IMG/VR virus record: IMGVR_UViG_3300027718_000001 | Span: 1 to 61,078 of that record | Reading direction: 5' to 3' (one strand) | Origin: a virus | Length of the DNA: 61,078 nucleotides | Part shown: piece after piece, positions 1 through 61,078 of the stretch | How positions within the stretch are numbered: position 1 is the stretch's first letter | Layout: every line of letters starts with the position of its first letter | Position numbers and translations under genes: made by a program | Notes under the pieces: generated by a model | The model's input: only the letters and a program-made list of their open reading frames with translations | Databases searched by the model: none | What the model was told of the DNA's origin: nothing

Positions 1-127
1 CTGATAACAATTATGTTTATCAGGGTGAATGGTCAGGTGGAGGAAATCATAGGGGTTTATGGTTTTTTAATTCGGCTGATATTCGTGCTAAATTGGCAGG
101 AAAAACAATTAAAAGGGTTCGTTTATA
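1..127. repeat. Terminal overlap, identical to 60952-61078 (circular or circularly permuted molecule)
   Basis: Base-by-base comparison of ctgataacaattatgttt...gggttcgtttata at both ends of the window. Confidence 0.95.
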
Positions 128-413
128 TATTACTCGTCTTTCAAAAGGTGGGAGTAGTTCAGCCCAGAAGCCAACAATCTGGATGCATAGCTACGATTCA
201 CCACCTTCTGGTATGCCTTTATTAGCGGCTAGTTATACACCTAGTACGTCTTTTGCATGGGGTGATTCGGGTAAATGGGTTACACTTCCGAACAATTTTG
301 GCTCGGATCTTCAAAGTGGAGCTAGAAATGGAGTAGGTTTATTTAATTCTAATAGATCCCCTTATATGTTATTCAGTGCATCAGCAACGCTTGAAATTGT
401 AGCAGGATCATAA
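1..413 (+). CDS. 3-prime end of the tail fibre/Tal gene that starts at 57636 (continues across the circular junction)
   Basis: Same reading frame once the 60951 offset is applied. Peptide ...AKLAGKTIKRVRLY is shared by both window ends. Stop codon at 411-413. Confidence 0.8.
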   Translation, partial: DNNYVYQGEWSGGGNHRGLWFFNSADIRAKLAGKTIKRVRLYITRLSKGGSSSAQKPTIWMHSYDSPPSGMPLLAASYTPSTSFAWGDSGKWVTLPNNFGSDLQSGARNGVGLFNSNRSPYMLFSASATLEIVAGS

Positions 414-432
414 AAATTAGGAGGGAATTAAA

Positions 433-771
433 ATGAAATTAATTATTTTTAACAGTCAGAATCAAGTGTTAGATATTTTCTTAAGTAACAATATTGTGAT
501 TGATGGAGAAAACATCGAATTTGATAATAGTAAGATCTATGGCATGAGAGGAAATTATATTGTTGTCGATGATTCAGATACAGATGTTTCAATTGGTGAT
601 AAGATCCCAGAAGTTCTTAAGGAAAAGGATAAAAAACATTCTCTTACCAAGCAAAAGCAAGGTGAGGAATTAGAAGATGATGTGAATCAATTGAAGGAAG
701 AAACAGTGAATCAAATGCAGGCTATAGCCGATATTTACGAACTTCTTCTTGGTGAAGGGAGTGTTAAGTAA
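433..771 (+). CDS. Small protein downstream of the tail fibre, acidic coiled-coil C-terminus (XkdW-like position)
   Basis: SD aggaggg 7 nt upstream of the start; position between fibre and lysis genes. Confidence 0.55.
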   Translation: MKLIIFNSQNQVLDIFLSNNIVIDGENIEFDNSKIYGMRGNYIVVDDSDTDVSIGDKIPEVLKEKDKKHSLTKQKQGEELEDDVNQLKEETVNQMQAIADIYELLLGEGSVK

Positions 772-914
772 TGGTTATGATCTATGTATATCTAGTTGAA
801 AAAGGTGCTCGTATTATTGATCAAGTACCATCCACTTTACGTGAGGAAGTAAAACGTGTATTAGCTGAACGAGAGCAAGCTAGAACAGAAGAATCTATTT
901 CTTCAAATGAATAA
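771..914 (+). CDS. 47-aa protein (XkdX-like position), below the track length cutoff
   Basis: TAATG overlap with the previous ORF. Hand translation: MVMIYVYLVEKGARIIDQVPSTLREEVKRVLAEREQARTEESISSNE. Confidence 0.5.
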   Translation: MVMIYVYLVEKGARIIDQVPSTLREEVKRVLAEREQARTEESISSNE

Positions 915-950
915 AAGATAAATCTGCTCATAAATGAGGAGGTTTTTTTT

Positions 951-1271
951 ATGCGGATTTTCGTTGAAAGAGTTATTGATGGTGACACAGTTGTAGGAAA
1001 TTATCATAAAAAGATTCTGGACGTTGATGTAAGTTTCAGCGTCCATTTTCGTTTTCTAGGGATTGATGCACCAGAGAAAAAAGGAGAAACAAAGCCTTTA
1101 GGGTTAGCTTCAATGGCTTATCTTCAAGAACGAATAGAAGGTAAGAAAGTAAAGGTGAAGTTATCAGGCAAGGATAAATACGGCAGATGGCTTGCTACAG
1201 TCTTCTATGAAGGTGTAAATATCAATGATGAATTAGTTGAAAAAGGCTATGCCATATATAGAACCTATTAG
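951..1271 (+). CDS. Staphylococcal-nuclease-like thermonuclease
   Basis: Motifs VIDGDT, FLGIDAPE, DKYGRWLA and ELVEKGYA, typical of the SNase fold. Confidence 0.7.
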   Translation: MRIFVERVIDGDTVVGNYHKKILDVDVSFSVHFRFLGIDAPEKKGETKPLGLASMAYLQERIEGKKVKVKLSGKDKYGRWLATVFYEGVNINDELVEKGYAIYRTY

Positions 1272-1285
1272 GGGAAGGTGAACTT

Positions 1286-2590
1286 ATGCAAAGTCGTAAC
1301 AAACAAAACGTATTAGGTATAGATGTTTCGCATCATAATGGAAAAGTTGATTGGAGAAAAGTTGCTAAAGATGGCTATAAATTCGTCTATTTAAAGTTAA
1401 CGGAAGGTAAGAGCTATGTAGATAATACAACTTACAACAATTATATAGCAGCCAAAAATGCAGGGTTGCGTGTAGGTTTTTATCATTATGCACACGTAAC
1501 AAATGATCCAGTAGCCGAAGTTAATTATTTTCTTCAAAAGTTAGGAGATATGAAAGCGGATCTACCCCATTGTTTAGATTTAGAGGAAAACAAAGGGTTA
1601 TCAAAGGCGAAAGTATCAGCATTTGCTTTGAAATGGATGGAAACCCTGCAACAGAAAACAGGCATTACGCCTATTCTTTACACAGGTTATTCTTTTATGG
1701 GGAATTTCACTAACACTATGGCAAAGTATCCGTTATGGGTGGCACGTTATGCAGGAGGTTCTAAACGTGTACAGGGATTTACTACGCCTGGTTCTTCTAC
1801 GATTTGGAGAAGTTGGGCCATGTTTCAATTCACGGATTCAGGAAAAGTTAACGGCATAAAAGGAAACGTTGATATTAATGAAATGGATCTTACTTTCTTT
1901 AAATCAATTGATTCAGGTATAAACCTTGTCGGGGATGCAAACCCACCTTCTTTATTACAAGCAGGTGATAGTGGGCTTGCAGTAAAAGAATTGCAACAGA
2001 ACCTAATGAAGTTAGGTGAAAAGCTCCCTAAATATAAGGATGATGGAAGTTATGGAGTTGAAACAGTTCAAGCGGTAAAAGCGTTTCAGGCTCGTAACAG
2101 TTTAACCGTTGATGGGAAAGCAGGATCTAAAACATTAGCTATAGTTGCTGACAAAATTAATGAATTGAATAAACCTAAAGAAGAGGATCTCCCCAAAGTA
2201 ACATCTTTAGGCGATAAATATTCGTTTCAAGTAAGAGCAAAAAAAGATATTGGTGTATACAAATATTCTAATTTAGCGGTGAACCAAAGAATTCTTAAGA
2301 AGGACACCGTTTTTTCTGTTTATGGTTATACAACAGGCGTGAAGGGGTTTGCCGTGCCTGATGGATTTGTACAGGCAAAAGATGTTGATACGTTACCTAG
2401 AACAATCCGGACAGGTGGATTAAATCAAAAGATGGAAAATGAGTTTCGGATTTTCTTAAAAAATGAGGGCATTGACAATGAGCTTCATGTATATGCCGTA
2501 GGTAATCCATCGGCAGAAATTACGGTAGCAGGTCTTGACCTAGTTAAAGTTATGAAGTTCTTAGATGAAAACAAATGGTGGTATAAATAG
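1286..2590 (+). CDS. Endolysin: GH25 muramidase + PG_binding_1 + C-terminal SH3-like region
   Basis: N-terminus GIDVSHHNGKVDW...YLKLTEG (GH25). Central LQAGDSGLAVKELQ...VDGKAGSKTL (peptidoglycan-binding repeat). Confidence 0.85.
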   Translation: MQSRNKQNVLGIDVSHHNGKVDWRKVAKDGYKFVYLKLTEGKSYVDNTTYNNYIAAKNAGLRVGFYHYAHVTNDPVAEVNYFLQKLGDMKADLPHCLDLEENKGLSKAKVSAFALKWMETLQQKTGITPILYTGYSFMGNFTNTMAKYPLWVARYAGGSKRVQGFTTPGSSTIWRSWAMFQFTDSGKVNGIKGNVDINEMDLTFFKSIDSGINLVGDANPPSLLQAGDSGLAVKELQQNLMKLGEKLPKYKDDGSYGVETVQAVKAFQARNSLTVDGKAGSKTLAIVADKINELNKPKEEDLPKVTSLGDKYSFQVRAKKDIGVYKYSNLAVNQRILKKDTVFSVYGYTTGVKGFAVPDGFVQAKDVDTLPRTIRTGGLNQKMENEFRIFLKNEGIDNELHVYAVGNPSAEITVAGLDLVKVMKFLDENKWWYK

Positions 2591-2600
2591 GAGGGGTATA

Positions 2601-2909
2601 GTGGACATTAAAAAAATTAACTGGAAAGTACGTTTTAGAAATTCAGTATGGGTTAGTGGTTTTATCTCACAAACCCTAATCTTAATTCAAGCTATCATTG
2701 TTGGTCTATCAGGGTTAGGAGCTATGCATGTTGATCTTAAACATGTTGATGATTGGATGAAATGGCTTCTGGCAATCCTCAATTTAGTGTTAGCTTATCT
2801 ATCTTATTTAGGTATTGTAATAGATCCATCTGTTGAAGGTGTAGGGGATTCTGACCGTGTATTAAGAAGGGAAGAACCTTTACCAGAAGAATATAAGAAT
2901 AGAATGTAA
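2601..2909 (+). CDS. Holin (phi-LC3/phage_holin_1-like)
   Basis: GTG start 6 nt after aggagg. Peptide INWKVRFRNSVWVSGFISQTLILIQ and two or three TM segments. Adjacent to the endolysin. Confidence 0.7.
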   Translation: MDIKKINWKVRFRNSVWVSGFISQTLILIQAIIVGLSGLGAMHVDLKHVDDWMKWLLAILNLVLAYLSYLGIVIDPSVEGVGDSDRVLRREEPLPEEYKNRM

Positions 2910-2915
2910 ACGGCA

Positions 2916-2956
2916 AAAAGGGAAGCGCTCAAATGAATGAGTGCTTCCCTTTTTTA
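2916..2956 (+). terminator. Rho-independent terminator after the lysis cassette
   Basis: Stem gggaagcgctc/gagtgcttccc followed by a T run. Confidence 0.8.
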
Positions 2957-3461
2957 ATGCCAGCGATAAAAAGGTTTTCCTTACAGGAAGATTCCAAATG
3001 TGTCAAAGAAGAATTGTCTTAATTATTTTAACCTAGAGGTTATAGAAAAAAAATAGCTTTAAGGAAAGTGTGCACATTTAGCGCATATTCTCCGCATGTG
3101 AATTCAGTTTTTTCTTTTGATCAAATGGGAAGTTAAAAACCATAGGCAGTTTGGAGCCTAGACTCACAGTTGTCATGATGGTTTTTTCCTCCGATTTTCT
3201 TTGAATTCATGTAATGAATAGGTTGTGTAAGGAGGTATCCTTATATCTCCAAATAATAGCAGGGGTCAATTCCCTGCTTTATTTGGTCATATAGGGATAT
3301 TTTTTTAGGGAAAAAATGTCTTGTATGCACTAAAAAAGTTTTAGTATTCCTATAGGTATATATTACAGTTTTCAACTTGAATATTCCAAAACTTCACATA
3401 AGGTTATATAATTGGATAATAAGTTTACATATAGAAAAATTTTTAGGAGGGTTTTACTGTT

Positions 3462-3983
3462 ATGTTGGTATTGAATGCACATTATGGAGAGAGAAAATTA
3501 GAGATAAAATTAGATAATAACAATGTGGATCATCAAGCATCTATTATAACTTCAATTATGAATCAGTTATTTTTTGAAAGACCAGAAGTGAAATTAGAGG
3601 TAACGGAAAAAGAAGATTCTAAGATAGTTCAGTATAAAGAAGGTTATGAAGCTTTAAAAACAGATCAAACAGGATTACATCACCCAAAATCAGAGTTTAA
3701 AACAGCACAGATCAAAGGAAAGCTAGGTGTTAAAGAAAAAGGTGGAGAAAAATTATACCAAACATTCTACCGATGTACTCAGTGCAGTCATACAGGAAAG
3801 CATTTCTTACCTAAAGGGAGAGTTTATTGTACCTGTCATGATTGCGGTAAAAGAATGAATATAAGAGAAGCAGCGGTAAAAGGATTTCCTCACCAAGATG
3901 AATTTGGGAATTATTATATTGCAGGGGATTATAAAAAAACGTTATTTGATAAGGAACAGGAAGAGAAGTTACAACGTGCATGA
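3462..3983 (+). CDS. Hypothetical protein with a C-terminal CxxC...CxxC zinc ribbon
   Basis: SD aggaggg; peptide CTQCSHTGKHFLPKGRVYCTCHDCGK. Confidence 0.6.
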   Translation: MLVLNAHYGERKLEIKLDNNNVDHQASIITSIMNQLFFERPEVKLEVTEKEDSKIVQYKEGYEALKTDQTGLHHPKSEFKTAQIKGKLGVKEKGGEKLYQTFYRCTQCSHTGKHFLPKGRVYCTCHDCGKRMNIREAAVKGFPHQDEFGNYYIAGDYKKTLFDKEQEEKLQRA

Positions 3984-4210
3984 AGTGAATGTGCAAAGAT
4001 AGTGTAGTTATTGACCCATTTCAACTTTTAACAAATAGATCTTGTTATAATAAAGGCACAGATCATAGTTGATCTTATCTGTTGCTACTTTTTTGTTTAG
4101 TTGCCGTGGGTTACGTTGTACGGATTTTTAAGGTCGTGTCAAATTCTTCCTAAGAAAGCTCTGGGATCGGAAACCAGAGCTTTTTCTCTTTGCCTTTATA
4201 ATGAAGAAAC

Positions 4211-4254
4211 TTGCATATTATATTCTTTTAAAGGTAAAATAAGAACAGATGTTC
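4211..4254 (+). promoter_or_regulatory. SigA-like promoter (TTGCAT-18-TAAAAT) with a Cheo/LexA box GAACAGATGTTC at 4243-4254
   Basis: GAAC-N4-GTTC palindrome 20 nt upstream of the YolD-like start. Confidence 0.6.
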
Positions 4255-4273
4255 TCTAAAGGAGGGAATAATT

Positions 4274-4645
4274 TTGAATCCAGATGTTTTAAGGCAAGCT
4301 AAAGAAGGAAAGATTAGTGACAGGGGCATGGTTAAGTGGGAACCTTTTAGATCAATCCCTGAACAATGGGCGGGATTAAATAGGGTTATAGATGATCTAG
4401 ATAAGATGGAGAAACCTATTTTATCAGAAGATCAAATTCATGATATTAATGAAGTTTTAGGTGAAGCCCTTCAAAGTGAAAAAGATGTATATCTTACCTA
4501 TTATAAAAGAGGTCGATGTATAACAGAAAAATGTAAAATCCACTCAGTAAATCCTCATAGAAAAATTCTCTTCTATATAGATGATGTATTTGAATTTAAA
4601 AATGAGTTACCATTAAGTGAAGTATTAGACATTAGGTTTGTATAG
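4274..4645 (+). CDS. YolD-like protein (normally the partner of a Y-family polymerase, which is absent here)
   Basis: RGMVKWEPFRSIPE...KPILSEDQ...YLTYY pattern of the YolD family; TTG start after aaggaggg. Confidence 0.6.
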   Translation: MNPDVLRQAKEGKISDRGMVKWEPFRSIPEQWAGLNRVIDDLDKMEKPILSEDQIHDINEVLGEALQSEKDVYLTYYKRGRCITEKCKIHSVNPHRKILFYIDDVFEFKNELPLSEVLDIRFV

Positions 4646-4660
4646 AAGGAGCTGTATAAA

Positions 4661-4930
4661 ATGAGCGTTTTTAAAATTGATAGGTCTGTTGTGATAGAAG
4701 AAAAAGCCATGAGACATAGAAAAGATGAACTTTATAAGTTAGTTAATGAAATAATGGATCAAAAGGATCTGGAAACATTAATGATTTCTACCTTATCAAA
4801 AATCGCTTTCATCGATTATATGTTGGGGCTAGACGTTATGGAAAACAAACGTCTTGAATCAATGATTAATGTAGTTAATAGCAATCGTAATACAAACCAT
4901 GAATTACACGACTTCTATATCCGTTTCTAA
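4661..4930 (+). CDS. Hypothetical protein
   Basis: ORF with SD aaggag. Confidence 0.5.
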   Translation: MSVFKIDRSVVIEEKAMRHRKDELYKLVNEIMDQKDLETLMISTLSKIAFIDYMLGLDVMENKRLESMINVVNSNRNTNHELHDFYIRF

Positions 4931-5129
4931 TTTTCTCTTTAAGTTGATATGTAAATGCTAAAGTATTAATAATATATTTATGGTTATACCATCTACACAA
5001 AGTGTAGACAAATATGATATTTTTCTACAATGTATGTAAATGATACAACATAAATCAAGAAGTATGTTTTAATTGTTACTCAACGTGTATAGTATAGCTA
5101 TGAATTTAATTTAAGGCGGTGGTATTGAT

Positions 5130-5387
5130 ATGTTTATGCTATCTAAAACAGATGATGTAGTAAAAGTAGAAATTACAACTAGCACTGGTCAAAAGTATGT
5201 ACTTACAGATGATGAAGGGATAAGAGAATTTAATGATCAGTTAAAAGATATACGGTCTGGTGATGATGATGATAAGTTTATAAATTTTTACCCAGATGAA
5301 GTTGATGTAGCGCATGGAGTTTTTGAAGATGTCTTTTTACATGTTGATCATTTAGTAGAAGTAAAGTTTCTTAGAGAGTTAGGTTAA
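5130..5387 (+). CDS. Hypothetical acidic protein
   Basis: ORF followed by the terminator gaaggggaaacccttcttttttt. Confidence 0.5.
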   Translation: MFMLSKTDDVVKVEITTSTGQKYVLTDDEGIREFNDQLKDIRSGDDDDKFINFYPDEVDVAHGVFEDVFLHVDHLVEVKFLRELG

Positions 5388-5537
5388 TGAGAAGGGGAAA
5401 CCCTTCTTTTTTTGTTGCCTTTTGAATTCATAGATTTAACATTTGCAGATTAGAAGTTATAAATTGGTGATAAAGAATATATATACAAACCTTTCTATAT
5501 AATGTTTGTAAATTTTAAATCATATGGGGGCTATTAA

Positions 5538-6221
5538 ATGAAGAAAGTTTCAAAGGTCTTATTTTCTGTTTTATTAATTGGTGGGATCTTAGCAGGTTGC
5601 AGTTCTAATGAACAAAGTAGTGCGCCAGAAGAAAAACAAGAAGATCCTAAACCATCTAATCAGAAATCTAAGAATGAACCGAGAAAAGATGAAAACGGTA
5701 ACTATGTCCTTGAAGAAGTTGGTCAAGTGGCTAAAGATGACCAGGGGACAGCAGAATTATTGAAGATCAAAAAAGTGAATGAAACGGTGGATATTAACCC
5801 GATTAAGGTTACTATTAAAAATATAAAATTGATCAAATTAACAAACATGCAGCAGTACATGGCAGATGATATTTCTACTAATCTAGGCAGGAAAATAGAT
5901 CCTAAAAAGGGCTTAACCTATGTTCAGATTCAATATACAGCAGAGAACACAAGTGATAAGAATATTGGTTGGTACGACATTCTAAATATCGTTACAGATA
6001 AAGGTGAACAGATTGATGCACAACCTCATGATTTCATCTATGATGATGCAGATTCTAATGATGAATTCATTGGTAAGGTGAAGAAAGATTATACCGATGG
6101 CTATGTTTTAAAAGATGGAGATATTAATAAGCTAAAAATCATCTTTGGTTATAGTGAAGATCGAAACGATAATTATAATGAACTTACTGGTGAACAAACG
6201 GTAGAGTATGAATTAAATTAA
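5538..6221 (+). CDS. Lipoprotein (possible surface or superinfection-exclusion function)
   Basis: Signal peptide ending in the lipobox LAGCSS; terminator follows. Confidence 0.65.
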   Translation: MKKVSKVLFSVLLIGGILAGCSSNEQSSAPEEKQEDPKPSNQKSKNEPRKDENGNYVLEEVGQVAKDDQGTAELLKIKKVNETVDINPIKVTIKNIKLIKLTNMQQYMADDISTNLGRKIDPKKGLTYVQIQYTAENTSDKNIGWYDILNIVTDKGEQIDAQPHDFIYDDADSNDEFIGKVKKDYTDGYVLKDGDINKLKIIFGYSEDRNDNYNELTGEQTVEYELN

Positions 6222-6377
6222 GGTGAAGGAGGGGTGGAATAACCTCTCTTTTTTAATGCTAAAAAAAATTAAAAAATTATCAAAAAGACTATTTACCGGC
6301 TAAGAAAATGCCTGTACTATAAGAATATAAGGAAGAGGAAATAATTACCAAATACAAATTAATCGGAGGAAATGAAA

Positions 6378-6815
6378 ATGAAAAAATTTAACGCTGTGAA
6401 TAAAAGAAATGGAAAAGAATTTGTTGTAACTATGATGGAAGATAAAGCAATCACTTTAGATGTTGTAAAGAATGTTGAGAAAGAAGTTTCACTAGCTACT
6501 ATTAAACGTTGGTTTGAATTAGGTGAAGAAATCGTAGAAGTGAAGAAAGAAAAGAAAGCTCCTAAGAAAGCTAAAATGAATGAAGAAGAAAAAATTCAAA
6601 AGGCTCAACGCCCAGCAGATGAAAGAGCAACTAAGAAAGATGGATCTAAACGTAAAGATGATTTCAGACCAAAATTAGATGTAGATCAAGTTCTTGAAAT
6701 TCGTGCTAAATTCCGTGAAGGTGTTAAAAAGTCTCATTTGGCTAAAGAATATGGTGTAAGCTTCAGAACAATTACTTGTATTGTTGAATATATCATGTGG
6801 AAACATGTTGCTTAA
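6378..6815 (+). CDS. Lys-rich protein with a C-terminal HTH-like segment
   Basis: KSHLAKEYGVSFRTITCIV. The second ATG (6378) is better spaced from ggagga than 6372. Confidence 0.5.
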   Translation: MKKFNAVNKRNGKEFVVTMMEDKAITLDVVKNVEKEVSLATIKRWFELGEEIVEVKKEKKAPKKAKMNEEEKIQKAQRPADERATKKDGSKRKDDFRPKLDVDQVLEIRAKFREGVKKSHLAKEYGVSFRTITCIVEYIMWKHVA

Positions 6816-6891
6816 TATGGAGGTTCTAAACCTCCCTATTATAATCAATTACACAATAAGAAAATTTTTACCATATTTTTTTAACTTTAAC

Positions 6892-6948
6892 TTTACTTAG
6901 TGTGAAGTTTATTGTAAGATATTACTATAGAAGTTCACAAGATGTAAA
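6892..6948 (+). promoter_or_regulatory. Two operator-like palindromes: TTTACTtagTGTGAA (6892-6906) and TTCACAagaTGTAAA (6934-6948)
   Basis: Members of the TTYACA-N3-TGTRAA family, upstream of ORF 6981. Confidence 0.5.
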
Positions 6949-6980
6949 CTTCTAAAAAATTAAAGGAGGAAGACAATATT

Positions 6981-7355
6981 ATGTTAGGTTCTAGAAAAAT
7001 TAAGGCGATTGAGTTTAAAGAAGGTTCATATCTAAGAGATAAGGATGTACACGGTTTAACAGGTGTTACAAGATATTCTCTTTGGTTCTGGGATCAAGTA
7101 AAAGATCACGTTGGCGAAGTGATCAAGGCTGAAATGAAAGAAAGAGTTAATTATACAAAAGACCTTTACTTAGTCTTATATACTACAAAAGATATAAAAG
7201 TTTGCTTGTATGGCGTTAATGCAGGATATGGTGGAGAAGGCCCACGAGGATCAGCACAGATCTTGAAAGAAGCAGGGTTTGATCCTAAAAAGGTTGAAAA
7301 GAATGTGTTTCATAAAAACATCTTCACTATGAGAAGAATGCCTAGAACATTGTAA
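6981..7355 (+). CDS. Hypothetical protein
   Basis: SD aaaggagg; ORF of 124 aa. Confidence 0.55.
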   Translation: MLGSRKIKAIEFKEGSYLRDKDVHGLTGVTRYSLWFWDQVKDHVGEVIKAEMKERVNYTKDLYLVLYTTKDIKVCLYGVNAGYGGEGPRGSAQILKEAGFDPKKVEKNVFHKNIFTMRRMPRTL

Positions 7356-7382
7356 GAGAGGGGCTGAAAAGCCCTTCTATAT

Positions 7383-7454
7383 ATGAATATAAATGTGAAC
7401 GTATAGATGAATATGAATATACACATGCAGGTGAACATGCATGTAAATATGGAG
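7383..7454. repeat. RTNNAN hexamer-periodic tract A (12 hexamers)
   Basis: atgaat ataaat gtgaac gtatag atgaat atgaat atacac atgcag gtgaac atgcat gtaaat atggag. T at position 2 in 12/12, A at position 5 in 12/12. Confidence 0.8.
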
Positions 7455-7463
7455 GGAAAAACA

Positions 7464-7703
7464 ATGAGTGAAAAGTCAATTATCAAGATGGAAGATCATA
7501 TAGGGATGCTTAATTTTTATAACGTTAGATATTTAAGAAGAACGAAAAAAGCTTTCTTTTTCATCGGTAAATGTCTTGTAACTGATGCTCTTGTAAGAAT
7601 TCGGGTTGAAAGAGATTCATTAGATACTTATTGGATCTATGAAGGTGAATCAGCTTATATGTACAGATATGAAGCGACTCTTCCAGAGAAGGTAACAGCA
7701 TAA
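7464..7703 (+). CDS. Hypothetical protein (start moved to MSEKS)
   Basis: SD ggaggg 7 nt upstream of 7464. The upstream part of track ORF 7407 is tract A. Confidence 0.55.
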   Translation: MSEKSIIKMEDHIGMLNFYNVRYLRRTKKAFFFIGKCLVTDALVRIRVERDSLDTYWIYEGESAYMYRYEATLPEKVTA

Positions 7704-7840
7704 TGTTTCTAGTTCATTTATGTGAGCCCTGTAATGTTGAGGAAATGACAACTGAAATAGAAGTAAAGCATAAGTGTCCTAAGTGTGGTTGTTTAACAGA
7801 AGATAGATGGATCGATGAAGAGAAGGAGATGGACTTATGA
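7703..7840 (+). CDS. 45-aa zinc-ribbon protein, below the track cutoff
   Basis: TAATG-coupled. Hand translation: MFLVHLCEPCNVEEMTTEIEVKHKCPKCGCLTEDRWIDEEKEMDL. Confidence 0.5.
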   Translation: MFLVHLCEPCNVEEMTTEIEVKHKCPKCGCLTEDRWIDEEKEMDL

Positions 7841-8364
7841 ATATTAACGGTACAGTAAATATTTCTATTAATGATTTTGATGAATTACGTGAAAAGGCTG
7901 AATGGTTGCAACAGTTAAGAGAAGAACTTTCTCAATGTTCTAATGTTGAATGTATCGAGGATGAAGAACACCCTCAACAGATTATTACTATTGATCGTGA
8001 CAGAGTAAAACAAGTTCTTATTGATTATGCTTTATATGGCACAATTCATGAAGAACTTTATGATGATGCAATTATCGTATTTGATAATGAAGAATTTGAA
8101 GGTTCAGATGAAATAGTAACTTGTCAGCATTGTTGTAAGAAATATCATGAAAAAGATGTGAACATGGTTGATTATGATCTAGATACTTGTATCCATTGTG
8201 AGAAAAAAGAATATGGTAATCCTAATGCCGGTTTTTATGAAAGAAAATTATTAGATGCTAATTATACACCAAAAGCTATTGAATCAATGATAGAAGCATA
8301 TGCAGATGCTAATGTGACTCGTGAAGATGTTTGTGAAGAAGAAGTAAATTCTTGGAGTTTATAA
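7837..8364 (+). CDS. Hypothetical Cys-rich protein
   Basis: CQHCCKKYH...CIHCEKK; ATGA-coupled to the previous ORF. Confidence 0.55.
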   Translation: MNINGTVNISINDFDELREKAEWLQQLREELSQCSNVECIEDEEHPQQIITIDRDRVKQVLIDYALYGTIHEELYDDAIIVFDNEEFEGSDEIVTCQHCCKKYHEKDVNMVDYDLDTCIHCEKKEYGNPNAGFYERKLLDANYTPKAIESMIEAYADANVTREDVCEEEVNSWSL

Positions 8365-8416
8365 GAGAAGGAGAGCATTAATGCTCTCTTTTTTTAAAAT
8401 ATAGGAGGGGTTTAGA

Positions 8417-8911
8417 ATGACTACACCAACTTGTCCTTATTGTGGAAGTATTGTTAATGTGCCTATTATGAAGGATGATCTGTCTTATTGTGAATTCTGC
8501 AATGATTATGTTCATTGTTCAGAAGATGGAAAGAGAAAGAGCCGTTATAATATTCGTGTGATGGATTATGAGTTTATGAGTATGGATCTTCCAGAACTAA
8601 AGGAGCTTCACCTTGTTAATCTGTTAGAATCTTTGAAAATAGCGAGAAAAGAAAGACAGAGTTATTTCGGTAATATGAGTGTCATTAAGAAAGCGGCTAC
8701 CCAGTCTGCAGAATTCAAAGAACACACGGTTACAGCTGGGAATGAATATGAAAGAGTTACTAAAAAGGTTCGTCAATTAGAAAATCTTATCTTAGATAGA
8801 ATGGGTTATATCCCTGCAAAGATTACTGATGAATTGATCATTAAAGTTCGTGAAAAGTGTGAAGATCCTAAGAATAAGACCATCATGAAAATAAAGAAAG
8901 TTGTGGTATAA
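8417..8911 (+). CDS. Hypothetical protein with an N-terminal zinc ribbon
   Basis: CPYCGS...CEFCNDYVHC; SD aggagggg. Confidence 0.55.
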   Translation: MTTPTCPYCGSIVNVPIMKDDLSYCEFCNDYVHCSEDGKRKSRYNIRVMDYEFMSMDLPELKELHLVNLLESLKIARKERQSYFGNMSVIKKAATQSAEFKEHTVTAGNEYERVTKKVRQLENLILDRMGYIPAKITDELIIKVREKCEDPKNKTIMKIKKVVV

Positions 8912-8937
8912 TTAGTGTACATTGTATTATGTTTTTC

Positions 8938-9590
8938 GCTCTCTAACTTCCCTATAGTTGGAGAGCTTTTTTCATTCTTTTCAAAGGATATATATGGTAT
9001 AATTATCTAGTCGATATAATAATAAATATCGATATGGTGGGGAGAGTGCTCAAACATTTAAGAAATCTTAATCTCAAAAATCAAAGTGGATAAGTCGTCT
9101 ATCTCTCTTTTTAGCATTATTCTCTTTGATAAGAGCCTATTTTCTGTGGTGGGAGAAAGGGCTCTTTTTTTGTTTAAATGTAAAGAAGGTGGGTATTAAT
9201 TAGATGTACAGTTATCTAAGTTTACCCACCTTTGTCTATAGTATGTTTCTATCAGACCCTTTATCTTTAGGATAGAGGGTTTTTCTATGTATAGAATATA
9301 AATGTTAGTAAAGACTATTTTTATACCCTCCGAGGGGTAGAATCTCATTAGACCTTCTATTTAGGGGCACTGGATAGAAGGTCTTTTCTTTTGTATTTAA
9401 AAAGTGATATACTTATATGGATTTCACACATACACATTTCGTGTACGTTTTTGCTGAGAGAAAGAGTAACTTTAGGGTTGCTCTTTTTTTCGTGAAATGG
9501 TATAATTTCCAAAAATAAAGTTTCTACATTAGTTTTGTAAGATAAAACTTATCGGAGAACCACCTTACTTCTGTAGGGTGGTTTTTTCGT
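8938..9590 (+). terminator. ORF-free array of about 7 plus-oriented terminator-like hairpins with at least two TGnTATAAT promoters (candidate small RNAs)
   Basis: Stem plus T-run units near 8938-8972, 9130-9172, 9255-9286, 9349-9400, 9426-9452, 9464-9492 and 9559-9588. tggtataat at about 8995-9003 and 9498-9506. Confidence 0.55.
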
Positions 9591-9613
9591 GCAAAAAAAA
9601 GAAGCAACCATGA

Positions 9614-9706
9614 TTATTTTGGTTGCCGTTTCTGGTGTTCTTTTATCGCTTGTTTATTTTTTGCATCTTGTGTGAAGATCATCATCATGATCATATCGAA
9701 TAACAT
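9614..9706 (-). CDS. 30-aa peptide at the end of the minus T4SS operon
   Basis: SD aaggagg. Peptide MLFDMIMMMIFTQDAKNKQAIKEHQKRQPK. Followed by a minus-strand terminator, caacca...tggttg plus T run. Confidence 0.35.
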   Translation of the reverse strand: MLFDMIMMMIFTQDAKNKQAIKEHQKRQPK

Positions 9707-9719
9707 TTATATCACCTCC

Positions 9720-10127
9720 TTATTGAAAGGTTAACTTCCATTTCCCTTCTTCTTTCACTAGGTCATAAGGTTTTATTTCAATGCTTCCATCTTCATTAGT
9801 AACCTTTACATCTATAGTCGCTGTTTGTCCGTTAATCTTCACGGTATCTTCTAGAGGATCAACCTTTTTATAATAACCGGCTTCTCTCTTTATGCCTTCT
9901 GAAATCGTTCCTGCAAGCCATGTACCGTTTTTATAATATTGAACAACCTCTGCTGCTACATATTCTTTCGCTTGATCAAGTTCACCCTTTTTAGCATTAT
10001 CGTAAAAAGCGGTAATAGAACTACTTGGATCATTATTTGTTTGAGCTTCAGCAAAGGCGAAGTATGAAGCCCCGCCTATGCCTGTTGCTAATGATAAAGC
10101 TATGATTGTCTTTTTAATCTTATTCAT
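9720..10127 (-). CDS. Secreted NTF2-like/DUF4878-like protein (possible VirB8-type scaffold)
   Basis: Signal peptide; C-terminal EEGKWKLTFQ; location next to the VirB6-like gene. Confidence 0.4.
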   Translation of the reverse strand: MNKIKKTIIALSLATGIGGASYFAFAEAQTNNDPSSSITAFYDNAKKGELDQAKEYVAAEVVQYYKNGTWLAGTISEGIKREAGYYKKVDPLEDTVKINGQTATIDVKVTNEDGSIEIKPYDLVKEEGKWKLTFQ

Positions 10128-10141
10128 GAATTATCCTCCTA

Positions 10142-10999
10142 TTATTTCGCCATAGGTATTTTTGTAATTCGTGAAGCGGCATATTTCATAACCGCAATCT
10201 TTCCTGCGCCGTTAGCGGCTCCTACAACTGTTTTACCAGCTCCAGATGAATAGATGAAAGTTCTAAGGTATTTAGGACCAACAATTAAAACGATGATTAA
10301 ACCACAAGCCATGATCAATTCATTTAGATCTTTACCATTACCAATTTGATTTAATATGAGAGATAAAACAGTTAATTGAAAAGCTTGTGTGAAGATTGTA
10401 GAAATTACTTCACGCCACCAGATAGGCCAGATATTCATTTCTTCATTTACAATAGTAATTCCAGCAATCGGTGCTCCTATAAATAAGATAGCTAATTCAG
10501 CTTGTCGAATAACGTATTGAATCGCTAGGATCAAATAAAGAATTACGATAACGAATGATGCAAAAGTAAGAGCTATATTTGATGTCACTGGATTTAAAAT
10601 AAAATTAGAAAATCTATCAGTGTCGAGACCTTGCTTTAAAAGAGCTTTACAATAAACGTTATTAAGTTTTAATAAACCTTGTGTCATGATGATTGGAGCG
10701 CCACATGCTAGGAATACACCTAAAAATGATTTAACAACGATTTCAGAAGCTGAACGGCTAACGTTACCACTAAAACCATTAAAATAGTATCTAATAACGT
10801 TGTAACTTAAAAACAGACTACATAAAGTAATGGCTAATGGAATCATCCATTCAGACATTGTACCTACATATCCTTTTTCAAAAGATGTAGGTTTTAAAAG
10901 GTATATTTCTAACCAATGCCAAGCGGCATCAGCCATAGCATCAATCAGTTGTTTCAAAAGGTCTGTAAGCCACTCTATAGGGCTTTTAAATGGGTTCAT
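10142..10999 (-). CDS. Polytopic membrane protein, VirB6/TrbL-like
   Basis: About 6 predicted TM segments; sits between the T4CP and VirB8-like genes. Confidence 0.5.
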   Translation of the reverse strand: MNPFKSPIEWLTDLLKQLIDAMADAAWHWLEIYLLKPTSFEKGYVGTMSEWMIPLAITLCSLFLSYNVIRYYFNGFSGNVSRSASEIVVKSFLGVFLACGAPIIMTQGLLKLNNVYCKALLKQGLDTDRFSNFILNPVTSNIALTFASFVIVILYLILAIQYVIRQAELAILFIGAPIAGITIVNEEMNIWPIWWREVISTIFTQAFQLTVLSLILNQIGNGKDLNELIMACGLIIVLIVGPKYLRTFIYSSGAGKTVVGAANGAGKIAVMKYAASRITKIPMAK

Positions 11000-11045
11000 T
11001 TGTTGTGTTCCTCCTTATTATAACCTAAAGTTTGGGTCAATATAC

Positions 11046-11060
11046 GTGTATCAGACTAAA
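11046..11060 (-). promoter_or_regulatory. TTTAGTCTnATAyAC motif copy
   Basis: gtgtatcagactaaa on the plus strand, upstream of the minus-strand gene 10999. Confidence 0.55.
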
Positions 11061-11101
11061 TTTATATAAAATAGTTCTTAAGTTTTGGATATGAGACTAA
11101 G

Positions 11102-13336
11102 TTAAACCTTATCTAGATCACCATATTCATCAGCAGGAACAGTTTTCTTTTTCCGTTTAGAACGTGGTTTAGATTCTTGTTTCATTTCTGCTTGCTCATG
11201 TTCTGATAATGGTGGTTCTTCCATTAGGAAAGCATCAGGTGGAAGAGTTGGATAATCAGCATCATCAAAATTATTAATTGGTTGTTCTTCTGGAAGTAGG
11301 GCAGGATCTAGAATGTTCAATTGAATTGTTGAATCTTCTTGTTTAGGTTTCTTTTCTCGTTTCTTAGCTTCTTTTTCAGCACCTTCATTAAGAGCTTCAA
11401 CAAATTCAGTTTCAACAGATTTTTTCTCCCTCTTCTTATTTTCTTTTTGAGCACGTTCTTCTTTTGCTTTCTTCAATTGATATTCAGGATCAGCAGAGTT
11501 AATAATCATTTCACTGTTATCACCGAAATCAGCAAGATCTAAAGGTTTATTCCCATTCGCTTCAAATAGTTTCTTAATTAATTCTCTAGGTTGGAATACA
11601 TCATATTCTGTACGTTCTGGAAAAGGGAATTTAAAACGGCTTATTGGTTCACCTAGTAGAGAATTCAATTCATCAATTTCATGTAACCATGCTTTTCTAA
11701 CTAACATAGGCATTTTAGTTCTCATTAAGACTATTAATGTATCATCATCTAGTCTTTGAAGATCCTCAGCCATCATGAGCTGTTTACCTGTAAAGCTTAA
11801 TGATGAACTTTCAGAAGATCCATTCTTACCAGAAGAATTTGATTCACTATCAATTTGAATCGTTGTTCGTCCTATCATTTTAGCGAAGTATTCAGCCGAT
11901 TCAGTGTTGTTAGCTCCTAGATAGATACGAGTATCACAGTTATCTATAATTTCTTCTGCAAGATCTTGACCCCATCTATGCCTTAATTGTCCTAAAGATT
12001 GAATAACAAGCATTACACTCATACCATAAGATCTCATTGTACTTAAACGTTCTGTAAATTGAGGTAAGCGACCAATGTTACAAAATTCATCAATCAAAAA
12101 TTTAACCTTAACAGGAAGTTTATTATTATTGTGATCAGCTACATGATAAAGTTCACCAAACATTTGATCAAAGAAGGTACTGATTAAAGGTCTAAATCGT
12201 GCTTCTGCAATTGGCATGATAACGAATAGAATTACTTTTTTATGTGCTAGGTCATGAAAGTTAAAATCATTTGTATAGGTGAAATCACATACTTCTGGAT
12301 ATTTCCATAAATCCATTGTTACCGAAGCGGTTGTAAAAACGTCTGCTGCTGTTTTTCCTCTCAATTTACTAATAGCTTGATAGTAGGCTCTTTTCGCTAT
12401 ATGGGTATCTGGTAAGCTTAGATATAGGAAATGAATGTGTTCAAATGAAGAAGTAAGTAATTCATATACACTTCCCATATGTTGCTGTTCTGGCTTCAAT
12501 ACATATTTCACATACAGGATAAGAGCAGATAAGAGTGATTTCTCAGCCTTTCCCCAGAAGTCAGATTGTTCTTTATTGCCTGCTGTAGCATTAGAAACAA
12601 TCGTTTCAACTATTTTATTAGCATCACTAGGTTTTCTAATGTAGCTTAGACATTCATAGCGTATAGAATATTCAAGTTCACTAAAATTAGCTACTATGAC
12701 TTCAAAACCTTGTAATCTCTTAATCTCAGCGCAAGATTCTAGCAATTCGCCTTTCGGATCAGTCACCACTATTGATCTATCAGTTATATTAACGATATTC
12801 GGTTTAATTAATCCTTGTGTTTTACCTGTACCTGCACCACCGAAAACGGCTATATTCTTATTCTTTTTTGTTTCTTCATTTAAAAGGATAAGTTTTTTCT
12901 TATTGTATCGGGCTAAGATGATAGCGCCAGATTCTAGATCATCGGTTATATCTCGTTTATCAAATATATCTGATTTTGTAGCCCATCTTGTGTTACCGTG
13001 TGAATTGTATTCATGAGCATCTTCTGCTTGTTTCTTTTTCATATTCTTTAAGATATGCCATGAGAAGAAACCAACACCGACCAGGAAACATAAGGGTTGC
13101 ATATCCATATTTATATTGCCTAGTATCGTTTGAAATGGATGTTCTAATAATGGATGAAAAACATCACCTACACTCACATGAGAGGTATTTGTACCACTAT
13201 TCATAGATCTTGTTACATCTTTTAGATCTGTTAAAGGTTGTTTCAAACTAAGAGCAGTACCAAAAACGAATTCAGATAATCCACCCATGAAGATCCCTTT
13301 TGCTATTGCTGGCTTAAGTTCTTTTTTGATCCCCAT
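11102..13336 (-). CDS. virD4: Type IV coupling protein (VirD4/TraG family)
   Basis: N-terminal TM segments; Walker A FGGAGTGKTQG; Walker B-like FLIDEFCNIG; 744 aa with an acidic/Lys-rich tail. Confidence 0.85.
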   Translation of the reverse strand: MGIKKELKPAIAKGIFMGGLSEFVFGTALSLKQPLTDLKDVTRSMNSGTNTSHVSVGDVFHPLLEHPFQTILGNINMDMQPLCFLVGVGFFSWHILKNMKKKQAEDAHEYNSHGNTRWATKSDIFDKRDITDDLESGAIILARYNKKKLILLNEETKKNKNIAVFGGAGTGKTQGLIKPNIVNITDRSIVVTDPKGELLESCAEIKRLQGFEVIVANFSELEYSIRYECLSYIRKPSDANKIVETIVSNATAGNKEQSDFWGKAEKSLLSALILYVKYVLKPEQQHMGSVYELLTSSFEHIHFLYLSLPDTHIAKRAYYQAISKLRGKTAADVFTTASVTMDLWKYPEVCDFTYTNDFNFHDLAHKKVILFVIMPIAEARFRPLISTFFDQMFGELYHVADHNNNKLPVKVKFLIDEFCNIGRLPQFTERLSTMRSYGMSVMLVIQSLGQLRHRWGQDLAEEIIDNCDTRIYLGANNTESAEYFAKMIGRTTIQIDSESNSSGKNGSSESSSLSFTGKQLMMAEDLQRLDDDTLIVLMRTKMPMLVRKAWLHEIDELNSLLGEPISRFKFPFPERTEYDVFQPRELIKKLFEANGNKPLDLADFGDNSEMIINSADPEYQLKKAKEERAQKENKKREKKSVETEFVEALNEGAEKEAKKREKKPKQEDSTIQLNILDPALLPEEQPINNFDDADYPTLPPDAFLMEEPPLSEHEQAEMKQESKPRSKRKKKTVPADEYGDLDKV

Positions 13337-13605
13337 TATTCAATCACCTTTCTTTTTTTTTCCGCCTTATCTAAAAGCTTGATTCCACAATTCACAAGGA
13401 AAATACATACCTTTAGAACGAAATGAACGAAGTATAACCACACTCCAATAGTTATTACAAAAGCAAGAATTGCAGAGAATACAGTGATTGAAGCGTATAG
13501 TATTGCTTGTAAAGCTTCATTATTTAAAAAAGCGTGTTCTGTCATTCCCCATAATTTTGATGGAATATACCATATAAGGTTTCTGAAATTATCTATAAAG
13601 TTCAT
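13336..13605 (-). CDS. Small membrane protein
   Basis: Two TM segments; ATGA-coupled to the T4CP gene. Confidence 0.5.
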   Translation of the reverse strand: MNFIDNFRNLIWYIPSKLWGMTEHAFLNNEALQAILYASITVFSAILAFVITIGVWLYFVHFVLKVCIFLVNCGIKLLDKAEKKRKVIE

Positions 13606-13607
13606 AT

Positions 13608-14279
13608 TTATCTAGACCTCCTTTGTGATCTTCTATGAGCCCTTAATTGTTCCATATCTTTCTCATATTCAGCTTCTAATTGGCGCATCTTTATCTGGAA
13701 CTTCAAGTTTTTGACGAATTGTTTTGTAATATCTAAAGATTGACCTTTATTTCGTCCTCTTCTATATCGGTCATTCCATTCAGGCCCACGTATTTGATCT
13801 TTTTCTTCTCTAAATTGCTTTCTAAACCATTCACGTTCTTCTCTACCAACACTAAGGTTCAATTTACGTTCTATTCCATCACGGTCTTTATAAGTCGATT
13901 TAATGGCTACATGAACGTGAGGGTGTCCATCTTCATTATGAATAGCACCAACCCATTCAACACGTTTTCCTTCTTTCAATTGCCAATCTTCCATGATGTT
14001 ACGAACCATCGTTTTATAGTCTTCTTCTTGAAAGCCCGATTTCTTGAATTCATCACCAGACATACTAAAAATTAATGTGTGGATCTTAGCACTGCTTGAA
14101 TGGGAAATTTTTTTGTCTTCTAGAGATTTATTAAATTTATAGACATCAACATTGTTGCTTCTATCGTTAAAAAGTCCATAATGTTTACCATCAGATCTTT
14201 GACGAAAAGCAATATATTTGATGTGATTTTTCGCTTTCCCTAGATTCTTTTTAAAACCCATCGAAACGAATTCACCCAT
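13608..14279 (-). CDS. Short MobP-type relaxase domain protein
   Basis: HNEDGHPHVHVAIKS matches the HxDxxHxH histidine triad. N-terminal IKYIAFR holds the candidate catalytic Tyr. Confidence 0.6.
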   Translation of the reverse strand: MGEFVSMGFKKNLGKAKNHIKYIAFRQRSDGKHYGLFNDRSNNVDVYKFNKSLEDKKISHSSSAKIHTLIFSMSGDEFKKSGFQEEDYKTMVRNIMEDWQLKEGKRVEWVGAIHNEDGHPHVHVAIKSTYKDRDGIERKLNLSVGREEREWFRKQFREEKDQIRGPEWNDRYRRGRNKGQSLDITKQFVKNLKFQIKMRQLEAEYEKDMEQLRAHRRSQRRSR

Positions 14280-14326
14280 AACTCTTAACCTCTTTTCCTT
14301 TTACCCTCTTATTTAATCTTATTGTA

Positions 14327-14341
14327 GTATATCAAACTAAA
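14327..14341 (-). promoter_or_regulatory. TTTAGTCTnATAyAC motif copy (variant TTTAGTTTGATATAC)
   Basis: gtatatcaaactaaa on the plus strand, upstream of the relaxase gene. Confidence 0.5.
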
Positions 14342-14361
14342 TGACTGTAAAAGAAAATAAA

Positions 14362-14859
14362 TTATTGAGCTTCTTGCATCTGATTGTTTTTCATATCAGC
14401 TTGTTTTTTCTTCTGTATCTGTTTAACAGCAATACCTGTTGCATTCTGTAAAAGTTGAATTCCGTTTACTGCTGCTGTCCAATCATCGGCAACTGATTCA
14501 CGGTTAGGATCTAAGATTTCAGAAACAAAAGTTCCATCTAACATTTCTTCTGTTGCTTCTAAAGAATGCTTATGAAGAGAAAGCATAAGGAATGGAATTA
14601 ATTTAACATCTACAGATTGATTGTAGATCATCCCTTTAACTTGATTAAAAAATTTATCTAATTTCCTATTCATAATTCCTTCCATGATTGGAGCATGTAA
14701 TTCATCATGTAGTGCTTGATCTTCTTTTGTTAAAAATGATTTGATCAGATCTTCTACACAAACAGATGGATTTTTATATCCTTGTCGTTCAGAAGCTTCA
14801 ATAAATTCATCTAAAACTTTTGCATCGATGTAGAAATGTTTTCTTGTCTTAACTGCCAT
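14362..14859 (-). CDS. Possible RHH-type relaxosome accessory protein
   Basis: N-terminal KHFYIDAKVLDEFIEASE is RHH-like; lies immediately upstream of the relaxase in the same operon. Confidence 0.4.
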   Translation of the reverse strand: MAVKTRKHFYIDAKVLDEFIEASERQGYKNPSVCVEDLIKSFLTKEDQALHDELHAPIMEGIMNRKLDKFFNQVKGMIYNQSVDVKLIPFLMLSLHKHSLEATEEMLDGTFVSEILDPNRESVADDWTAAVNGIQLLQNATGIAVKQIQKKKQADMKNNQMQEAQ

Positions 14860-14861
14860 AT

Positions 14862-15026
14862 TTAATCCTCCTTATTTTCTTCTAAATATGAATCTGCTAA
14901 TCCATTCATAAAACACCGATAACAGATTTTTAATTTGAATTCTTTCGTATCAGTTAATGCTAAAAAATCACTACCACAACTTTTACATTCTAAGCTTTTT
15001 GTTTCTGTAGTTTCATTTTTCATCAT
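14862..15026 (-). CDS. 54-aa zinc-ribbon protein, below the track cutoff
   Basis: SD aaggag. Hand translation: MMKNETTETKSLECKSCGSDFLALTDTKEFKLKICYRCFMNGLADSYLEENKED. Confidence 0.5.
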   Translation of the reverse strand: MMKNETTETKSLECKSCGSDFLALTDTKEFKLKICYRCFMNGLADSYLEENKED

Positions 15027-15138
15027 TAAGTTCTCCTTAGTTTTTTAAGCCATATATAGTAGATTGTGCAAAATCCTTAATTACGGTATATTAGATTATG
15101 AAATCTCTTATGGTACACAAATGAATGGCTTAGTTATA

Positions 15139-15153
15139 GTATATAAGACTAAA
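15139..15153 (-). promoter_or_regulatory. TTTAGTCTnATAyAC motif copy
   Basis: gtatataagactaaa on the plus strand, about 115 nt upstream of the minus operon start. Confidence 0.5.
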
Positions 15154-15189
15154 AGTGTGCCGTCAAGTAATATTTGTGGTACACAACAC

Positions 15190-15680
15190 AGACCTTGCGT
15201 AGCAAGGCTTTTTAAAACCAGTGTGCTGGTTTTTCTCTCTGCTCAAAGGGGAGAAAGGGCGTAGTGGTAGGATGAAGCGTAGCGAATCAACCACGGTTTT
15301 AGGTGAAAATTCACAATTTGAGCCGTAGCCCCTTTCTCACTTTTCGGGATCTCGTACGCCCTTGTGTGGAGGTCATGGAGCTATGATTTCTTTCGTCCAG
15401 AAAGAGTATCAAGTGTAAAACCGAAACACACCAGAAGGAGCGAAGCGGAGTCTGGAAGCACTTGGCGATTTTGTATTTTGACCTAAGTTGCTACATATTA
15501 TCTAAAGAGAAATTACTTCGGTAAATGATCAGTATCTACCCCATTAAGGCTACTTCGGTATTACGAGCTGTAAGGGCGTATTGAAGCGGTTAGGGGAATT
15601 TGTAAGAAAGATGGCAGGATAAGTGAAAAAGGGTGAAGCGTGCTCTTTTTGTGCGGGATCTGTGCCAAACTCTACATAAT
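15190..15680 (+). ncRNA. GC-enriched ORF-free stem-loop block: candidate large structured RNA, oriT or single-strand origin
   Basis: Hairpins ccttgc/gcaagg and aaccag/ctggtt. A 9-bp helix gagaaaggg (15251-59) / ccctttctc (15330-38) encloses nested stems. Two cUUCGg loops sit at 15513-24 and 15551-60 on the plus strand. Confidence 0.4.
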
Positions 15681-15748
15681 ATAATCTAAAAAAGGTATAA
15701 GTGATTAAGAACAAGAAAAGAATGAATATGAAAGGGGGTTTTCTTGAG

Positions 15749-16462
15749 ATGGGTAAATTAAATAGAGGAAATGTAACCAAGTTGTCAATTAGATTGACTG
15801 GAAATGCTTCTAAGGAAATTCAAAGGTTGTCAATGATCTTGAATCTTTCACAAGCCGGAGTTATTTTACATTCTCTTTCTAAGATCCTGAAAGAAAAACC
15901 TGATATGCACGAATTATTAAATTTAGAAGCTAAGTATGATCTAGCACCTAAAAACTTTGCTCTTACAATCAAAAGAGAAGTCGCTGACAGAATTAATGAT
16001 ATGAATGTTACATTAGATATGAATAAGAATATCTGGGTTGGTTTGTTGGTTTCTGATTACTTTGAAAAACGTCATGAACAACATATTAAGGATCAAGTAC
16101 CACCAGAAGAGTTAGATAGGATAGAAGAAGAATTAGCAAAAGATGAACCTGTAATTAAAACAGATACTACACAAGTTAAGATTGAAATTAATACAGAGCT
16201 AAAAAAAAAGATAGTTGAATTCAGTGAAAAAAACTATATTGCTTTAAGTGGATTAGTGGCTTATTCATTATTAAATGGTCCTTATGAAGATATTCCAGAA
16301 TATCGTTCAGGAGGGAAAGAGGATTTCTTCACAAATATTCCTGTTTATCTATATGAAGATATTAAGAAGAAAACCAAAGGGTTATACCCAAAAGAAGGCT
16401 TCTATTATGAGCTGTGTTTATATAACGCATTTATGGGAGAAGACCCAGTATTCAAGTTGTGA
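15749..16462 (+). CDS. Tandem ribbon-helix-helix DNA-binding protein
   Basis: Two RHH-like units: KLSIRLTGNASKEIQRLSMILNLSQAGVILHSL and QVKIEINTELKKKIVEFSEKNYIALSGLVAYSL. Confidence 0.5.
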   Translation: MGKLNRGNVTKLSIRLTGNASKEIQRLSMILNLSQAGVILHSLSKILKEKPDMHELLNLEAKYDLAPKNFALTIKREVADRINDMNVTLDMNKNIWVGLLVSDYFEKRHEQHIKDQVPPEELDRIEEELAKDEPVIKTDTTQVKIEINTELKKKIVEFSEKNYIALSGLVAYSLLNGPYEDIPEYRSGGKEDFFTNIPVYLYEDIKKKTKGLYPKEGFYYELCLYNAFMGEDPVFKL

Positions 16463-16651
16463 AGTTGGAGCGATAGACGCTCCTTTTTTTTTGGGAAATA
16501 AAGAAGAAAAGTTTTCTCTAGGTGTATAAATACGTGTCATATCAACAGCAAAGACCACCCATTATATTTAGATTGTATAAGGTGGTCTTATCTGTATTCA
16601 TGCTATATATCTATTCGTAAAATCACGACAATATATTTAACTATTAAAATT

Positions 16652-16777
16652 TAGTTTAACTTAAGGTCTACTTGTAGTGTATCAGACTATAATGAGTTGA
16701 ACTTTAGTTCAATTAGAGTGTAACAGACTAAATGTAGTAGTTTAACTTAAGTTCACTTTGTAGGGTATTAGACTAAA
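16652..16777 (-). repeat. Three direct repeats of about 37 bp at 43-44-bp spacing, each ending in the TTTAGTCT motif (iteron or oriT candidate)
   Basis: agtttaacttaaggtctacttgtagtgtatcagacta / agttgaactttagttcaattagagtgtaacagacta / agtttaacttaagttcactttgtagggtattagacta. Confidence 0.7.
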
Positions 16778-16782
16778 TGGGT

Positions 16783-25034: not shown

Positions 25035-25190
25035 AACGGTAAGCGGAGCAAGGGCGGTTTTCCCTTGTGAGCATTAAGGAGTTGACACCCTTAACTATGC
25101 CCAAAACCTCTTGGCATTGAACAAACAACCGTTTGTTCCTGCCTACCGGCGAGGTAGCCCTTCCAAGATTGGAAGGGTTGGGTAGGTTGA
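25035..25190. other. GC-rich block of five consecutive stem-loops between convergent genes
   Basis: gggtgtcaac/gttgacaccc (10 bp), caaggg/cccttg, atgcc/ggcat, gaacaaac/gtttgttc (8 bp), cctacc...cccttcca/tggaaggg...ggtagg; no T run. Confidence 0.45.
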
Positions 25191-25592
25191 TCATTTGATC
25201 TTATGGGTTGTTAGGATCTTATTAAGTTCAACTAAATATTTAAAACGTTCGTTTTTATAGTCTTTAAATCTTTTTATATCCCATTGATCAGCATAAGGGT
25301 TAATAGTGAAGTTCATTTTTTCTTTATCCCAGAAGATCACATGTTTATCTACTAAGAATTCCAATTCATCTTTTACTTTGGTTGGAGATACCCCACAGTT
25401 TCTAAAGTCTTTAAGTGTAGGAATGTGGGTTGTAAGAGATTTAGTATGTACTGTAAAGGATAATAAGAAAAATAATATATTAGTTTGTCTTTTAGTAAAA
25501 TCACGGCTACAAAAGGTATCTAGCCATTTATTCATCGCTTGAAAATAGAATTGTAAAGCTTCATCATTTGATTGTGTTTGTTCTTGTAACAT
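25191..25592 (-). CDS. Replication-protein-O / replisome-organiser N-terminal-like winged-helix protein
   Basis: FTKRQTNILFFLLSFT...LKDFRNCGVSPTKVKDELEFLVDKHVI. Start set at MLQEQ, 8 nt after aagggag. Confidence 0.45.
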   Translation of the reverse strand: MLQEQTQSNDEALQFYFQAMNKWLDTFCSRDFTKRQTNILFFLLSFTVHTKSLTTHIPTLKDFRNCGVSPTKVKDELEFLVDKHVIFWDKEKMNFTINPYADQWDIKRFKDYKNERFKYLVELNKILTTHKIK

Positions 25593-25687
25593 GATCATTT
25601 CTCCCTTAAAGATGTATATTTGATATATCATTCTTGGATAAACCAGAAAAAAACTTCCCGTTTTGGGAAGTTTTAATGTTATGATTT

Positions 25688-25900
25688 TTAGTTACCGTAT
25701 TTATATTTTAAGTAACGAAAGTATTGAATCCCTGCATCATCTAAACATTTTTCAAGTTCCTTTAAATCGAAGTCTTGCCAGTTTAACTTTAGATCGTACT
25801 CTACAGCAATAGTATGTACAATTTCCATAAGCTTCATTTTCTTGTTAAATGGTTGTTCTGGGTTCTCATTGAATTTTAATTTAGTCGATGGCAATACCAT
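25688..25900 (-). CDS. 70-aa hypothetical protein (start moved to MVLPSTK)
   Basis: SD taaggggg immediately upstream of 25900. Confidence 0.45.
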   Translation of the reverse strand: MVLPSTKLKFNENPEQPFNKKMKLMEIVHTIAVEYDLKLNWQDFDLKELEKCLDDAGIQYFRYLKYKYGN

Positions 25901-26158
25901 TTCCCCCTTATGTATATGCAAATGCAGAAATATTCTAAAAATATAAAGAAAAAAATCAAAACATACTATCTTTACCACTAAATTGCAGATATAAACATAA
26001 TTTTGTCATATTTCCTGCTATAGTTACAAGGATTTTTACAACCAGTCAAAAGGGAGGGAGATTAGTAGGATGATATGGGGAAAATAAATAAATTGGATAA
26101 TCCTTCTTGAAATTTTACTTCACACCATGTAAAATAAAAGCACAAACAGAAAAAAAGC

Positions 26159-26277
26159 CTGTCGAAGTTGGACGCTTCAACAGACTTGTATTTGTTCCAG
26201 TCACTTTGGACGAGTGACCGAAAAACTCCCAATAGTTTAAATAAATAAATGAATTTCCAATTGGACACTGGAAATTC
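26159..26277. repeat. Three hairpins with a shared TTGGAC(G/A) loop, 270-390 bp upstream of rep
   Basis: ctgtcgaag-TTGGACG-cttcaacag (26159-83); gtcac-tTTGGACGa-gtgac (26200-18); gaatttcca-aTTGGACAc-tggaaattc (26251-77). Confidence 0.7.
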
Positions 26278-26547
26278 TACAGACAAAAGAAAAAATATCC
26301 ACCTCAAACTTGTTCAATACAGAATAAGAGAGAAAAGTATTTTTTTAACTTAAGTCAATTATACAATAGGTATAAGGCAAACACAACGCTTTTTGTTAAC
26401 ATATAGTAAAGTTTCATCAAAAAAATATATCTTTTTTTGATAATTTGTGGTATTTAGGGAGCTTTTTTGGTTATCTTTATTCGTCCGTAAGGAAAGAACA
26501 AATACTTTTTCTTGTTTTGAATTCAAAATAGGGAGAGGTATTTTTTT

Positions 26548-27891
26548 ATGAGTAAAAATACAAAACAAAAAGATAGCAAGAAAAATAGACGTATAAGCGC
26601 AGTAAAGGCCAGTAGTGAATCTTATTTCAAATTACATTGGTTTTTATTGTATGAAGATAAATATCGTAAGTTAACACCAAAAGCTAAATTGCTTTATGGA
26701 TTGTTAAGAAGTCGGTTTGATTTATCTAATACGAATGTACAGAACGGTACTTCTGATGCTGAAAAATTTATCGATGAAGAAAACAATATCTTTTGTATCT
26801 TTGATAACGTTGAAATTAGTTTTCTTATGGATATGTCAGTTCCAACTGTTATTGATGCTAAGAAAGAATTAGATGAAGCTGGATTGTTAGAAGAAGTTCA
26901 AATAAAAGATCAAGCAAACCGTCTTTATGTTCTAGATCCTGTGTTAGATTCTGATATGTGGACCTTCAAACAGCAGTTAGCAGATATTAAAGCTAAGAAA
27001 GCTGAAAAGGATAAGGAACGTGTTAGAAAACAAAAAGAAAAACGTAAACAAAAGGCTCTTGAAAAGAAACAGGAGAAAGCCAAAAAGAAAGCAATGGCTA
27101 ATGGAGTTGTTAACATTGGTAATGAAAATGCAGAGGAAAAAAGTTGTGATTCAAAAAATTTAAATCACACAAAAAAGGACGATTCTACAGATTTTTGTGA
27201 TTCAAATAATTTAATTCACGTGAGTAAAGATTTTTTAGACAATATTACTAGAGTATTTAATTTACTAGATTTAAAAGATCTTAGTAAGTATGTAAGTAGC
27301 GGTGAAACTCAAAGTGTATTGGAATTCTATAAAATATTCTTTAAGCTCAGTAAGTATGCAGAAATCAATTTAGTAAAGTTCATTGAAGAAAGATCTGCAA
27401 GTATTGTGTTAGAAGCGATTGTAAGAGCCATTGATAAGGATGATATTAATTCACCTATTGCTTTCATCAAGAAAACATTAAATAATTGGTCTAATTGTAA
27501 AACGGTTGAAGAAGTATTGAAGCATGAAGAAGAGTATCGTAAACAACAAAATCAGAAGTATGAGAAGAAGTCTTCTAAACAGCGCAAGGTTGTAAGAAAA
27601 GAAATGCTTCCTGAGTGGTTTAAAGAGAATAAGCACAAAGAAAATGCACCAAAAGAAGAAGTAGACGCAGATTTTGAAGAGGTAAAACGTAAGTTAGAGC
27701 AGGAATTAAAAGATTTAGACCAAGAATTAAAAGCAAAAAACAAAAAGCCTAAAGAAAAAGATCCAGTTTCAGAAGACCAGTTATTAAAAGTTGCGAAATT
27801 CAAGTTAAAACATCAACAAGAGAATTTAACAGAGCAAGAAAAAGATCTTCTTAAACAGCATGGGTTATATAAAGAGCCGGTTATTGCCTGA
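26548..27891 (+). CDS. rep: RepA_N-family plasmid replication initiator with a C-terminal DnaD/DnaB_2-like domain
   Basis: YFKLHWFLLYEDKYRKLTPKAKLLYGLLRSRFDLS...LYVLDP (RepA_N pattern); C-terminal IAFIKKTLNNW. Confidence 0.75.
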   Translation: MSKNTKQKDSKKNRRISAVKASSESYFKLHWFLLYEDKYRKLTPKAKLLYGLLRSRFDLSNTNVQNGTSDAEKFIDEENNIFCIFDNVEISFLMDMSVPTVIDAKKELDEAGLLEEVQIKDQANRLYVLDPVLDSDMWTFKQQLADIKAKKAEKDKERVRKQKEKRKQKALEKKQEKAKKKAMANGVVNIGNENAEEKSCDSKNLNHTKKDDSTDFCDSNNLIHVSKDFLDNITRVFNLLDLKDLSKYVSSGETQSVLEFYKIFFKLSKYAEINLVKFIEERSASIVLEAIVRAIDKDDINSPIAFIKKTLNNWSNCKTVEEVLKHEEEYRKQQNQKYEKKSSKQRKVVRKEMLPEWFKENKHKENAPKEEVDADFEEVKRKLEQELKDLDQELKAKNKKPKEKDPVSEDQLLKVAKFKLKHQQENLTEQEKDLLKQHGLYKEPVIA

Positions 27892-27942
27892 GAATGTTCA
27901 GATTCCCCTAGAATCGTTTTTTAGGGGAATTCATAGGGTTTA

Positions 27943-27957
27943 GTATATCAGACCAAA
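27943..27957 (-). promoter_or_regulatory. TTTAGTCTnATAyAC motif copy (variant TTTGGTCTGATATAC)
   Basis: gtatatcagaccaaa on the plus strand, just after the rep terminator hairpin. Confidence 0.45.
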
Positions 27958-28041
27958 TTAAAAGTAAATTAGATGGTTTTAAGCGGGTTTTATATATTTA
28001 CAGATTAATATTTAAAAGTATTCATATATGGGGGCATTAGA

Positions 28042-28458
28042 GTGAGAAAGGTAGAAGCTGTTATAGAACTAATCAAATTAGAAAATTCTTATAGAAAGGT
28101 AAGGCGAGCCCAGTTAGAAGAAGTCTATCCCATGTTCAAAGATCTTTATGAAACCTTATTAAACAAACATTTTGAAGTTAGTATGGCTGAAATAAATATT
28201 ACTCAAAATTTCATAAATGTGATGCTACATGATGAACATAGAGATATTCTTATACCTGAATTTCTAGAGCATGAACATACTAAACATTGTGATGTGGAAA
28301 TGACTATTGATGAAAAAATTGAGCTTTCAAAGGATTTATTTGAGGTTGAAATGAAATATAAAGATAAACAGAAATCATTGAATTCTAAAGGGATCTATAT
28401 TCATTTTCATCATCTAATGAGCTTACATCGCAAATTAATACAAGAATTAGGGGGGTAA
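28042..28458 (+). CDS. Hypothetical protein (GTG start)
   Basis: ORF with SD-like gggggc. Confidence 0.45.
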   Translation: MRKVEAVIELIKLENSYRKVRRAQLEEVYPMFKDLYETLLNKHFEVSMAEINITQNFINVMLHDEHRDILIPEFLEHEHTKHCDVEMTIDEKIELSKDLFEVEMKYKDKQKSLNSKGIYIHFHHLMSLHRKLIQELGG

Positions 28459-28494
28459 CTCCCTTCTTTCTATTCTGGAAGGTCAATAATACAA

Positions 28495-28523
28495 TTCACA
28501 AGCAGTAAAGAGTTTGCTATAAT
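28495..28523 (+). promoter_or_regulatory. parA promoter: operator-like TTCACAagcAGTAAA (28495-28509) plus extended -10 TGcTATAAT (28515-28523)
   Basis: Read directly. Confidence 0.55.
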
Positions 28524-28527
28524 TTAC

Positions 28528-28581
28528 ATGCATGTTCACATGCAGGAAAACATTCATATATAGATACATAATCACCTGCAT
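28528..28581. repeat. RTNNAN hexamer-periodic tract B (9 hexamers)
   Basis: atgcat gttcac atgcag gaaaac attcat atatag atacat aatcac ctgcat. Begins 5 nt after the -10 box. Confidence 0.7.
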
Positions 28582-28607
28582 GAATTGAAAGGTGGAGGTT
28601 AGACAAT

Positions 28608-29486
28608 ATGGCGAAAAAGGCGAAAGTTCTAGGCATTTTCAACAATAAAGGCGGAATTCTTAAGAGCTCGTTAACAAGTAATCTAGCGGCTTCATATGCT
28701 TTAAAAGGTCATAAGGTGTTAATTATTGATATGGATTCACAAGCTAATATGTCGCAGATCTTTGGATTGAATGCTGATATTTTTGATCCTAACATTTATG
28801 ACACATTGGTAAATGATGAACACCCTAAAAGAGCTATTATTAATGTGTATGATGAAATGCGTAAAAGACATGAAGATAACATAGATGTTCCTACGGTTTT
28901 AAAATCAGTTGATATGTTACCAAGTAATGATGATATGACGATGTTTGAAATCGATGTTTTAATGGACGAGGATTTTAAAGACACATATTTTAATTTATTG
29001 AGAAAAGTTATACGTCAAGTAGAATCAATCTATGACTATATTTTAATAGATAGTCCTCCTAATATGGGGATCTGTGCAGGAAATATTTTGACTGCTGCTG
29101 ATCGTGTTTTAATTCCATTTCATCCTGAAACGCTATCAAAACGTTCTTTGATGAAAACCATAAAAAGGGTGGGTAAATTTAAAAACAGTCTGAACCCAGA
29201 TTTAGAGATCTTAGGAATTGTAGGTACTAAAGTAAAAATGAATACTAAACAGCATAAGAAAAATCTCAAAGAAACGATTGAATATGCTAAAACTAAGGAT
29301 ATTCATTTTTTCAAAAACTATGTACCTGAAACGATTAAAGGGGCAGATGCAGTAGATGAAGAGTGTGTACCCGCAGTTCTCTCTTCAATCAAATTTAATA
29401 AAGAAATGAAGCGGTTAAAGGCTCATTACAATGATTTATTTGAAGAGATCTATGCGATGGAAGGAGAGATTGCTCATGTCAAATGA
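28608..29486 (+). CDS. parA: ParA/Soj-family partition ATPase
   Basis: Deviant Walker A FNNKGGILKSS; IIDMDSQAN; ILIDSPP. Confidence 0.85.
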   Translation: MAKKAKVLGIFNNKGGILKSSLTSNLAASYALKGHKVLIIDMDSQANMSQIFGLNADIFDPNIYDTLVNDEHPKRAIINVYDEMRKRHEDNIDVPTVLKSVDMLPSNDDMTMFEIDVLMDEDFKDTYFNLLRKVIRQVESIYDYILIDSPPNMGICAGNILTAADRVLIPFHPETLSKRSLMKTIKRVGKFKNSLNPDLEILGIVGTKVKMNTKQHKKNLKETIEYAKTKDIHFFKNYVPETIKGADAVDEECVPAVLSSIKFNKEMKRLKAHYNDLFEEIYAMEGEIAHVK

Positions 29487-29844
29487 TCCATATAGAGACG
29501 ATGAAACTAATCCTTATGATGAAACTAAGAAAAAGAAGAAAACAAAAGACACTGGTGTTAAAACACTTGATAGCTTAGTGGATAAAGAAGAAACGGAAGC
29601 GGCTAAAGATGAAGTTGCTGTGGCTACAGAAACAAAGAAAAAGCCAGCTAAAAAGAAAACGTCTCTAGACACGTATGGTCAGAAGAAACCACCTAAAGAA
29701 CCTGTGCACATTTTCTTTGATCCTGATGTTAAAAAGATTCTCATGCAGGAACAGAAAAAAAGGGGCCGAGGTTTTAAGAGTAATTATGTGAATGATCTTG
29801 TACGTAAAGAGTTTATAAAAGATGGCTTATTGCCAGAAGAATAA
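29476..29844 (+). CDS. Small Lys-rich centromere-binding partner (ParG/omega-like RHH C-terminus)
   Basis: Overlaps the parA end; SD ggaaggagag; C-terminal VHIFFDPDVKKILMQEQKKRGRGFKSNYVNDLVRKEF. Confidence 0.5.
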   Translation: MSNDPYRDDETNPYDETKKKKKTKDTGVKTLDSLVDKEETEAAKDEVAVATETKKKPAKKKTSLDTYGQKKPPKEPVHIFFDPDVKKILMQEQKKRGRGFKSNYVNDLVRKEFIKDGLLPEE

Positions 29845-29903
29845 GAGCATCCTCTGGGATGTTCTTTTTTTCTATGGTAAACTATCAATAAGAGGAGTTT
29901 TAC

Positions 29904-30419
29904 ATGAACTATCAAGAATTATTAGACACACAAAATTTATTAGATCAGCGGATCATAAATGATCATAATCTTCATGACAAGAATTTGTTAGATGGGAAGA
30001 TCCTTGCTTTAAGGGTTGAAGTTGGGGAGCTGGCAAACGAAACTAGATGTTTTAAGTTTTGGAGTGTAAAACCACCTTCAAGCCGTGAAGTGATCTTAGA
30101 AGAATATGTAGATGGAATTCATTTTCTTTTATCTATCGCTTTAGAGTTAAAGGACCGACTAACATTTCCTCATTCTGAAATTAAAGCTTTAATCGCAGGT
30201 GAGGATCTAACCGAACAATTCAATGAAGTGTTTTCGGGTATATCCAGGCTATCAAAATTAATTAATTGTTCCGCAGTTTCGGTTGAATCTGAATTTAGTG
30301 AGTTATGGAGCATCTATTTAGGCTTAGGAGAGCTTCTAGGATTCAGTGAAGAGGAAATAGAAGAGTATTATGTATATAAGAATCAAATTAATCATAAGCG
30401 GCAAGATGAGCGTTATTAG
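29904..30419 (+). CDS. dut: Dimeric (all-alpha, dUTPase_2) dUTPase
   Basis: LALRVEVGELANETRCFKFWS...LEEYVDGIHFLLSI. Confidence 0.7.
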   Translation: MNYQELLDTQNLLDQRIINDHNLHDKNLLDGKILALRVEVGELANETRCFKFWSVKPPSSREVILEEYVDGIHFLLSIALELKDRLTFPHSEIKALIAGEDLTEQFNEVFSGISRLSKLINCSAVSVESEFSELWSIYLGLGELLGFSEEEIEEYYVYKNQINHKRQDERY

Positions 30420-30456
30420 AAGCGGTGAAAAAATCGCCTTTTTTTATGCTTATATG

Positions 30457-30590
30457 TTTACAGGGTGAAAACTTTTAGTTATAATTAGGGTACATTATTC
30501 ACATAATGTAAATTAAATTAATCGAAAGGATGGTGAAACGGCTCCTCTTATCTATCGAATACCGATAGAATTTTCTTTCAGTATTTTTTT
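30457..30590 (+). ncRNA. Candidate small RNA of about 100 nt: TTTACA-17-TATAAT promoter, operator TTCACAtaaTGTAAA (30498-30512), terminator at 30551-30590
   Basis: Promoter spacing counted by hand. Terminator tctatcg/cgataga plus a T-rich tail. No SD-preceded ORF. Confidence 0.45.
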
Positions 30591-30992
30591 TGGAAAACAT
30601 CTATAAAAATCAACTATATTGATTGTGTTATGTTATGTATTATTGTTCCTTGAAAACTGAATATAAAAATTATATAGCTAATTCATTGCTTAACTTACAG
30701 AGTAAAATTAAATTATGTATGTACACAAGTTGAAACCAAGAAGTTCATATTAAAATTTTGAAGTAAGACCCATTTATTAAAACGTGAGGCACAAAAAATA
30801 ACTCTGGTTGAAGAATGCTAACTTCATCCTTGGTAGTAGTATTGATAATGCGGGATATGTGGAATACGCAAAAAAAGTGATGTTTTTTTGTGAGTGTTTA
30901 GAGATTATCTACAAACGAAGGCAACCTTTACGGTTGTCTTTTTTTATTGTCTTAAGATTATAAAACAATTACTTTTTTTACCAGAAAAAGCG

Positions 30993-31049
30993 TTGACCTA
31001 GCATTTCAGCATGGTATTATATTCATGCAAGAACTTTTCGTAGTGTAAA
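30993..31049 (+). promoter_or_regulatory. Promoter TTGACC-16-TGgTATTAT plus an operator-like site at 31035-31049
   Basis: Near-duplicate of the cassette at 31372-31430. Confidence 0.55.
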
Positions 31050-31057
31050 GTTTTTAA

Positions 31058-31129
31058 ATGAATATGAACATGAATCTTCATATGAACGTATACATGCAGG
31101 TTCATGTTCAGGTGAAGGAGAAGATGAAA
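31058..31129. repeat. RTNNAN hexamer-periodic tract C (12 hexamers)
   Basis: atgaat atgaac atgaat cttcat atgaac gtatac atgcag gttcat gttcag gtgaag gagaag atgaaa. Ends on the start codon of ORF 31129. Confidence 0.8.
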
Positions 31130-31383
31130 TGAAAACAGTTAAAATTGCTGATCGAAAGTGGTCTATTGTAGATCGTGGTGAGGTGATCGGGCAGGTGTTA
31201 AGGATCGGTAAAGATCGCCATGTTTATTATAATGGTGGGTATATCGGTATTACATCAAGTCTGAAAAAGTCTATTGAAAAAGTAAAAGGTGAAATGAATT
31301 TACAGGAACGTCTTTTAAAAGTGTTGGGTAGTAGATCTTCAAAAGAAATAGAAAAAAATATTAAAAAGTGCATGACCGCCTAA
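31129..31383 (+). CDS. Hypothetical 84-aa protein
   Basis: SD aaggag 8 nt upstream. Confidence 0.55.
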   Translation: MKTVKIADRKWSIVDRGEVIGQVLRIGKDRHVYYNGGYIGITSSLKKSIEKVKGEMNLQERLLKVLGSRSSKEIEKNIKKCMTA

Positions 31384-31430
31384 AAGGTGCATGGTACTAT
31401 AATTATGCAAGTAACTTTACATGGTGTGAA
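31372..31430 (+). promoter_or_regulatory. Promoter ATGACC-17-TGgTACTAT plus operator TTTACAtggTGTGAA (31416-31430)
   Basis: Read directly. Confidence 0.55.
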
Positions 31431-31454
31431 GTTAAAAAATAGGAGGAATTGAAA

Positions 31455-31805
31455 ATGACTAAAGAACAACGTATTGAAGAAATGGAAAGATTCTATTATG
31501 AAATCATTCAAAACACAACGAATGAAAAACGTGTAAAGGAGCTGTTTGAAGAAATGGAAGCAAACATTAAATTGATCAAAGAAGAGGTTGAAGAAGTGGT
31601 GTTAGATCCTAAAGCGAAAATGGAACAAACGAAACGTATTGCTGAAGAATATCGTGCTCTTTTAAGAAATGGACATGTTGATCGTGAAGAAGCTAAGAAA
31701 TTTATCATGCCTTATATCGATGCTTTTAATCAAAAAAGTAAAGAGATTGCTAGGAAGTGGAATCAACGTCCTAGAACAATCACTTTTGCTAAATTTATTC
31801 GATAA
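31455..31805 (+). CDS. Hypothetical coiled-coil protein
   Basis: ATG 8 nt after taggagg. Confidence 0.5.
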   Translation: MTKEQRIEEMERFYYEIIQNTTNEKRVKELFEEMEANIKLIKEEVEEVVLDPKAKMEQTKRIAEEYRALLRNGHVDREEAKKFIMPYIDAFNQKSKEIARKWNQRPRTITFAKFIR

Positions 31806-31817
31806 GGGGAGAAAAAA

Positions 31818-31973
31818 ATGAGAGTTATAGTTTCTGGAAAGATTCACATTGAAAGAAAAGATGGAAAAAGTTCTTTATGTGGTCAGTCACCTTGGACAGA
31901 ACCAGTGATGATCAAAAAAGGAAAGTTTGAAGAAGTAACTTGTAAAAGATGTATTAAGGCATATCAGAAATAA
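31818..31973 (+). CDS. 51-aa Cys-containing protein, below the track cutoff
   Basis: Hand translation: MRVIVSGKIHIERKDGKSSLCGQSPWTEPVMIKKGKFEEVTCKRCIKAYQK. Confidence 0.4.
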   Translation: MRVIVSGKIHIERKDGKSSLCGQSPWTEPVMIKKGKFEEVTCKRCIKAYQK

Positions 31974-31996
31974 GGCGTATTTGAATAAGGTTAATC

Positions 31997-32068
31997 ATTC
32001 ACATGGTTGTTCTTATTCAGATAAATATGAAGGTTCACCTGCATGTGAATGTGCAGGTGAATATAACT
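31997..32068. repeat. RTNNAN hexamer-periodic tract D (12 hexamers; 10-bp hairpin ttcacctgca/tgcaggtgaa)
   Basis: attcac atggtt gttctt attcag ataaat atgaag gttcac ctgcat gtgaat gtgcag gtgaat ataact. Confidence 0.75.
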
Positions 32069-32105
32069 AAGGCGAAATCTTATAGGAGAAGGGATAGAAG
32101 ACAAT

Positions 32106-32408
32106 ATGGCAATGAAAATGAGTGAGTTAGAAGCTAAGAAATTTGAAGGTTTTTCAGAAGTTAATTATGAAATTTTGAAAGAAACTTTAGAGTGTGATTG
32201 TGAACCTTATGTAGATATTTTTACTTTCAATCGATGGAAAGCACAGGGTTATATTGTGAGAAAAGGTCAAAAAGCTACTAAGATTACAACCATCGTAAAG
32301 AGAGAATATGAAGATAAAAAATCAGGTGAGAAAGAAACAAAAACTTACCCTAAAAAAGCTTCTGTATTTTGTAGATGTCAGGTAGAGAAGAAAGGGGCTG
32401 ATGAATAA
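32106..32408 (+). CDS. ArdC-N/DUF1738-like ssDNA-binding domain protein
   Basis: FTFNRWKAQGYIVRKGQKATKI resembles the TF.qW...G..VrKGeKa motif. Confidence 0.4.
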   Translation: MAMKMSELEAKKFEGFSEVNYEILKETLECDCEPYVDIFTFNRWKAQGYIVRKGQKATKITTIVKREYEDKKSGEKETKTYPKKASVFCRCQVEKKGADE

Positions 32409-32827
32409 TGGCCCTTTATATGTCTACTTATGATTTTGAACATATCTATGATGTGAAGGTTATTGAAGATCGTATAAGATATGCAGAAAGAGATATAGAC
32501 CGATGCAAAGAAGCAATTCAGAAACATGAGCAATATATTCAGAATATGAATGATCAAATTAAAAAAATCCAGAAGACAGCATTTAAGTATGTTGTCCTTC
32601 TGGATCGAAAAGAGAATTATTCTACTCATCGTATAGAATTTTTTGTGAGTTTAGCTAAAAAACCTATCATAGATTCAATTCAAAAGAATGGGAATAAGGT
32701 TTATGGTGAATTTAGTCATCAACGTAAGTTTGAAGGAAGACAGAGGAATTTAGCTTTAGCTTATGCTTCTAAATTAGGAAGAGAATTTAATGCTGAAATC
32801 CAGAAAACTGGATTTAAGAGAATATAA
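32408..32827 (+). CDS. Hypothetical protein
   Basis: TAATG-coupled; the terminator aagcatggtttcaaaccatgctt follows. Confidence 0.5.
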   Translation: MALYMSTYDFEHIYDVKVIEDRIRYAERDIDRCKEAIQKHEQYIQNMNDQIKKIQKTAFKYVVLLDRKENYSTHRIEFFVSLAKKPIIDSIQKNGNKVYGEFSHQRKFEGRQRNLALAYASKLGREFNAEIQKTGFKRI

Positions 32828-33030
32828 AAAGGGGGTAAGCATGGTTTCAAACCATGCTTTTATCCTGCAAATTCTCTATTTAGATTTATATTTCATCTAA
32901 AAATATAAAATAAGCTATTTAATCTAAAATTATCCATAAATAAGCATGAGCGTTTAATAATATATAAAAATTCAGAATGAGTATCTAAATATATAATCGT
33001 ATGGATTAGATGTTATGTTGAATAATGCAA

Positions 33031-33402
33031 TTATTTAGCTCTTGTAATTCTATTTAGAATAGATGTAACAATATCTATATCAGCTTCATCTAGGACTATT
33101 CCATCATAAGTAATATCTTTTGATAACATTATGTTCTTAAGATCTTTAGGTTCATTTGAAGATTTAAGAGGATCATCAGTTAGTCCTAAAAGATAATCTA
33201 CAGAAGTATTATATAGATCAGCAAGCTTATATAAAGTATCTTTTCTAGGATTTCTAAGCCCTAATTCATAGTTAGCAATGGTAGTATTAGACATCCCAAC
33301 TTTGATACCTATATCTTCTTGTTTTAAATTATGTTTTATTCTTAGTTCTTTTAATCGTTTACCAGTTAGTTCTCTATTACCTTGTGATAATTTATCTTGC
33401 AT
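33031..33402 (-). CDS. XRE-family CI-like repressor
   Basis: HTH_3: LKELRIKHNLKQEDIGIKVGMSNTTIANYELG. Divergent from the Cro-like gene. Confidence 0.8.
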   Translation of the reverse strand: MQDKLSQGNRELTGKRLKELRIKHNLKQEDIGIKVGMSNTTIANYELGLRNPRKDTLYKLADLYNTSVDYLLGLTDDPLKSSNEPKDLKNIMLSKDITYDGIVLDEADIDIVTSILNRITRAK

Positions 33403-33644
33403 TATAAAACGCCCCCATATAAATTATTCTTCACGTTTAGAGTACCCAAATTTATAATTTATTAACTTTGAAATTTTCTCTAGCGTGAACTAAAAATTAG
33501 TTTTAAGTATTAAAATGTCCTGAAATGCCCTAATTGTGACCTTAAAATTATAGTATCTATAAACATAATACACAATAAGTAAAATTAATTAAAAGGTTAG
33601 CATGTAAAGTAATTAAAAAAAACTTTTCATATTGTGTATTCCTG

Positions 33645-33698
33645 TTGACCTGTTCACGCTATGTGATAATATATAGTTATAAGTTTACAAAGTGTGAA
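33645..33698 (+). promoter_or_regulatory. Rightward early promoter (TTGACC ... TAATAT) with GTTCACGCTA and operator TTTACAaagTGTGAA (33684-33698)
   Basis: Read directly. The inverted partner TAGCGTGAAC lies at 33481-33490. Confidence 0.5.
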
Positions 33699-33734
33699 GT
33701 AAGAAAGCAAGTTAATTTTTTAGGAGGTTAAGAA

Positions 33735-33935
33735 GTGAGATTTTGGTTGAAAGAACTTAGAGGTCAAGCAGGTTATAATCAGCAAGAATTTGCTGAAAAA
33801 GTTGGTGTCTCTGAGTCGTATATATGTTTAATTGAAAAAGGAATTAGAACTCCATCAGGGGTTACAGCGTATAAGATCGCTAAAATATTAAAATTCGATA
33901 TGAAGAGGTTTTATGAAGATGAAAAAATTAAATAA
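33735..33935 (+). CDS. XRE-family Cro-like regulator (GTG start)
   Basis: LKELRGQAGYNQQEFAEKVGVSESYICLIEKG. Confidence 0.75.
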   Translation: MRFWLKELRGQAGYNQQEFAEKVGVSESYICLIEKGIRTPSGVTAYKIAKILKFDMKRFYEDEKIK

Positions 33936-33976
33936 TCATTTTAGATCATTTTCCTTTAAAGGGGGTGAGTTCTAAA

Positions 33977-34240
33977 ATGGCTGCTAGCTTAGATCGGTTT
34001 TCTGTGAAGGGACCTTATGAGTATAACGAAGTTCGTATTTATGAAGAACCAGAAAGTGAAGAATTGTTAGTGTGTTGTGGTTGTGGGTTAGAAATAGATG
34101 TTACTGAAGAATATGTAGAGTCGGAAGTAGCTGGTGAAGAATATATTCACAAGTTAGATGAATGTTTAGAAGCTTATTATAAAAAGGAAAAAGACTTGCT
34201 CGGCGAAAGCAAATCTTCTTTAAAAGACAATATAGCATGA
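33977..34240 (+). CDS. Hypothetical acidic protein with a CCGC motif
   Basis: ORF; ATG 10 nt after aaggggg. Confidence 0.45.
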   Translation: MAASLDRFSVKGPYEYNEVRIYEEPESEELLVCCGCGLEIDVTEEYVESEVAGEEYIHKLDECLEAYYKKEKDLLGESKSSLKDNIA

Positions 34241-34333
34241 ATCAAATAACTAAGGCGGGCTATTTGATTCGTTAAGTTCTAAGGAGAGTATAACACGAGT
34301 GATTTAGCCCTGCAATAGTCAGGTGAGAAAAAA

Positions 34334-35314
34334 ATGACAACTAAGGCGAAAAAGTTAGTAAACACTAGAGGTTTAAGCGTTAAAGATTGGTTAGATTGGC
34401 GTAGAAGAGGTATCGGTGGCTCCGATGCTTCTGCTATCGCAGGTCTGAATAAGTGGAAAAGTTCCCTTAATGTGTACATGGACAAAGTTGAACCCAGTGA
34501 AGAAAGTGAAATATCAGAAGCGGCTGAATGGGGCATAAGACAAGAACCTATAGTTAGGGATAAGTTCAAAGATAATCATCCCGAATTACAGGTAAAGCAA
34601 AGTTATATTATGTGGCAATCGATTGAATATCCTTTCATGATCGCTAATGTGGATGGCTTGGTTTTTCATCCTCAAAAGGGTTGGGGAGTATTAGAAATTA
34701 AAACTTCTCATGAATGGCGGTTAGGTGAATGGAGTGAAGAAGAGATTCCAGAAGATTACCTCATACAGTGCCAGCATTATTTAAGCGTGTTAAATCTCAA
34801 TTTCTGTTATTTTGCTGTTCTGATTGGTGGAAACAAATATAAAGAATTCTATGTAGAAAGAGACGATGAATTAATTGCTTCTCTTATCGAATTAGAAAAA
34901 GATTTCTGGATGAATCACGTATTAGCGCTTAATCCACCTGAACCAGATGGATCAAAGGGAAGCGGTGAGATCCTTGACTTTCTTTATCCTGCATCAGCAA
35001 TGAAGAAAAAAGAAGAGGTTAAGGAGTTACCGAAAGAAGCTTTGTATCTGGTAGAAGAGTATCTAGCTTTCACTGAACAAGAAAAAGCGGTTAAGGATGA
35101 AAAAGAATCTCTAAAGAACAAGCTGAAATCTATGTTAGGTGAATACCAGGTAGGACAAGTAATTGATCTAGATAAACAAAGGGAACTTAAAGTGAAATGG
35201 TCAGAAGCGGCTACTACAGGATTTGATAAAAAGGCTTTAGAACGTGATCATCCTGAAATTTTTGAAAAGTACGTTAAAAAAGGCAAAACAAGAAGATTTA
35301 CAATTAGCGGATAA
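34334..35314 (+). CDS. YqaJ-like recombination exonuclease
   Basis: RRRGIGGSDASAIAGLNKW...AAEWGIRQEP...LEIKT. Confidence 0.8.
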   Translation: MTTKAKKLVNTRGLSVKDWLDWRRRGIGGSDASAIAGLNKWKSSLNVYMDKVEPSEESEISEAAEWGIRQEPIVRDKFKDNHPELQVKQSYIMWQSIEYPFMIANVDGLVFHPQKGWGVLEIKTSHEWRLGEWSEEEIPEDYLIQCQHYLSVLNLNFCYFAVLIGGNKYKEFYVERDDELIASLIELEKDFWMNHVLALNPPEPDGSKGSGEILDFLYPASAMKKKEEVKELPKEALYLVEEYLAFTEQEKAVKDEKESLKNKLKSMLGEYQVGQVIDLDKQRELKVKWSEAATTGFDKKALERDHPEIFEKYVKKGKTRRFTISG

Positions 35315-35331
35315 AAAGGAGAAGAGACAAT

Positions 35332-36156
35332 ATGGCAGTTCAAACTCAAAGTACAAGAGATAAGTTAAAACAAAAGGCGGAAACAAAACAGAATACAGGG
35401 GCTAATAATGCTCCTGTACCTCAAAATAAAGAACCTCAGCAAGTTAAAACAGGTAAAACAATTGAGGATTTAATGGGAAGAATGGCTCCTGCTATTGAGA
35501 GAGCTTTACCATCCCATTTAACAGTTGAAAGGGTAACTCAACTTGCTATTAATCTTTATAAAAATAATCATGATCTGCGAAATTGTGCACCTGTTAGTTT
35601 CTTAGGAGCATTAATGCAAGCAACTCAATTAGGGTTAGAACCTAATACACCTTTAGGATTAGCTTATTTAATACCACGTGATGGATATGTTTGTTTTCAG
35701 ATTGGTTATCAGGGAGTTATTGACCTAGCTTATCGTTCTAAAGAGTATATGAATATCTATGCTCATGCTCGTTATGCAAATGATGAATGGGAGTATGAAA
35801 AAGGAACAAACATGTACATTAAACATAAGCCAGCGGATGATCCACAGGGAGAACCAACGCATTATTATGCGGTCTATCATTTATTGAATGGTGGTATGAA
35901 TTTTGAAGTGTGGACACGTGAACAGATTATCCGTCATATGAAGCAATATGCGAAAGGTCATGACAATCCTAAAAGTGCTTGGAAAAAGAGTTTTGATAGT
36001 ATGGCCAAGAAAACGGTCTTATTATCTGCTTTGAAATATGCTCCTAAATCAATCGAATTAGCACGAGCTTTAGTTAGTGATGAAAAGGTTGTAAAGAATA
36101 TGACTGCTGACGATGGTGTATTAGATATTGAAGCGGATTATGATGTTATCGAATAA
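35332..36156 (+). CDS. recT: RecT-family single-strand annealing protein
   Basis: SFLGALMQATQLGLEPNTPLGLAYLIP...GYQG. Confidence 0.8.
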   Translation: MAVQTQSTRDKLKQKAETKQNTGANNAPVPQNKEPQQVKTGKTIEDLMGRMAPAIERALPSHLTVERVTQLAINLYKNNHDLRNCAPVSFLGALMQATQLGLEPNTPLGLAYLIPRDGYVCFQIGYQGVIDLAYRSKEYMNIYAHARYANDEWEYEKGTNMYIKHKPADDPQGEPTHYYAVYHLLNGGMNFEVWTREQIIRHMKQYAKGHDNPKSAWKKSFDSMAKKTVLLSALKYAPKSIELARALVSDEKVVKNMTADDGVLDIEADYDVIE

Positions 36157-36212
36157 GGTTAGGGGGCAATGGGTTCTCTCATTGCCTTTTCATAAAAAGA
36201 AAGGGGCATGTT

Positions 36213-36722
36213 ATGGCTCAAAGCTATGCAAATAGGGGAGAAGCTTTTGAAACAGTGATTATACGTAGCAATATGATCTATGATTCGAGAGGATGGGCGC
36301 AGGTTGAAAAATCACATCCTGAAATTAAGATTTCTAAGGAAATAGGCAATAGGATCGTGGGCTTCAAAAAGTCGAAAGGATTTGTTGATTTTTTTGGAGT
36401 GTGTCATGGAAGATCCTTAGCATTTGAAGCGAAGAATACGACCAGTAGAACGTCTTTTCCTTTAAGAAATATAAAGCCCCATCAAATAGAAATCCTCCGA
36501 AAATGGAAGGATCAAGGCGCTATAAGTTTCTTTTTAATCAATTTTGAAAAGCGATATGAGGTATACCTTATAAGCATAGAACAGGTTCTAAAATGGTGGA
36601 ATGATTCCTTAAAAGGTGGAAGAAAGTCTATTCCTTATGAATGGTTTAAGATGAATTGTCCTTTAGTGAGAAGGGAACGTGGTGTGTTCTTGGATTATCT
36701 CAAATGTTTAAACTTACCCTAG
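36213..36722 (+). CDS. recU: RecU-like Holliday junction resolvase
   Basis: YANRGEAFE...DFFGV...FEAKNTTSRTSFPLRNIKPHQIE...GGRKSI aligns with B. subtilis RecU motifs. Confidence 0.75.
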   Translation: MAQSYANRGEAFETVIIRSNMIYDSRGWAQVEKSHPEIKISKEIGNRIVGFKKSKGFVDFFGVCHGRSLAFEAKNTTSRTSFPLRNIKPHQIEILRKWKDQGAISFFLINFEKRYEVYLISIEQVLKWWNDSLKGGRKSIPYEWFKMNCPLVRRERGVFLDYLKCLNLP

Positions 36723-36761
36723 CGGAAGCGTAGCAAAGGTGTAGAAAAATAGCTAAAGGAG

Positions 36762-37226
36762 ATGGAAGAATTGACAGCAATTTTAAAAGTACATGCAGAC
36801 GACTTTTCAATTATTGAACAACATTTAAAGGATTATCACATCTATGTATCTGGTTTAAAAAATCTAAAGGCACAATATAACCGGTTATTTCCTAAAGTGA
36901 CCACGGCTTTTAGATTGAGTGAAGGAAGTTCTGGAACTATGAATTTTAAATCAACTACTGAAGATTTCGCCATTGAAAGAGCTGAATTATCCGAAGCCAT
37001 TCAAAGAGAGATCCTTGAATACGACAACATTATTTCATCTATCGAAAATGCCTTAAGTGCCTTAGATGAAAAAGAACTTCAATTTGTTGAGTATCGTTAT
37101 TTTAAAGGATGGACAATTGAACAGATCATGCCGAAGTTAGGTTATTCCAGAAGAGGGATCTATGGAGTGCGTGACAAGGTAAAAGCCAAGTTCTTAATTA
37201 ATCTTAGAAATCTTTTAATCTATTAG
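36762..37226 (+). CDS. ArpU/RinA-like late transcription regulator (sigma region-4-like)
   Basis: LDEKELQFVEYRYFKGWTIEQIMPKLGYSRRGIYGVRDKV. Confidence 0.65.
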   Translation: MEELTAILKVHADDFSIIEQHLKDYHIYVSGLKNLKAQYNRLFPKVTTAFRLSEGSSGTMNFKSTTEDFAIERAELSEAIQREILEYDNIISSIENALSALDEKELQFVEYRYFKGWTIEQIMPKLGYSRRGIYGVRDKVKAKFLINLRNLLIY

Positions 37227-37236
37227 GGGGTAAAGT

Positions 37237-37566
37237 ATGACTGAAAAATTAGGTTGGTATGAAGTAAGAGCAGGACAATCAGAGGATGAATTATTATTTT
37301 GTCTTTTCTCTAGAAAGTGGAGAGAGGATCTAGAGAAGGGCAGAGTAGATCTTTATTATGCTGATGTTGAATTAATTTATAAAAAAGATGATCGGGGTGA
37401 TTGGTTTGTAGCCACTTTAAGTGTTACCAATCCAACTATTGATGAATTTAATGAATTGGCTACAGCCGTTTTAGAAGCATTTAAAAAGCTAGAACCTTCT
37501 TCTGTGAAGGGTATGGTTACATTGTTAGATGAAATTGTTGAAGAAGGATTACCAGATTTAGATTAA
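37237..37566 (+). CDS. Hypothetical protein
   Basis: ORF with SD. Confidence 0.5.
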   Translation: MTEKLGWYEVRAGQSEDELLFCLFSRKWREDLEKGRVDLYYADVELIYKKDDRGDWFVATLSVTNPTIDEFNELATAVLEAFKKLEPSSVKGMVTLLDEIVEEGLPDLD

Positions 37567-37586
37567 TATCTTAGGAGGAAAAAGAA

Positions 37587-37871
37587 ATGAAACCAATTGG
37601 CATTGTGAGAAACGTAGATAAATTAGGCAGATTTGTAATACCTATGGAGTGGAGAAAAGTAAAGGGATGGGATGAAAACACAGCATTAGAAGCCTTTGCT
37701 ATGGAAGAAGGGTTATTACTTCGAGAGTATAAACCAAAATTTGATGATGATAGTGTTATAAATGAATTAGCATCTAGTAAACAATTAGCGGTCGATGATG
37801 AAACAAAAGAAGCCTATAAAAAGGTTATCGAACATATGAGAAAGACTAAAAAACGTGGAGTCTATGCGTAA
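37587..37871 (+). CDS. AbrB/SpoVT-family DNA-binding protein
   Basis: GIVRNVDKLGRFVIPMEWRKVKGW (swapped-hairpin barrel motif). Confidence 0.75.
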   Translation: MKPIGIVRNVDKLGRFVIPMEWRKVKGWDENTALEAFAMEEGLLLREYKPKFDDDSVINELASSKQLAVDDETKEAYKKVIEHMRKTKKRGVYA

Positions 37872-38248
37872 TGAACAGAGCGGAGCGGAGAAGGTTAAGC
37901 CGTGATGTTGGTAAAGAAGGAGAATGGATTAAACAAACTAGCCCTAAACAGGAAAACGTTGGGGCTGGTTGGTTTGGTGAAATGGATAGAGCATATAGCA
38001 ATAAAAAGTATTCTATTTTGATCAGAACTGTTGTTACAGATTGGGGACCAGTTGAACATGCAGCTATCAGAAATATTTCTGGTACTGATATTTCATGGAA
38101 AGAGAAACAGCGGATCAAGAATGAAATCTTTGGTGAAGAATACACGGCTATAGAAGTCTTTCCTAAAGAATCTGAATTGGTGGATGAAGCGAATATGTAT
38201 CATATATGGGTTTTGCCTAAAGGAATGAATTTACCCTTTGGAATATAA
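37871..38248 (+). CDS. Hypothetical protein
   Basis: TAATG-coupled ORF. Confidence 0.5.
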   Translation: MNRAERRRLSRDVGKEGEWIKQTSPKQENVGAGWFGEMDRAYSNKKYSILIRTVVTDWGPVEHAAIRNISGTDISWKEKQRIKNEIFGEEYTAIEVFPKESELVDEANMYHIWVLPKGMNLPFGI

Positions 38249-38356
38249 ACAGCACATATCATGCACGAAATTGAAACAGATTTAAGGGAAATCAATGTTA
38301 ATATGTTAGTAGTAAATCATTTCCCCATAGTGATTTACGAAACGTGAGAGACCCAT

Positions 38357-38385
38357 GAAAACCGTCCTGTGTGGCGGTTTTTTCA
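38357..38385 (+). terminator. Terminator closing the early/middle region
   Basis: aaaaccg...cggtttt plus a T run. Confidence 0.7.
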
Positions 38386-38397
38386 TTGTTTAATATC

Positions 38398-38499
38398 ATG
38401 TATGTGTACATGCATGTGCATGTAGATGTGTAGGAGCACATGTATAGATACATGCATGTTCATATAAATGAGAAGGAGAACGTTCACATGAATGTTTTC
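38398..38499. repeat. RTNNAN hexamer-periodic tract E (17 hexamers), directly before the late operon
   Basis: atgtat gtgtac atgcat gtgcat gtagat gtgtag gagcac atgtat agatac atgcat gttcat ataaat gagaag gagaac gttcac atgaat gttttc. Confidence 0.8.
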
Positions 38500-38524
38500 C
38501 TTTTTTTATGTTAAGGGGGATTTG

Positions 38525-39148
38525 ATGAAAGTTTTAACAAAGAAACTTGATGATCTTGTACCTGCACCATATAACCCACGAAAAAAGCTAAAGCCGGGCG
38601 ACAAAGAGTATGAAAAGCTAAGAAAGTCTATTAAAGAATTTGGGTATGCGGATCCGATTGTATGGAATGAAAAAACAGGTTATGTAGTCGGAGGGCATCA
38701 AAGAATAGCGGTACTAAAAGATTTAGGCTATGAAGAAGTTGATGTATCTGTGGTGGATCTTGAACCATCTAAAGAAAAAGCATTAAACCTAGCATTAAAT
38801 AAGATTTCTGGTACATGGGATGAAGAACTATTAAAAGATTTATTAATCGAAATTGATACAGGTGAATTTGATATTGAGCTAACAGGTTTTGATGATGGGG
38901 AAATTGAAAAGCTTATGAACAAATTTGCTGATGATGAAGTTGAACGTCCAGAAGTGGAATTCACCGAGGAATTGATGGAAGAACATAATTATATTGTTCT
39001 CTATTTTGACAATTCGATGGATTGGCAAGTTGCAAAAGATAAATTTGGAATCTCAACTAAAGCGGCTATAGATAGCCGAGAAGGTTATGAAAGAAAGGGG
39101 ATAGGGCGAGTAGTCAAAGGATCTGACATACTTGACCGAATGAATTAA
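38525..39148 (+). CDS. ParB-like nuclease (ParBc/Srx) domain protein without a fused methyltransferase
   Basis: LVPAPYNPRKK...FGYADPIVWNEKTGYVVGGHQR. Confidence 0.7.
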   Translation: MKVLTKKLDDLVPAPYNPRKKLKPGDKEYEKLRKSIKEFGYADPIVWNEKTGYVVGGHQRIAVLKDLGYEEVDVSVVDLEPSKEKALNLALNKISGTWDEELLKDLLIEIDTGEFDIELTGFDDGEIEKLMNKFADDEVERPEVEFTEELMEEHNYIVLYFDNSMDWQVAKDKFGISTKAAIDSREGYERKGIGRVVKGSDILDRMN

Positions 39149-39888
39149 TGAAGTATCAAGTGTTTATTATCTCTTATAAGCGAGCGGGGCAAGTAACAAG
39201 TGACAAGGTATTTAGAAATGCAAAGATTGTCATTCCTGAAAGTCAGTATGAAGAGTATAAGAAACATGATTATGCAAATGGCTGTGAATTGTTACCGATC
39301 CCAGATGAAGGTGATGGAAACATAGTTAAGAAGCGGAATTATATCATGGATCATTTTTCTGATATGTGTGATGGAAACATGGCGATTGTAGATGATGATT
39401 ATGAATACATTGGAATGGTTGAAAACCGTAAACCAATTAGGTTAGATGTGGATCAAGTGGATAACTTGTTGATGAATGGCTTTCAGATGTGCAGAGATCT
39501 TGGAACTGTTATGTGGGGAATAAATGTACAGTCAGATCCTAAGTTTTATAGAGAATATGCACCTCTTTCTATGTTGTCGGTTTGTCTGGGCCCATTTCAG
39601 GCATTCTGCAGTAATCCGTTAAGATACGATGAAAGAGTTTATTTGAAAGAAGATTATGATATGAGCCTACAAGTTCTACAGAAATATCATAAGATCCTAC
39701 GATTCAATAAGTTTCATTATGTTGTGAATCATTTCAATAAAGCGGGTGGGGTTGTCTCTTACCGCACTAAGAAAGCGGAATTAGAGCAACTAGAAATCAT
39801 GGCTAAAAAATGGGGTTCAAAGGTTGTTAAATATGATGTTAACAAAGATGTTGACCCGAAAGTAAAAGTACCATTGAAAGGAATCTAA
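39148..39888 (+). CDS. GT-A-like (DxD) putative glycosyltransferase-like protein
   Basis: N-terminal beta-strand FIISYKR; AIVDDDYEY; TAATG-coupled to the ParB-like gene. The functional call is weak. Confidence 0.3.
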   Translation: MKYQVFIISYKRAGQVTSDKVFRNAKIVIPESQYEEYKKHDYANGCELLPIPDEGDGNIVKKRNYIMDHFSDMCDGNMAIVDDDYEYIGMVENRKPIRLDVDQVDNLLMNGFQMCRDLGTVMWGINVQSDPKFYREYAPLSMLSVCLGPFQAFCSNPLRYDERVYLKEDYDMSLQVLQKYHKILRFNKFHYVVNHFNKAGGVVSYRTKKAELEQLEIMAKKWGSKVVKYDVNKDVDPKVKVPLKGI

Positions 39889-39969
39889 AGGCAGATAGAG
39901 CATTCTTAAGTGTTCTGTATGCCTTTTTATTATGAGAATTTTAAGACGCTATAAAAAGAGGGTGGAGAA

Positions 39970-40437
39970 ATGGCAGGAAGAAAAATGAAGTTGACACAGG
40001 ATTTAATCAAAGAAGCTTCTACTCTTCTGAAAGCAGGAAATTATACCGAGACGGTTTGTCAGTATCTAGGTATACATAAATCTACTTGGTATCGATGGAT
40101 GGCAGAAGGAGAAAAAGCTAAAAGTGGTTTAAAGAGAGAGTTCTACATGGAAATGAAAAGTGCTGAATCCTTTGCTGAAATAAGTAATGTGAATATAGTG
40201 AGGAAATCGGCACAAGAAGGAAATTGGCAGGCTGCTATGACTTTTCTTGAACGAAAATTCCCTGAACGATGGGGCAGAAAAGAAAAAGTTTCGGCAGATC
40301 TTAATCATTCTGGTGAGGTTACAGAAAAGAAAGATTATAGCATTACTCATAAGATTGAAGAATATCAAGATGCTTATGAAAAAGTAGCTCAACGTGCTAT
40401 GAGTTTAGGTGAGGATAGCGAAGATGATCTAGAATGA
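39970..40437 (+). CDS. terS: Terminase small subunit
   Basis: N-terminal HTH TETVCQYLGIHKSTWYRWMAEGEKAK; overlaps terL. Confidence 0.75.
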   Translation: MAGRKMKLTQDLIKEASTLLKAGNYTETVCQYLGIHKSTWYRWMAEGEKAKSGLKREFYMEMKSAESFAEISNVNIVRKSAQEGNWQAAMTFLERKFPERWGRKEKVSADLNHSGEVTEKKDYSITHKIEEYQDAYEKVAQRAMSLGEDSEDDLE

Positions 40438-41756
40438 TCACGAAAAAGAAGCCCAATATATCAAGATTAAAGGCTATCATGCAAGCTACCATTATTGAAA
40501 ACAAGTATATTCCCCATCACCCAACACCAAAGCAAGCCGAGTTTCTTTTATTAGAGGATAAAGAAGCCTTGTATGGTGGAGCGGCAGGCGGTGGAAAGTC
40601 TGATGCTTTATTAATGGCGGCACTTCAATACGTAGATGAACCCAATTATGCGGCTATCTTATTCAGAAGGACTTATAAAGATCTTAAGCTCCCTGGGGCA
40701 TTAATTGATAGGGCGCATCAATGGTTAGATGGAACAGATGCTAAATGGAGTGAATCAAATAAACAATGGAAGTTCCCTTCTGGGGCTACTTTGACTTTCG
40801 CTTATTTAGCGAGTGAAAATGATAAGTTTAACTATCAAGGTTCAGAATATCAATTTGTTGGATTCGATGAACTAAGTCAATTCGATGAATCACAATATAG
40901 ATACCTTTTTTCTCGTTTACGTAGATTACAAGGTTCTAAAGTGCCTATTCGGGCTAGGGTTGCTTCTAATCCCGGCGGTAGAGGTCATGAATGGGTTAAA
41001 CAGCGTTTTATTGTTGAAGGTATGAAAAAGAATAGGGTGTTTGTTCCTGCTACCTTAGAAGATAATCCCTTCTTAGATATGGCTGAATATGAAGAAAGTT
41101 TAGCTCAACTATCATCGGTAGAGCGCAGGCAACTAAGATATGGTGATTGGGATGTTATGCCAGATGGGGAAATGTTCAAACGTCATTGGTTTAAAATCGT
41201 TCAGGATTACCCTAGTGATCTTAAGTTAATTCGTTATTGGGATTTAGCTTCTACTGATTCTTCACAAACGACTAAACAAAGTGCTCATACAGCAGGGGTA
41301 TTGATGGGAATGAAGGAAGGGCAGTATTGGATCTTAGACATGAAACGTGTTCAATTATCGCCTTTATCTGTTGAGAAGTTAATAAGGCAAACGGCAGAAA
41401 TAGATCGTGTTGGTGTGCCTATCTGGATGGAGCAAGAGCCGGGAAGTAGCGGTGTAAATACCATAGATCATTATAGACGTAAGGTTTTAAATGGATTTGC
41501 TTTCTATGGGGATAGACCAACAGGAAAGAAAGAAGAACGTGCTAGACCATTAGCAGCGGCGGCAGAAGCAGGAAACATCTTTCTTGTTCAAGGAGATTGG
41601 ATTAATGATTTCTTAGATGAAATTGTTGCTTTCCCAGAAGGAAATACTAAGGATCAGGTCGATGTGTGTAGTGCTTCATTATCCATCCTAAACGAAATGA
41701 AAGACACAAAACGTGTTGTTAGTCCTGTGATGGGTGGAGTTAAGAAACGAAAATAA
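40434..41756 (+). CDS. terL: Terminase large subunit
   Basis: Walker A GGAAGGGKSDAL; Walker B-like FVGFDELSQF; C-terminal nuclease region. Confidence 0.85.
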   Translation: MITKKKPNISRLKAIMQATIIENKYIPHHPTPKQAEFLLLEDKEALYGGAAGGGKSDALLMAALQYVDEPNYAAILFRRTYKDLKLPGALIDRAHQWLDGTDAKWSESNKQWKFPSGATLTFAYLASENDKFNYQGSEYQFVGFDELSQFDESQYRYLFSRLRRLQGSKVPIRARVASNPGGRGHEWVKQRFIVEGMKKNRVFVPATLEDNPFLDMAEYEESLAQLSSVERRQLRYGDWDVMPDGEMFKRHWFKIVQDYPSDLKLIRYWDLASTDSSQTTKQSAHTAGVLMGMKEGQYWILDMKRVQLSPLSVEKLIRQTAEIDRVGVPIWMEQEPGSSGVNTIDHYRRKVLNGFAFYGDRPTGKKEERARPLAAAAEAGNIFLVQGDWINDFLDEIVAFPEGNTKDQVDVCSASLSILNEMKDTKRVVSPVMGGVKKRK

Positions 41757-41768
41757 GGGGGTGATAAT

Positions 41769-44102
41769 GTGGCATTTTGGGATTGGTTAAGCTTCAATAA
41801 GAAACGAATAGACTATGATATTCGCCAAATTGTAAATGCTTCGGCAAGGGCTTCTATTCGTCCAGTTAATACAGGTGGAAGACAAACGTATGACAAGTGG
41901 GAACAGCCCTTCAATTGGTATGATATGAGCGTTATTCCTAGAGATTCATATAAAAGTAAGGACGTTATGGAAAGTCTTAAAATCATAAGGGATCTTTCAC
42001 CAGATGCATCAATGGCTATATGGAATTTCCTTCGTCTCGCCAACTCAGGACATGAGGTTGAAGTGTATACCAAAAATGGAAAGGTCGATAAGAAAGCGAC
42101 TGAACTATTAAATGAAAAGGCTAAACAAGTCGGTAAGTTATATGGTGGGGGTACTGATCAATTAATTAACGTTCTGTTATTAACTTCCTTTACACAGGGA
42201 GCTATCGCCTTAGAAGTTGAAATACAGGAAGGATTGAAGGATATAGAAGATATTCATGCTGTAGATCCTTCTACCTTAGATTTCAAAAAGAATAAGGAAA
42301 CAGGCGTAATTGAGTTGGTACAGAAGCAGATTGATGGAACGTTTAAAGTATTGAATCCAGAAACAGTCTTCTTCTACCCTTTTGACCCAGAGATTTCTGA
42401 CCCTCACGGAAGGAGCCCTATTCTACCCGTGTTGCAGATTGTCTTCTTTCAAATTGAGATTCTAAAGGATCTTAGGAAAGTGGTACATCACCAAGGACAT
42501 AGACGTTTTGATATTAAAGTGTTGGAAGAATCGATAGTTGAAAACATGCCCGATGATATTAAATATCAAGGCCCAGAAGCTGTTAGATCTTATGTACAAG
42601 ATTATATTCAACAGATTCAGGATCAAATGAATGATCTAGAACCAGATGCAGATTTCTTTCACACGGATTCAGTGGAGATAGGAATGGCAGGGGGTAATTC
42701 TTCTTCTGGCAACTTAGATATTTCTAGGGTTATCGATGTTATTAATCAGCAGATAGTTACAGGATTGAAGCAGTTACCTATTTTGTTAGGTCGAAATGAA
42801 GGAACAACAGAAACGCACGGAACGATTCAGTGGCAGATTTATGTTAAGGGTATTGAATCCATTCAAAGAGGTATTAAACGCCTTTTAGAACGTGCTTACA
42901 ATGTTGTTTTACAGATCAATGGAATTCAAGGAAGTGCTGTTTTAACCTTTGATGAAATTCAAGTTACTGACCGTAAATCTGATGCAGAAGCTGAACAGAT
43001 TGAAACCAATACTAAGATTCTTCAATACCAACAAGGTTGGATAGATAACGATGAAGCGGCTTTAGAAATGGTCAATCATAAGGCTGTTAGTGAGCCAATT
43101 AGTCAAAGTTCACCTGCATATGAACCTGCACCTACAGATTCAGGTAAAGATTCAGGTACAGATGAAGGTGGAGTTACACAAGAAGATGATCAAACTTCTA
43201 GAAGTCTAAAAAAAAAAGACTATTTTTCTCTAAGAGTTAAAAAAGATGAATTTGTTTCTGAATTAAATGTAAGTTGGGCTAATGATTTAGCAAAGCTTAC
43301 CACACGAACCAGAAACGCCTATTCTCGCTTTTTAAATGATCAAAGAGATAAATATATTAAGAGACTTGAAAACGCAGGGAAACTACCTACAACAGTTCTG
43401 ACAGATATGCGTTCTTTGAAGTCTTTTTGTCGTGAGGATGAAACACCTTCACCTCCCCATTCTTTCCAGTCTTGGGTGATGGCAAACATTATATATGATT
43501 CTGAACAACAAATTGATCAAGTTAGGGATCTTGCCAGAGAGTGGATGATGGAAGCGGCTATTATGTCAGGATCAGCAACTTTAGAAGATCTAGATGTAGG
43601 TATGTTTTTTAACGAACGTGATACACGCCTTTTACGTTGGATTCAAGAAAGATCTTTAAGAGAAGCCCAGTTAATTCAAGGGGTTACAGATGAATATGTT
43701 CTACAGACATTGTGGGATGTTGTCTATGATGGGGATTTGACTATAAAAACGGCTGTTGATGAATTGAGCCGTGTTTATGCTTTTAGTCCTTCTCGTGCTA
43801 CAACCATTGCTCGAACTGAAATTATTTCTGCTTCTCGTAGTGGTCAGTATTTCGGAGATCAGCAGAGTGGAATAGTTATAGGCAAGCGGTGGAGATCAGC
43901 CTTACAGGAACGAACTAGAGCAGGTCATAGAGGGGCTAATGGTCAAGTCGTGGCATTTGATGAACCGTTTGTAGTCGCTAATGGAAGTGGTCAAATGGAA
44001 TATCTAATGTTCCCATCTGATAGTTCACTAGGCGCATCGGCATCAAATTGTATAAATTGCCGTTGCTGGTATGAACGTATCTTAGAGGGAGAGGAAATGT
44101 AA
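41769..44102 (+). CDS. Portal protein fused to a Mu F / SPP1 gp7-like head-morphogenesis domain
   Basis: Position after terL; C-terminal ATTIARTEIISASRSGQY...RTRAGHRGANGQVV...CINCRCW; GTG start. Confidence 0.7.
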   Translation: MAFWDWLSFNKKRIDYDIRQIVNASARASIRPVNTGGRQTYDKWEQPFNWYDMSVIPRDSYKSKDVMESLKIIRDLSPDASMAIWNFLRLANSGHEVEVYTKNGKVDKKATELLNEKAKQVGKLYGGGTDQLINVLLLTSFTQGAIALEVEIQEGLKDIEDIHAVDPSTLDFKKNKETGVIELVQKQIDGTFKVLNPETVFFYPFDPEISDPHGRSPILPVLQIVFFQIEILKDLRKVVHHQGHRRFDIKVLEESIVENMPDDIKYQGPEAVRSYVQDYIQQIQDQMNDLEPDADFFHTDSVEIGMAGGNSSSGNLDISRVIDVINQQIVTGLKQLPILLGRNEGTTETHGTIQWQIYVKGIESIQRGIKRLLERAYNVVLQINGIQGSAVLTFDEIQVTDRKSDAEAEQIETNTKILQYQQGWIDNDEAALEMVNHKAVSEPISQSSPAYEPAPTDSGKDSGTDEGGVTQEDDQTSRSLKKKDYFSLRVKKDEFVSELNVSWANDLAKLTTRTRNAYSRFLNDQRDKYIKRLENAGKLPTTVLTDMRSLKSFCREDETPSPPHSFQSWVMANIIYDSEQQIDQVRDLAREWMMEAAIMSGSATLEDLDVGMFFNERDTRLLRWIQERSLREAQLIQGVTDEYVLQTLWDVVYDGDLTIKTAVDELSRVYAFSPSRATTIARTEIISASRSGQYFGDQQSGIVIGKRWRSALQERTRAGHRGANGQVVAFDEPFVVANGSGQMEYLMFPSDSSLGASASNCINCRCWYERILEGEEM

Positions 44103-44106
44103 AACC

Positions 44107-44298
44107 ATGAAACTGTTTCATATGGTCGATTATAAGGTTTGTGGCGAAACTGTGAGAGCTATTTTAAATATCGGTACTCAAAGTAAGATTGTTTCTTTTT
44201 TAAGTGAGTACCATAAAACTAATCAAATAGAGATTAAGAAAGTAAGGATTTTAAGCGTTGAACAGAAGTTATTATATGTTCAGTATTTCGATAGATAG
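44107..44298 (+). CDS. Hypothetical small protein
   Basis: ORF. Confidence 0.4.
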   Translation: MKLFHMVDYKVCGETVRAILNIGTQSKIVSFLSEYHKTNQIEIKKVRILSVEQKLLYVQYFDR

Positions 44299-44402
44299 GG
44301 GGTTATATCTATGTATATAGCTTATATCTTGATCCTGTTACTCATTTTATGGGTGGTTTTACAATTTTATATGTAAATTTCAAGATTTGAAGGGAGGTGA
44401 AT

Positions 44403-45689
44403 ATGTTGGATGCACTTTTAGAGATTCCTATGAGGTTAGATGCTTCTGCTGTACCACAGGATGAAGCACAAAGAGTTTTAGAATCCATTAACCGTCATGC
44501 TATGGAGCCGTTTAGAGATCTAAGTGAAGTCTTCCCATTTCGTGGGGTGATTTCAAATAGTCGCCTAGATTCATATATGACAAGAATGGACCCGAACACA
44601 ACCCTTCCTAACTATGTTGAGGATCTAGAACGTGGCGTTAGTCTTATGAATGGTCATGACATTACACAGTCGCCTTATGGTCGTTCATTTGGTGGGGAAT
44701 TAGTTCAGAATAGAGAGGACTTTGTTACATCAGTAAATGGTGATTTCTATATCCCTCGAAACGTGGTAGTGAATGGAACGAATACAGATCAAGCCATTAG
44801 AGCTATTGTGACAGGAATTCAGCGTGATATGTCAGTTGGATTTTCTGATTCTGAATATCAATGTTCTTCATGTGGTAAAGATCTATTTGATCCTCAATGT
44901 ACCCATTTCCCTGGTATGGAAGACGAAAATGGAAGAATGACTTTTGCGTGGATTGTGAACGCAAGACTAAGAGAGGTCAGCACCGTTTATAAAGGAGCAA
45001 CGCCGGGCGCTAGTATTTTTGGTAAATATGCTGAAAAGGCTAGAGCGTTCTATAGTCAAGGTGATTTAGAAGATAGTTATGTTGAGAAATTAGAGAACGT
45101 TTATTCAACCCGTATCAATGATGGGAAGAAGAGACGTTCTTTTTATTTACCGAATCAAAAACGAGATACAAAGGAGGAACAGAACAATATGGGAGCACAA
45201 GCTAGAAACAGTTTGTTAGATGATATTCGTTCAGCGATTAGAGAAAACAAAGTAGAAAAAGCTGTCATTTATGACATCTTAGCGGAAGAGGGCGACCCAT
45301 TTCGCCAACCAGAAGATATTGAATTAAGAAATGAGTTAGGGAAAGAATTCTCTAAGCCAGAAGCTATTCGTCAGTTAAAGCGTGAAGCCCAACAAGGCAG
45401 ACGTTATTTAGCAGATGTGATTGATAGTGCTGTCGCTAGTCGTGTTAAGGCACAAGGTGACACATTTAATGCTGAATCTTATCGTCAAATGCTTACTTTA
45501 TCTGGTGATATTGATCATATCAAAGATGAAATTGATTCATACGAGCGTTTAGCGAAAGAACGTTTCGTGACAGGTCGCCAAACTAAAGGTGATCTAGAAG
45601 ATGATCAAGATGATCAAGATCGTGGAGATAATGCATCATTCAAGATCAATCCAGATGAAGATGATTTCTTTAAGGAGGGTGAAGAGTAA
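44403..45689 (+). CDS. Putative prohead protease/scaffolding protein
   Basis: Position between the portal and capsid genes; charged coiled-coil C-terminal half. Confidence 0.45.
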   Translation: MLDALLEIPMRLDASAVPQDEAQRVLESINRHAMEPFRDLSEVFPFRGVISNSRLDSYMTRMDPNTTLPNYVEDLERGVSLMNGHDITQSPYGRSFGGELVQNREDFVTSVNGDFYIPRNVVVNGTNTDQAIRAIVTGIQRDMSVGFSDSEYQCSSCGKDLFDPQCTHFPGMEDENGRMTFAWIVNARLREVSTVYKGATPGASIFGKYAEKARAFYSQGDLEDSYVEKLENVYSTRINDGKKRRSFYLPNQKRDTKEEQNNMGAQARNSLLDDIRSAIRENKVEKAVIYDILAEEGDPFRQPEDIELRNELGKEFSKPEAIRQLKREAQQGRRYLADVIDSAVASRVKAQGDTFNAESYRQMLTLSGDIDHIKDEIDSYERLAKERFVTGRQTKGDLEDDQDDQDRGDNASFKINPDEDDFFKEGEE

Positions 45690-46078
45690 TGCCTAGAGTT
45701 GGTGGTCAAGTACCTGATAGTTATGGATTAAGTTTAACCGTTACATGCCCTACGGCATCCGAAACGAACCCAATTGATACAGATGATATTTTAACATTTG
45801 CAACAACAGGCCCATATCATGCCGTACCTGCTACTGCTGGTTCTGCTGTTCAAATGATTGCTAAACATCCCGTATCAGATCCTTTCACGCCTTTAGGCGT
45901 TTGGGTATTCGGCTTTAGCCGTGTTCAAAAAATGAAGTATACAGGAACAGCGCCTACTATCGGTTCTTCTGTTGAAGCTGATGGAACAGGTGGAGTTCGT
46001 ACTGCTGCTACAGCTAATGATAGTTTCGTTCTTTATGTAGACACTGCAAGAAGTTATGTAGAAGTAGCATTACCATAA
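45689..46078 (+). CDS. Head accessory/decoration-like protein (DUF2190-like)
   Basis: ATGA-coupled; position before the major capsid gene. Confidence 0.35.
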   Translation: MPRVGGQVPDSYGLSLTVTCPTASETNPIDTDDILTFATTGPYHAVPATAGSAVQMIAKHPVSDPFTPLGVWVFGFSRVQKMKYTGTAPTIGSSVEADGTGGVRTAATANDSFVLYVDTARSYVEVALP

Positions 46079-46099
46079 ATTTAAAAGGAGGTAAGGAGA

Positions 46100-47161
46100 T
46101 TGAATTTCTTACAAGTAAAAAACCGAGCTAATAAAACAATTCAGCTTCCTACAGGTTCAGATTTCAAACGAGATTTTGGACAGAAACAAGGTTCAAAGGC
46201 GGCTGAAACTGCTTCATCATATCATTATAAACGTTACCTTGCAGATCAAGGTTTAACTACAAAAGATGTCATTCGTGCATTGGGCTATGATCCATCTGAA
46301 ATCGGGAAAATTTCCACAAGGGAGCTTCTCGAAAATGATGGAACTAAGCCCCTTTTTAATGCCATCGTAGAATCTGGGCTTCGTCAAGGATGGGAAAGAG
46401 GATCTAATTGGCAGGCTTTAGTTGCTTCATCTGTAAATTCAGATCAGTTGAGCCAACAATATTATTATCTTGATGCAGATGATGCAGATGACTACGAACT
46501 TCGTGACGTTGGTCAAGGTGCTCCTATTCCAGTGGGAACTATTAAATTAGGAGACAATAGCATAAAAATGTCAAAACGTGGAAGAGGAATCGAATGGACA
46601 GATGAAGCCAAGCGCGCTAACATCGACATGGTTCGTCTTTGGTTAGGTAAATTAGGGCGACAATTAGGGCGACAATATGAAAATGTAGCCGTTCAACGTT
46701 TGTTAAATGGTTATTTCCCTACAGGTGAAGATGCTCCTAGATCATTAGGAATCGCTACAGCAGGGGATCTTTCTTTATCTGATATTTTCTATGGATCTGC
46801 TTTCATGGAGCAAGAAATGGGATTCAGCCCTAAAATCGCTATCATGAATCTTGAAACGGCTTATCGTATCACGACTTTACGTGATGGAGATGCCTATATT
46901 TATAGAAATGAATTACAAAATGGTCAATTTGCCGATGTTGTGAATTCTCCACCATTTATTTCTTCACAAGTTCCTGATAATCGTATTGTTTTAGTTGATA
47001 CTGATTATGCTCTAGTTCGTTATGAAGGAAAACCATTTGGCGTTGAGAGTGAGCGTTCAGCTAAGACACAGGTTGAAGGATCTTATGGAACAGAGATTTC
47101 AGAATTTGTTACTTTTGAAAAAGATGCTCGTTTGGTTCTAACACTAGACACGGCACGATAA
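46100..47161 (+). CDS. Major capsid protein (HK97-fold candidate; TTG start)
   Basis: 353 aa; strong SD aaaggagg; position. Confidence 0.7.
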   Translation: MNFLQVKNRANKTIQLPTGSDFKRDFGQKQGSKAAETASSYHYKRYLADQGLTTKDVIRALGYDPSEIGKISTRELLENDGTKPLFNAIVESGLRQGWERGSNWQALVASSVNSDQLSQQYYYLDADDADDYELRDVGQGAPIPVGTIKLGDNSIKMSKRGRGIEWTDEAKRANIDMVRLWLGKLGRQLGRQYENVAVQRLLNGYFPTGEDAPRSLGIATAGDLSLSDIFYGSAFMEQEMGFSPKIAIMNLETAYRITTLRDGDAYIYRNELQNGQFADVVNSPPFISSQVPDNRIVLVDTDYALVRYEGKPFGVESERSAKTQVEGSYGTEISEFVTFEKDARLVLTLDTAR

Positions 47162-47178
47162 TAGGGGAGGGTTAAAGA

Positions 47179-47457
47179 ATGGCTACTAATAAAAAAACTA
47201 CTGCTGCAAGTGCTAAAGATGTTGAAAGCAATGAGGAAGTAAAGTTAAATGATGCTGAAAAAGATGCTTTAGAAAAGCAAGAAGCTTCAGCACAAAACCA
47301 AGAAACTTCAAGTGGTAAATATAAATTAGCTAATCCCGACTCTTCTTATCAAGAGCCGGGATTTACTTTAGTTGGAGATCAAGAAAAGGAGCTTCCAGAA
47401 GATCCTAGTAATGATTTAATTGCTCGTATTCAATCAGGCTTCATTGTTAAGGCGTGA
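47179..47457 (+). CDS. Hypothetical head-module protein
   Basis: ORF with SD. Confidence 0.45.
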   Translation: MATNKKTTAASAKDVESNEEVKLNDAEKDALEKQEASAQNQETSSGKYKLANPDSSYQEPGFTLVGDQEKELPEDPSNDLIARIQSGFIVKA

Positions 47458-47463
47458 TGATCT

Positions 47464-47868
47464 ATGTTCTTAACATTGGAAGAATTAAAAGCCCTAACCA
47501 CCTTTGATGAGGTGGCAGGGCTTGATAATGATTCGTTAAATGGGTATATGTTGCGTGCTGATGCTTGGATCAGAAGGGCTACGAAACGTAATGATCTATT
47601 AAACACAACAAATGAATCTATTCAACAAGATTTAAAAATCGCCACTCTTTTGTTAGTTGAGTATATTTGGTACTGGGATCTTCCCGAGACAAAAGAACAA
47701 GCTATATCTCATGATGATAGTGTGAAGTTAGGCTCTTATACTTTTAATAAAGATAAGGCTAGGATTGGTGAGGAAACAGGGAACGATGAATTAGATGGAA
47801 TACTAAGATCATTGAGATATTCGCCTAAAAGTGGTGCTTTCTTTGTTGTTAGGAATGGTGATTCATGA
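47464..47868 (+). CDS. Head-tail connector (gp6-like)
   Basis: LTLEELKALTTF...LNGYMLRADAWIRRAT. Confidence 0.55.
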   Translation: MFLTLEELKALTTFDEVAGLDNDSLNGYMLRADAWIRRATKRNDLLNTTNESIQQDLKIATLLLVEYIWYWDLPETKEQAISHDDSVKLGSYTFNKDKARIGEETGNDELDGILRSLRYSPKSGAFFVVRNGDS

Positions 47869-48221
47869 GGTTTAAATCATTATTGAATCATAGATGCACT
47901 TTGTTAATAGGTGGGGAAGTAACAGGTCAAGATGAATATGGAAGGGATATTGTAACAGACATTGAGAACATGAATGTGCCGTGCAAGTTAGATGAACCTA
48001 AATTTCGTTCTGTACCCGATGATACAGGAACGGATATAGTCATAGATTCTATGTTATTTCTTCACCCTAAGTTTCAAGTGGATTTAGGTACAACCATTTT
48101 AAATATCGTGGATCTGGAAGGAAACCCTGTTATTCAGGGTTCTTTTTCTGTTGTCGATATTTCGCCCATTTATTCATTGAAGAAGTTACATCATTATGAG
48201 CTTACATTGAGAAGGAAGTGA
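47865..48221 (+). CDS. Head closure/head-tail adaptor
   Basis: HRCTLL...GQDEYGRDI pattern; overlapping start. Confidence 0.55.
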   Translation: MRFKSLLNHRCTLLIGGEVTGQDEYGRDIVTDIENMNVPCKLDEPKFRSVPDDTGTDIVIDSMLFLHPKFQVDLGTTILNIVDLEGNPVIQGSFSVVDISPIYSLKKLHHYELTLRRK

Positions 48222-48225
48222 GATT

Positions 48226-48633
48226 ATGGCCAGAAGACAGAATGATGTTCAATTTAGTATTGAAATGGACAGAAGAACGTTTGAATGGTTTAACCGTGTA
48301 GCTCCTTCTAAGTTGAAAGAAGCAAGAAATAAGGCTGTTGAAGCGGCAGGAATGGTATTCGCAGATACAGCAAAAGCCATTACTACAGAAGAGGATCATA
48401 TAGATACAGGGCTTTATGTTAATTCAATTGGTTATTCAACAGGTACGCCATCAAACCCTATATATGATATGACATCAGGGGCAAGTGAAACAAACTTAGA
48501 TATAGGTGCTGATGTTCGTTATGCCGAGCCTTTAGAAAAACGGTATGGAATCATGGCAAGGGGCTTAGATCGTGGGAAAGAAAGAATGGAACGTGTGGCA
48601 GAAACACAAGTTAAAAGGATCTTAGGTTTATAG
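48226..48633 (+). CDS. HK97 gp10-family tail component
   Basis: IDTGLYVNSIG motif. Confidence 0.55.
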   Translation: MARRQNDVQFSIEMDRRTFEWFNRVAPSKLKEARNKAVEAAGMVFADTAKAITTEEDHIDTGLYVNSIGYSTGTPSNPIYDMTSGASETNLDIGADVRYAEPLEKRYGIMARGLDRGKERMERVAETQVKRILGL

Positions 48634-48843
48634 ATGGAGTATAGACCATCACCACCACCTTCTTCTAGACCCTATTATAAAGCGCCTTGTATGCATAGAT
48701 ACCGTCATTTAGATACCAGTAAGTTTAAGGTATCTGGTGAGAATATGAGATTAAAATGGAAAGTCGTAGACCGTTATTATTGTGAAAAATGTCTAACTTC
48801 TAAAGTGAAAGAAAGTCATTTTGAAATAGGTGAGTACAGATGA
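48634..48843 (+). CDS. Hypothetical small protein
   Basis: ORF abutting its neighbours. Confidence 0.4.
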   Translation: MEYRPSPPPSSRPYYKAPCMHRYRHLDTSKFKVSGENMRLKWKVVDRYYCEKCLTSKVKESHFEIGEYR

Positions 48844-49196
48844 TCGATTATCTGGATGTAGTGCCACTTGTTAGAAAGTTTATAGATGATTTGATTGATG
48901 AAAAGGTCTATGGATCTTCATTTCCTTCAACGCCTGTTTTACCTGCTGTTCTGGTTCGTAATATGGGTGGAAGTGATTATACTCGACTTCAATTATTAGC
49001 AAGGGCTAACGATGATATAACAGCGATGAAGCTTGTTATAAAGGCTATGAATTTGTTAGAACGTTATGGTGCTAATATTGTCGGTTTGCGTGTTTTATGG
49101 ATTGAAAAAGAAACGGCTCCTATTGCCTCTAAAGATGATGATACAGGCAAGTTTGAAGCTTGGTGTTATATGAGGATGGAGCATTTAGAACAATAA
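48840..49196 (+). CDS. Tail completion/terminator protein (DUF3168-like)
   Basis: Position; VPLVRKFI...VYGSSFPS...LPAVLVRNMGG. Confidence 0.5.
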   Translation: MIDYLDVVPLVRKFIDDLIDEKVYGSSFPSTPVLPAVLVRNMGGSDYTRLQLLARANDDITAMKLVIKAMNLLERYGANIVGLRVLWIEKETAPIASKDDDTGKFEAWCYMRMEHLEQ

Positions 49197-49215
49197 ATTA
49201 TAGGAGGTTTTAGGA

Positions 49216-49473
49216 ATGGCTGAGAGCAAGAAATCTTCAAATGAAAGCACGACTAAGACTACCCTTACAAAAGTTAAAGTGATTGGACCAGTTGATCAAA
49301 ATAGTGGTTCTACTATTCTTCGTTTTGAACGTGATGCAGAAAGTAAAGATGCTATTGATATTCTCCCTGGTCAAACTCTCACAGTTGGGGGAAATAGTGG
49401 AGATATTACTAAGGCAGAAGCAGAACGTCTTTTAGCTTATGACAGATGGGAATTTGAGGGGGTTGAGGAATAA
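49216..49473 (+). CDS. Hypothetical tail-module protein
   Basis: ORF with SD taggagg. Confidence 0.45.
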   Translation: MAESKKSSNESTTKTTLTKVKVIGPVDQNSGSTILRFERDAESKDAIDILPGQTLTVGGNSGDITKAEAERLLAYDRWEFEGVEE

Positions 49474-50306
49474 TGGCAGATATTTATCGTGTTAATAGTA
49501 ATAATATTGTCGGCGGTGCAGGTCGTTTAGTCGTGAAGCCTTACGATGGCACATTCCCAGAGAGTATTGAAGAGGTCATGAGCCTTACAGATCCTTATGA
49601 TTTAGTTTCTCCGTGGAGTGATGTAGGGGCTACAACAGATGGAATCACAACTACACGAGGCTATGATTCTGATGACTTTGAAGTTGATCAGAAGGTAGGA
49701 AGTGTAGATACAGATATTACTGGATGGTCGCATTCGTTAGAAACAAGTTTAGCAGAAAATACGGTTGAAAATCGTAAATTAGCTTTAATTGGTGGAACGA
49801 TTATTGAATCTCCCCCAACACTTGGAACGGCTACAACTATGACTGCTTCAAGTGCTATCAATGCTACGATTATTGCCGTTACTTCGTCTTCTGGAATTAC
49901 AGCAGGATCTTTTGTGCAAATTTCAGAAGGTGGAAAGGTCGAGACAAAACAAGTAAATCGTGTACAGGGAAACACTTTGTATTTAGAAACGCCATTAACT
50001 AATGCTTATACTACAGCAGGTTCGGTTCGTCCTATCACTAAATTAGGAAGTCGCCGTATTGGATATGGTACACCACAGAATATTCCTGAATACACGGTTG
50101 CTCTTATCAGTCAGAAGAAAGATGGATCTTTATACATGGCAGTTATCCGAAAATGTAAGGTTGCGGGTGATGATAAAGATCAATCATTTGAAAAGGGAAA
50201 AAGAACTATTCCGTTGAATCTCACAGCCTTCCCTGTTGATGGAAATGGGGTAAGCCAAGAAGACAACGTTTATTATGAAATTGAACAAGTAATTTCTACT
50301 CCCTAG
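49473..50306 (+). CDS. Major tail protein
   Basis: Position upstream of the chaperone pair and tape measure; 277 aa. Confidence 0.65.
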   Translation: MADIYRVNSNNIVGGAGRLVVKPYDGTFPESIEEVMSLTDPYDLVSPWSDVGATTDGITTTRGYDSDDFEVDQKVGSVDTDITGWSHSLETSLAENTVENRKLALIGGTIIESPPTLGTATTMTASSAINATIIAVTSSSGITAGSFVQISEGGKVETKQVNRVQGNTLYLETPLTNAYTTAGSVRPITKLGSRRIGYGTPQNIPEYTVALISQKKDGSLYMAVIRKCKVAGDDKDQSFEKGKRTIPLNLTAFPVDGNGVSQEDNVYYEIEQVISTP

Positions 50307-50619
50307 TGTCGCAGGAGAATATTTAGAAATTAGTCTTACTCAGGATTCTACTGGGGTCTATTATTCTCCTGCTATCAACGTTAATGATTCAAGTGAAGTA
50401 TCTATTATTCTTAGAGCTACCGAAAATGGAACTGTTGATGTAGATGTTTCTACAGATGGGGTTTCATGGTCTGATTATGGAAGTATGGATCTTATAAGGG
50501 ATCGTAGAGCTTCTTACCAGATGCCGATGGGTAGTAATAAATTTATCAGATATAGCGTAACTACATCAGGAACCATTTCAACGTCTTATATCTTTATGGG
50601 GGGTTATGTAAATGGCTGA
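50305..50619 (+). CDS. Start-codon-less +1-frame extension of the major tail protein (candidate CCC-UAG shifty-stop recoding; beta-sandwich-like, about 104 aa)
   Basis: The frame is open from the base after the T of TAG. There is no ATG/GTG/TTG in the first ~58 codons. Peptide SVAGEYLEISLTQDSTGVYYSPAINVNDSSEVSIILRATENGTVDVDVSTDGVSW... Confidence 0.5.
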   Translation, partial: SVAGEYLEISLTQDSTGVYYSPAINVNDSSEVSIILRATENGTVDVDVSTDGVSWSDYGSMDLIRDRRASYQMPMGSNKFIRYSVTTSGTISTSYIFMGGYVNG

Positions 50620-51238
50620 TTTATATGCTAATTTTGGTGAATTGAGAAAAGCATATAAAATGAGGACTCAATTTGATCTTAGATTGAAAAAAGGTTCTTC
50701 TGGGATCATCTATCTAACTCCCCACGGCGGAGGGATCGAGACAGGATGTTCTGAATTGTCCGAGTTCTCAGCAGATGCTACAGATTCTTATTTCATTTTT
50801 GATGCTAAATTGAGTACAGGTAATAGTGATATGCATATTACTTCTACTCATTTTGATGAACCTAATGCACGTAATTTAGTAGCTCAACATGATATAGCTG
50901 TAAGTTATCATGGGTATTCAGATAGTAGCGTGAAAAATACGAAAGTAGGCGGGCTAGATGAACAGTTACGTAATCTCATAGGTGAAGAGTTTACAGCTGC
51001 GGGCATACCGTGGGAACAGGAACCGTTTGAGTCAAGCATTGCAGGTGCTGAACCAGATAATATTTGTAATGTTACACGTAGAGGTATGGGTGTACAGTTG
51101 GAGATGTCAACTTTACAGCGTACCTCTTTTTTTGGCACGAATACAGCGGCACAAAGAAGGAATACAATTCTTCCCGAATTCACTAATTATATGAATGCAG
51201 TGAAACGTGCCGTAGCAAGAAGAAAAGCTTTATTATGA
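50612..51238 (+). CDS. Poly-gamma-glutamate hydrolase (PghP/DUF867-like) inserted in the tail module
   Basis: LTPHGGGIETGCSE...MHITSTHFDEP...VSYHGY...VGGLD...NICNVTRRGMGVQLEMS. Confidence 0.7.
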   Translation: MADLYANFGELRKAYKMRTQFDLRLKKGSSGIIYLTPHGGGIETGCSELSEFSADATDSYFIFDAKLSTGNSDMHITSTHFDEPNARNLVAQHDIAVSYHGYSDSSVKNTKVGGLDEQLRNLIGEEFTAAGIPWEQEPFESSIAGAEPDNICNVTRRGMGVQLEMSTLQRTSFFGTNTAAQRRNTILPEFTNYMNAVKRAVARRKALL

Positions 51239-51318
51239 AGATTCATATGAAGGTGAATGTGTAGGATTACCTGCATGTTCACCTTCATGTATATATGAAG
51301 ATGGAGGTATATATGGAA
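51235..51318. repeat. RTNNAN hexamer-periodic tract F (14 hexamers; 11-bp hairpin atgaaggtgaa/ttcaccttcat)
   Basis: atgaag attcat atgaag gtgaat gtgtag gattac ctgcat gttcac cttcat gtatat atgaag atggag gtatat atggaa. Confidence 0.8.
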
Positions 51319-51846
51319 CAAGCATTAAAACGTTTAGATATAGATAAAACTTTAGGTCGTGTGGTATTAACGGATGGACAAACACGTTTAGAAGTACCAC
51401 GTTTATCAATGAGTAAGATTATTAAAGTTGTTAAGTTTTTAGGTATCGATGGATCAAAGATTTATGATCAAGCCCAAAAGATCCTTTCTAATAATGAATT
51501 AGATGATGTAACAAAAATTGCTCTTATCTTAGAAGGTATTGAAGAAGAACAATTAATTCGTATCTTTTCAATTCTTTTAGATCTGGATGATGAAGATACA
51601 TTAGCTCTAGATCCCAATGAAATGTTAGATATTATTCTTGTTTATGCGGAGAAAACGAATATAGCTAAAACTTTTTCTCAAGTCCGTCAGTTGTACAAAG
51701 TGATGTTCAAGAAGGAACTGCCGGACTTGGGAACATGGTTGAAACAACGTCAAGAACAGGCTCAGGAGCTTCAGCAGAAACGTTTAGAAGCACAGAACCA
51801 AGTGAAGGAAGAGGAAGCGAAGCAGGAGGAAGTTGGGACGAATTAA
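51313..51846 (+). CDS. Tail assembly chaperone (gpG-like)
   Basis: Position before the tape measure; start at MEQALK after gatggagg. Confidence 0.6.
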   Translation: MEQALKRLDIDKTLGRVVLTDGQTRLEVPRLSMSKIIKVVKFLGIDGSKIYDQAQKILSNNELDDVTKIALILEGIEEEQLIRIFSILLDLDDEDTLALDPNEMLDIILVYAEKTNIAKTFSQVRQLYKVMFKKELPDLGTWLKQRQEQAQELQQKRLEAQNQVKEEEAKQEEVGTN

Positions 51847-52166
51847 TAGATCATTGGATTAACATGATTGAATTAGTTTCTTCTCATTTTCGATATACAG
51901 AAGAATATGTATTAGATCATTCTTTAGACTGGGTTTTTAGGAAGTACCAACAAGCCCTTAAGGAACAATGGGAACAAAGCACAGTAAGGACACAAGAAGG
52001 TTTTAAAAGTCTCTTATTGTTGTTTGATTCTCTTATGAATAAAGGCAAGAATTATGAAGATATTCTACCATCATCTTATGAGAAGGCTATGGAACAATGG
52101 TCTGGACAACAGGAAGAAGAATCAGAGTTCGTAAAAGGTCAATGGTGGATACCTAGTCAAAATTAA
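51735..52166 (+). CDS. Tail assembly chaperone -1 frameshift extension (gpT-like)
   Basis: The -1 frame is open from 51669 and overlaps the end of the upstream ORF. No independent SD. Confidence 0.5.
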   Translation: MVETTSRTGSGASAETFRSTEPSEGRGSEAGGSWDELIDHWINMIELVSSHFRYTEEYVLDHSLDWVFRKYQQALKEQWEQSTVRTQEGFKSLLLLFDSLMNKGKNYEDILPSSYEKAMEQWSGQQEEESEFVKGQWWIPSQN

Positions 52167-52224
52167 TCCCTCACTTACATAACGGTGGAGGGCTTTTTTA
52201 TTCTTCTTAGAAGGGGGTGAGTTA

Positions 52225-55200
52225 ATGGCAGAGGTAGGATCGGCAAGGGTCAGAATAACGGCTGATGATTCAGATGCTAGAAGAACATTAACCGGATTCA
52301 CAGGCTTTTTAAAGAAAACGGCAGGTATTGCTAGTGGAGTTGTGGCAGGTTTAGCCCTCTTTGAAGGTATGAAAGAATCAGTAAAGGCTATCGGTGAAGC
52401 TACGATAGGGGCTAACGCTTCAATGGAGCAGTATGAACAAACATTAACAGTCGTGTTAAAAAGTCATGAGAAGGCAAAGGACACGTTGAAATGGGCTTCT
52501 AAATTCGCACAGGAAACGCCTTTTGAAATCCCTGATATTGTTGAAGCGACAACACGTTTAAGTTCATATGGGATGAATGCACAAAAGGTATTAAAAGATA
52601 CAGGGGATATGGCAGCAGTAATGGGAAAACCATTAATGCAAGCCGTAGAAGCTGTTGCTGATGCTCAAACAGGTGAATTAGAACGTTTAAAAGAATTCGG
52701 TATTACCAAACAAATGATTATTGATCAATCTAAAAAAATGGGTATGGATGAAATTGTTAATGCTAAAGGTCAGATCACAGATATGGATAATTTCAATAAG
52801 GCATTATTTGCCCTTATGAGAGAACGATATTCTGGGGGTATGGCTTTACAATCTAAAACCTTTAATGGAATGATTTCTAATGCTAAAGATTCAATGGGTA
52901 CTCTTTTACGTACAATGTCACAGCCTTTATTTGAACGTTTAAAGTCTGATATAGCAACGGCTCTACCTGTATTGACTAGCTTTACTTCTTTTGTACAAGG
53001 AGATGTAAAAGGAGCTTCCACACAACTTCAAGATGCTTTTGGAAAAGATAAAGCTAATACCATAATGGGTTATTTTAATGCTATTAAAAATGGAGTTATT
53101 GAAGCTAAGAATTGGATTCTACAGTTTCAACCAGCGGTTAAAAATTTGCTAGATATTGCGATTGGATTAGGGCCGACATTTAAAGTTGTCGGTGGGGCTA
53201 TTGCTGTAGCCTTTATTCAAGTAGCAAAAGTTCTTCCTCCTGTTATTAATCAACTCACAGGTATAGTAAAAACAATTGTTCAATGGGAAGGATTTACCCC
53301 TGTTGTATTAGGTTTAGCGAGTGCATTTGTCACGTTAAAAGTAGCAATGGCAGTAACTACAGCTATTAATGCTATGCGATTTGCTCTAACTATTTTGATG
53401 AACCCAATAAGTAGAGCATTATTTTTAACGCAAGTATGGTCTAAAGCTATGGTTTTCCTTAATGCAACACTTTTAGCCAATCCTATTGGTTTAGTTATAG
53501 CGGCTTTAGTCGGTCTGGGTGTAGCCTTATATGAAGCCTATCAGCATAGTGAAAAATTCCGTAATTTCATTGATGGATTATGGAGTAAAGCTAAGAATGA
53601 TTGGGTAGAATTTGTTCAGATCATGACTGATGCAGGAAAGAAAATAGCTGATCAAGCTAAGAAGGATTATGCAGAACTTTCTTCTTTAGTAAGTTTAATA
53701 AGTGGAAAGATCAGCACACAGGCTATGAAAGATTACAATGATCTAGCTACAGGTCTTTCTCTAATTGGATCACGTATAAAAACACAGGCTCAAAGTGATT
53801 ATAATGATCTTTTATCGATTGCTCAAACAGTCGGTGGGCGCATAAAATTACAGGCTCAAAACGATTATAACGATATAACTACGGCTTTATCCACGATTTC
53901 AAGCCGAATTAAAACACAAGCCCAAAGTGATTACAACGATATTCTAACCGTATCTAAAACGGTTGGTGGTAGGATCAAAACACAAGCCCTTCAAGATTAT
54001 AATGATTTTGTTAATGGCACGAATTGGGTCATGAATGAGCTTCCTAAGAAGATGAATGATTGGGGAGTTTCTATAGATAGGTTTTTTGATACCTTACCAG
54101 AGCGTACAAGAGCTAAATTATCTTTATGGGGTACTGCTATTAAAAATTGGGCTATTGCTCAAAATGAAGAAAATAAACGCCAATTTGGTCAATGGTGGAA
54201 TTCTATTCAGTCTTGGATTACCTCAACTTCTCAAAGGTGGGGTACAAGTCTAGGTAGTTGGTGGAATTCTATAAGTGCTTGGTTTAGTAGTTTACCTTCA
54301 CGGACAGGTGCAAAACTTACTACTTGGTGGAATTTCATTTCTAGTAATGTATCAAATAAATATAATTCTTGGAAAACAGCATTAGGTAGTTGGTGGCAAG
54401 CGCAGTCTGAATGGTGGGGTAGTTTACCATCTAGAACGGCTTCTAAAATATCTATTTGGTGGAATGGTATTCAAACCAATGTTTCTAATAAGTATAACAA
54501 TTGGAAGACTGCTCTAAGTCGTTGGTGGCAAGCACAGTCTGAATGGTGGAGTTCGTTGCCATCTAGAACAGCCTCTAAAATGACAACATGGTGGAATTCT
54601 ATTCAAACGAACGTTTCTAATAAATATAATTCATGGAAAGTTTCTCTAGGTCGCTGGTGGGCTGCACAGTCTGAATGGTGGGATTCACTACCTTCTCGAA
54701 CAAGTAAGAAGTTAAGTAATTGGTGGAATTCGATTTCTACTAATGTTCGTAATCGTTATAACGATTGGAAAGCTTCATTAGGTCGTTGGTGGGATTCAAT
54801 TTCTTCATGGTGGGATACGTTACCATCTAGATCAAATACCAAGCTAAATAATTGGTGGAAAAATATTTCTAGTTGGGTTGTCAGAACGGCTAGTAATTGG
54901 AGAACGTCACTAGAGAGCTGGTGGAAAGAAATAAAGAATTGGTTTGATCATTTAGATGATAAACCAGAGGTTAAGAATGCAGGTAAAAATCTTGTTAAAA
55001 AGGTATCACAAGGTTCAGAAGAACAAAAGAGAACCTTATTTGATAAGATCGGTAAAATTACAGTCGATGCCATGAAATATGCCCTTATTTTCGGTGCAAT
55101 TGTTTTTGTTTCAACAGGTCGAGAGATCATTAAAAGAATGATCACAGGGGTAACACAAACCCTTCCTGAATGGTATAACAAGTACACGGAAATGAGAAAG

Positions 55201-56181
55201 AAAACAATTGTTAAGCTTGTAGATATGGGAACAGGTCTTTATCAAGAAGCTAAGAAAATCCCTAGTAAGATTGGTAAAGGGATCAAAGATAAAATGGGCG
55301 ATGCCACAGGTGCTATGAAATCATTAGCTGATAGCCTTGTTAAGCGATTTAAAGAAGCTCTAGGTATCAATTCACCTTCTAAGGTGTTCTATAATCTCAC
55401 AGGATCTATCTTTGAAGGGATTCAAAAACGTTTAACAGGTTCGGATTTAAAGAAAGTAGGCGATGGAATCTTTGATGATCTAATTTCTGGTGCAGGTGCG
55501 GGAATTAGTAGCCTTAAAGGTATGGTATCGGGTGCAGGTGGAAATGTGAAATCATGGTTATCTACTGCTTTAGCGATTACTGGAACACCTCAATCATGGC
55601 TACCTTATTTAACTACAATGGCTATGAGAGAATCAGGTGGTAACCCTAGGGCAATAAACCTGTGGGACTCGAATTTTAGGGCTGGACATCCGAGTAAGGG
55701 ATTGCTCCAGACAATTGATTCAACATTTTCCAGCTTCAAAATGCCCGGCTTAAACGATATTTATAATCCGATTCATAACGCTGTTGCTTCAATTCGTTAT
55801 ATCAAGTCTAGATATGGCACAATCTTCAAAACGCCGGGCATTAAGAACATGCTTAAAGGTGGAGGTTATAAAGGTTATGCAAAAGGCGGATTCTTCTTAA
55901 ATGGTCCTCAAATGGGGCTTTTTGGGGAGGGCGGCCCCGAAATGGCTCTACCTTTGATTGGTAAAAATATGATGCCTTATGCACAAGCTGTTGCTATGAA
56001 TCTTTCTAATCTGTTAGGTGGTATAAATGGTGGCGGTGTTGATCTGTCTTCATTAGGCCCATTTATCTTAAGAGTTGAAATGAATGGGAAAACCGTTGCT
56101 GAACAGATTTATCAAGACATTAATGAATTACAGGATAGACAAGATTATAGAAGTCGTAGATCCAGAGGGGAGATAGGATAG
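52225..56181 (+). CDS. Tape measure protein with a C-terminal SLT lytic transglycosylase domain
   Basis: 1318 aa; central TM-like stretch; MAMRESGGNPRAIN...GLLQTIDSTF. Confidence 0.85.
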   Translation: MAEVGSARVRITADDSDARRTLTGFTGFLKKTAGIASGVVAGLALFEGMKESVKAIGEATIGANASMEQYEQTLTVVLKSHEKAKDTLKWASKFAQETPFEIPDIVEATTRLSSYGMNAQKVLKDTGDMAAVMGKPLMQAVEAVADAQTGELERLKEFGITKQMIIDQSKKMGMDEIVNAKGQITDMDNFNKALFALMRERYSGGMALQSKTFNGMISNAKDSMGTLLRTMSQPLFERLKSDIATALPVLTSFTSFVQGDVKGASTQLQDAFGKDKANTIMGYFNAIKNGVIEAKNWILQFQPAVKNLLDIAIGLGPTFKVVGGAIAVAFIQVAKVLPPVINQLTGIVKTIVQWEGFTPVVLGLASAFVTLKVAMAVTTAINAMRFALTILMNPISRALFLTQVWSKAMVFLNATLLANPIGLVIAALVGLGVALYEAYQHSEKFRNFIDGLWSKAKNDWVEFVQIMTDAGKKIADQAKKDYAELSSLVSLISGKISTQAMKDYNDLATGLSLIGSRIKTQAQSDYNDLLSIAQTVGGRIKLQAQNDYNDITTALSTISSRIKTQAQSDYNDILTVSKTVGGRIKTQALQDYNDFVNGTNWVMNELPKKMNDWGVSIDRFFDTLPERTRAKLSLWGTAIKNWAIAQNEENKRQFGQWWNSIQSWITSTSQRWGTSLGSWWNSISAWFSSLPSRTGAKLTTWWNFISSNVSNKYNSWKTALGSWWQAQSEWWGSLPSRTASKISIWWNGIQTNVSNKYNNWKTALSRWWQAQSEWWSSLPSRTASKMTTWWNSIQTNVSNKYNSWKVSLGRWWAAQSEWWDSLPSRTSKKLSNWWNSISTNVRNRYNDWKASLGRWWDSISSWWDTLPSRSNTKLNNWWKNISSWVVRTASNWRTSLESWWKEIKNWFDHLDDKPEVKNAGKNLVKKVSQGSEEQKRTLFDKIGKITVDAMKYALIFGAIVFVSTGREIIKRMITGVTQTLPEWYNKYTEMRKKTIVKLVDMGTGLYQEAKKIPSKIGKGIKDKMGDATGAMKSLADSLVKRFKEALGINSPSKVFYNLTGSIFEGIQKRLTGSDLKKVGDGIFDDLISGAGAGISSLKGMVSGAGGNVKSWLSTALAITGTPQSWLPYLTTMAMRESGGNPRAINLWDSNFRAGHPSKGLLQTIDSTFSSFKMPGLNDIYNPIHNAVASIRYIKSRYGTIFKTPGIKNMLKGGGYKGYAKGGFFLNGPQMGLFGEGGPEMALPLIGKNMMPYAQAVAMNLSNLLGGINGGGVDLSSLGPFILRVEMNGKTVAEQIYQDINELQDRQDYRSRRSRGEIG
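53650..54010 (+). repeat. About 5 tandem 66-bp (22-aa) repeats inside the tape measure gene
   Basis: caggctcaaagtgattataatgat recurs at 53785, 53851 and 53917 (QAQSDYNDL...GGRIKT). Confidence 0.75.
54292..54951 (+). repeat. 5 tandem 132-bp (44-aa) Trp-rich repeats inside the tape measure gene
   Basis: LPSRT...WWN..Q.NVSNKYN.WK..L..WW.AQSEWW units start at 54292, 54424, 54556, 54688 and 54820. Confidence 0.8.
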
Positions 56182-57636
56182 ATGGCTTTTTTATTTAATG
56201 GAATTTCCTCAGATAATTATTTTGTAGTTGAAAAGATTGAAAGGGATCTTCTACCTCCTATCTCTCATATCTTAACTGAAATTCCTAACAAGAACGGTGC
56301 TATACATCAAGGGTCTAAGCTTGGTGTAAGAGAATTTAATGTAACTATTCGTATGAGAGAAGACAGTGTAGAGGATCTAAACACGAAAATCAGAACAGTT
56401 GCCAGTTGGTTAAGGCAGAAGGAAGCGAAGCCCTTTGAACTCGTAAAAGAGGAAGGTCTTTATTATATGGCTTATTTATCTGGTGATACAAAATTAACTG
56501 AAATTGTCACGGTAGGAAAGGGAGTATTAACCTTTATTTGTCCTGATCCTATCGCTTTCAATAAGGTTGAGAATCTTGTTCCTTTATTGAATGAAGTCAA
56601 TCAATTGAATATAGAAGGAACGGCTGAAACGTTCCCTACTTTGAAGTTTACCGTGAAAAGGGATATAACATTTCTTTCTTATATTGGAGAGGGAGAAAAA
56701 GATGTGGTCGTGTTAGGTAAAGCCGTTGAAGAAGATACCCAGACAGCAAAACCTAAAGAAGAACTCATTTTTGACGATGATATGGAATCTCTTACTGGAT
56801 TTGGGTGGTCTGTCGGTGGAACACAGGTCGATGGGGGTGTCCCCACAGGAACGATGATTGCTTCTAATCAAACCTTCACATATTCAGATATTGGAACAGG
56901 TGATAAGTGGCATGGGCCAGCAATTAAAAAGGGATTAAGTGAAACCTTAGATGATTGGAAGGTTGAATGTTGGCTTAAATTTGATGCTACAAAAGATCCT
57001 AAGATGATCGCAAGGGCAGAACTTTATTGCTTAGATGTAAATGGTGTCGTTATCGCAAAATTTGCTTTAAAAGATATGTATAGAGATACAGCTAATACAG
57101 TTGTTGAATTTCGTGCAGGTGATCTTAATAAAGGGCAGTACATTATTAAGTCATGGGGTTCAAAACGTGGCGTTTACAACGATTTCTGGGGCTTAATCTC
57201 TTTAAAACAAGTAGGAAAAGCCTATGAATGTTATGTCACTAAGATAGTAAATGGTAAGCACACCACACGAATGTTCAAGCGGTATTATGATGTGAAAGAT
57301 CAATATCATACAAATAAACTTGCTCAGATTCAATTGCACATCGCAGGCACAGGAACAAGCCCAATGCCAGCCAATGACCGTATCAATTTTGATCGTTTGA
57401 AGGTCTGGAAGGTGAACACATTAAATGAACCAGAAGAAGTTCCTATTATCGCTAGAGCAGGTGATGTGATTGAAGTAAATCATTACACAAAAGAGATCCT
57501 TATAAATGGTGAACCTTCAAAACAGATCTTAGATCCAGTAAGTAAGTTATTCCCGATTCAAGGAGATAGTGCTATAACAATCTATCCATCTGATGCTGTA
57601 ACGGCTGATTTGTCTTATAAGAGTAGGTGGGAATAA
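56182..57636 (+). CDS. Distal tail protein (Dit) with a C-terminal extension
   Basis: MAFLFNGISSDNYF...REFNVTIRM siphovirus tail-component pattern; position. Confidence 0.65.
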   Translation: MAFLFNGISSDNYFVVEKIERDLLPPISHILTEIPNKNGAIHQGSKLGVREFNVTIRMREDSVEDLNTKIRTVASWLRQKEAKPFELVKEEGLYYMAYLSGDTKLTEIVTVGKGVLTFICPDPIAFNKVENLVPLLNEVNQLNIEGTAETFPTLKFTVKRDITFLSYIGEGEKDVVVLGKAVEEDTQTAKPKEELIFDDDMESLTGFGWSVGGTQVDGGVPTGTMIASNQTFTYSDIGTGDKWHGPAIKKGLSETLDDWKVECWLKFDATKDPKMIARAELYCLDVNGVVIAKFALKDMYRDTANTVVEFRAGDLNKGQYIIKSWGSKRGVYNDFWGLISLKQVGKAYECYVTKIVNGKHTTRMFKRYYDVKDQYHTNKLAQIQLHIAGTGTSPMPANDRINFDRLKVWKVNTLNEPEEVPIIARAGDVIEVNHYTKEILINGEPSKQILDPVSKLFPIQGDSAITIYPSDAVTADLSYKSRWE

Positions 57637-60600
57637 TGTATATAGTCAATAACGATGATGAAATTATTGGAGAATTAGAGAATGACGGAAGCGAAGCAGC
57701 GGCATATTGGAACGATGAAATTAATGAAAAGTTAAATGATGCTTATTTGACTATTAATTTTACGATGGATGCAAACCATCAAACGGCTTCTTTAATTGAA
57801 ACAGGTGTAAGGATTGTCGCACCAGATGAAGATAATAATCTAATTATGTTTCGTATAGAAGAAGTGAAAGATGTTACAGCGCAGGATGGAAGCCATAATA
57901 AAGAAGTTTATGGTGAGCATATCGCCCTTGAATTGTTGGGGAAGATCATTAGACCTCAAACTTATAGTGGTTTCACAGCAGAACAGTTTTTCTCTTCCAT
58001 TCTAGAAAATACGCCGTGGAAGTTAGGTATAGTGGAATGGTCAGGCACAGGTGACGTTGTTTTTGATGATTATGTCAATGCCATCGAAGCTATTGTAAAA
58101 GGTAGGGAAGTTTTTGGTGGAGAATTACGTTACCGAATTTCGTTTAATGGTACGAGATTAGCCACTAGATATTTAGATCTTCTCGTACAACGTGGGGAAA
58201 ATAGAGGAAGTCAGGTTATTTATGGTCATAATATGAGTAATTTGACAAGGACAGAGAGCGGTAGAGAAGTTTACACGGCTCTTATTGGTGTTGCCAGAAG
58301 TACCAATAGTGAAGGTGGTTATCTAACCTTTGAAGATATTGAAGAGGAAGATAAGCCTTTAGGACAGGATTGGATTGGTGACGATGAAGCCCTGCAAAGG
58401 TCAGGAATTCGTTTACCGAACGGAGATTTGGCGCACTTTTTTGGAGTTTATTCTTATGATGGAGATGAAGAATTAACACCTAAATTGTTATTACAGAAGA
58501 CACGAGAAGCGCTTAAAACAGCTTCTACACCTGCTTATACCTATGAAACTACGGCTGAAAAATTAGAAGAGGAAACAGGCATTAGTGCTGATGAATTTAG
58601 GTTAGGAGACACTATAACGATTCAGAATTTAGATTTAGAACCACCTCTTTTATTAGAAGCTAGAATTATAGAAACAAAAGGCTCAGTTGATGATCTTAGA
58701 GGAAGAGATTTTGTAATTGGTGATTATAAAGATATTTATAGTCAACACCAGTATTCAATTATTAAGAAGTTACGAAACACTTACCTTAGAGAATCAGCTA
58801 AATGGGCTTCTGGTGCTCGAGTAATTAGAAGTAATGTAGCTCCTGATGATCCTACAGCGGTATGGATTGATACATCTGGTGATATTGATGTTGTTAAAAC
58901 GTTGAATCTTGACACAGGGATCTGGGAGAAGGCGAGTGCTACCCTTGCTGAAGAAATTCTCTATGAAAATGGTTTTTCTTTAGAGGATCTTAGACCTGCT
59001 CAGGCAGGAGCGGATATAACAGCTTTAAACACTGCATCCGATGCTTATAAATTAGCAGGTACTACGGCTAGTGTTGTAAGAGATAACGCTAGTAATGGGG
59101 CTCAGGCTAATACTAAGATTCAAAATGATGTAGGATCTGGCACCATTGAAAGTACAAGTGGATCTCAAAGTAAAGCTAATACGGCTCAAACAAAGGCAGA
59201 ATGGTATACATCTGTAAGAACTGGGCTTAATTTAATTACGAATATCACAGATCTATCTGTACCTTCTCCTTATGTCTGGGTGGTAGGAGATACACCAGAT
59301 GGAGTACCAGGAACAATATTAAAGAAAGAGTTTGTGGTTGGTGACACGATTAATAATACTAACCTTATGTTTCCTTCAATTAAAGTAGATCCTAAGAAAT
59401 CATATTTGTTTGAAGTATGGGTAAAGGCTATGGACACGAATTCTTCCTATTGGTTAGGAAGAAAAGAATATCTAGCTGATCAAGTCACAGAAAATCAAAG
59501 TGGAAATGGGCCCAATATGGTTGGTGGTCGTACTCCGACAAGTTCAGATGTAGGAGTTTGGAAGAAGCATTATTGTATTATTGCTCCACATAATGCAGGG
59601 ATTGAAGATAGTCACACTATCCCAGATTCAAGTTTAACACCAGATACGGATCATAAGTTTTACAACGCTAATACGGCTTATATCAAGCCTAAAATTTCTC
59701 TAACTTATGCACCTAAAGATACTACAAAAGGTTCTGTCATGTTTGCGACTAAGTTTTCAGTTACCGAGATTGCTAGTGATGATTCTGTTTATAGTGCTAT
59801 TCAATCAAGTTCTAATACGGCAGAAGAAAATGCTAAGAATCACGCTGATAGTGTAGCGGCTACAGTTGAAGCGAATGCAAAAGAATATGCTTCTGATGCT
59901 GGCAATATCACATTAGGAACGCTTTTAGCAGAACGTTTATATGGGGTTACGATTTCAGGGAAAAAGGCAATTATAACCGATTTGGATGCAGGAAACATTG
60001 TTTCAGGTTTCTTATCTTTTAACATGGCTAAAGGTGGAGTTTTAAGGCTTGGAAGTGTTCAAGATGGAAATGGAGTGTTGCAGGTCTTAAGTGACGATGA
60101 GACAGTTGTAGGGGAAATAAATGGGCTTTCAGGAGCTTCATTTTCTACCGTTACGGCAGGTGACATCATTTCTGAAAGTGTTGTTAGAAGAAATATAACA
60201 GATATGAATTTTTATGTTGATCCGATTGGTGGGGATGATTCAAACATTGGCGATAGTTGGTCAAGTCCTCTATTAACAATTCAAGAAGCAATTAACCGTA
60301 TCCCAAAGTGGAATGAAGGTAACATAGTGATACAGACTCATTATGACAATTCTAGAAACATGTATGAGGATGTGTTAATAGAAGGGATTTATGGTACTGG
60401 ATCAATTACGATTAATTTTCAAACGTCTCAAAATACTCTAAATGGAACAATTACCGTTATGCGTTGTCAGCATCAAGTAGAAATAGATAAGGCTACTTTG
60501 ATAAATGTTGACGGAACAAGTGGTGTTTTATATGCGTTCGGTTCTAGAAGTGTAACGATTAAAGATAGTTTTATTTATGGTCGTGGTATTAATCCTTATG

Positions 60601-61078
60601 GTATTTATGCGAATGGTTCATATGTAAGAGCTGATAGAACGAAAGTATATGATGCAAAAACGGCTGCTATCATTTCAGCTTATGGCTCACAAGTAGAAAT
60701 TCATGATTGTGATGGTAGCGGAAATCCTAGGGGATTATGGGCGCTTGGTCCTTCTATGATTGGTGGAGATGGAACAGCACCAGCAGGTTCAAGTTCAACA
60801 TATAATGCCTATGCTTCTGGTGGAGGTATTATAGAAGCTAATTTCACGTTCCCATCAACACCAGTTGTTACACCGCCACCAGAACCAGATAAAACGTATA
60901 CATGGAATGCTACCTCTTCTAAATCGTGGAGAGACACTAGCGGTTGGCGTTCTGATAACAATTATGTTTATCAGGGTGAATGGTCAGGTGGAGGAAATCA
61001 TAGGGGTTTATGGTTTTTTAATTCGGCTGATATTCGTGCTAAATTGGCAGGAAAAACAATTAAAAGGGTTCGTTTATA
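57636..61078 (+). CDS. Tal/tail fibre: N-terminal prophage-tail endopeptidase-like region plus a beta-helix (pectate-lyase-like) receptor-binding region; continues at 128-413
   Basis: TAATG start. I hand-translated the frame with no stop to the window end. FYVDPIGGDDSNIGDSWSSPLLTIQEAINRI is typical of beta-helix tailspikes. Confidence 0.75.
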   Translation, partial: MYIVNNDDEIIGELENDGSEAAAYWNDEINEKLNDAYLTINFTMDANHQTASLIETGVRIVAPDEDNNLIMFRIEEVKDVTAQDGSHNKEVYGEHIALELLGKIIRPQTYSGFTAEQFFSSILENTPWKLGIVEWSGTGDVVFDDYVNAIEAIVKGREVFGGELRYRISFNGTRLATRYLDLLVQRGENRGSQVIYGHNMSNLTRTESGREVYTALIGVARSTNSEGGYLTFEDIEEEDKPLGQDWIGDDEALQRSGIRLPNGDLAHFFGVYSYDGDEELTPKLLLQKTREALKTASTPAYTYETTAEKLEEETGISADEFRLGDTITIQNLDLEPPLLLEARIIETKGSVDDLRGRDFVIGDYKDIYSQHQYSIIKKLRNTYLRESAKWASGARVIRSNVAPDDPTAVWIDTSGDIDVVKTLNLDTGIWEKASATLAEEILYENGFSLEDLRPAQAGADITALNTASDAYKLAGTTASVVRDNASNGAQANTKIQNDVGSGTIESTSGSQSKANTAQTKAEWYTSVRTGLNLITNITDLSVPSPYVWVVGDTPDGVPGTILKKEFVVGDTINNTNLMFPSIKVDPKKSYLFEVWVKAMDTNSSYWLGRKEYLADQVTENQSGNGPNMVGGRTPTSSDVGVWKKHYCIIAPHNAGIEDSHTIPDSSLTPDTDHKFYNANTAYIKPKISLTYAPKDTTKGSVMFATKFSVTEIASDDSVYSAIQSSSNTAEENAKNHADSVAATVEANAKEYASDAGNITLGTLLAERLYGVTISGKKAIITDLDAGNIVSGFLSFNMAKGGVLRLGSVQDGNGVLQVLSDDETVVGEINGLSGASFSTVTAGDIISESVVRRNITDMNFYVDPIGGDDSNIGDSWSSPLLTIQEAINRIPKWNEGNIVIQTHYDNSRNMYEDVLIEGIYGTGSITINFQTSQNTLNGTITVMRCQHQVEIDKATLINVDGTSGVLYAFGSRSVTIKDSFIYGRGINPYGIYANGSYVRADRTKVYDAKTAAIISAYGSQVEIHDCDGSGNPRGLWALGPSMIGGDGTAPAGSSSTYNAYASGGGIIEANFTFPSTPVVTPPPEPDKTYTWNATSSKSWRDTSGWRSDNNYVYQGEWSGGGNHRGLWFFNSADIRAKLAGKTIKRVRL
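60952..61078. repeat. Second copy of the 127-nt terminal overlap
   Basis: Identical to 1-127. Confidence 0.95.

Follow-up and report, generated by a model that had tools for sequence, protein, structure and literature searches.

What are the tracts of six-nucleotide-periodic sequence that recur, mostly next to ribosome-binding sites, in all modules of this phage-plasmid? The DNA analyzed here is a viral stretch of 61,078 nucleotides (the window), for which the initial annotation had described eight tracts of consecutive hexamers with T at position 2 and A at position 5. We consider it likely that the tracts, of which there are nine, are arrays of double-stranded DNA binding sites for a putative dimeric ribbon-helix-helix (RHH) partition protein whose gene lies at 29476-29844 and which would act together with ParA (28608-29486).

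A periodic hexamer grammar under selection

Recounting reproduced the annotated tallies of T at position 2 in 107 and A at position 5 in 106 of 116 hexamers. Both bases are present together in 97 of the 116 tract hexamers (84%), compared with 11% for any hexamer in the window. When eight consecutive hexamers were scored for R1, T2 and A5 (maximum 24), the tracts reached 22-24, while 30 Markov-2 shuffles never exceeded 20. Exact (VTKMAB)x5 matches occur six times in the window and were absent from 100 shuffles. A periodicity check run de novo selected period 6, along with its multiple 12, at these very sites. All eight annotated tracts are extreme outliers relative to the shuffles, but a ninth array (43102-43173), as strong as the others and residing inside a portal-MuF gene, and a mini-array (17613-17630) had been overlooked. 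In some tracts the register continues for one or two further units (A from 7377, B from 28522, E from 38392). Written out more fully, the window hexamer reads R-T-K-M-A-Y, with GA (35), TC (28) and GC (16) as central dinucleotides. Each hexamer is thus a pseudo-palindrome, and the two orientations are about equally common.

No strand is assigned to any of the arrays. Array A (7377-7454, 13 hexamers) fills 72% of the gap between the ORF 6981-7355 and the gene start at 7464. Array B (28522-28581, 10 hexamers) is the candidate par operator and centromere, array C (31058-31129, 12 hexamers) reaches the start codon at 31129, and array D (31997-32068, 12 hexamers) lies upstream of an ArdC-like gene (32106). 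Array E (38392-38499, 17-18 hexamers) is preceded by a terminator (38357-38382) and followed by the first late gene, which encodes a ParB_N-domain protein (ATG 38525). The same position is occupied by arrays in the related elements L003 and L141, and in L142 an array lies just past the DUF7694 gene. Array F (51235-51318, 14 hexamers) takes up the whole gap that separates the end of a poly-gamma-glutamate hydrolase gene (51238) from the ATG of the following tail-module gene (51313). The adjacency of seven annotated tracts to Shine-Dalgarno (SD) sequences is real and largely due to the fact that tracts occupy 39-100% of short intergenic gaps (74-276 nt). In-register stop codons are present in the tracts, as annotated.

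The remaining arrays lie within ORFs. Array H (17106-17201, 16 hexamers) encodes an E/P/H-rich segment of the minus-strand ORF 16783-17979 (398 aa), for which no family match was found. The mini-array, consisting of the three hexamers GTTCAT ATTCAC GTTCAT, shares this ORF and its codon register. Array G (23491-23634, 24 hexamers) supplies the C-terminal tail encoded by 21567-23636, a gene for a VirB4/TraG-like ATPase, and adjoins the start of an SLT hydrolase gene (23633); in L131, a Peribacillus relative, a syntenic array (4539-4586) lies where the VirB4 and lysozyme genes meet. The ninth array, I (12 hexamers), encodes the portal-MuF domain linker of the ORF 41769-44102 and constitutes a 16-residue insertion relative to phage CUBc25. 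G and H lie in ORFs in a different codon register, as annotated, and all four ORF-internal arrays share one register, in which the first base of the hexamer coincides with the second base of a codon. One fixed open codon register per clade, together with the equal use of both orientations, supports the earlier suggestion that the constraint acts at the nucleic acid level. The grammar itself is under selection: between syntenic arrays, only one of 22 substitutions hit position 2 or 5 (P = 0.0016), and E, I and F occupy conserved positions in L141 and L142 even though their sequences differ.

The par operon and its candidate centromere-binding protein

The plus-strand gene parA (28608-29486) encodes a Walker-type ATPase of 292 aa that lacks an N-terminal HTH domain, as its AAA_31/CbiA domain begins at residue 6. 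Its end is overlapped by the plus-strand gene 29476-29844 for a candidate centromere-binding protein of 122 aa, which combines a disordered Lys/Glu-rich N-terminal tail with a C-terminal strand-helix-helix domain (residues ~74-116). The latter is predicted to be an RHH domain with EPVHIFFD, including His78, as its ribbon. The domain model has a pLDDT of 92, and its best structural matches in the PDB are Arc-operator (1par), NikR and the PrpA RHH domain (TM 0.5-0.6), with Foldseek E-values that are weak (0.7-8) because the domain comprises only 55 residues. No significant Pfam or PDB sequence match was found for the protein, while members of its family gave sub-threshold matches to RHH-clan Pfam families. 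ParA and the putative RHH protein probably form a type Ib partition system, as defined previously (PMC5016525).

A predicted sigma-A-type promoter (28495-28523, plus strand, TTCACA-17-TGnTATAAT) precedes the par operon; with 11/12 consensus matches it is the top-scoring one between 23 and 39 kb. Array B begins in the last bases of its -10 element and spans the expected transcription start and the parA leader. A further predicted promoter (30993-31020, TTGACC-16-TGnTATTAT) is located such that array C lies ~30-100 nt downstream. Since convincing sigma-A promoters adjoin only B and C, an operator role is unsupported for the other arrays.

We propose that the pseudo-palindromic hexamer with its T-K-M-A core would be the unit bound by a single RHH dimer through its two-stranded beta-ribbon, and that contiguous units in either orientation would be coated cooperatively, as is the case for omega heptads and ParG tetramer boxes. 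A pitch of 6 bp leaves less room per unit than in omega (7 bp) or ParG (8 bp), so that one dimer per hexamer is a proposal. Array B may act both as autoregulatory operator, through which the protein would repress its own operon, and as centromere, while the eight other arrays may provide additional centromere or operator sites for partition.

Association and co-variation across replicons

The link between protein and arrays is one that we infer from association. For the RHH protein, 39 detectable homologs could be assigned a genomic position, and every one of them follows a ParA gene. About ten other Bacillales replicons carry ParA-RHH homologs together with period-6 arrays at par promoters, with R-T-T-A-A-Y as the unit. 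Such arrays are found at the par promoter or SD, within the RHH gene and just downstream in replicons from Peribacillus, Brevibacillus, B. cereus, Rossellomorea and a Bacillota MAG. In every array-bearing lineage they concentrate at the parA-RHH operon, within it and downstream of it, while the replicons otherwise differ in their modules for replication and phage functions. An 11/12 promoter in L138 has the array as its spacer, and a 10/12 promoter in L134 shares bases with the array there, such that part of each array is untranscribed.

Hexamer core and protein vary together. A scan that placed no constraint on the hexamer centre yielded no TA core and 85 GA/TC/GC cores in the window clade, compared with 59 TA and eight GA/TC/GC cores in the other clades. 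Likewise, a ribbon residue that alternates with conserved hydrophobic residues is His in the window clade alone and Gly or Ala in the others. This correlation is in effect one evolutionary switch and the Fisher P overstates independence. Absence follows the same line: no arrays were found in phage CUBc25, a relative, or in L143, a syntenic Priestia megaterium element, including the positions of E, I and F. Both lack the ParA-RHH pair; their portals are 53% and 64% identical, respectively, and the genes flanking the arrays are retained. Two family members do not fit simply, an Alicyclobacillus plasmid in which no T2/A5 arrays were found and a Siminovitchia contig with a short sub-threshold run only.

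In principle, the tracts could instead act in RNA, either as leader elements for a TRAP-like multimeric protein or as processing, stability or termination hairpins. For six arrays, which are situated between a stop codon and the SD that follows, transcription is probable, and the annotated hairpin arms exist in the sequence. However, seven of the nine tracts have the same fold energy as their own hexamers in random order, without strand bias, and an Rfam family was not found at any tract. The hairpins are mostly a by-product of the hexamer motif, with E and F as exceptions. In three diverged elements, the sense RNA folds better than the antisense RNA by -19.0, -9.5 and -6.7 kcal/mol for E and by -12.2, -12.5 and -16.8 kcal/mol for F, and several of these folds exceed hexamer-order shuffles in stability (z -2.4 to -3.6). 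At its 3' end, array E contributes its final hexamers to a terminator-like hairpin with a U-run (38470-38505, plus strand), which is kept in L003, L141 and L142, and array F forms a 19-bp sense-strand hairpin kept in L141 and L142. These conserved structures fall outside the partition model, and the annotated role as processing or stability hairpins may hold for E and F. For the tracts as a whole, action in RNA is nevertheless unlikely: equal frequency of both unit orientations is unexpected for a single-strand-specific reader, in relatives, arrays extend over promoter elements (-35, spacer, -10) that precede the transcription start, and the identity of the hexamer core tracks that of a DNA-binding ribbon residue. 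Nor is a TRAP-like translational operator, as envisaged in the initial annotation, supported by CUBc25 and L143, which have the same downstream genes without tracts or par module.

The other annotated option, arrayed DNA sites for a phage regulator, was right in kind, but the evidence indicates the RHH partition protein rather than an ArpU-like one. Multiple dispersed sites are frequent among phage regulators, and array E lies between the genes for the DUF7694 and ParB_N-domain proteins. Even so, it is quite improbable that the sites belong to one of these proteins (ArpU-like/DUF7694 or ParB_N), to an HTH repressor or, as iterons, to the RepA_N initiator. ParA and the RHH protein are all that the array-bearing replicons have in common; their initiators vary (RepA_N, Rep3, primase-polymerase, HTH_36), and a nearby gene for DUF7694 or ParB_N is often missing. 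Conversely, L143 has RepA_N, repressor, RecT/RecU, terminase and portal, and CUBc25 has RepA and a sigma factor, yet neither carries arrays. It is very improbable that the tracts are functionless, i.e., hexanucleotide microsatellites made by slippage or low-complexity coding sequence of coincidental periodicity. Replication slippage can expand short-unit tandem arrays, and a collection-wide scan for (VTKMAB)x7 returned many ordinary single-unit repeats in viral contigs. Those repeats, however, consist of one to five distinct units in one orientation, whereas the window arrays are degenerate, use both orientations and follow one grammar throughout that differs from that of the sister clade. Neither the protection of positions 2 and 5 and the persistence of syntenic arrays nor their absence from close relatives without the par module would be expected of such repeats.

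Comparison with known partition systems

The initial annotation did not recognize a described element. The kind is in fact known, namely the repeat centromeres and operators of type Ib partition (PMC9499535, PMC3130281); novel are the hexamer unit, the spread over a whole 61-kb phage-plasmid and the encoding within protein linkers. One close parallel is omega (ParB) of the Streptococcus pyogenes plasmid pSM19035, a small RHH protein working with a Walker ParA. Its heptad parS arrays, several and separate, each have 7-10 contiguous 7-bp repeats, direct or inverted, overlap three promoters, serve as both operators and centromeres and require at least four contiguous units (PMC9499535). The omega unit is the non-palindromic WATCACW, in contrast to the pseudo-palindromic 6-bp unit described here, and the arrays of the window are longer (10-24 units), more numerous (nine) and distributed over all modules and into ORFs. 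Sequence similarity between the RHH protein and omega was not detectable.

ParG of plasmid TP228 is likewise an RHH protein and also has a flexible N-terminal tail. It covers ~100 bp upstream of parFG (the parH centromere/OF operator) by coating 8 + 12 degenerate boxes that may be direct or inverted, and it both represses the operon and builds the segrosome (PMC3130281). Its 4-bp ACTC boxes are separated by 4-bp AT spacers (8-bp pitch) at a single locus, whereas the window arrays are dispersed, spacer-free and of 6-bp pitch. The RHH protein gave a weak in-register profile alignment to ParG (E = 0.07), for which an approximate ParG sequence was used. In the type Ib system par2 of E. coli plasmid pB171, the ParB centromeres parC1 and parC2 are clusters of ~6-bp repeats, but these flank the par operon only.

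Several separate centromere sites instead of one are also known from the linear phage-plasmid N15, with IR1-4 bound by SopB (PMC7205306). That system differs in being type Ia: its ParB is an HTH protein, and its sites are single inverted repeats instead of short-repeat arrays for an RHH protein. Judging by the title of Ravin et al. 2008 (cited in PMC11652158), the Sop system reportedly facilitates late gene expression. A partition protein that is at the same time a global regulator is KorB of RK2, which has about a dozen dispersed operators (OB sites); it differs in being an HTH protein that recognizes single 13-bp palindromes.

Hexamer arrays across the replicon

The initial annotation had counted T at position 2 in 107 and A at position 5 in 106 of the 116 hexamers in its tracts, and within the same boundaries both counts were reproduced exactly. 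Both bases occur together in 97 of the 116 tract units, compared with 11% of all hexamers in the window. When runs of eight consecutive units (maximum score 24) were scored alongside Markov-2 shuffles, the tracts reached 22-24, while no shuffle exceeded 20, and the pattern (VTKMAB)x5 was found six times in the window versus zero times in 100 shuffles. Period 6 was recovered at the tract positions in a de novo scan allowing any period from 4 to 12. The scans also extended the set by a short array of three units (17613-17630) and by a ninth array, as strong as the others (array I, 43102-43173). Units follow the consensus R-T-K-M-A-Y, their central dinucleotides being GA (35), TC (28) and GC (16). 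It is therefore a pseudo-palindrome, and both orientations are used about equally. The nine arrays are 10-24 units long and are spread genome-wide. A megablast search of the 26-33 kb region against phage and plasmid collections gave no match. Among the matches listed in a (VTKMAB)x7 scan of IMG/VR, almost all were single-orientation, low-diversity tandem repeats, unlike the arrays of the window.

The replicon is a phage-plasmid. It is represented by a complete metagenome contig of 61,078 bp, with near-identical copies in three other samples, and encodes a RepA_N initiator, ParA, dUTPase, an ArdC-like protein, an HTH repressor and YqaJ/RecT/RecU, together with VirB4-like and SLT proteins and a complete head-tail module. 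Syntenic relatives are found among Peribacillus plasmids and Priestia contigs. Related elements with a cultured host include the Peribacillus frigoritolerans KF19 plasmid NZ_CP085516.1 and locus L142 of a Priestia aryabhattai strain that encodes protein H7K13_23595. Array B (28522-28581) comprises ten units in both orientations. It starts within the final bases of the par promoter's -10 element (TTCACA-17-TGnTATAAT, 11/12, the best promoter match between 23 and 39 kb) and extends to the Shine-Dalgarno (SD) sequence of parA. Array C (31058-31129) is located downstream of a second good promoter, and no convincing sigma-A promoter was found near arrays A (7377-7454), D (31997-32068), E (38392-38499) and F (51235-51318). 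The proximity of the tracts to ribosome-binding sites, noticed at the outset, holds and is explained by the intergenic arrays filling 39-100% of short gaps. Arrays G and H do reside inside open reading frames, as had been proposed: array G (23491-23634) encodes the C-terminal tail of the VirB4-like ATPase and array H (17106-17201) lies within a minus-strand ORF of no known family. Array I encodes the linker that joins portal and MuF domains. One codon register is common to the four ORF-internal arrays, array H on the opposite strand among them; in this register unit position 1 is codon position 2, and the encoded linkers are rich in Asp, Glu, His, Pro and Ser.

ParA with a predicted RHH partner, and arrays in relatives

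Type Ib partition systems are defined by gene order, protein size, a disordered tail and a C-terminal ribbon-helix-helix (RHH) domain; in the binding protein the N-terminal tail is flexible and divergent, and the RHH domain has the order beta1-alpha1-alpha2 (PMC5016525). On the basis of sequence and structure prediction, ParA of the window and the 122-residue protein encoded next to it show this defining layout. ParA (28608-29486, 292 residues) lacks an N-terminal HTH, as expected for type Ib; its AAA_31/CbiA domain begins at residue 6 (E = 9e-38). It matches the ParA-like PHROG 164. Type Ib systems have the gene for a small binding protein directly 3' of parA. Here the 122-codon ORF (29476-29844) overlaps the end of parA, and its product matches no family; the same order of parA followed by a small gene is present in every relative examined. 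The encoded RHH protein, whose sequence ends in EPVHIFFDPDVKKILMQEQKKRGRGFKSNYVNDLVRKEF, has a low-complexity Lys/Glu tail, which is modeled with low pLDDT and varies in length and sequence. In a model of the RHH domain built with 33 homologs (pLDDT 92), an extended segment precedes two helices. Among solved structures, the model best matches the Arc repressor on its operator and the RHH domains of NikR and PrpA (TM 0.5-0.6); the E-values are weak, which is expected for a domain of 55 residues. Several homologs give sub-threshold matches to Pfam families of the RHH clan, and a profile alignment places the protein in register with Arc (pairwise E = 0.0017). The full-length monomer model was mostly disordered and a fold search with it was uninformative; a profile search of PDB sequences returned no match. 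Tail and C-terminal domain thus correspond, as modeled, to those of a type Ib binding protein. The N-terminus was inspected for the conserved arginine finger with which type Ib tails activate the ATPase. An N-P-[FYW] motif is conserved there, with a Lys-rich stretch after it, and Arg7 of the window protein varies within the clade. Type Ib centromeres are made of short repeats, direct and inverted, that lie 5' of the par operon and overlap its promoter. Array B shows this arrangement, and relatives have arrays over the -35 element, spacer and -10 element.

Thirty-nine homologs of the RHH protein were detectable, all in Bacillales, and wherever the context was available their genes lie 3' of a ParA gene. 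In scans of GTDB genomes and IMG/VR no RHH-protein relatives were found, and the ParA scan gave only four distant loci, all without arrays. When the relatives were scanned with a matrix of unit positions 1, 2, 5 and 6 only, period-6 arrays were found in Peribacillus, Brevibacillus, B. cereus, Rossellomorea and a Bacillota MAG replicon. They are located at the par promoter or SD sequence, in the N-terminal coding part of the RHH gene and directly after it, and the replicons that carry them differ in initiators and in phage or conjugation modules. In Siminovitchia, inspection by eye showed no more than a short sub-threshold run of such units. T2/A5 arrays were not found with the Alicyclobacillus homolog, and this relative may use a third unit (recurrent GATATC). 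The Asn-rich tails of RHH proteins in other clades are encoded by arrays (ATT AAC GTT AAT, I-N-V-N), such that the gene for the RHH protein itself carries presumed binding sites. These clades always use the other open codon register, because a TA core would produce TAA stops in the register of the window. Array-encoded N-terminal tails of low complexity, rich in Asn, Asp, Ile and Val, were located in the Brevibacillus plasmid (L134, 19824-19871), the Rossellomorea plasmid (L138, 8849-8959) and three further loci of relatives (L137, 10076-10117; L139, 10049-10210; L135, 19710-20000).

Bacillus phage CUBc25 shares the portal-MuF protein (53% identity), RepA, RecU and a sigma factor but lacks a ParA-RHH pair, and a scan for arrays in this phage found none, the maximum score staying below the shuffle median. 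Compared with the portal-MuF protein of CUBc25, array I accounts for an insertion of 16 residues. In the syntenic element of Priestia megaterium (L143), whose portal is 64% identical, no ParA-RHH pair follows RepA, and no arrays were found in 22 kb, including the equivalents of the E, I and F positions. The diverged relative of the window (L141) and the Priestia aryabhattai element (L142), with portal proteins 74-77% identical, have retained arrays at the I and F positions; L141 also keeps the one at E, and L142 has an array just 3' of its DUF7694 gene. In these arrays the grammar is unchanged while the unit sequences differ. Among 22 substitutions between syntenic arrays, a single one, which produces a T2, lies at position 2 or 5 (P = 0.0016). 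The initial annotation had named the absence of tracts from close relatives with conserved flanking genes as grounds for refutation. The relatives of this kind, CUBc25 and L143, lack ParA-RHH; the tracts therefore go with the par module and not with the flanking genes, which answers that objection. AimR-type arbitrium receptors are encoded by several replicons of the ParA-RHH family and by the control phage CUBc25 (L137, 6647-7777; L138, 1817-2665; L140, 37373-38518).

Unit core and protein ribbon changed together. TA cores never occur in the window, L005/L141 or L142, where the core is GA, TC or GC, whereas TA dominates all other lineages. The counts are 0 TA versus 85 GA/TC/GC for the window plus L005 and 59 TA versus 8 GA/TC/GC for the other lineages; the L142 arrays are likewise GA/TC/GC-cored. 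The ribbon of the family reads x-[T/K/V]-[G/A]-[I/F/C]-[Y/F/H]-[F/L/M]-[D/E], and only in the six proteins of the window clade is the Gly/Ala position occupied by His (His78 in the window). This position alternates with conserved hydrophobic residues and, from the known geometry of RHH ribbons, should face the major groove. The switch of core and His is in effect one evolutionary event, and the very small Fisher P value overstates independence. A Tyr-to-Phe exchange in the ribbon was rejected as a clade-specific feature because Peribacillus proteins with TA-core arrays also have Phe.

Probable DNA sites, possible RNA hairpins and a proposed mechanism

The tracts can form hairpins, and the initial annotation had considered RNA processing or stability structures as well as a translational operator for a TRAP-like protein. 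As a general explanation the hairpins fail: when the order of hexamers was shuffled within each tract, the fold energy remained unchanged in seven of nine tracts (z -1.6 to +0.6), so that those hairpins follow from the self-complementary unit. At arrays E and F in the late region the idea possibly applies, because there the sense RNA folds far better than the antisense RNA in three diverged elements. Several E and F arrays beat hexamer-order shuffles, and at its 3' end, about 20 nt short of the first late gene, array E has a terminator-like hairpin that carries a U-run and is conserved. These data suggest that an RNA-level layer exists at E and F. A TRAP-type operator, in which a ring protein binds repeated triplets of a leader RNA, would have strand-specific repeats limited to the transcript beside the SD sequence. 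The about equal use of both orientations, the arrays inside ORFs and, in relatives, upstream of transcription starts, and the absence of tracts where the same genes occur without the par module speak against it. The Rossellomorea array forms the 17-bp spacer of TTTACA-17-TATAAT and the Brevibacillus array overlaps TTGTTA-17-TATAAT, and those parts that lie upstream of the transcription start can act only as DNA. With Rfam 15 at the gathering threshold, the only two matches in the window both lie outside the tracts. Roles as RepA iterons, as clusters of restriction sites or as binding sites of the DUF7694 or ParB_N proteins were set aside since the arrays travel with ParA-RHH across differing replication and phage modules.

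A repeat centromere and operator of a type Ib system is already known in kind. The omega repressor binds 7-10 contiguous 7-bp repeats in either orientation that overlap three promoters, at least four contiguous units being needed (PMC9499535), and ParG cooperatively coats 8 + 12 degenerate, invertible boxes (PMC3130281). The RHH protein of the window could be assigned to neither family. For the omega family of pSM19035 there was no Pfam match even at E up to 10 and no profile alignment, and its WATCACW heptads differ from the 6-bp unit in length and consensus. For the ParG family of TP228 there was no Pfam match and only a weak in-register alignment (E = 0.07); ParG boxes consist of ACTC with 4-bp AT-rich spacers, while the arrays have a 6-bp pitch and no spacer. 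Dispersed partition sites are known from the phage-plasmid N15 (PMC7205306; Ravin 2008, by its title, as cited in PMC11652158), but these serve an HTH-type ParB, whereas the dispersed arrays described here would serve a predicted RHH protein. Pairs of ParA-Ib and RHH adaptor proteins have been listed for Bacillus plasmid-prophages with their centromeres undescribed (PMC8026635), and partition systems of Bacillales phage-plasmids are known at the gene level only (PMC8026635), apparently with no published account of their centromeres. New are the hexamer unit with its family-wide distribution, the derived specificity class coinciding with His78, the number (nine), length (10-24 units) and genome-wide spread of the arrays, and their presence within coding linkers, where the register is fixed.

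If the RHH protein works like omega and ParG, its dimers would use the beta-ribbon to read the T-K-M-A core of each unit and would coat contiguous units cooperatively whatever their orientation, leaving the N-terminal tails exposed to ParA. Array B would be both a centromere and the site of par promoter repression; the remaining arrays would provide further centromere capacity and possibly operators or roadblocks. Binding, its stoichiometry at a 6-bp pitch, partition activity and regulatory effects are what we infer in this scheme. A broader reading is possible, though rather unlikely: the RHH protein and its approximately 130 hexamer sites might form a genome-wide coat that acts beyond segregation. 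Arrays at operon starts, before the late genes and in ORF linkers would then be switchable roadblocks or silencers coupling plasmid maintenance to conjugation-like, anti-restriction and late phage genes, E and F would add a layer of RNA hairpins made from the same hexamers, and the Gly/Ala-to-His exchange with concerted rewriting of arrays would represent a natural switch of partition and incompatibility specificity.

The analysis defines a family-wide candidate hexamer centromere, R-T-T-A-A-Y, and a derived R-T-K-M-A-Y clade, and the hexamer grammar offers a simple rule for locating centromeres and operators of these elements. His78 is a candidate single-residue determinant of specificity and hence of incompatibility. 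The arrays also provide a clear case of presumed protein-binding DNA written into coding sequence, in whichever frame stays open with a tolerable linker. Should the dispersed arrays control transcription, the plasmid state of a temperate phage would be under global regulation by its partition protein.

RNA features and genes beside the arrays

Array E is bracketed by two terminator-like hairpins on the plus strand, 38357-38382 and 38470-38505. The second has a U7 run, ends about 20 nt 5' of the ATG of the first late gene and is conserved in L141, L142 and a further relative (L003). This arrangement suggests control of the late genes by read-through or antitermination. The first late genes (38525-39888; 5799-8138 in L141) encode a ParB_N-domain protein and a TAGT-family protein (PF20691), to which L141 adds a radical-SAM protein; this set suggests a DNA-modification pathway. 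At array F, a sense-strand hairpin of 19-22 bp is formed in the window (51247-51288), L141 (19602-19655) and L142 (19533-19604). Its structure is conserved while its sequence is not; it relies on G-U pairs, and the plus strand folds 12-17 kcal/mol better than the minus strand. Directly 5' of array F, within the tail module, lies a gene for a poly-gamma-glutamate hydrolase (50612-51238, plus strand, Pfam E = 2e-52), whose position is kept in L141, L142 and L143.

Directly 3' of array I, at the portal/MuF junction, an A-run is present in the window (43208-43217), L141 (about 11425-11433) and L142 (about 11452-11460). Its length is A10 in the window, which has portal and MuF in a single ORF of 777 residues, and A9 in L141 and L142, which encode the two as separate ORFs of 490/498 and 277/227 residues. 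The run could be a slippage or frameshift site or a homopolymer sequencing error. Downstream of array G, a full-length group I intron (Rfam RF00028, 23961-24182, plus strand, 85 bits, E = 2.5e-20) sits between an SLT-domain ORF (23633-24091) and an ORF with SLT_2 and NlpC/P60 domains (24306-24995), and the gene for a T4SS-type cell-wall hydrolase thus appears to be split by the intron. A match to the 'Bacillus-plasmid' RNA motif (RF01691) is located at 25029-25098 on the plus strand, with 44.5 bits against a gathering score of 31.

Follow-up and report, generated by a model that had tools for sequence, protein, structure and literature searches.

A circular element of soil Bacillaceae, a probable phage-plasmid with a predicted minimal conjugation system

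The 61,078-nt virus record IMGVR_UViG_3300027718_000001 (positions 1 to 61,078; the window) is best explained as a single circular replicon, about 61 kb in size, and a complete temperate siphovirus-type phage-plasmid with a minimal conjugation system and two transfer routes. We give this reading a probability of about 60 %. By sequence comparison, the window is a member of a conserved phage-plasmid family in soil Bacillaceae (Priestia/Peribacillus). A module of about 14 kb, which has two operons and is flanked by the lysis module and the replicon, is by its predicted genes a minimal Gram-positive conjugation system, and we infer transfer by both routes. According to a 2025 review, phage, plasmid and an intact conjugation set have not been found in one element.

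Circularity and related elements

The original prediction of a circular molecule was confirmed: positions 1..127 are an exact repeat of 60952-61078, giving a 60,951-bp circle with a GC content of 35 %, and a gene for a 1,245-aa tail protein runs uninterrupted across the junction. An ENA contig (k=141; 61,092 = 60,951 + 141) is 100 % identical to the window and thus probably stems from the same reads and another assembler. The tetranucleotide correlation between the 'plasmid' arc and the remainder of the circle was 0.986. RTNNAN tracts were present in both halves, as had been reported; six tandem units were matched 56 times, where 0.07 matches were expected. The claimed absence of tyrosine and serine recombinases also held. 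Pfam integrase or resolvase domains were not detected among window ORFs of at least 150 aa, and tblastn with six recombinases from related elements yielded no match in the window (all E > 0.9). Integrase and resolvase genes were not detected in any frame, which speaks against an integrated prophage, marked by an integrase and flanking att sites.

The same phage and conjugation genes share a single replicon in at least nine related elements, whose sizes range from 57.7 to 64.1 kb and whose protein identity is about 40-75 %. P. asahii CMF4 and P. frigoritolerans KF19 have closed plasmids of 58 kb and 61 kb, respectively, which are syntenic with the window, have the same architecture and share 39 ORFs with it; identities are 40-48 % for the conjugation (T4SS) genes and 50-68 % for the virion genes. 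T4SS genes and TerL/capsid genes were located on single contigs from P. aryabhattai (62.6 kb), JGI (63.9 kb) and Logan (59.4 kb), and on a 57.7-kb Logan contig the T4SS adjoins holin and endolysin. This recurrence of the phage, T4SS and plasmid layout in closed Peribacillus plasmids and in Priestia and metagenome contigs bears out the original view that the assembly is not chimeric, and it is far stronger evidence against misassembly than the RTNNAN tracts. The replication and partition set varies among relatives, RepA_N and ParA in the window and ParM in P. asahii CMF4. Megablast against PLSDB and a phage collection detected no near-identical parental replicon, and IMG/VR had no contig with the coupling protein (T4CP) or VirB4 of the window. 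MOB-suite calls the Peribacillus plasmids and the B. cereus plasmid pJ62_2 non-mobilizable, likely because the short relaxase falls under the HMM cut-offs.

Phage genes and replicon

The full virion, lysis and lysogeny-switch gene set that had been predicted was recovered:

1286..2909, +, GH25 endolysin and holin
32106..32408, +, ArdC N-terminal domain protein (ssDNA-binding, anti-restriction; Pfam 7.7e-7), 63 % identical to the 'ArdC-like' protein of CMF4
33031..33935, divergent HTH repressors, CI-like (33031-33402, -) and Cro-like (33735-33935, +)
34334..37226, +, YqaJ exonuclease, RecT, RecU and sigma factor
39970..47161, +, TerS, TerL, portal-MuF fusion, scaffold-like protein and major capsid protein
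47179..57636, +, head-tail connectors (adaptors), major tail protein, poly-gamma-glutamate hydrolase, chaperones, tape measure (1,318 aa) and Dit
57627..61078, continuing to window position 413, +, Tal/receptor-binding tail protein, 1,245 aa

A sheath gene is absent from 47179..57636, which assigns the phage to the siphovirus type. Packaging, virion and lysis genes are complete from TerS to Tal, including holin and endolysin. The virion genes had dN/dS values of 0.04-0.2, among them the major capsid protein with 0.04 and the portal with 0.07. The replicon and its surroundings contain the following features:

25029..25098, +, Bacillus-plasmid RNA motif RF01691 (44.5 bits, gathering score 31)
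25191..25631, -, Phage_rep_O-like protein (Pfam 7.8e-10)
26548..27891, +, RepA_N replication initiator (Pfam 3e-13)
28608-29486, +, ParA ATPase (AAA_31 9e-38)
29431-29844, +, 137-aa ParA partner, C-terminus conserved in relatives

RepA_N and ParA were correctly assigned from the start, while the RHH nature of the ParA partner, like the 'RHH' calls for several other proteins, found no HMM support. RepA_N shares 44 % identity over 386 aa with RepA_N of Bacillus phage vB_BcM_CUBc25, so that by sequence the replicon is of phage lineage rather than a separate 'plasmid half', a relationship that had been overlooked. The genetic features of a phage-plasmid are present: a full virion set, an initiator with a partition ATPase, and an integrase-less circle whose relatives are closed plasmids. 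Known phage-plasmids (P1, N15, SSU5 and the groups of Pfeifer et al. 2021, PMC7969092) are likewise temperate tailed phages kept as extrachromosomal plasmids, with their own initiator and partition ATPase, without integrase and with conserved phage genes next to a variable replication/partition set; they differ in that the family of the window has relaxase, T4CP, VirB4, VirB6 and hydrolase in its conserved core.

Phage CUBc25 (PV037644.1) was isolated on B. cereus and has a 47-kb genome. It has 20 ORFs in common with the window, including RepA_N and CI/Cro, the virion genes for portal-MuF (53 % identity over the entire protein), capsid, connectors, tail tube, Dit and Tal, as well as RecU and dUTPase; no integrase is annotated. 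In contrast to the window, it lacks T4SS genes, is 14 kb smaller, has an AimR arbitrium receptor and encodes a different terminase (32 % identity over part of the protein). The element resembles a plasmid-prophage of the CUBc25 type extended by a conjugation module (about 14 kb) that is also present on ordinary Bacillus plasmids.

The predicted conjugation module

The relaxase/coupling-protein operon and the adjacent divergent gene comprise:

9720..10127, -, DUF4878 protein with N-terminal membrane anchor, last gene of the operon (Pfam 1.7e-8)
10142..10999, -, VirB6-like polytopic membrane protein (TrbL_4, Pfam 1.1e-27)
11102..13336, -, VirD4-like type IV coupling protein, CD1115 family (Pfam T4SS-DNA_transf 1.2e-83)
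13608..14279, -, short HUH relaxase, 223 aa, MOBP-like (motifs and predicted fold)
14362..15026, -, 165-aa ORF and 54-aa CxxC...CxxC protein, both conserved, at the head of the operon
15160..15300, candidate oriT, a conserved covarying double-hairpin element
15701..16462, +, conserved 253-aa protein, divergent from the relaxase operon

The VirB6-like protein (35-48 % identity in relatives) and the coupling protein (392 bits to the NCBIfam conju_CD1115 equivalog, above the cut-off of 250) agree with the original assignments. The predicted short MobP-like relaxase scored below the curated HMM cut-offs (Pfam Relaxase 5e-5, NCBIfam MobP3 3e-15), but is supported by conserved motifs and the predicted fold: Tyr22 and H114/H119-P-H121-x-H123 are invariant, and in a Foldseek comparison of the AlphaFold model (pLDDT 77.7) to the PDB the top 31 matches were all relaxase domains. 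The 165-aa and 54-aa proteins may act as relaxosome accessory proteins. The 253-aa protein had no Pfam or NCBIfam match and is a candidate regulator. The DUF4878 protein, which adjoins TrbL in relatives too, may be a VirB8-like component; a VirB8-like protein or surface adhesin was not identified with confidence in the conjugation set.

The candidate oriT, overlooked by the original prediction, is located directly upstream of the relaxase-operon promoter (15166-15138, minus strand). It consists, in this order, of the motif GGCRGAGAKAAA, a covarying hairpin and the hairpin CCWTGC-N3-GCWAGG (core 15193-15207). The element is kept in all eight relatives examined, two of them non-phage plasmids. 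Pairing was observed in 88.8 % of cells versus 71 % in shuffles, and the covariation score of 0.395 (0.122 shuffled) was reached by none of 500 shuffles. Alternatively, the hairpins could constitute a regulatory RNA or an operator.

The second T4SS operon comprises:

18098..20560, +, start of the operon, made up of small membrane proteins and the next two genes listed, same order in relatives
19573-20133, +, YkuD L,D-transpeptidase (YkuD 2e-21)
20171-20560, +, pilin-like membrane protein (T4SS_pilin 1.3e-3, a weak match)
20621..20941, +, VirB3-like protein by position, 106 aa, two hydrophobic segments, directly upstream of VirB4
20938..21627, +, TrsD/TraC-like protein, a detached VirB4 N-terminal domain (NCBIfam TrsD 3e-18)
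21567..23636, +, VirB4-type conjugation ATPase with a His/acidic C-terminal tail (P-loop_TraG 1.6e-18)
23633..24995, +, CwlT-like SLT and NlpC/P60 cell-wall hydrolase (Pfam)
23971-24232, +, group I intron, 262 nt, inside the hydrolase gene (Rfam RF00028, 85 bits)

VirB4 was rightly identified, at 67 bits for P-loop_TraG (cut-off 25.8) and 27.7 bits for AAA_10 (cut-off 27.5), yet it is not the single ORF originally described. The two ORFs lie in different frames, and the start of the second is preceded by a GGAGG ribosome-binding site. The first ORF matched the TrsD model with 66 bits against a cut-off of 200 and has a precomputed match to PF26593 TraC-like. NCBIfam CD1110/VirB4 models match the second from about position 176 on and stay below their cut-offs because the N-domain sits in a separate ORF. 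The split is conserved in relatives; in pJ62_2 both parts are fused in a single 830-aa ORF. The SLT and NlpC/P60 domains of the hydrolase were likewise verified, whereas the gene is interrupted by the intron; the splice model joins exon 1 (23633-23970) and exon 2 (24233-24995) to a predicted product of 366 aa. Both the split and the intron had been missed. The protein called PrgI/VirB3-like gave no HMM match and, like the 'RHH' calls, is assigned by position, size and hydrophobic segments; it is conserved in relatives. Relaxase, T4CP and VirB4/TraU ATPase, three of the components in a CONJscan-style definition of a conjugative element, are all present; of the further mating-pair-formation genes the VirB6-like protein and the hydrolase have HMM support, whereas the pilin-like, VirB3-like and VirB8-like proteins are candidates, as is the oriT.

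The conjugation genes are under purifying selection. Rough dN/dS values, as dS is saturated, were about 0.1-0.3 (0.10-0.31 for T4CP, VirB4, TrsD-like protein, relaxase and TrbL), with 0.10 for the coupling protein in comparison to a Priestia megaterium relative and 0.13-0.15 for VirB4; pN was far below pS. These values are comparable to those of the virion genes. This T4SS lineage is not known to have been characterised experimentally.

The same T4SS gene set in the same order was present on B. cereus pJ62_2 (NZ_AP022966.1), where the nine T4SS ORFs are the only ones common to the window, on a Bacillus sp. MUM 116 contig and on a 17.9-kb plasmid of Halobacillus naozhouensis. Shared are TrbL, the CD1115-type T4CP, a relaxase of 214-223 aa, the 165-aa and 253-aa proteins, pilin-like and VirB3-like proteins, VirB4 and the SLT/C40 hydrolase, together with the hairpin element that precedes the relaxase operon. 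These ordinary plasmids differ in their cargo (mercury-resistance Tn3, two-component system) and have no virion genes. T4CP, VirB4, VirB6-like and VirB3-like proteins and a bifunctional peptidoglycan hydrolase are also known from pIP501, pSK41-pGO1, ICEBs1 and pCW3, and trs/tra operons have a separate TrsD-like protein followed by the VirB4 homologue. Sequence identity to these systems is low, and the window differs from them by a relaxase reduced to a 223-aa domain, by the lack of a recognisable VirB8-like protein or LPXTG adhesin and by the intron in the hydrolase gene.

Transfer routes and alternatives

In the lysogen, the plasmid prophage would be kept by RepA_N/ParA. The relaxase would nick the hairpin element upstream of its own operon, and the entire element (61 kb) would pass into a neighbouring cell in single-stranded form by way of the coupling protein and the VirB4 channel. 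Once induced, the prophage would package the identical genome into virions. We consider it unlikely, although it is the strongest competitor, that the element is a conjugative or mobilizable plasmid whose phage-derived module has lost the ability to make infectious virions, conjugation being the only real route; the module could then be a defective prophage or produce gene-transfer-agent-like or killer particles. P1-like phage-plasmid derivatives that lost phage function and gained oriT/relaxase genes are documented, the smaller genome of CUBc25, the nearest isolated phage, leaves packaging of 61 kb unproven, and the missing T4CP and VirB4 contigs in IMG/VR fit this account. However, all virion, packaging and lysis genes are intact, are syntenic with those of an isolated phage and evolve under strong constraint, the CI/Cro switch is kept, and the family stays in its narrow size range although its accessory genes vary, as would be expected from a capsid limit.

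Less probable still is that the phage-plasmid is functional but its T4SS genes play no part in its own mobilisation and instead serve protein or DNA export, envelope remodelling, exclusion or the mobilisation of other plasmids. The minimal, sub-threshold relaxase, the lack of an identified VirB8-like protein or adhesin and the envelope enzymes in the cluster (YkuD and SLT/NlpC-P60 hydrolase) are in line with such roles, but intact catalytic residues of the relaxase, the coupling protein and the adjacent hairpin element are specific to DNA transfer, and self-transfer is the obvious role of the same cluster and hairpin on ordinary plasmids. A recent co-integrate or assembly chimera of a phage or phage-plasmid and a separate conjugative plasmid has precedents in E. 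coli p1002-1 and in pMT1-like elements fused to a conjugative plasmid. For the window it is very improbable and already contradicted by the absence of a parental replicon in PLSDB and the phage collection, by an architecture constant across members 30-60 % apart in protein from isolates and metagenomes, by the single RepA_N of phage lineage, by a size typical of the family, and by homogeneous composition with RTNNAN tracts in both parts. Overall, HMM, motif and fold support was obtained where the original prediction had named its failure as a risk, an integrase did not appear and misassembly is excluded.

Phage-ICE tandems in Streptococcus (PMC13651849), prophages on conjugative megaplasmids (PMC12934698) and phage-plasmid/conjugative-plasmid co-integrates also offer a phage genome the possibility to travel through a cis-encoded conjugation channel. 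Such accretions join elements that can be separated, bring their own integrases or replicons and are often too large to be packaged, whereas the window is one integrase-less replicon with conserved size and gene order. If the phage-plasmid reading with two transfer routes is true, the element would spread horizontally by infection and by conjugation, and conjugation would be independent of the phage receptor.

An integrase-less circular replicon in a conserved family

As the original prediction had it, the sequence closes on itself: 127 nt at the start and the end of the window are identical, yielding a circle of 60,951 bp with 35 % GC, and a tail gene of 1,245 aa reads through the junction without a break. 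The contig bears the identifier JGI 3300030516 Ga0268255_10000139. An ENA assembly (k=141) has a length of 61,092 nt (60,951 + 141), is 100 % identical to the window and probably represents the same circle, obtained from the same reads with a different assembler. The ENA and Logan copies, both 100 % identical and probably from the same reads, were rejected as independent samples. HMM searches supported the predicted RepA_N, coupling protein (T4CP), VirB6-like, VirB4 and ParA genes of the plasmid and type IV secretion (T4SS) part, while the PrgI/VirB3-like label and those of the ribbon-helix-helix (RHH) proteins, the proposed partner of ParA included, gained no HMM support.

Genes of the window assigned by HMM search
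9720-10127, DUF4878 protein
10142-10999, TrbL_4/VirB6-like protein (1e-27)
11102-13336, coupling protein (Pfam 1e-83; NCBIfam equivalog conju_CD1115, 392 bits vs a cut-off of 250)
19573-20133, YkuD
20171-20560, T4SS-pilin, weak match
21567-23636, VirB4 ATPase (P-loop_TraG 1.6e-18)
SLT and NlpC/P60 hydrolase, interrupted gene
25191-25631, Phage_rep_O-like
26548-27891, RepA_N
28608-29486, ParA

The remainder of the circle carries a complete siphovirus-type temperate phage gene set, as had been proposed for virion, lysis and lysogeny switch: early genes (CI/Cro-like repressors, YqaJ/RecT/RecU, a sigma factor), head and packaging genes (TerS, TerL, a portal-MuF fusion, the major capsid protein), tail genes (head-tail adaptors, major tail protein, a tape measure of 1,318 aa, Dit and Tal, with no sheath gene among them) and lysis genes (holin and a GH25 endolysin). 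An ArdC-N-like ssDNA-binding protein is a further conjugation-associated gene product. The predicted lack of a recombinase was borne out: no integrase, resolvase or transposase domain was present in window ORFs of at least 150 aa, and tblastn of the window with six recombinases from related elements gave no match (all E > 0.9).

A tblastn search with TerL led to closed circular plasmids of the soil isolates Peribacillus asahii CMF4 and P. frigoritolerans KF19. On a single replicon of these strains, the annotation lists phage genes (Dit, holin, endolysin, TerL, minor head protein, RecT, RecU) together with DUF4878, TrbL, a VirD4-like protein, a DUF87 ATPase and a lysozyme-family protein. Syntenic homologues in the Peribacillus plasmids were found for 39 window ORFs, with identities of 40-48 % for the T4SS, 50-68 % for virion and 43-53 % for recombination proteins. 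Homologue searches followed by contig retrieval provided further members, and the family ranges from 57.7 to 64.1 kb.

Family members
P. asahii CMF4, plasmids of 58,069 and 58,089 bp (near-equal records NZ_CP085718.1/NZ_CP085719.1)
P. frigoritolerans KF19, records of 61,415 bp and 116,332 bp (NZ_CP085515.1)
P. aryabhattai, 62.6 kb: T4SS, RepA_N, resolvase, holin and endolysin at 7.9-28.6 kb; CI/Cro to tail genes at 36.9-58.2 kb, all on one record
JGI 3300080650, 63,871 bp: T4SS and TerL/portal on one record
Logan SRR28432166, 59,353 bp
Logan SRR32555622, 57,683 bp: T4SS adjoins holin and amidase
P. megaterium (JBDIZI010000020.1), 64,068 bp: T4CP 74 % identical; a member from its T4SS part alone

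TerL matches also came from 58-64-kb contigs of Halobacillus sp. H74 and several JGI contigs. When the plasmid arc was compared with PLSDB and the phage arc with phage genomes by megablast, no near relative emerged; apart from the group I intron of the window, the Bacillus-plasmid RNA and one stretch between genes, nothing matched. Scans with narrow degenerate patterns are weak negatives: IMG/VR returned nothing with VirB4 or the T4CP alignment, the metagenome scan only distant T4CPs, and the GTDB genome scan one non-phage relative, Bacillus sp. MUM 116. The 116-kb record of KF19, which stands alongside the 61-kb plasmid, has two TerL matches; it and the CMF4 twin records could be dimers, concatemers or two co-resident variants. 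In several relatives, the accessory region between lysis genes and T4SS encodes a small serine resolvase of 186-214 aa (L095 16747-17391; L092 18995-19573; L002 8438-8998; handles of retrieved sequences). The window has none, so multimer resolution may fall to RecU/RecT or host functions.

The same architecture in closed isolate plasmids and other contigs, together with a uniform composition (tetranucleotide correlation of the 9.6-29.8-kb arc with the rest of the circle 0.986, no lower than for other arcs), confirms that the circle is not a chimeric assembly; both an assembly artefact and a recent fusion are rejected. Hexamer-periodic RTNNAN tracts (e.g., ATGAAC ATGCAG GTGAAC) occur in the phage and the plasmid part, as first noticed, with 56 matches to six tandem units vs 0.07 expected, and some recur in relatives (L095, L089, L001, L003). 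The window is a single circular replicon without an integrase, in which three functional gene sets are intact, and it belongs to a conserved family.

RTNNAN tracts
7377-7459
17142-17201
23491-23609
28522-28568
31053-31128
32015-32061
38398-38444
43132-43178
51235-51317

Some tracts code for His/Asp-Glu-rich tails (VirB4 C-terminus, a 398-aa acidic protein); others abut or enter gene starts (ParA, 31129, ArdC-like 32106, ParB_N-like 38492, 51295) and read there as MNMN(I/L)HM-type peptides. The 398-aa protein itself (16783-17979, minus strand) lies between both T4SS operons, is extremely acidic with EPEPEH-type repeats, has no family match and is only partially conserved in relatives; a role as DNA mimic or anti-restriction protein is a guess. 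A ParB_N-like protein and, after it, a TET-associated glycosyltransferase (TAGT, 9e-12) are encoded at 38492-39888 (plus strand), shortly before the terminase. At the same place a JGI relative (L101 1-2671) has two TAGT genes, a radical-SAM enzyme and a nucleotidyltransferase, and the locus suggests a DNA hypermodification module. A poly-gamma-glutamate hydrolase gene (50612-51238, plus strand; Pfam 1.8e-52), located between major tail protein and chaperones and kept in P. aryabhattai and Logan relatives, probably encodes a capsule depolymerase aiding infection. A Bacillus-plasmid RNA motif (25029-25098, plus strand; RF01691, 44.5 bits) separates the T4SS operon, which it immediately follows, from the replication region; over 61 nt it has 95 % identity to a plasmid of Bacillus velezensis. 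The intergenic stretch 16547-16634, downstream of the terminator of a 253-aa ORF, is 88.6 % identical to the Priestia flexa plasmid NZ_CP040366.1, with chance-level Rfam matches only.

The conjugation genes and a candidate origin of transfer

The relaxase of 223 aa scored below curated thresholds (Pfam Relaxase 24.0 vs 24.6 bits; NCBIfam MobP3 3e-15), which probably explains why MOB-suite types the related plasmids as non-mobilizable. Though under these cut-offs, the prediction of a short MobP-like relaxase held. The residues invariant in homologues down to 37 % identity include Tyr22 within NHxKYI and H114...H119-P-H121-x-H123, which match the tyrosine and histidine-triad motifs of HUH relaxases. 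An AlphaFold model from nine sequences (pLDDT 77.7, pTM 0.71) was compared with the PDB by Foldseek: the top 31 matches were all conjugative relaxase domains (TrwC, pCU1 TraI, R1162 MobA, NES, F TraI, pKM101 TraI, MobM) with probabilities of 0.99-1.00 and TM-scores of 0.37-0.50. The fold is almost absent from a viral structure library, with no match at E <= 1e-3. Profile-versus-PDB sequence searches gave none for the relaxase and noise only for the DUF4878 protein, whose single-sequence model (pLDDT 50.6) was too poor to judge a VirB8-like nature.

The VirB4 ATPase had been read as one gene at 20938-23636; the assignment stood, yet the region holds two ORFs in different frames with a 61-nt overlap and a GGAGG upstream of the second ATG. 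In the upstream ORF, which encodes 229 aa, the matches are to the TrsD/TraD family (3e-18), to PF26593 TraC-like and to the VirB4 model over its first 140 positions; in the downstream ORF, VirB4 models are matched only from about position 176 on. The split is kept in P. asahii, P. aryabhattai, P. megaterium and three metagenome/SRA relatives, while in the B. cereus plasmid pJ62_2 both parts are fused into a single ORF of 830 aa. Because the split is conserved and the models divide between the ORFs, it is a genuine two-gene arrangement as in trsD-trsE. A sequencing frameshift was rejected, as the layout with its ribosome-binding site is conserved in relatives and matches TrsD plus TrsE.

The CwlT-like hydrolase kept its assignment, while its gene proved to be interrupted by a group I intron of 262 nt (23971-24232, plus strand; Rfam 85 bits). 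Predicted splicing after U23970 and after G24232 removes these 262 nt and gives a protein of 366 aa, whose junction KTWV|GWSYPGG matches ASWIGWSYPGR of the uninterrupted P. aryabhattai homologue. With the canonical U and G boundaries and the restored frame, a pseudogene was rejected. The same interruption is present in the P. megaterium relative (L089), and the intron region has 80 % nucleotide identity to the P. megaterium plasmid NZ_CP071471.1. Genes of Bacillus phages often contain group I introns; the presence of one in a gene for conjugation seems unusual.

Upstream of the relaxase operon, a 674-nt intergenic region shows a DNA conservation far above that of flanking synonymous sites. Within 15100-15350, it contains an element of GGCAGAGAGAAA and two hairpins, the core of which was found in 8/8 relatives examined, including the non-phage carriers pJ62_2 and MUM 116. 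The core consists of the motif GGCRGAGAKAAA, a hairpin varying in stem sequence among members with pairing always kept, a spacer rich in A (TAAAAG in the majority of members), a second hairpin, CCWTGC-N3-GCWAGG, in which a T:A pair has become A:T by compensatory change, and then the -35/-10 promoter of the relaxase operon. Paired cells made up 88.8 % of the core alignment; shuffles gave 71 % and slid controls no more than 52 %. Covariation scored 0.395, a value equalled by 0/500 shuffles, vs 0.122. Position and form fit a candidate origin of transfer. The alternative reading is a regulatory RNA or an operator; Rfam at permissive thresholds gave nothing credible in 14.9-16.9 kb. Beyond the candidate origin, 15300-15700 is relatively GC-rich with blocks 83-96 % identical to Priestia relatives and may house additional relaxosome sites or a non-coding RNA.

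Origin of the parts and selection on the conjugation genes

The isolated Bacillus phage CUBc25 (vB_BcM_CUBc25, 47 kb; no paper was found in the literature) has 20 ORFs in common with the window, among them portal-MuF (53 % identity over full length), RepA_N (44 % over 386 aa), capsid, connectors, tail tube, Dit, Tal, RecU and dUTPase. It differs in lacking any T4SS gene; an integrase is likewise unannotated. As CUBc25 shares RepA_N and has no annotated integrase, the replicon is part of the phage lineage, itself of plasmid-prophage type. Conversely, pJ62_2 (48.6 kb, with a mercury-resistance Tn3) shares only nine T4SS ORFs with the window, and the MUM 116 contig carries the same T4SS cluster beside RepA_N and a two-component system. 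Many small plasmids of Bacillus and Halobacillus encode VirB4 homologues, with identities of 45-49 %. The family therefore looks like a CUBc25-type phage-plasmid that gained a Bacillus-plasmid conjugation module between lysis genes and replicon, and has retained it while its members diverged extensively. Members differ in their replication and partition genes, RepA_N with a ParA-type ATPase in the window and KF19, ParM without a RepA_N match in CMF4; T4SS and virion genes, in contrast, are constant.

In every member seen the T4SS genes are intact, and they are under purifying selection: dN/dS against Priestia relatives was 0.10 for T4CP, relaxase and TrsD-like protein, 0.13-0.15 for VirB4 and 0.25 for TrbL, compared to 0.04 for capsid and 0.07 for portal. 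These ratios are approximate with dS saturated, the direction (non-synonymous far below synonymous) being unambiguous. As far as sequence evidence reaches, the original interpretation is supported. We place the probability of an evolutionarily stable, natural temperate-phage family, whose 58-64-kb genome can leave the cell either in virions or by a type IV secretion channel that it encodes itself, at about 40 to 45 %, a tentative reading. The main alternatives are that infection alone works or that conjugation alone does.

Two proposed routes of transfer

In lysogeny, the element would be maintained as a plasmid by RepA_N and ParA. The relaxase would nick the hairpin element and the T4CP feed the single strand into a channel built from VirB4, TrsD, VirB6-like and VirB3-like proteins, with the cell wall remodelled by the spliced hydrolase and YkuD. 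Upon induction, this genome would be packaged by TerS and TerL. It is a speculation that transfer by conjugation into a cell without repressor could set off lytic growth and thereby a receptor-independent host switching.

Conjugation genes have been screened for in the phage-plasmid literature, and no published description of this Bacillaceae family was found. Related cases are co-integrates (E. coli p1002-1; fusions of pMT1-like elements with a conjugative plasmid), plasmids derived from P1 by loss of phage genes and gain of an oriT, prophages on conjugative megaplasmids and streptococcal phage-ICE tandems. All were built up from separable elements and are expected to package poorly; what is new is a phage-plasmid with a full conjugation module in its conserved core.

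For mobile elements, transfer in virions and transfer by conjugation are viewed as alternatives that exclude each other. What each trades off is a current theme (PMC12282955), with burst size and dispersal on one side and, on the other, a non-lethal route of broad host range that needs no receptor. Dual transfer would contradict a current generalisation: both machineries in one capsid-limited genome would break the dichotomy and confuse virus/plasmid classifiers. Members in cultured strains of P. asahii CMF4, P. frigoritolerans KF19, P. aryabhattai and P. megaterium make direct tests possible. If dual transfer is true, this would be the first natively conjugative phage-plasmid lineage, in which conjugation brings the phage into receptor-less cells, possibly with zygotic induction; with both machineries kept, a receptor-independent change of host would open to phages.
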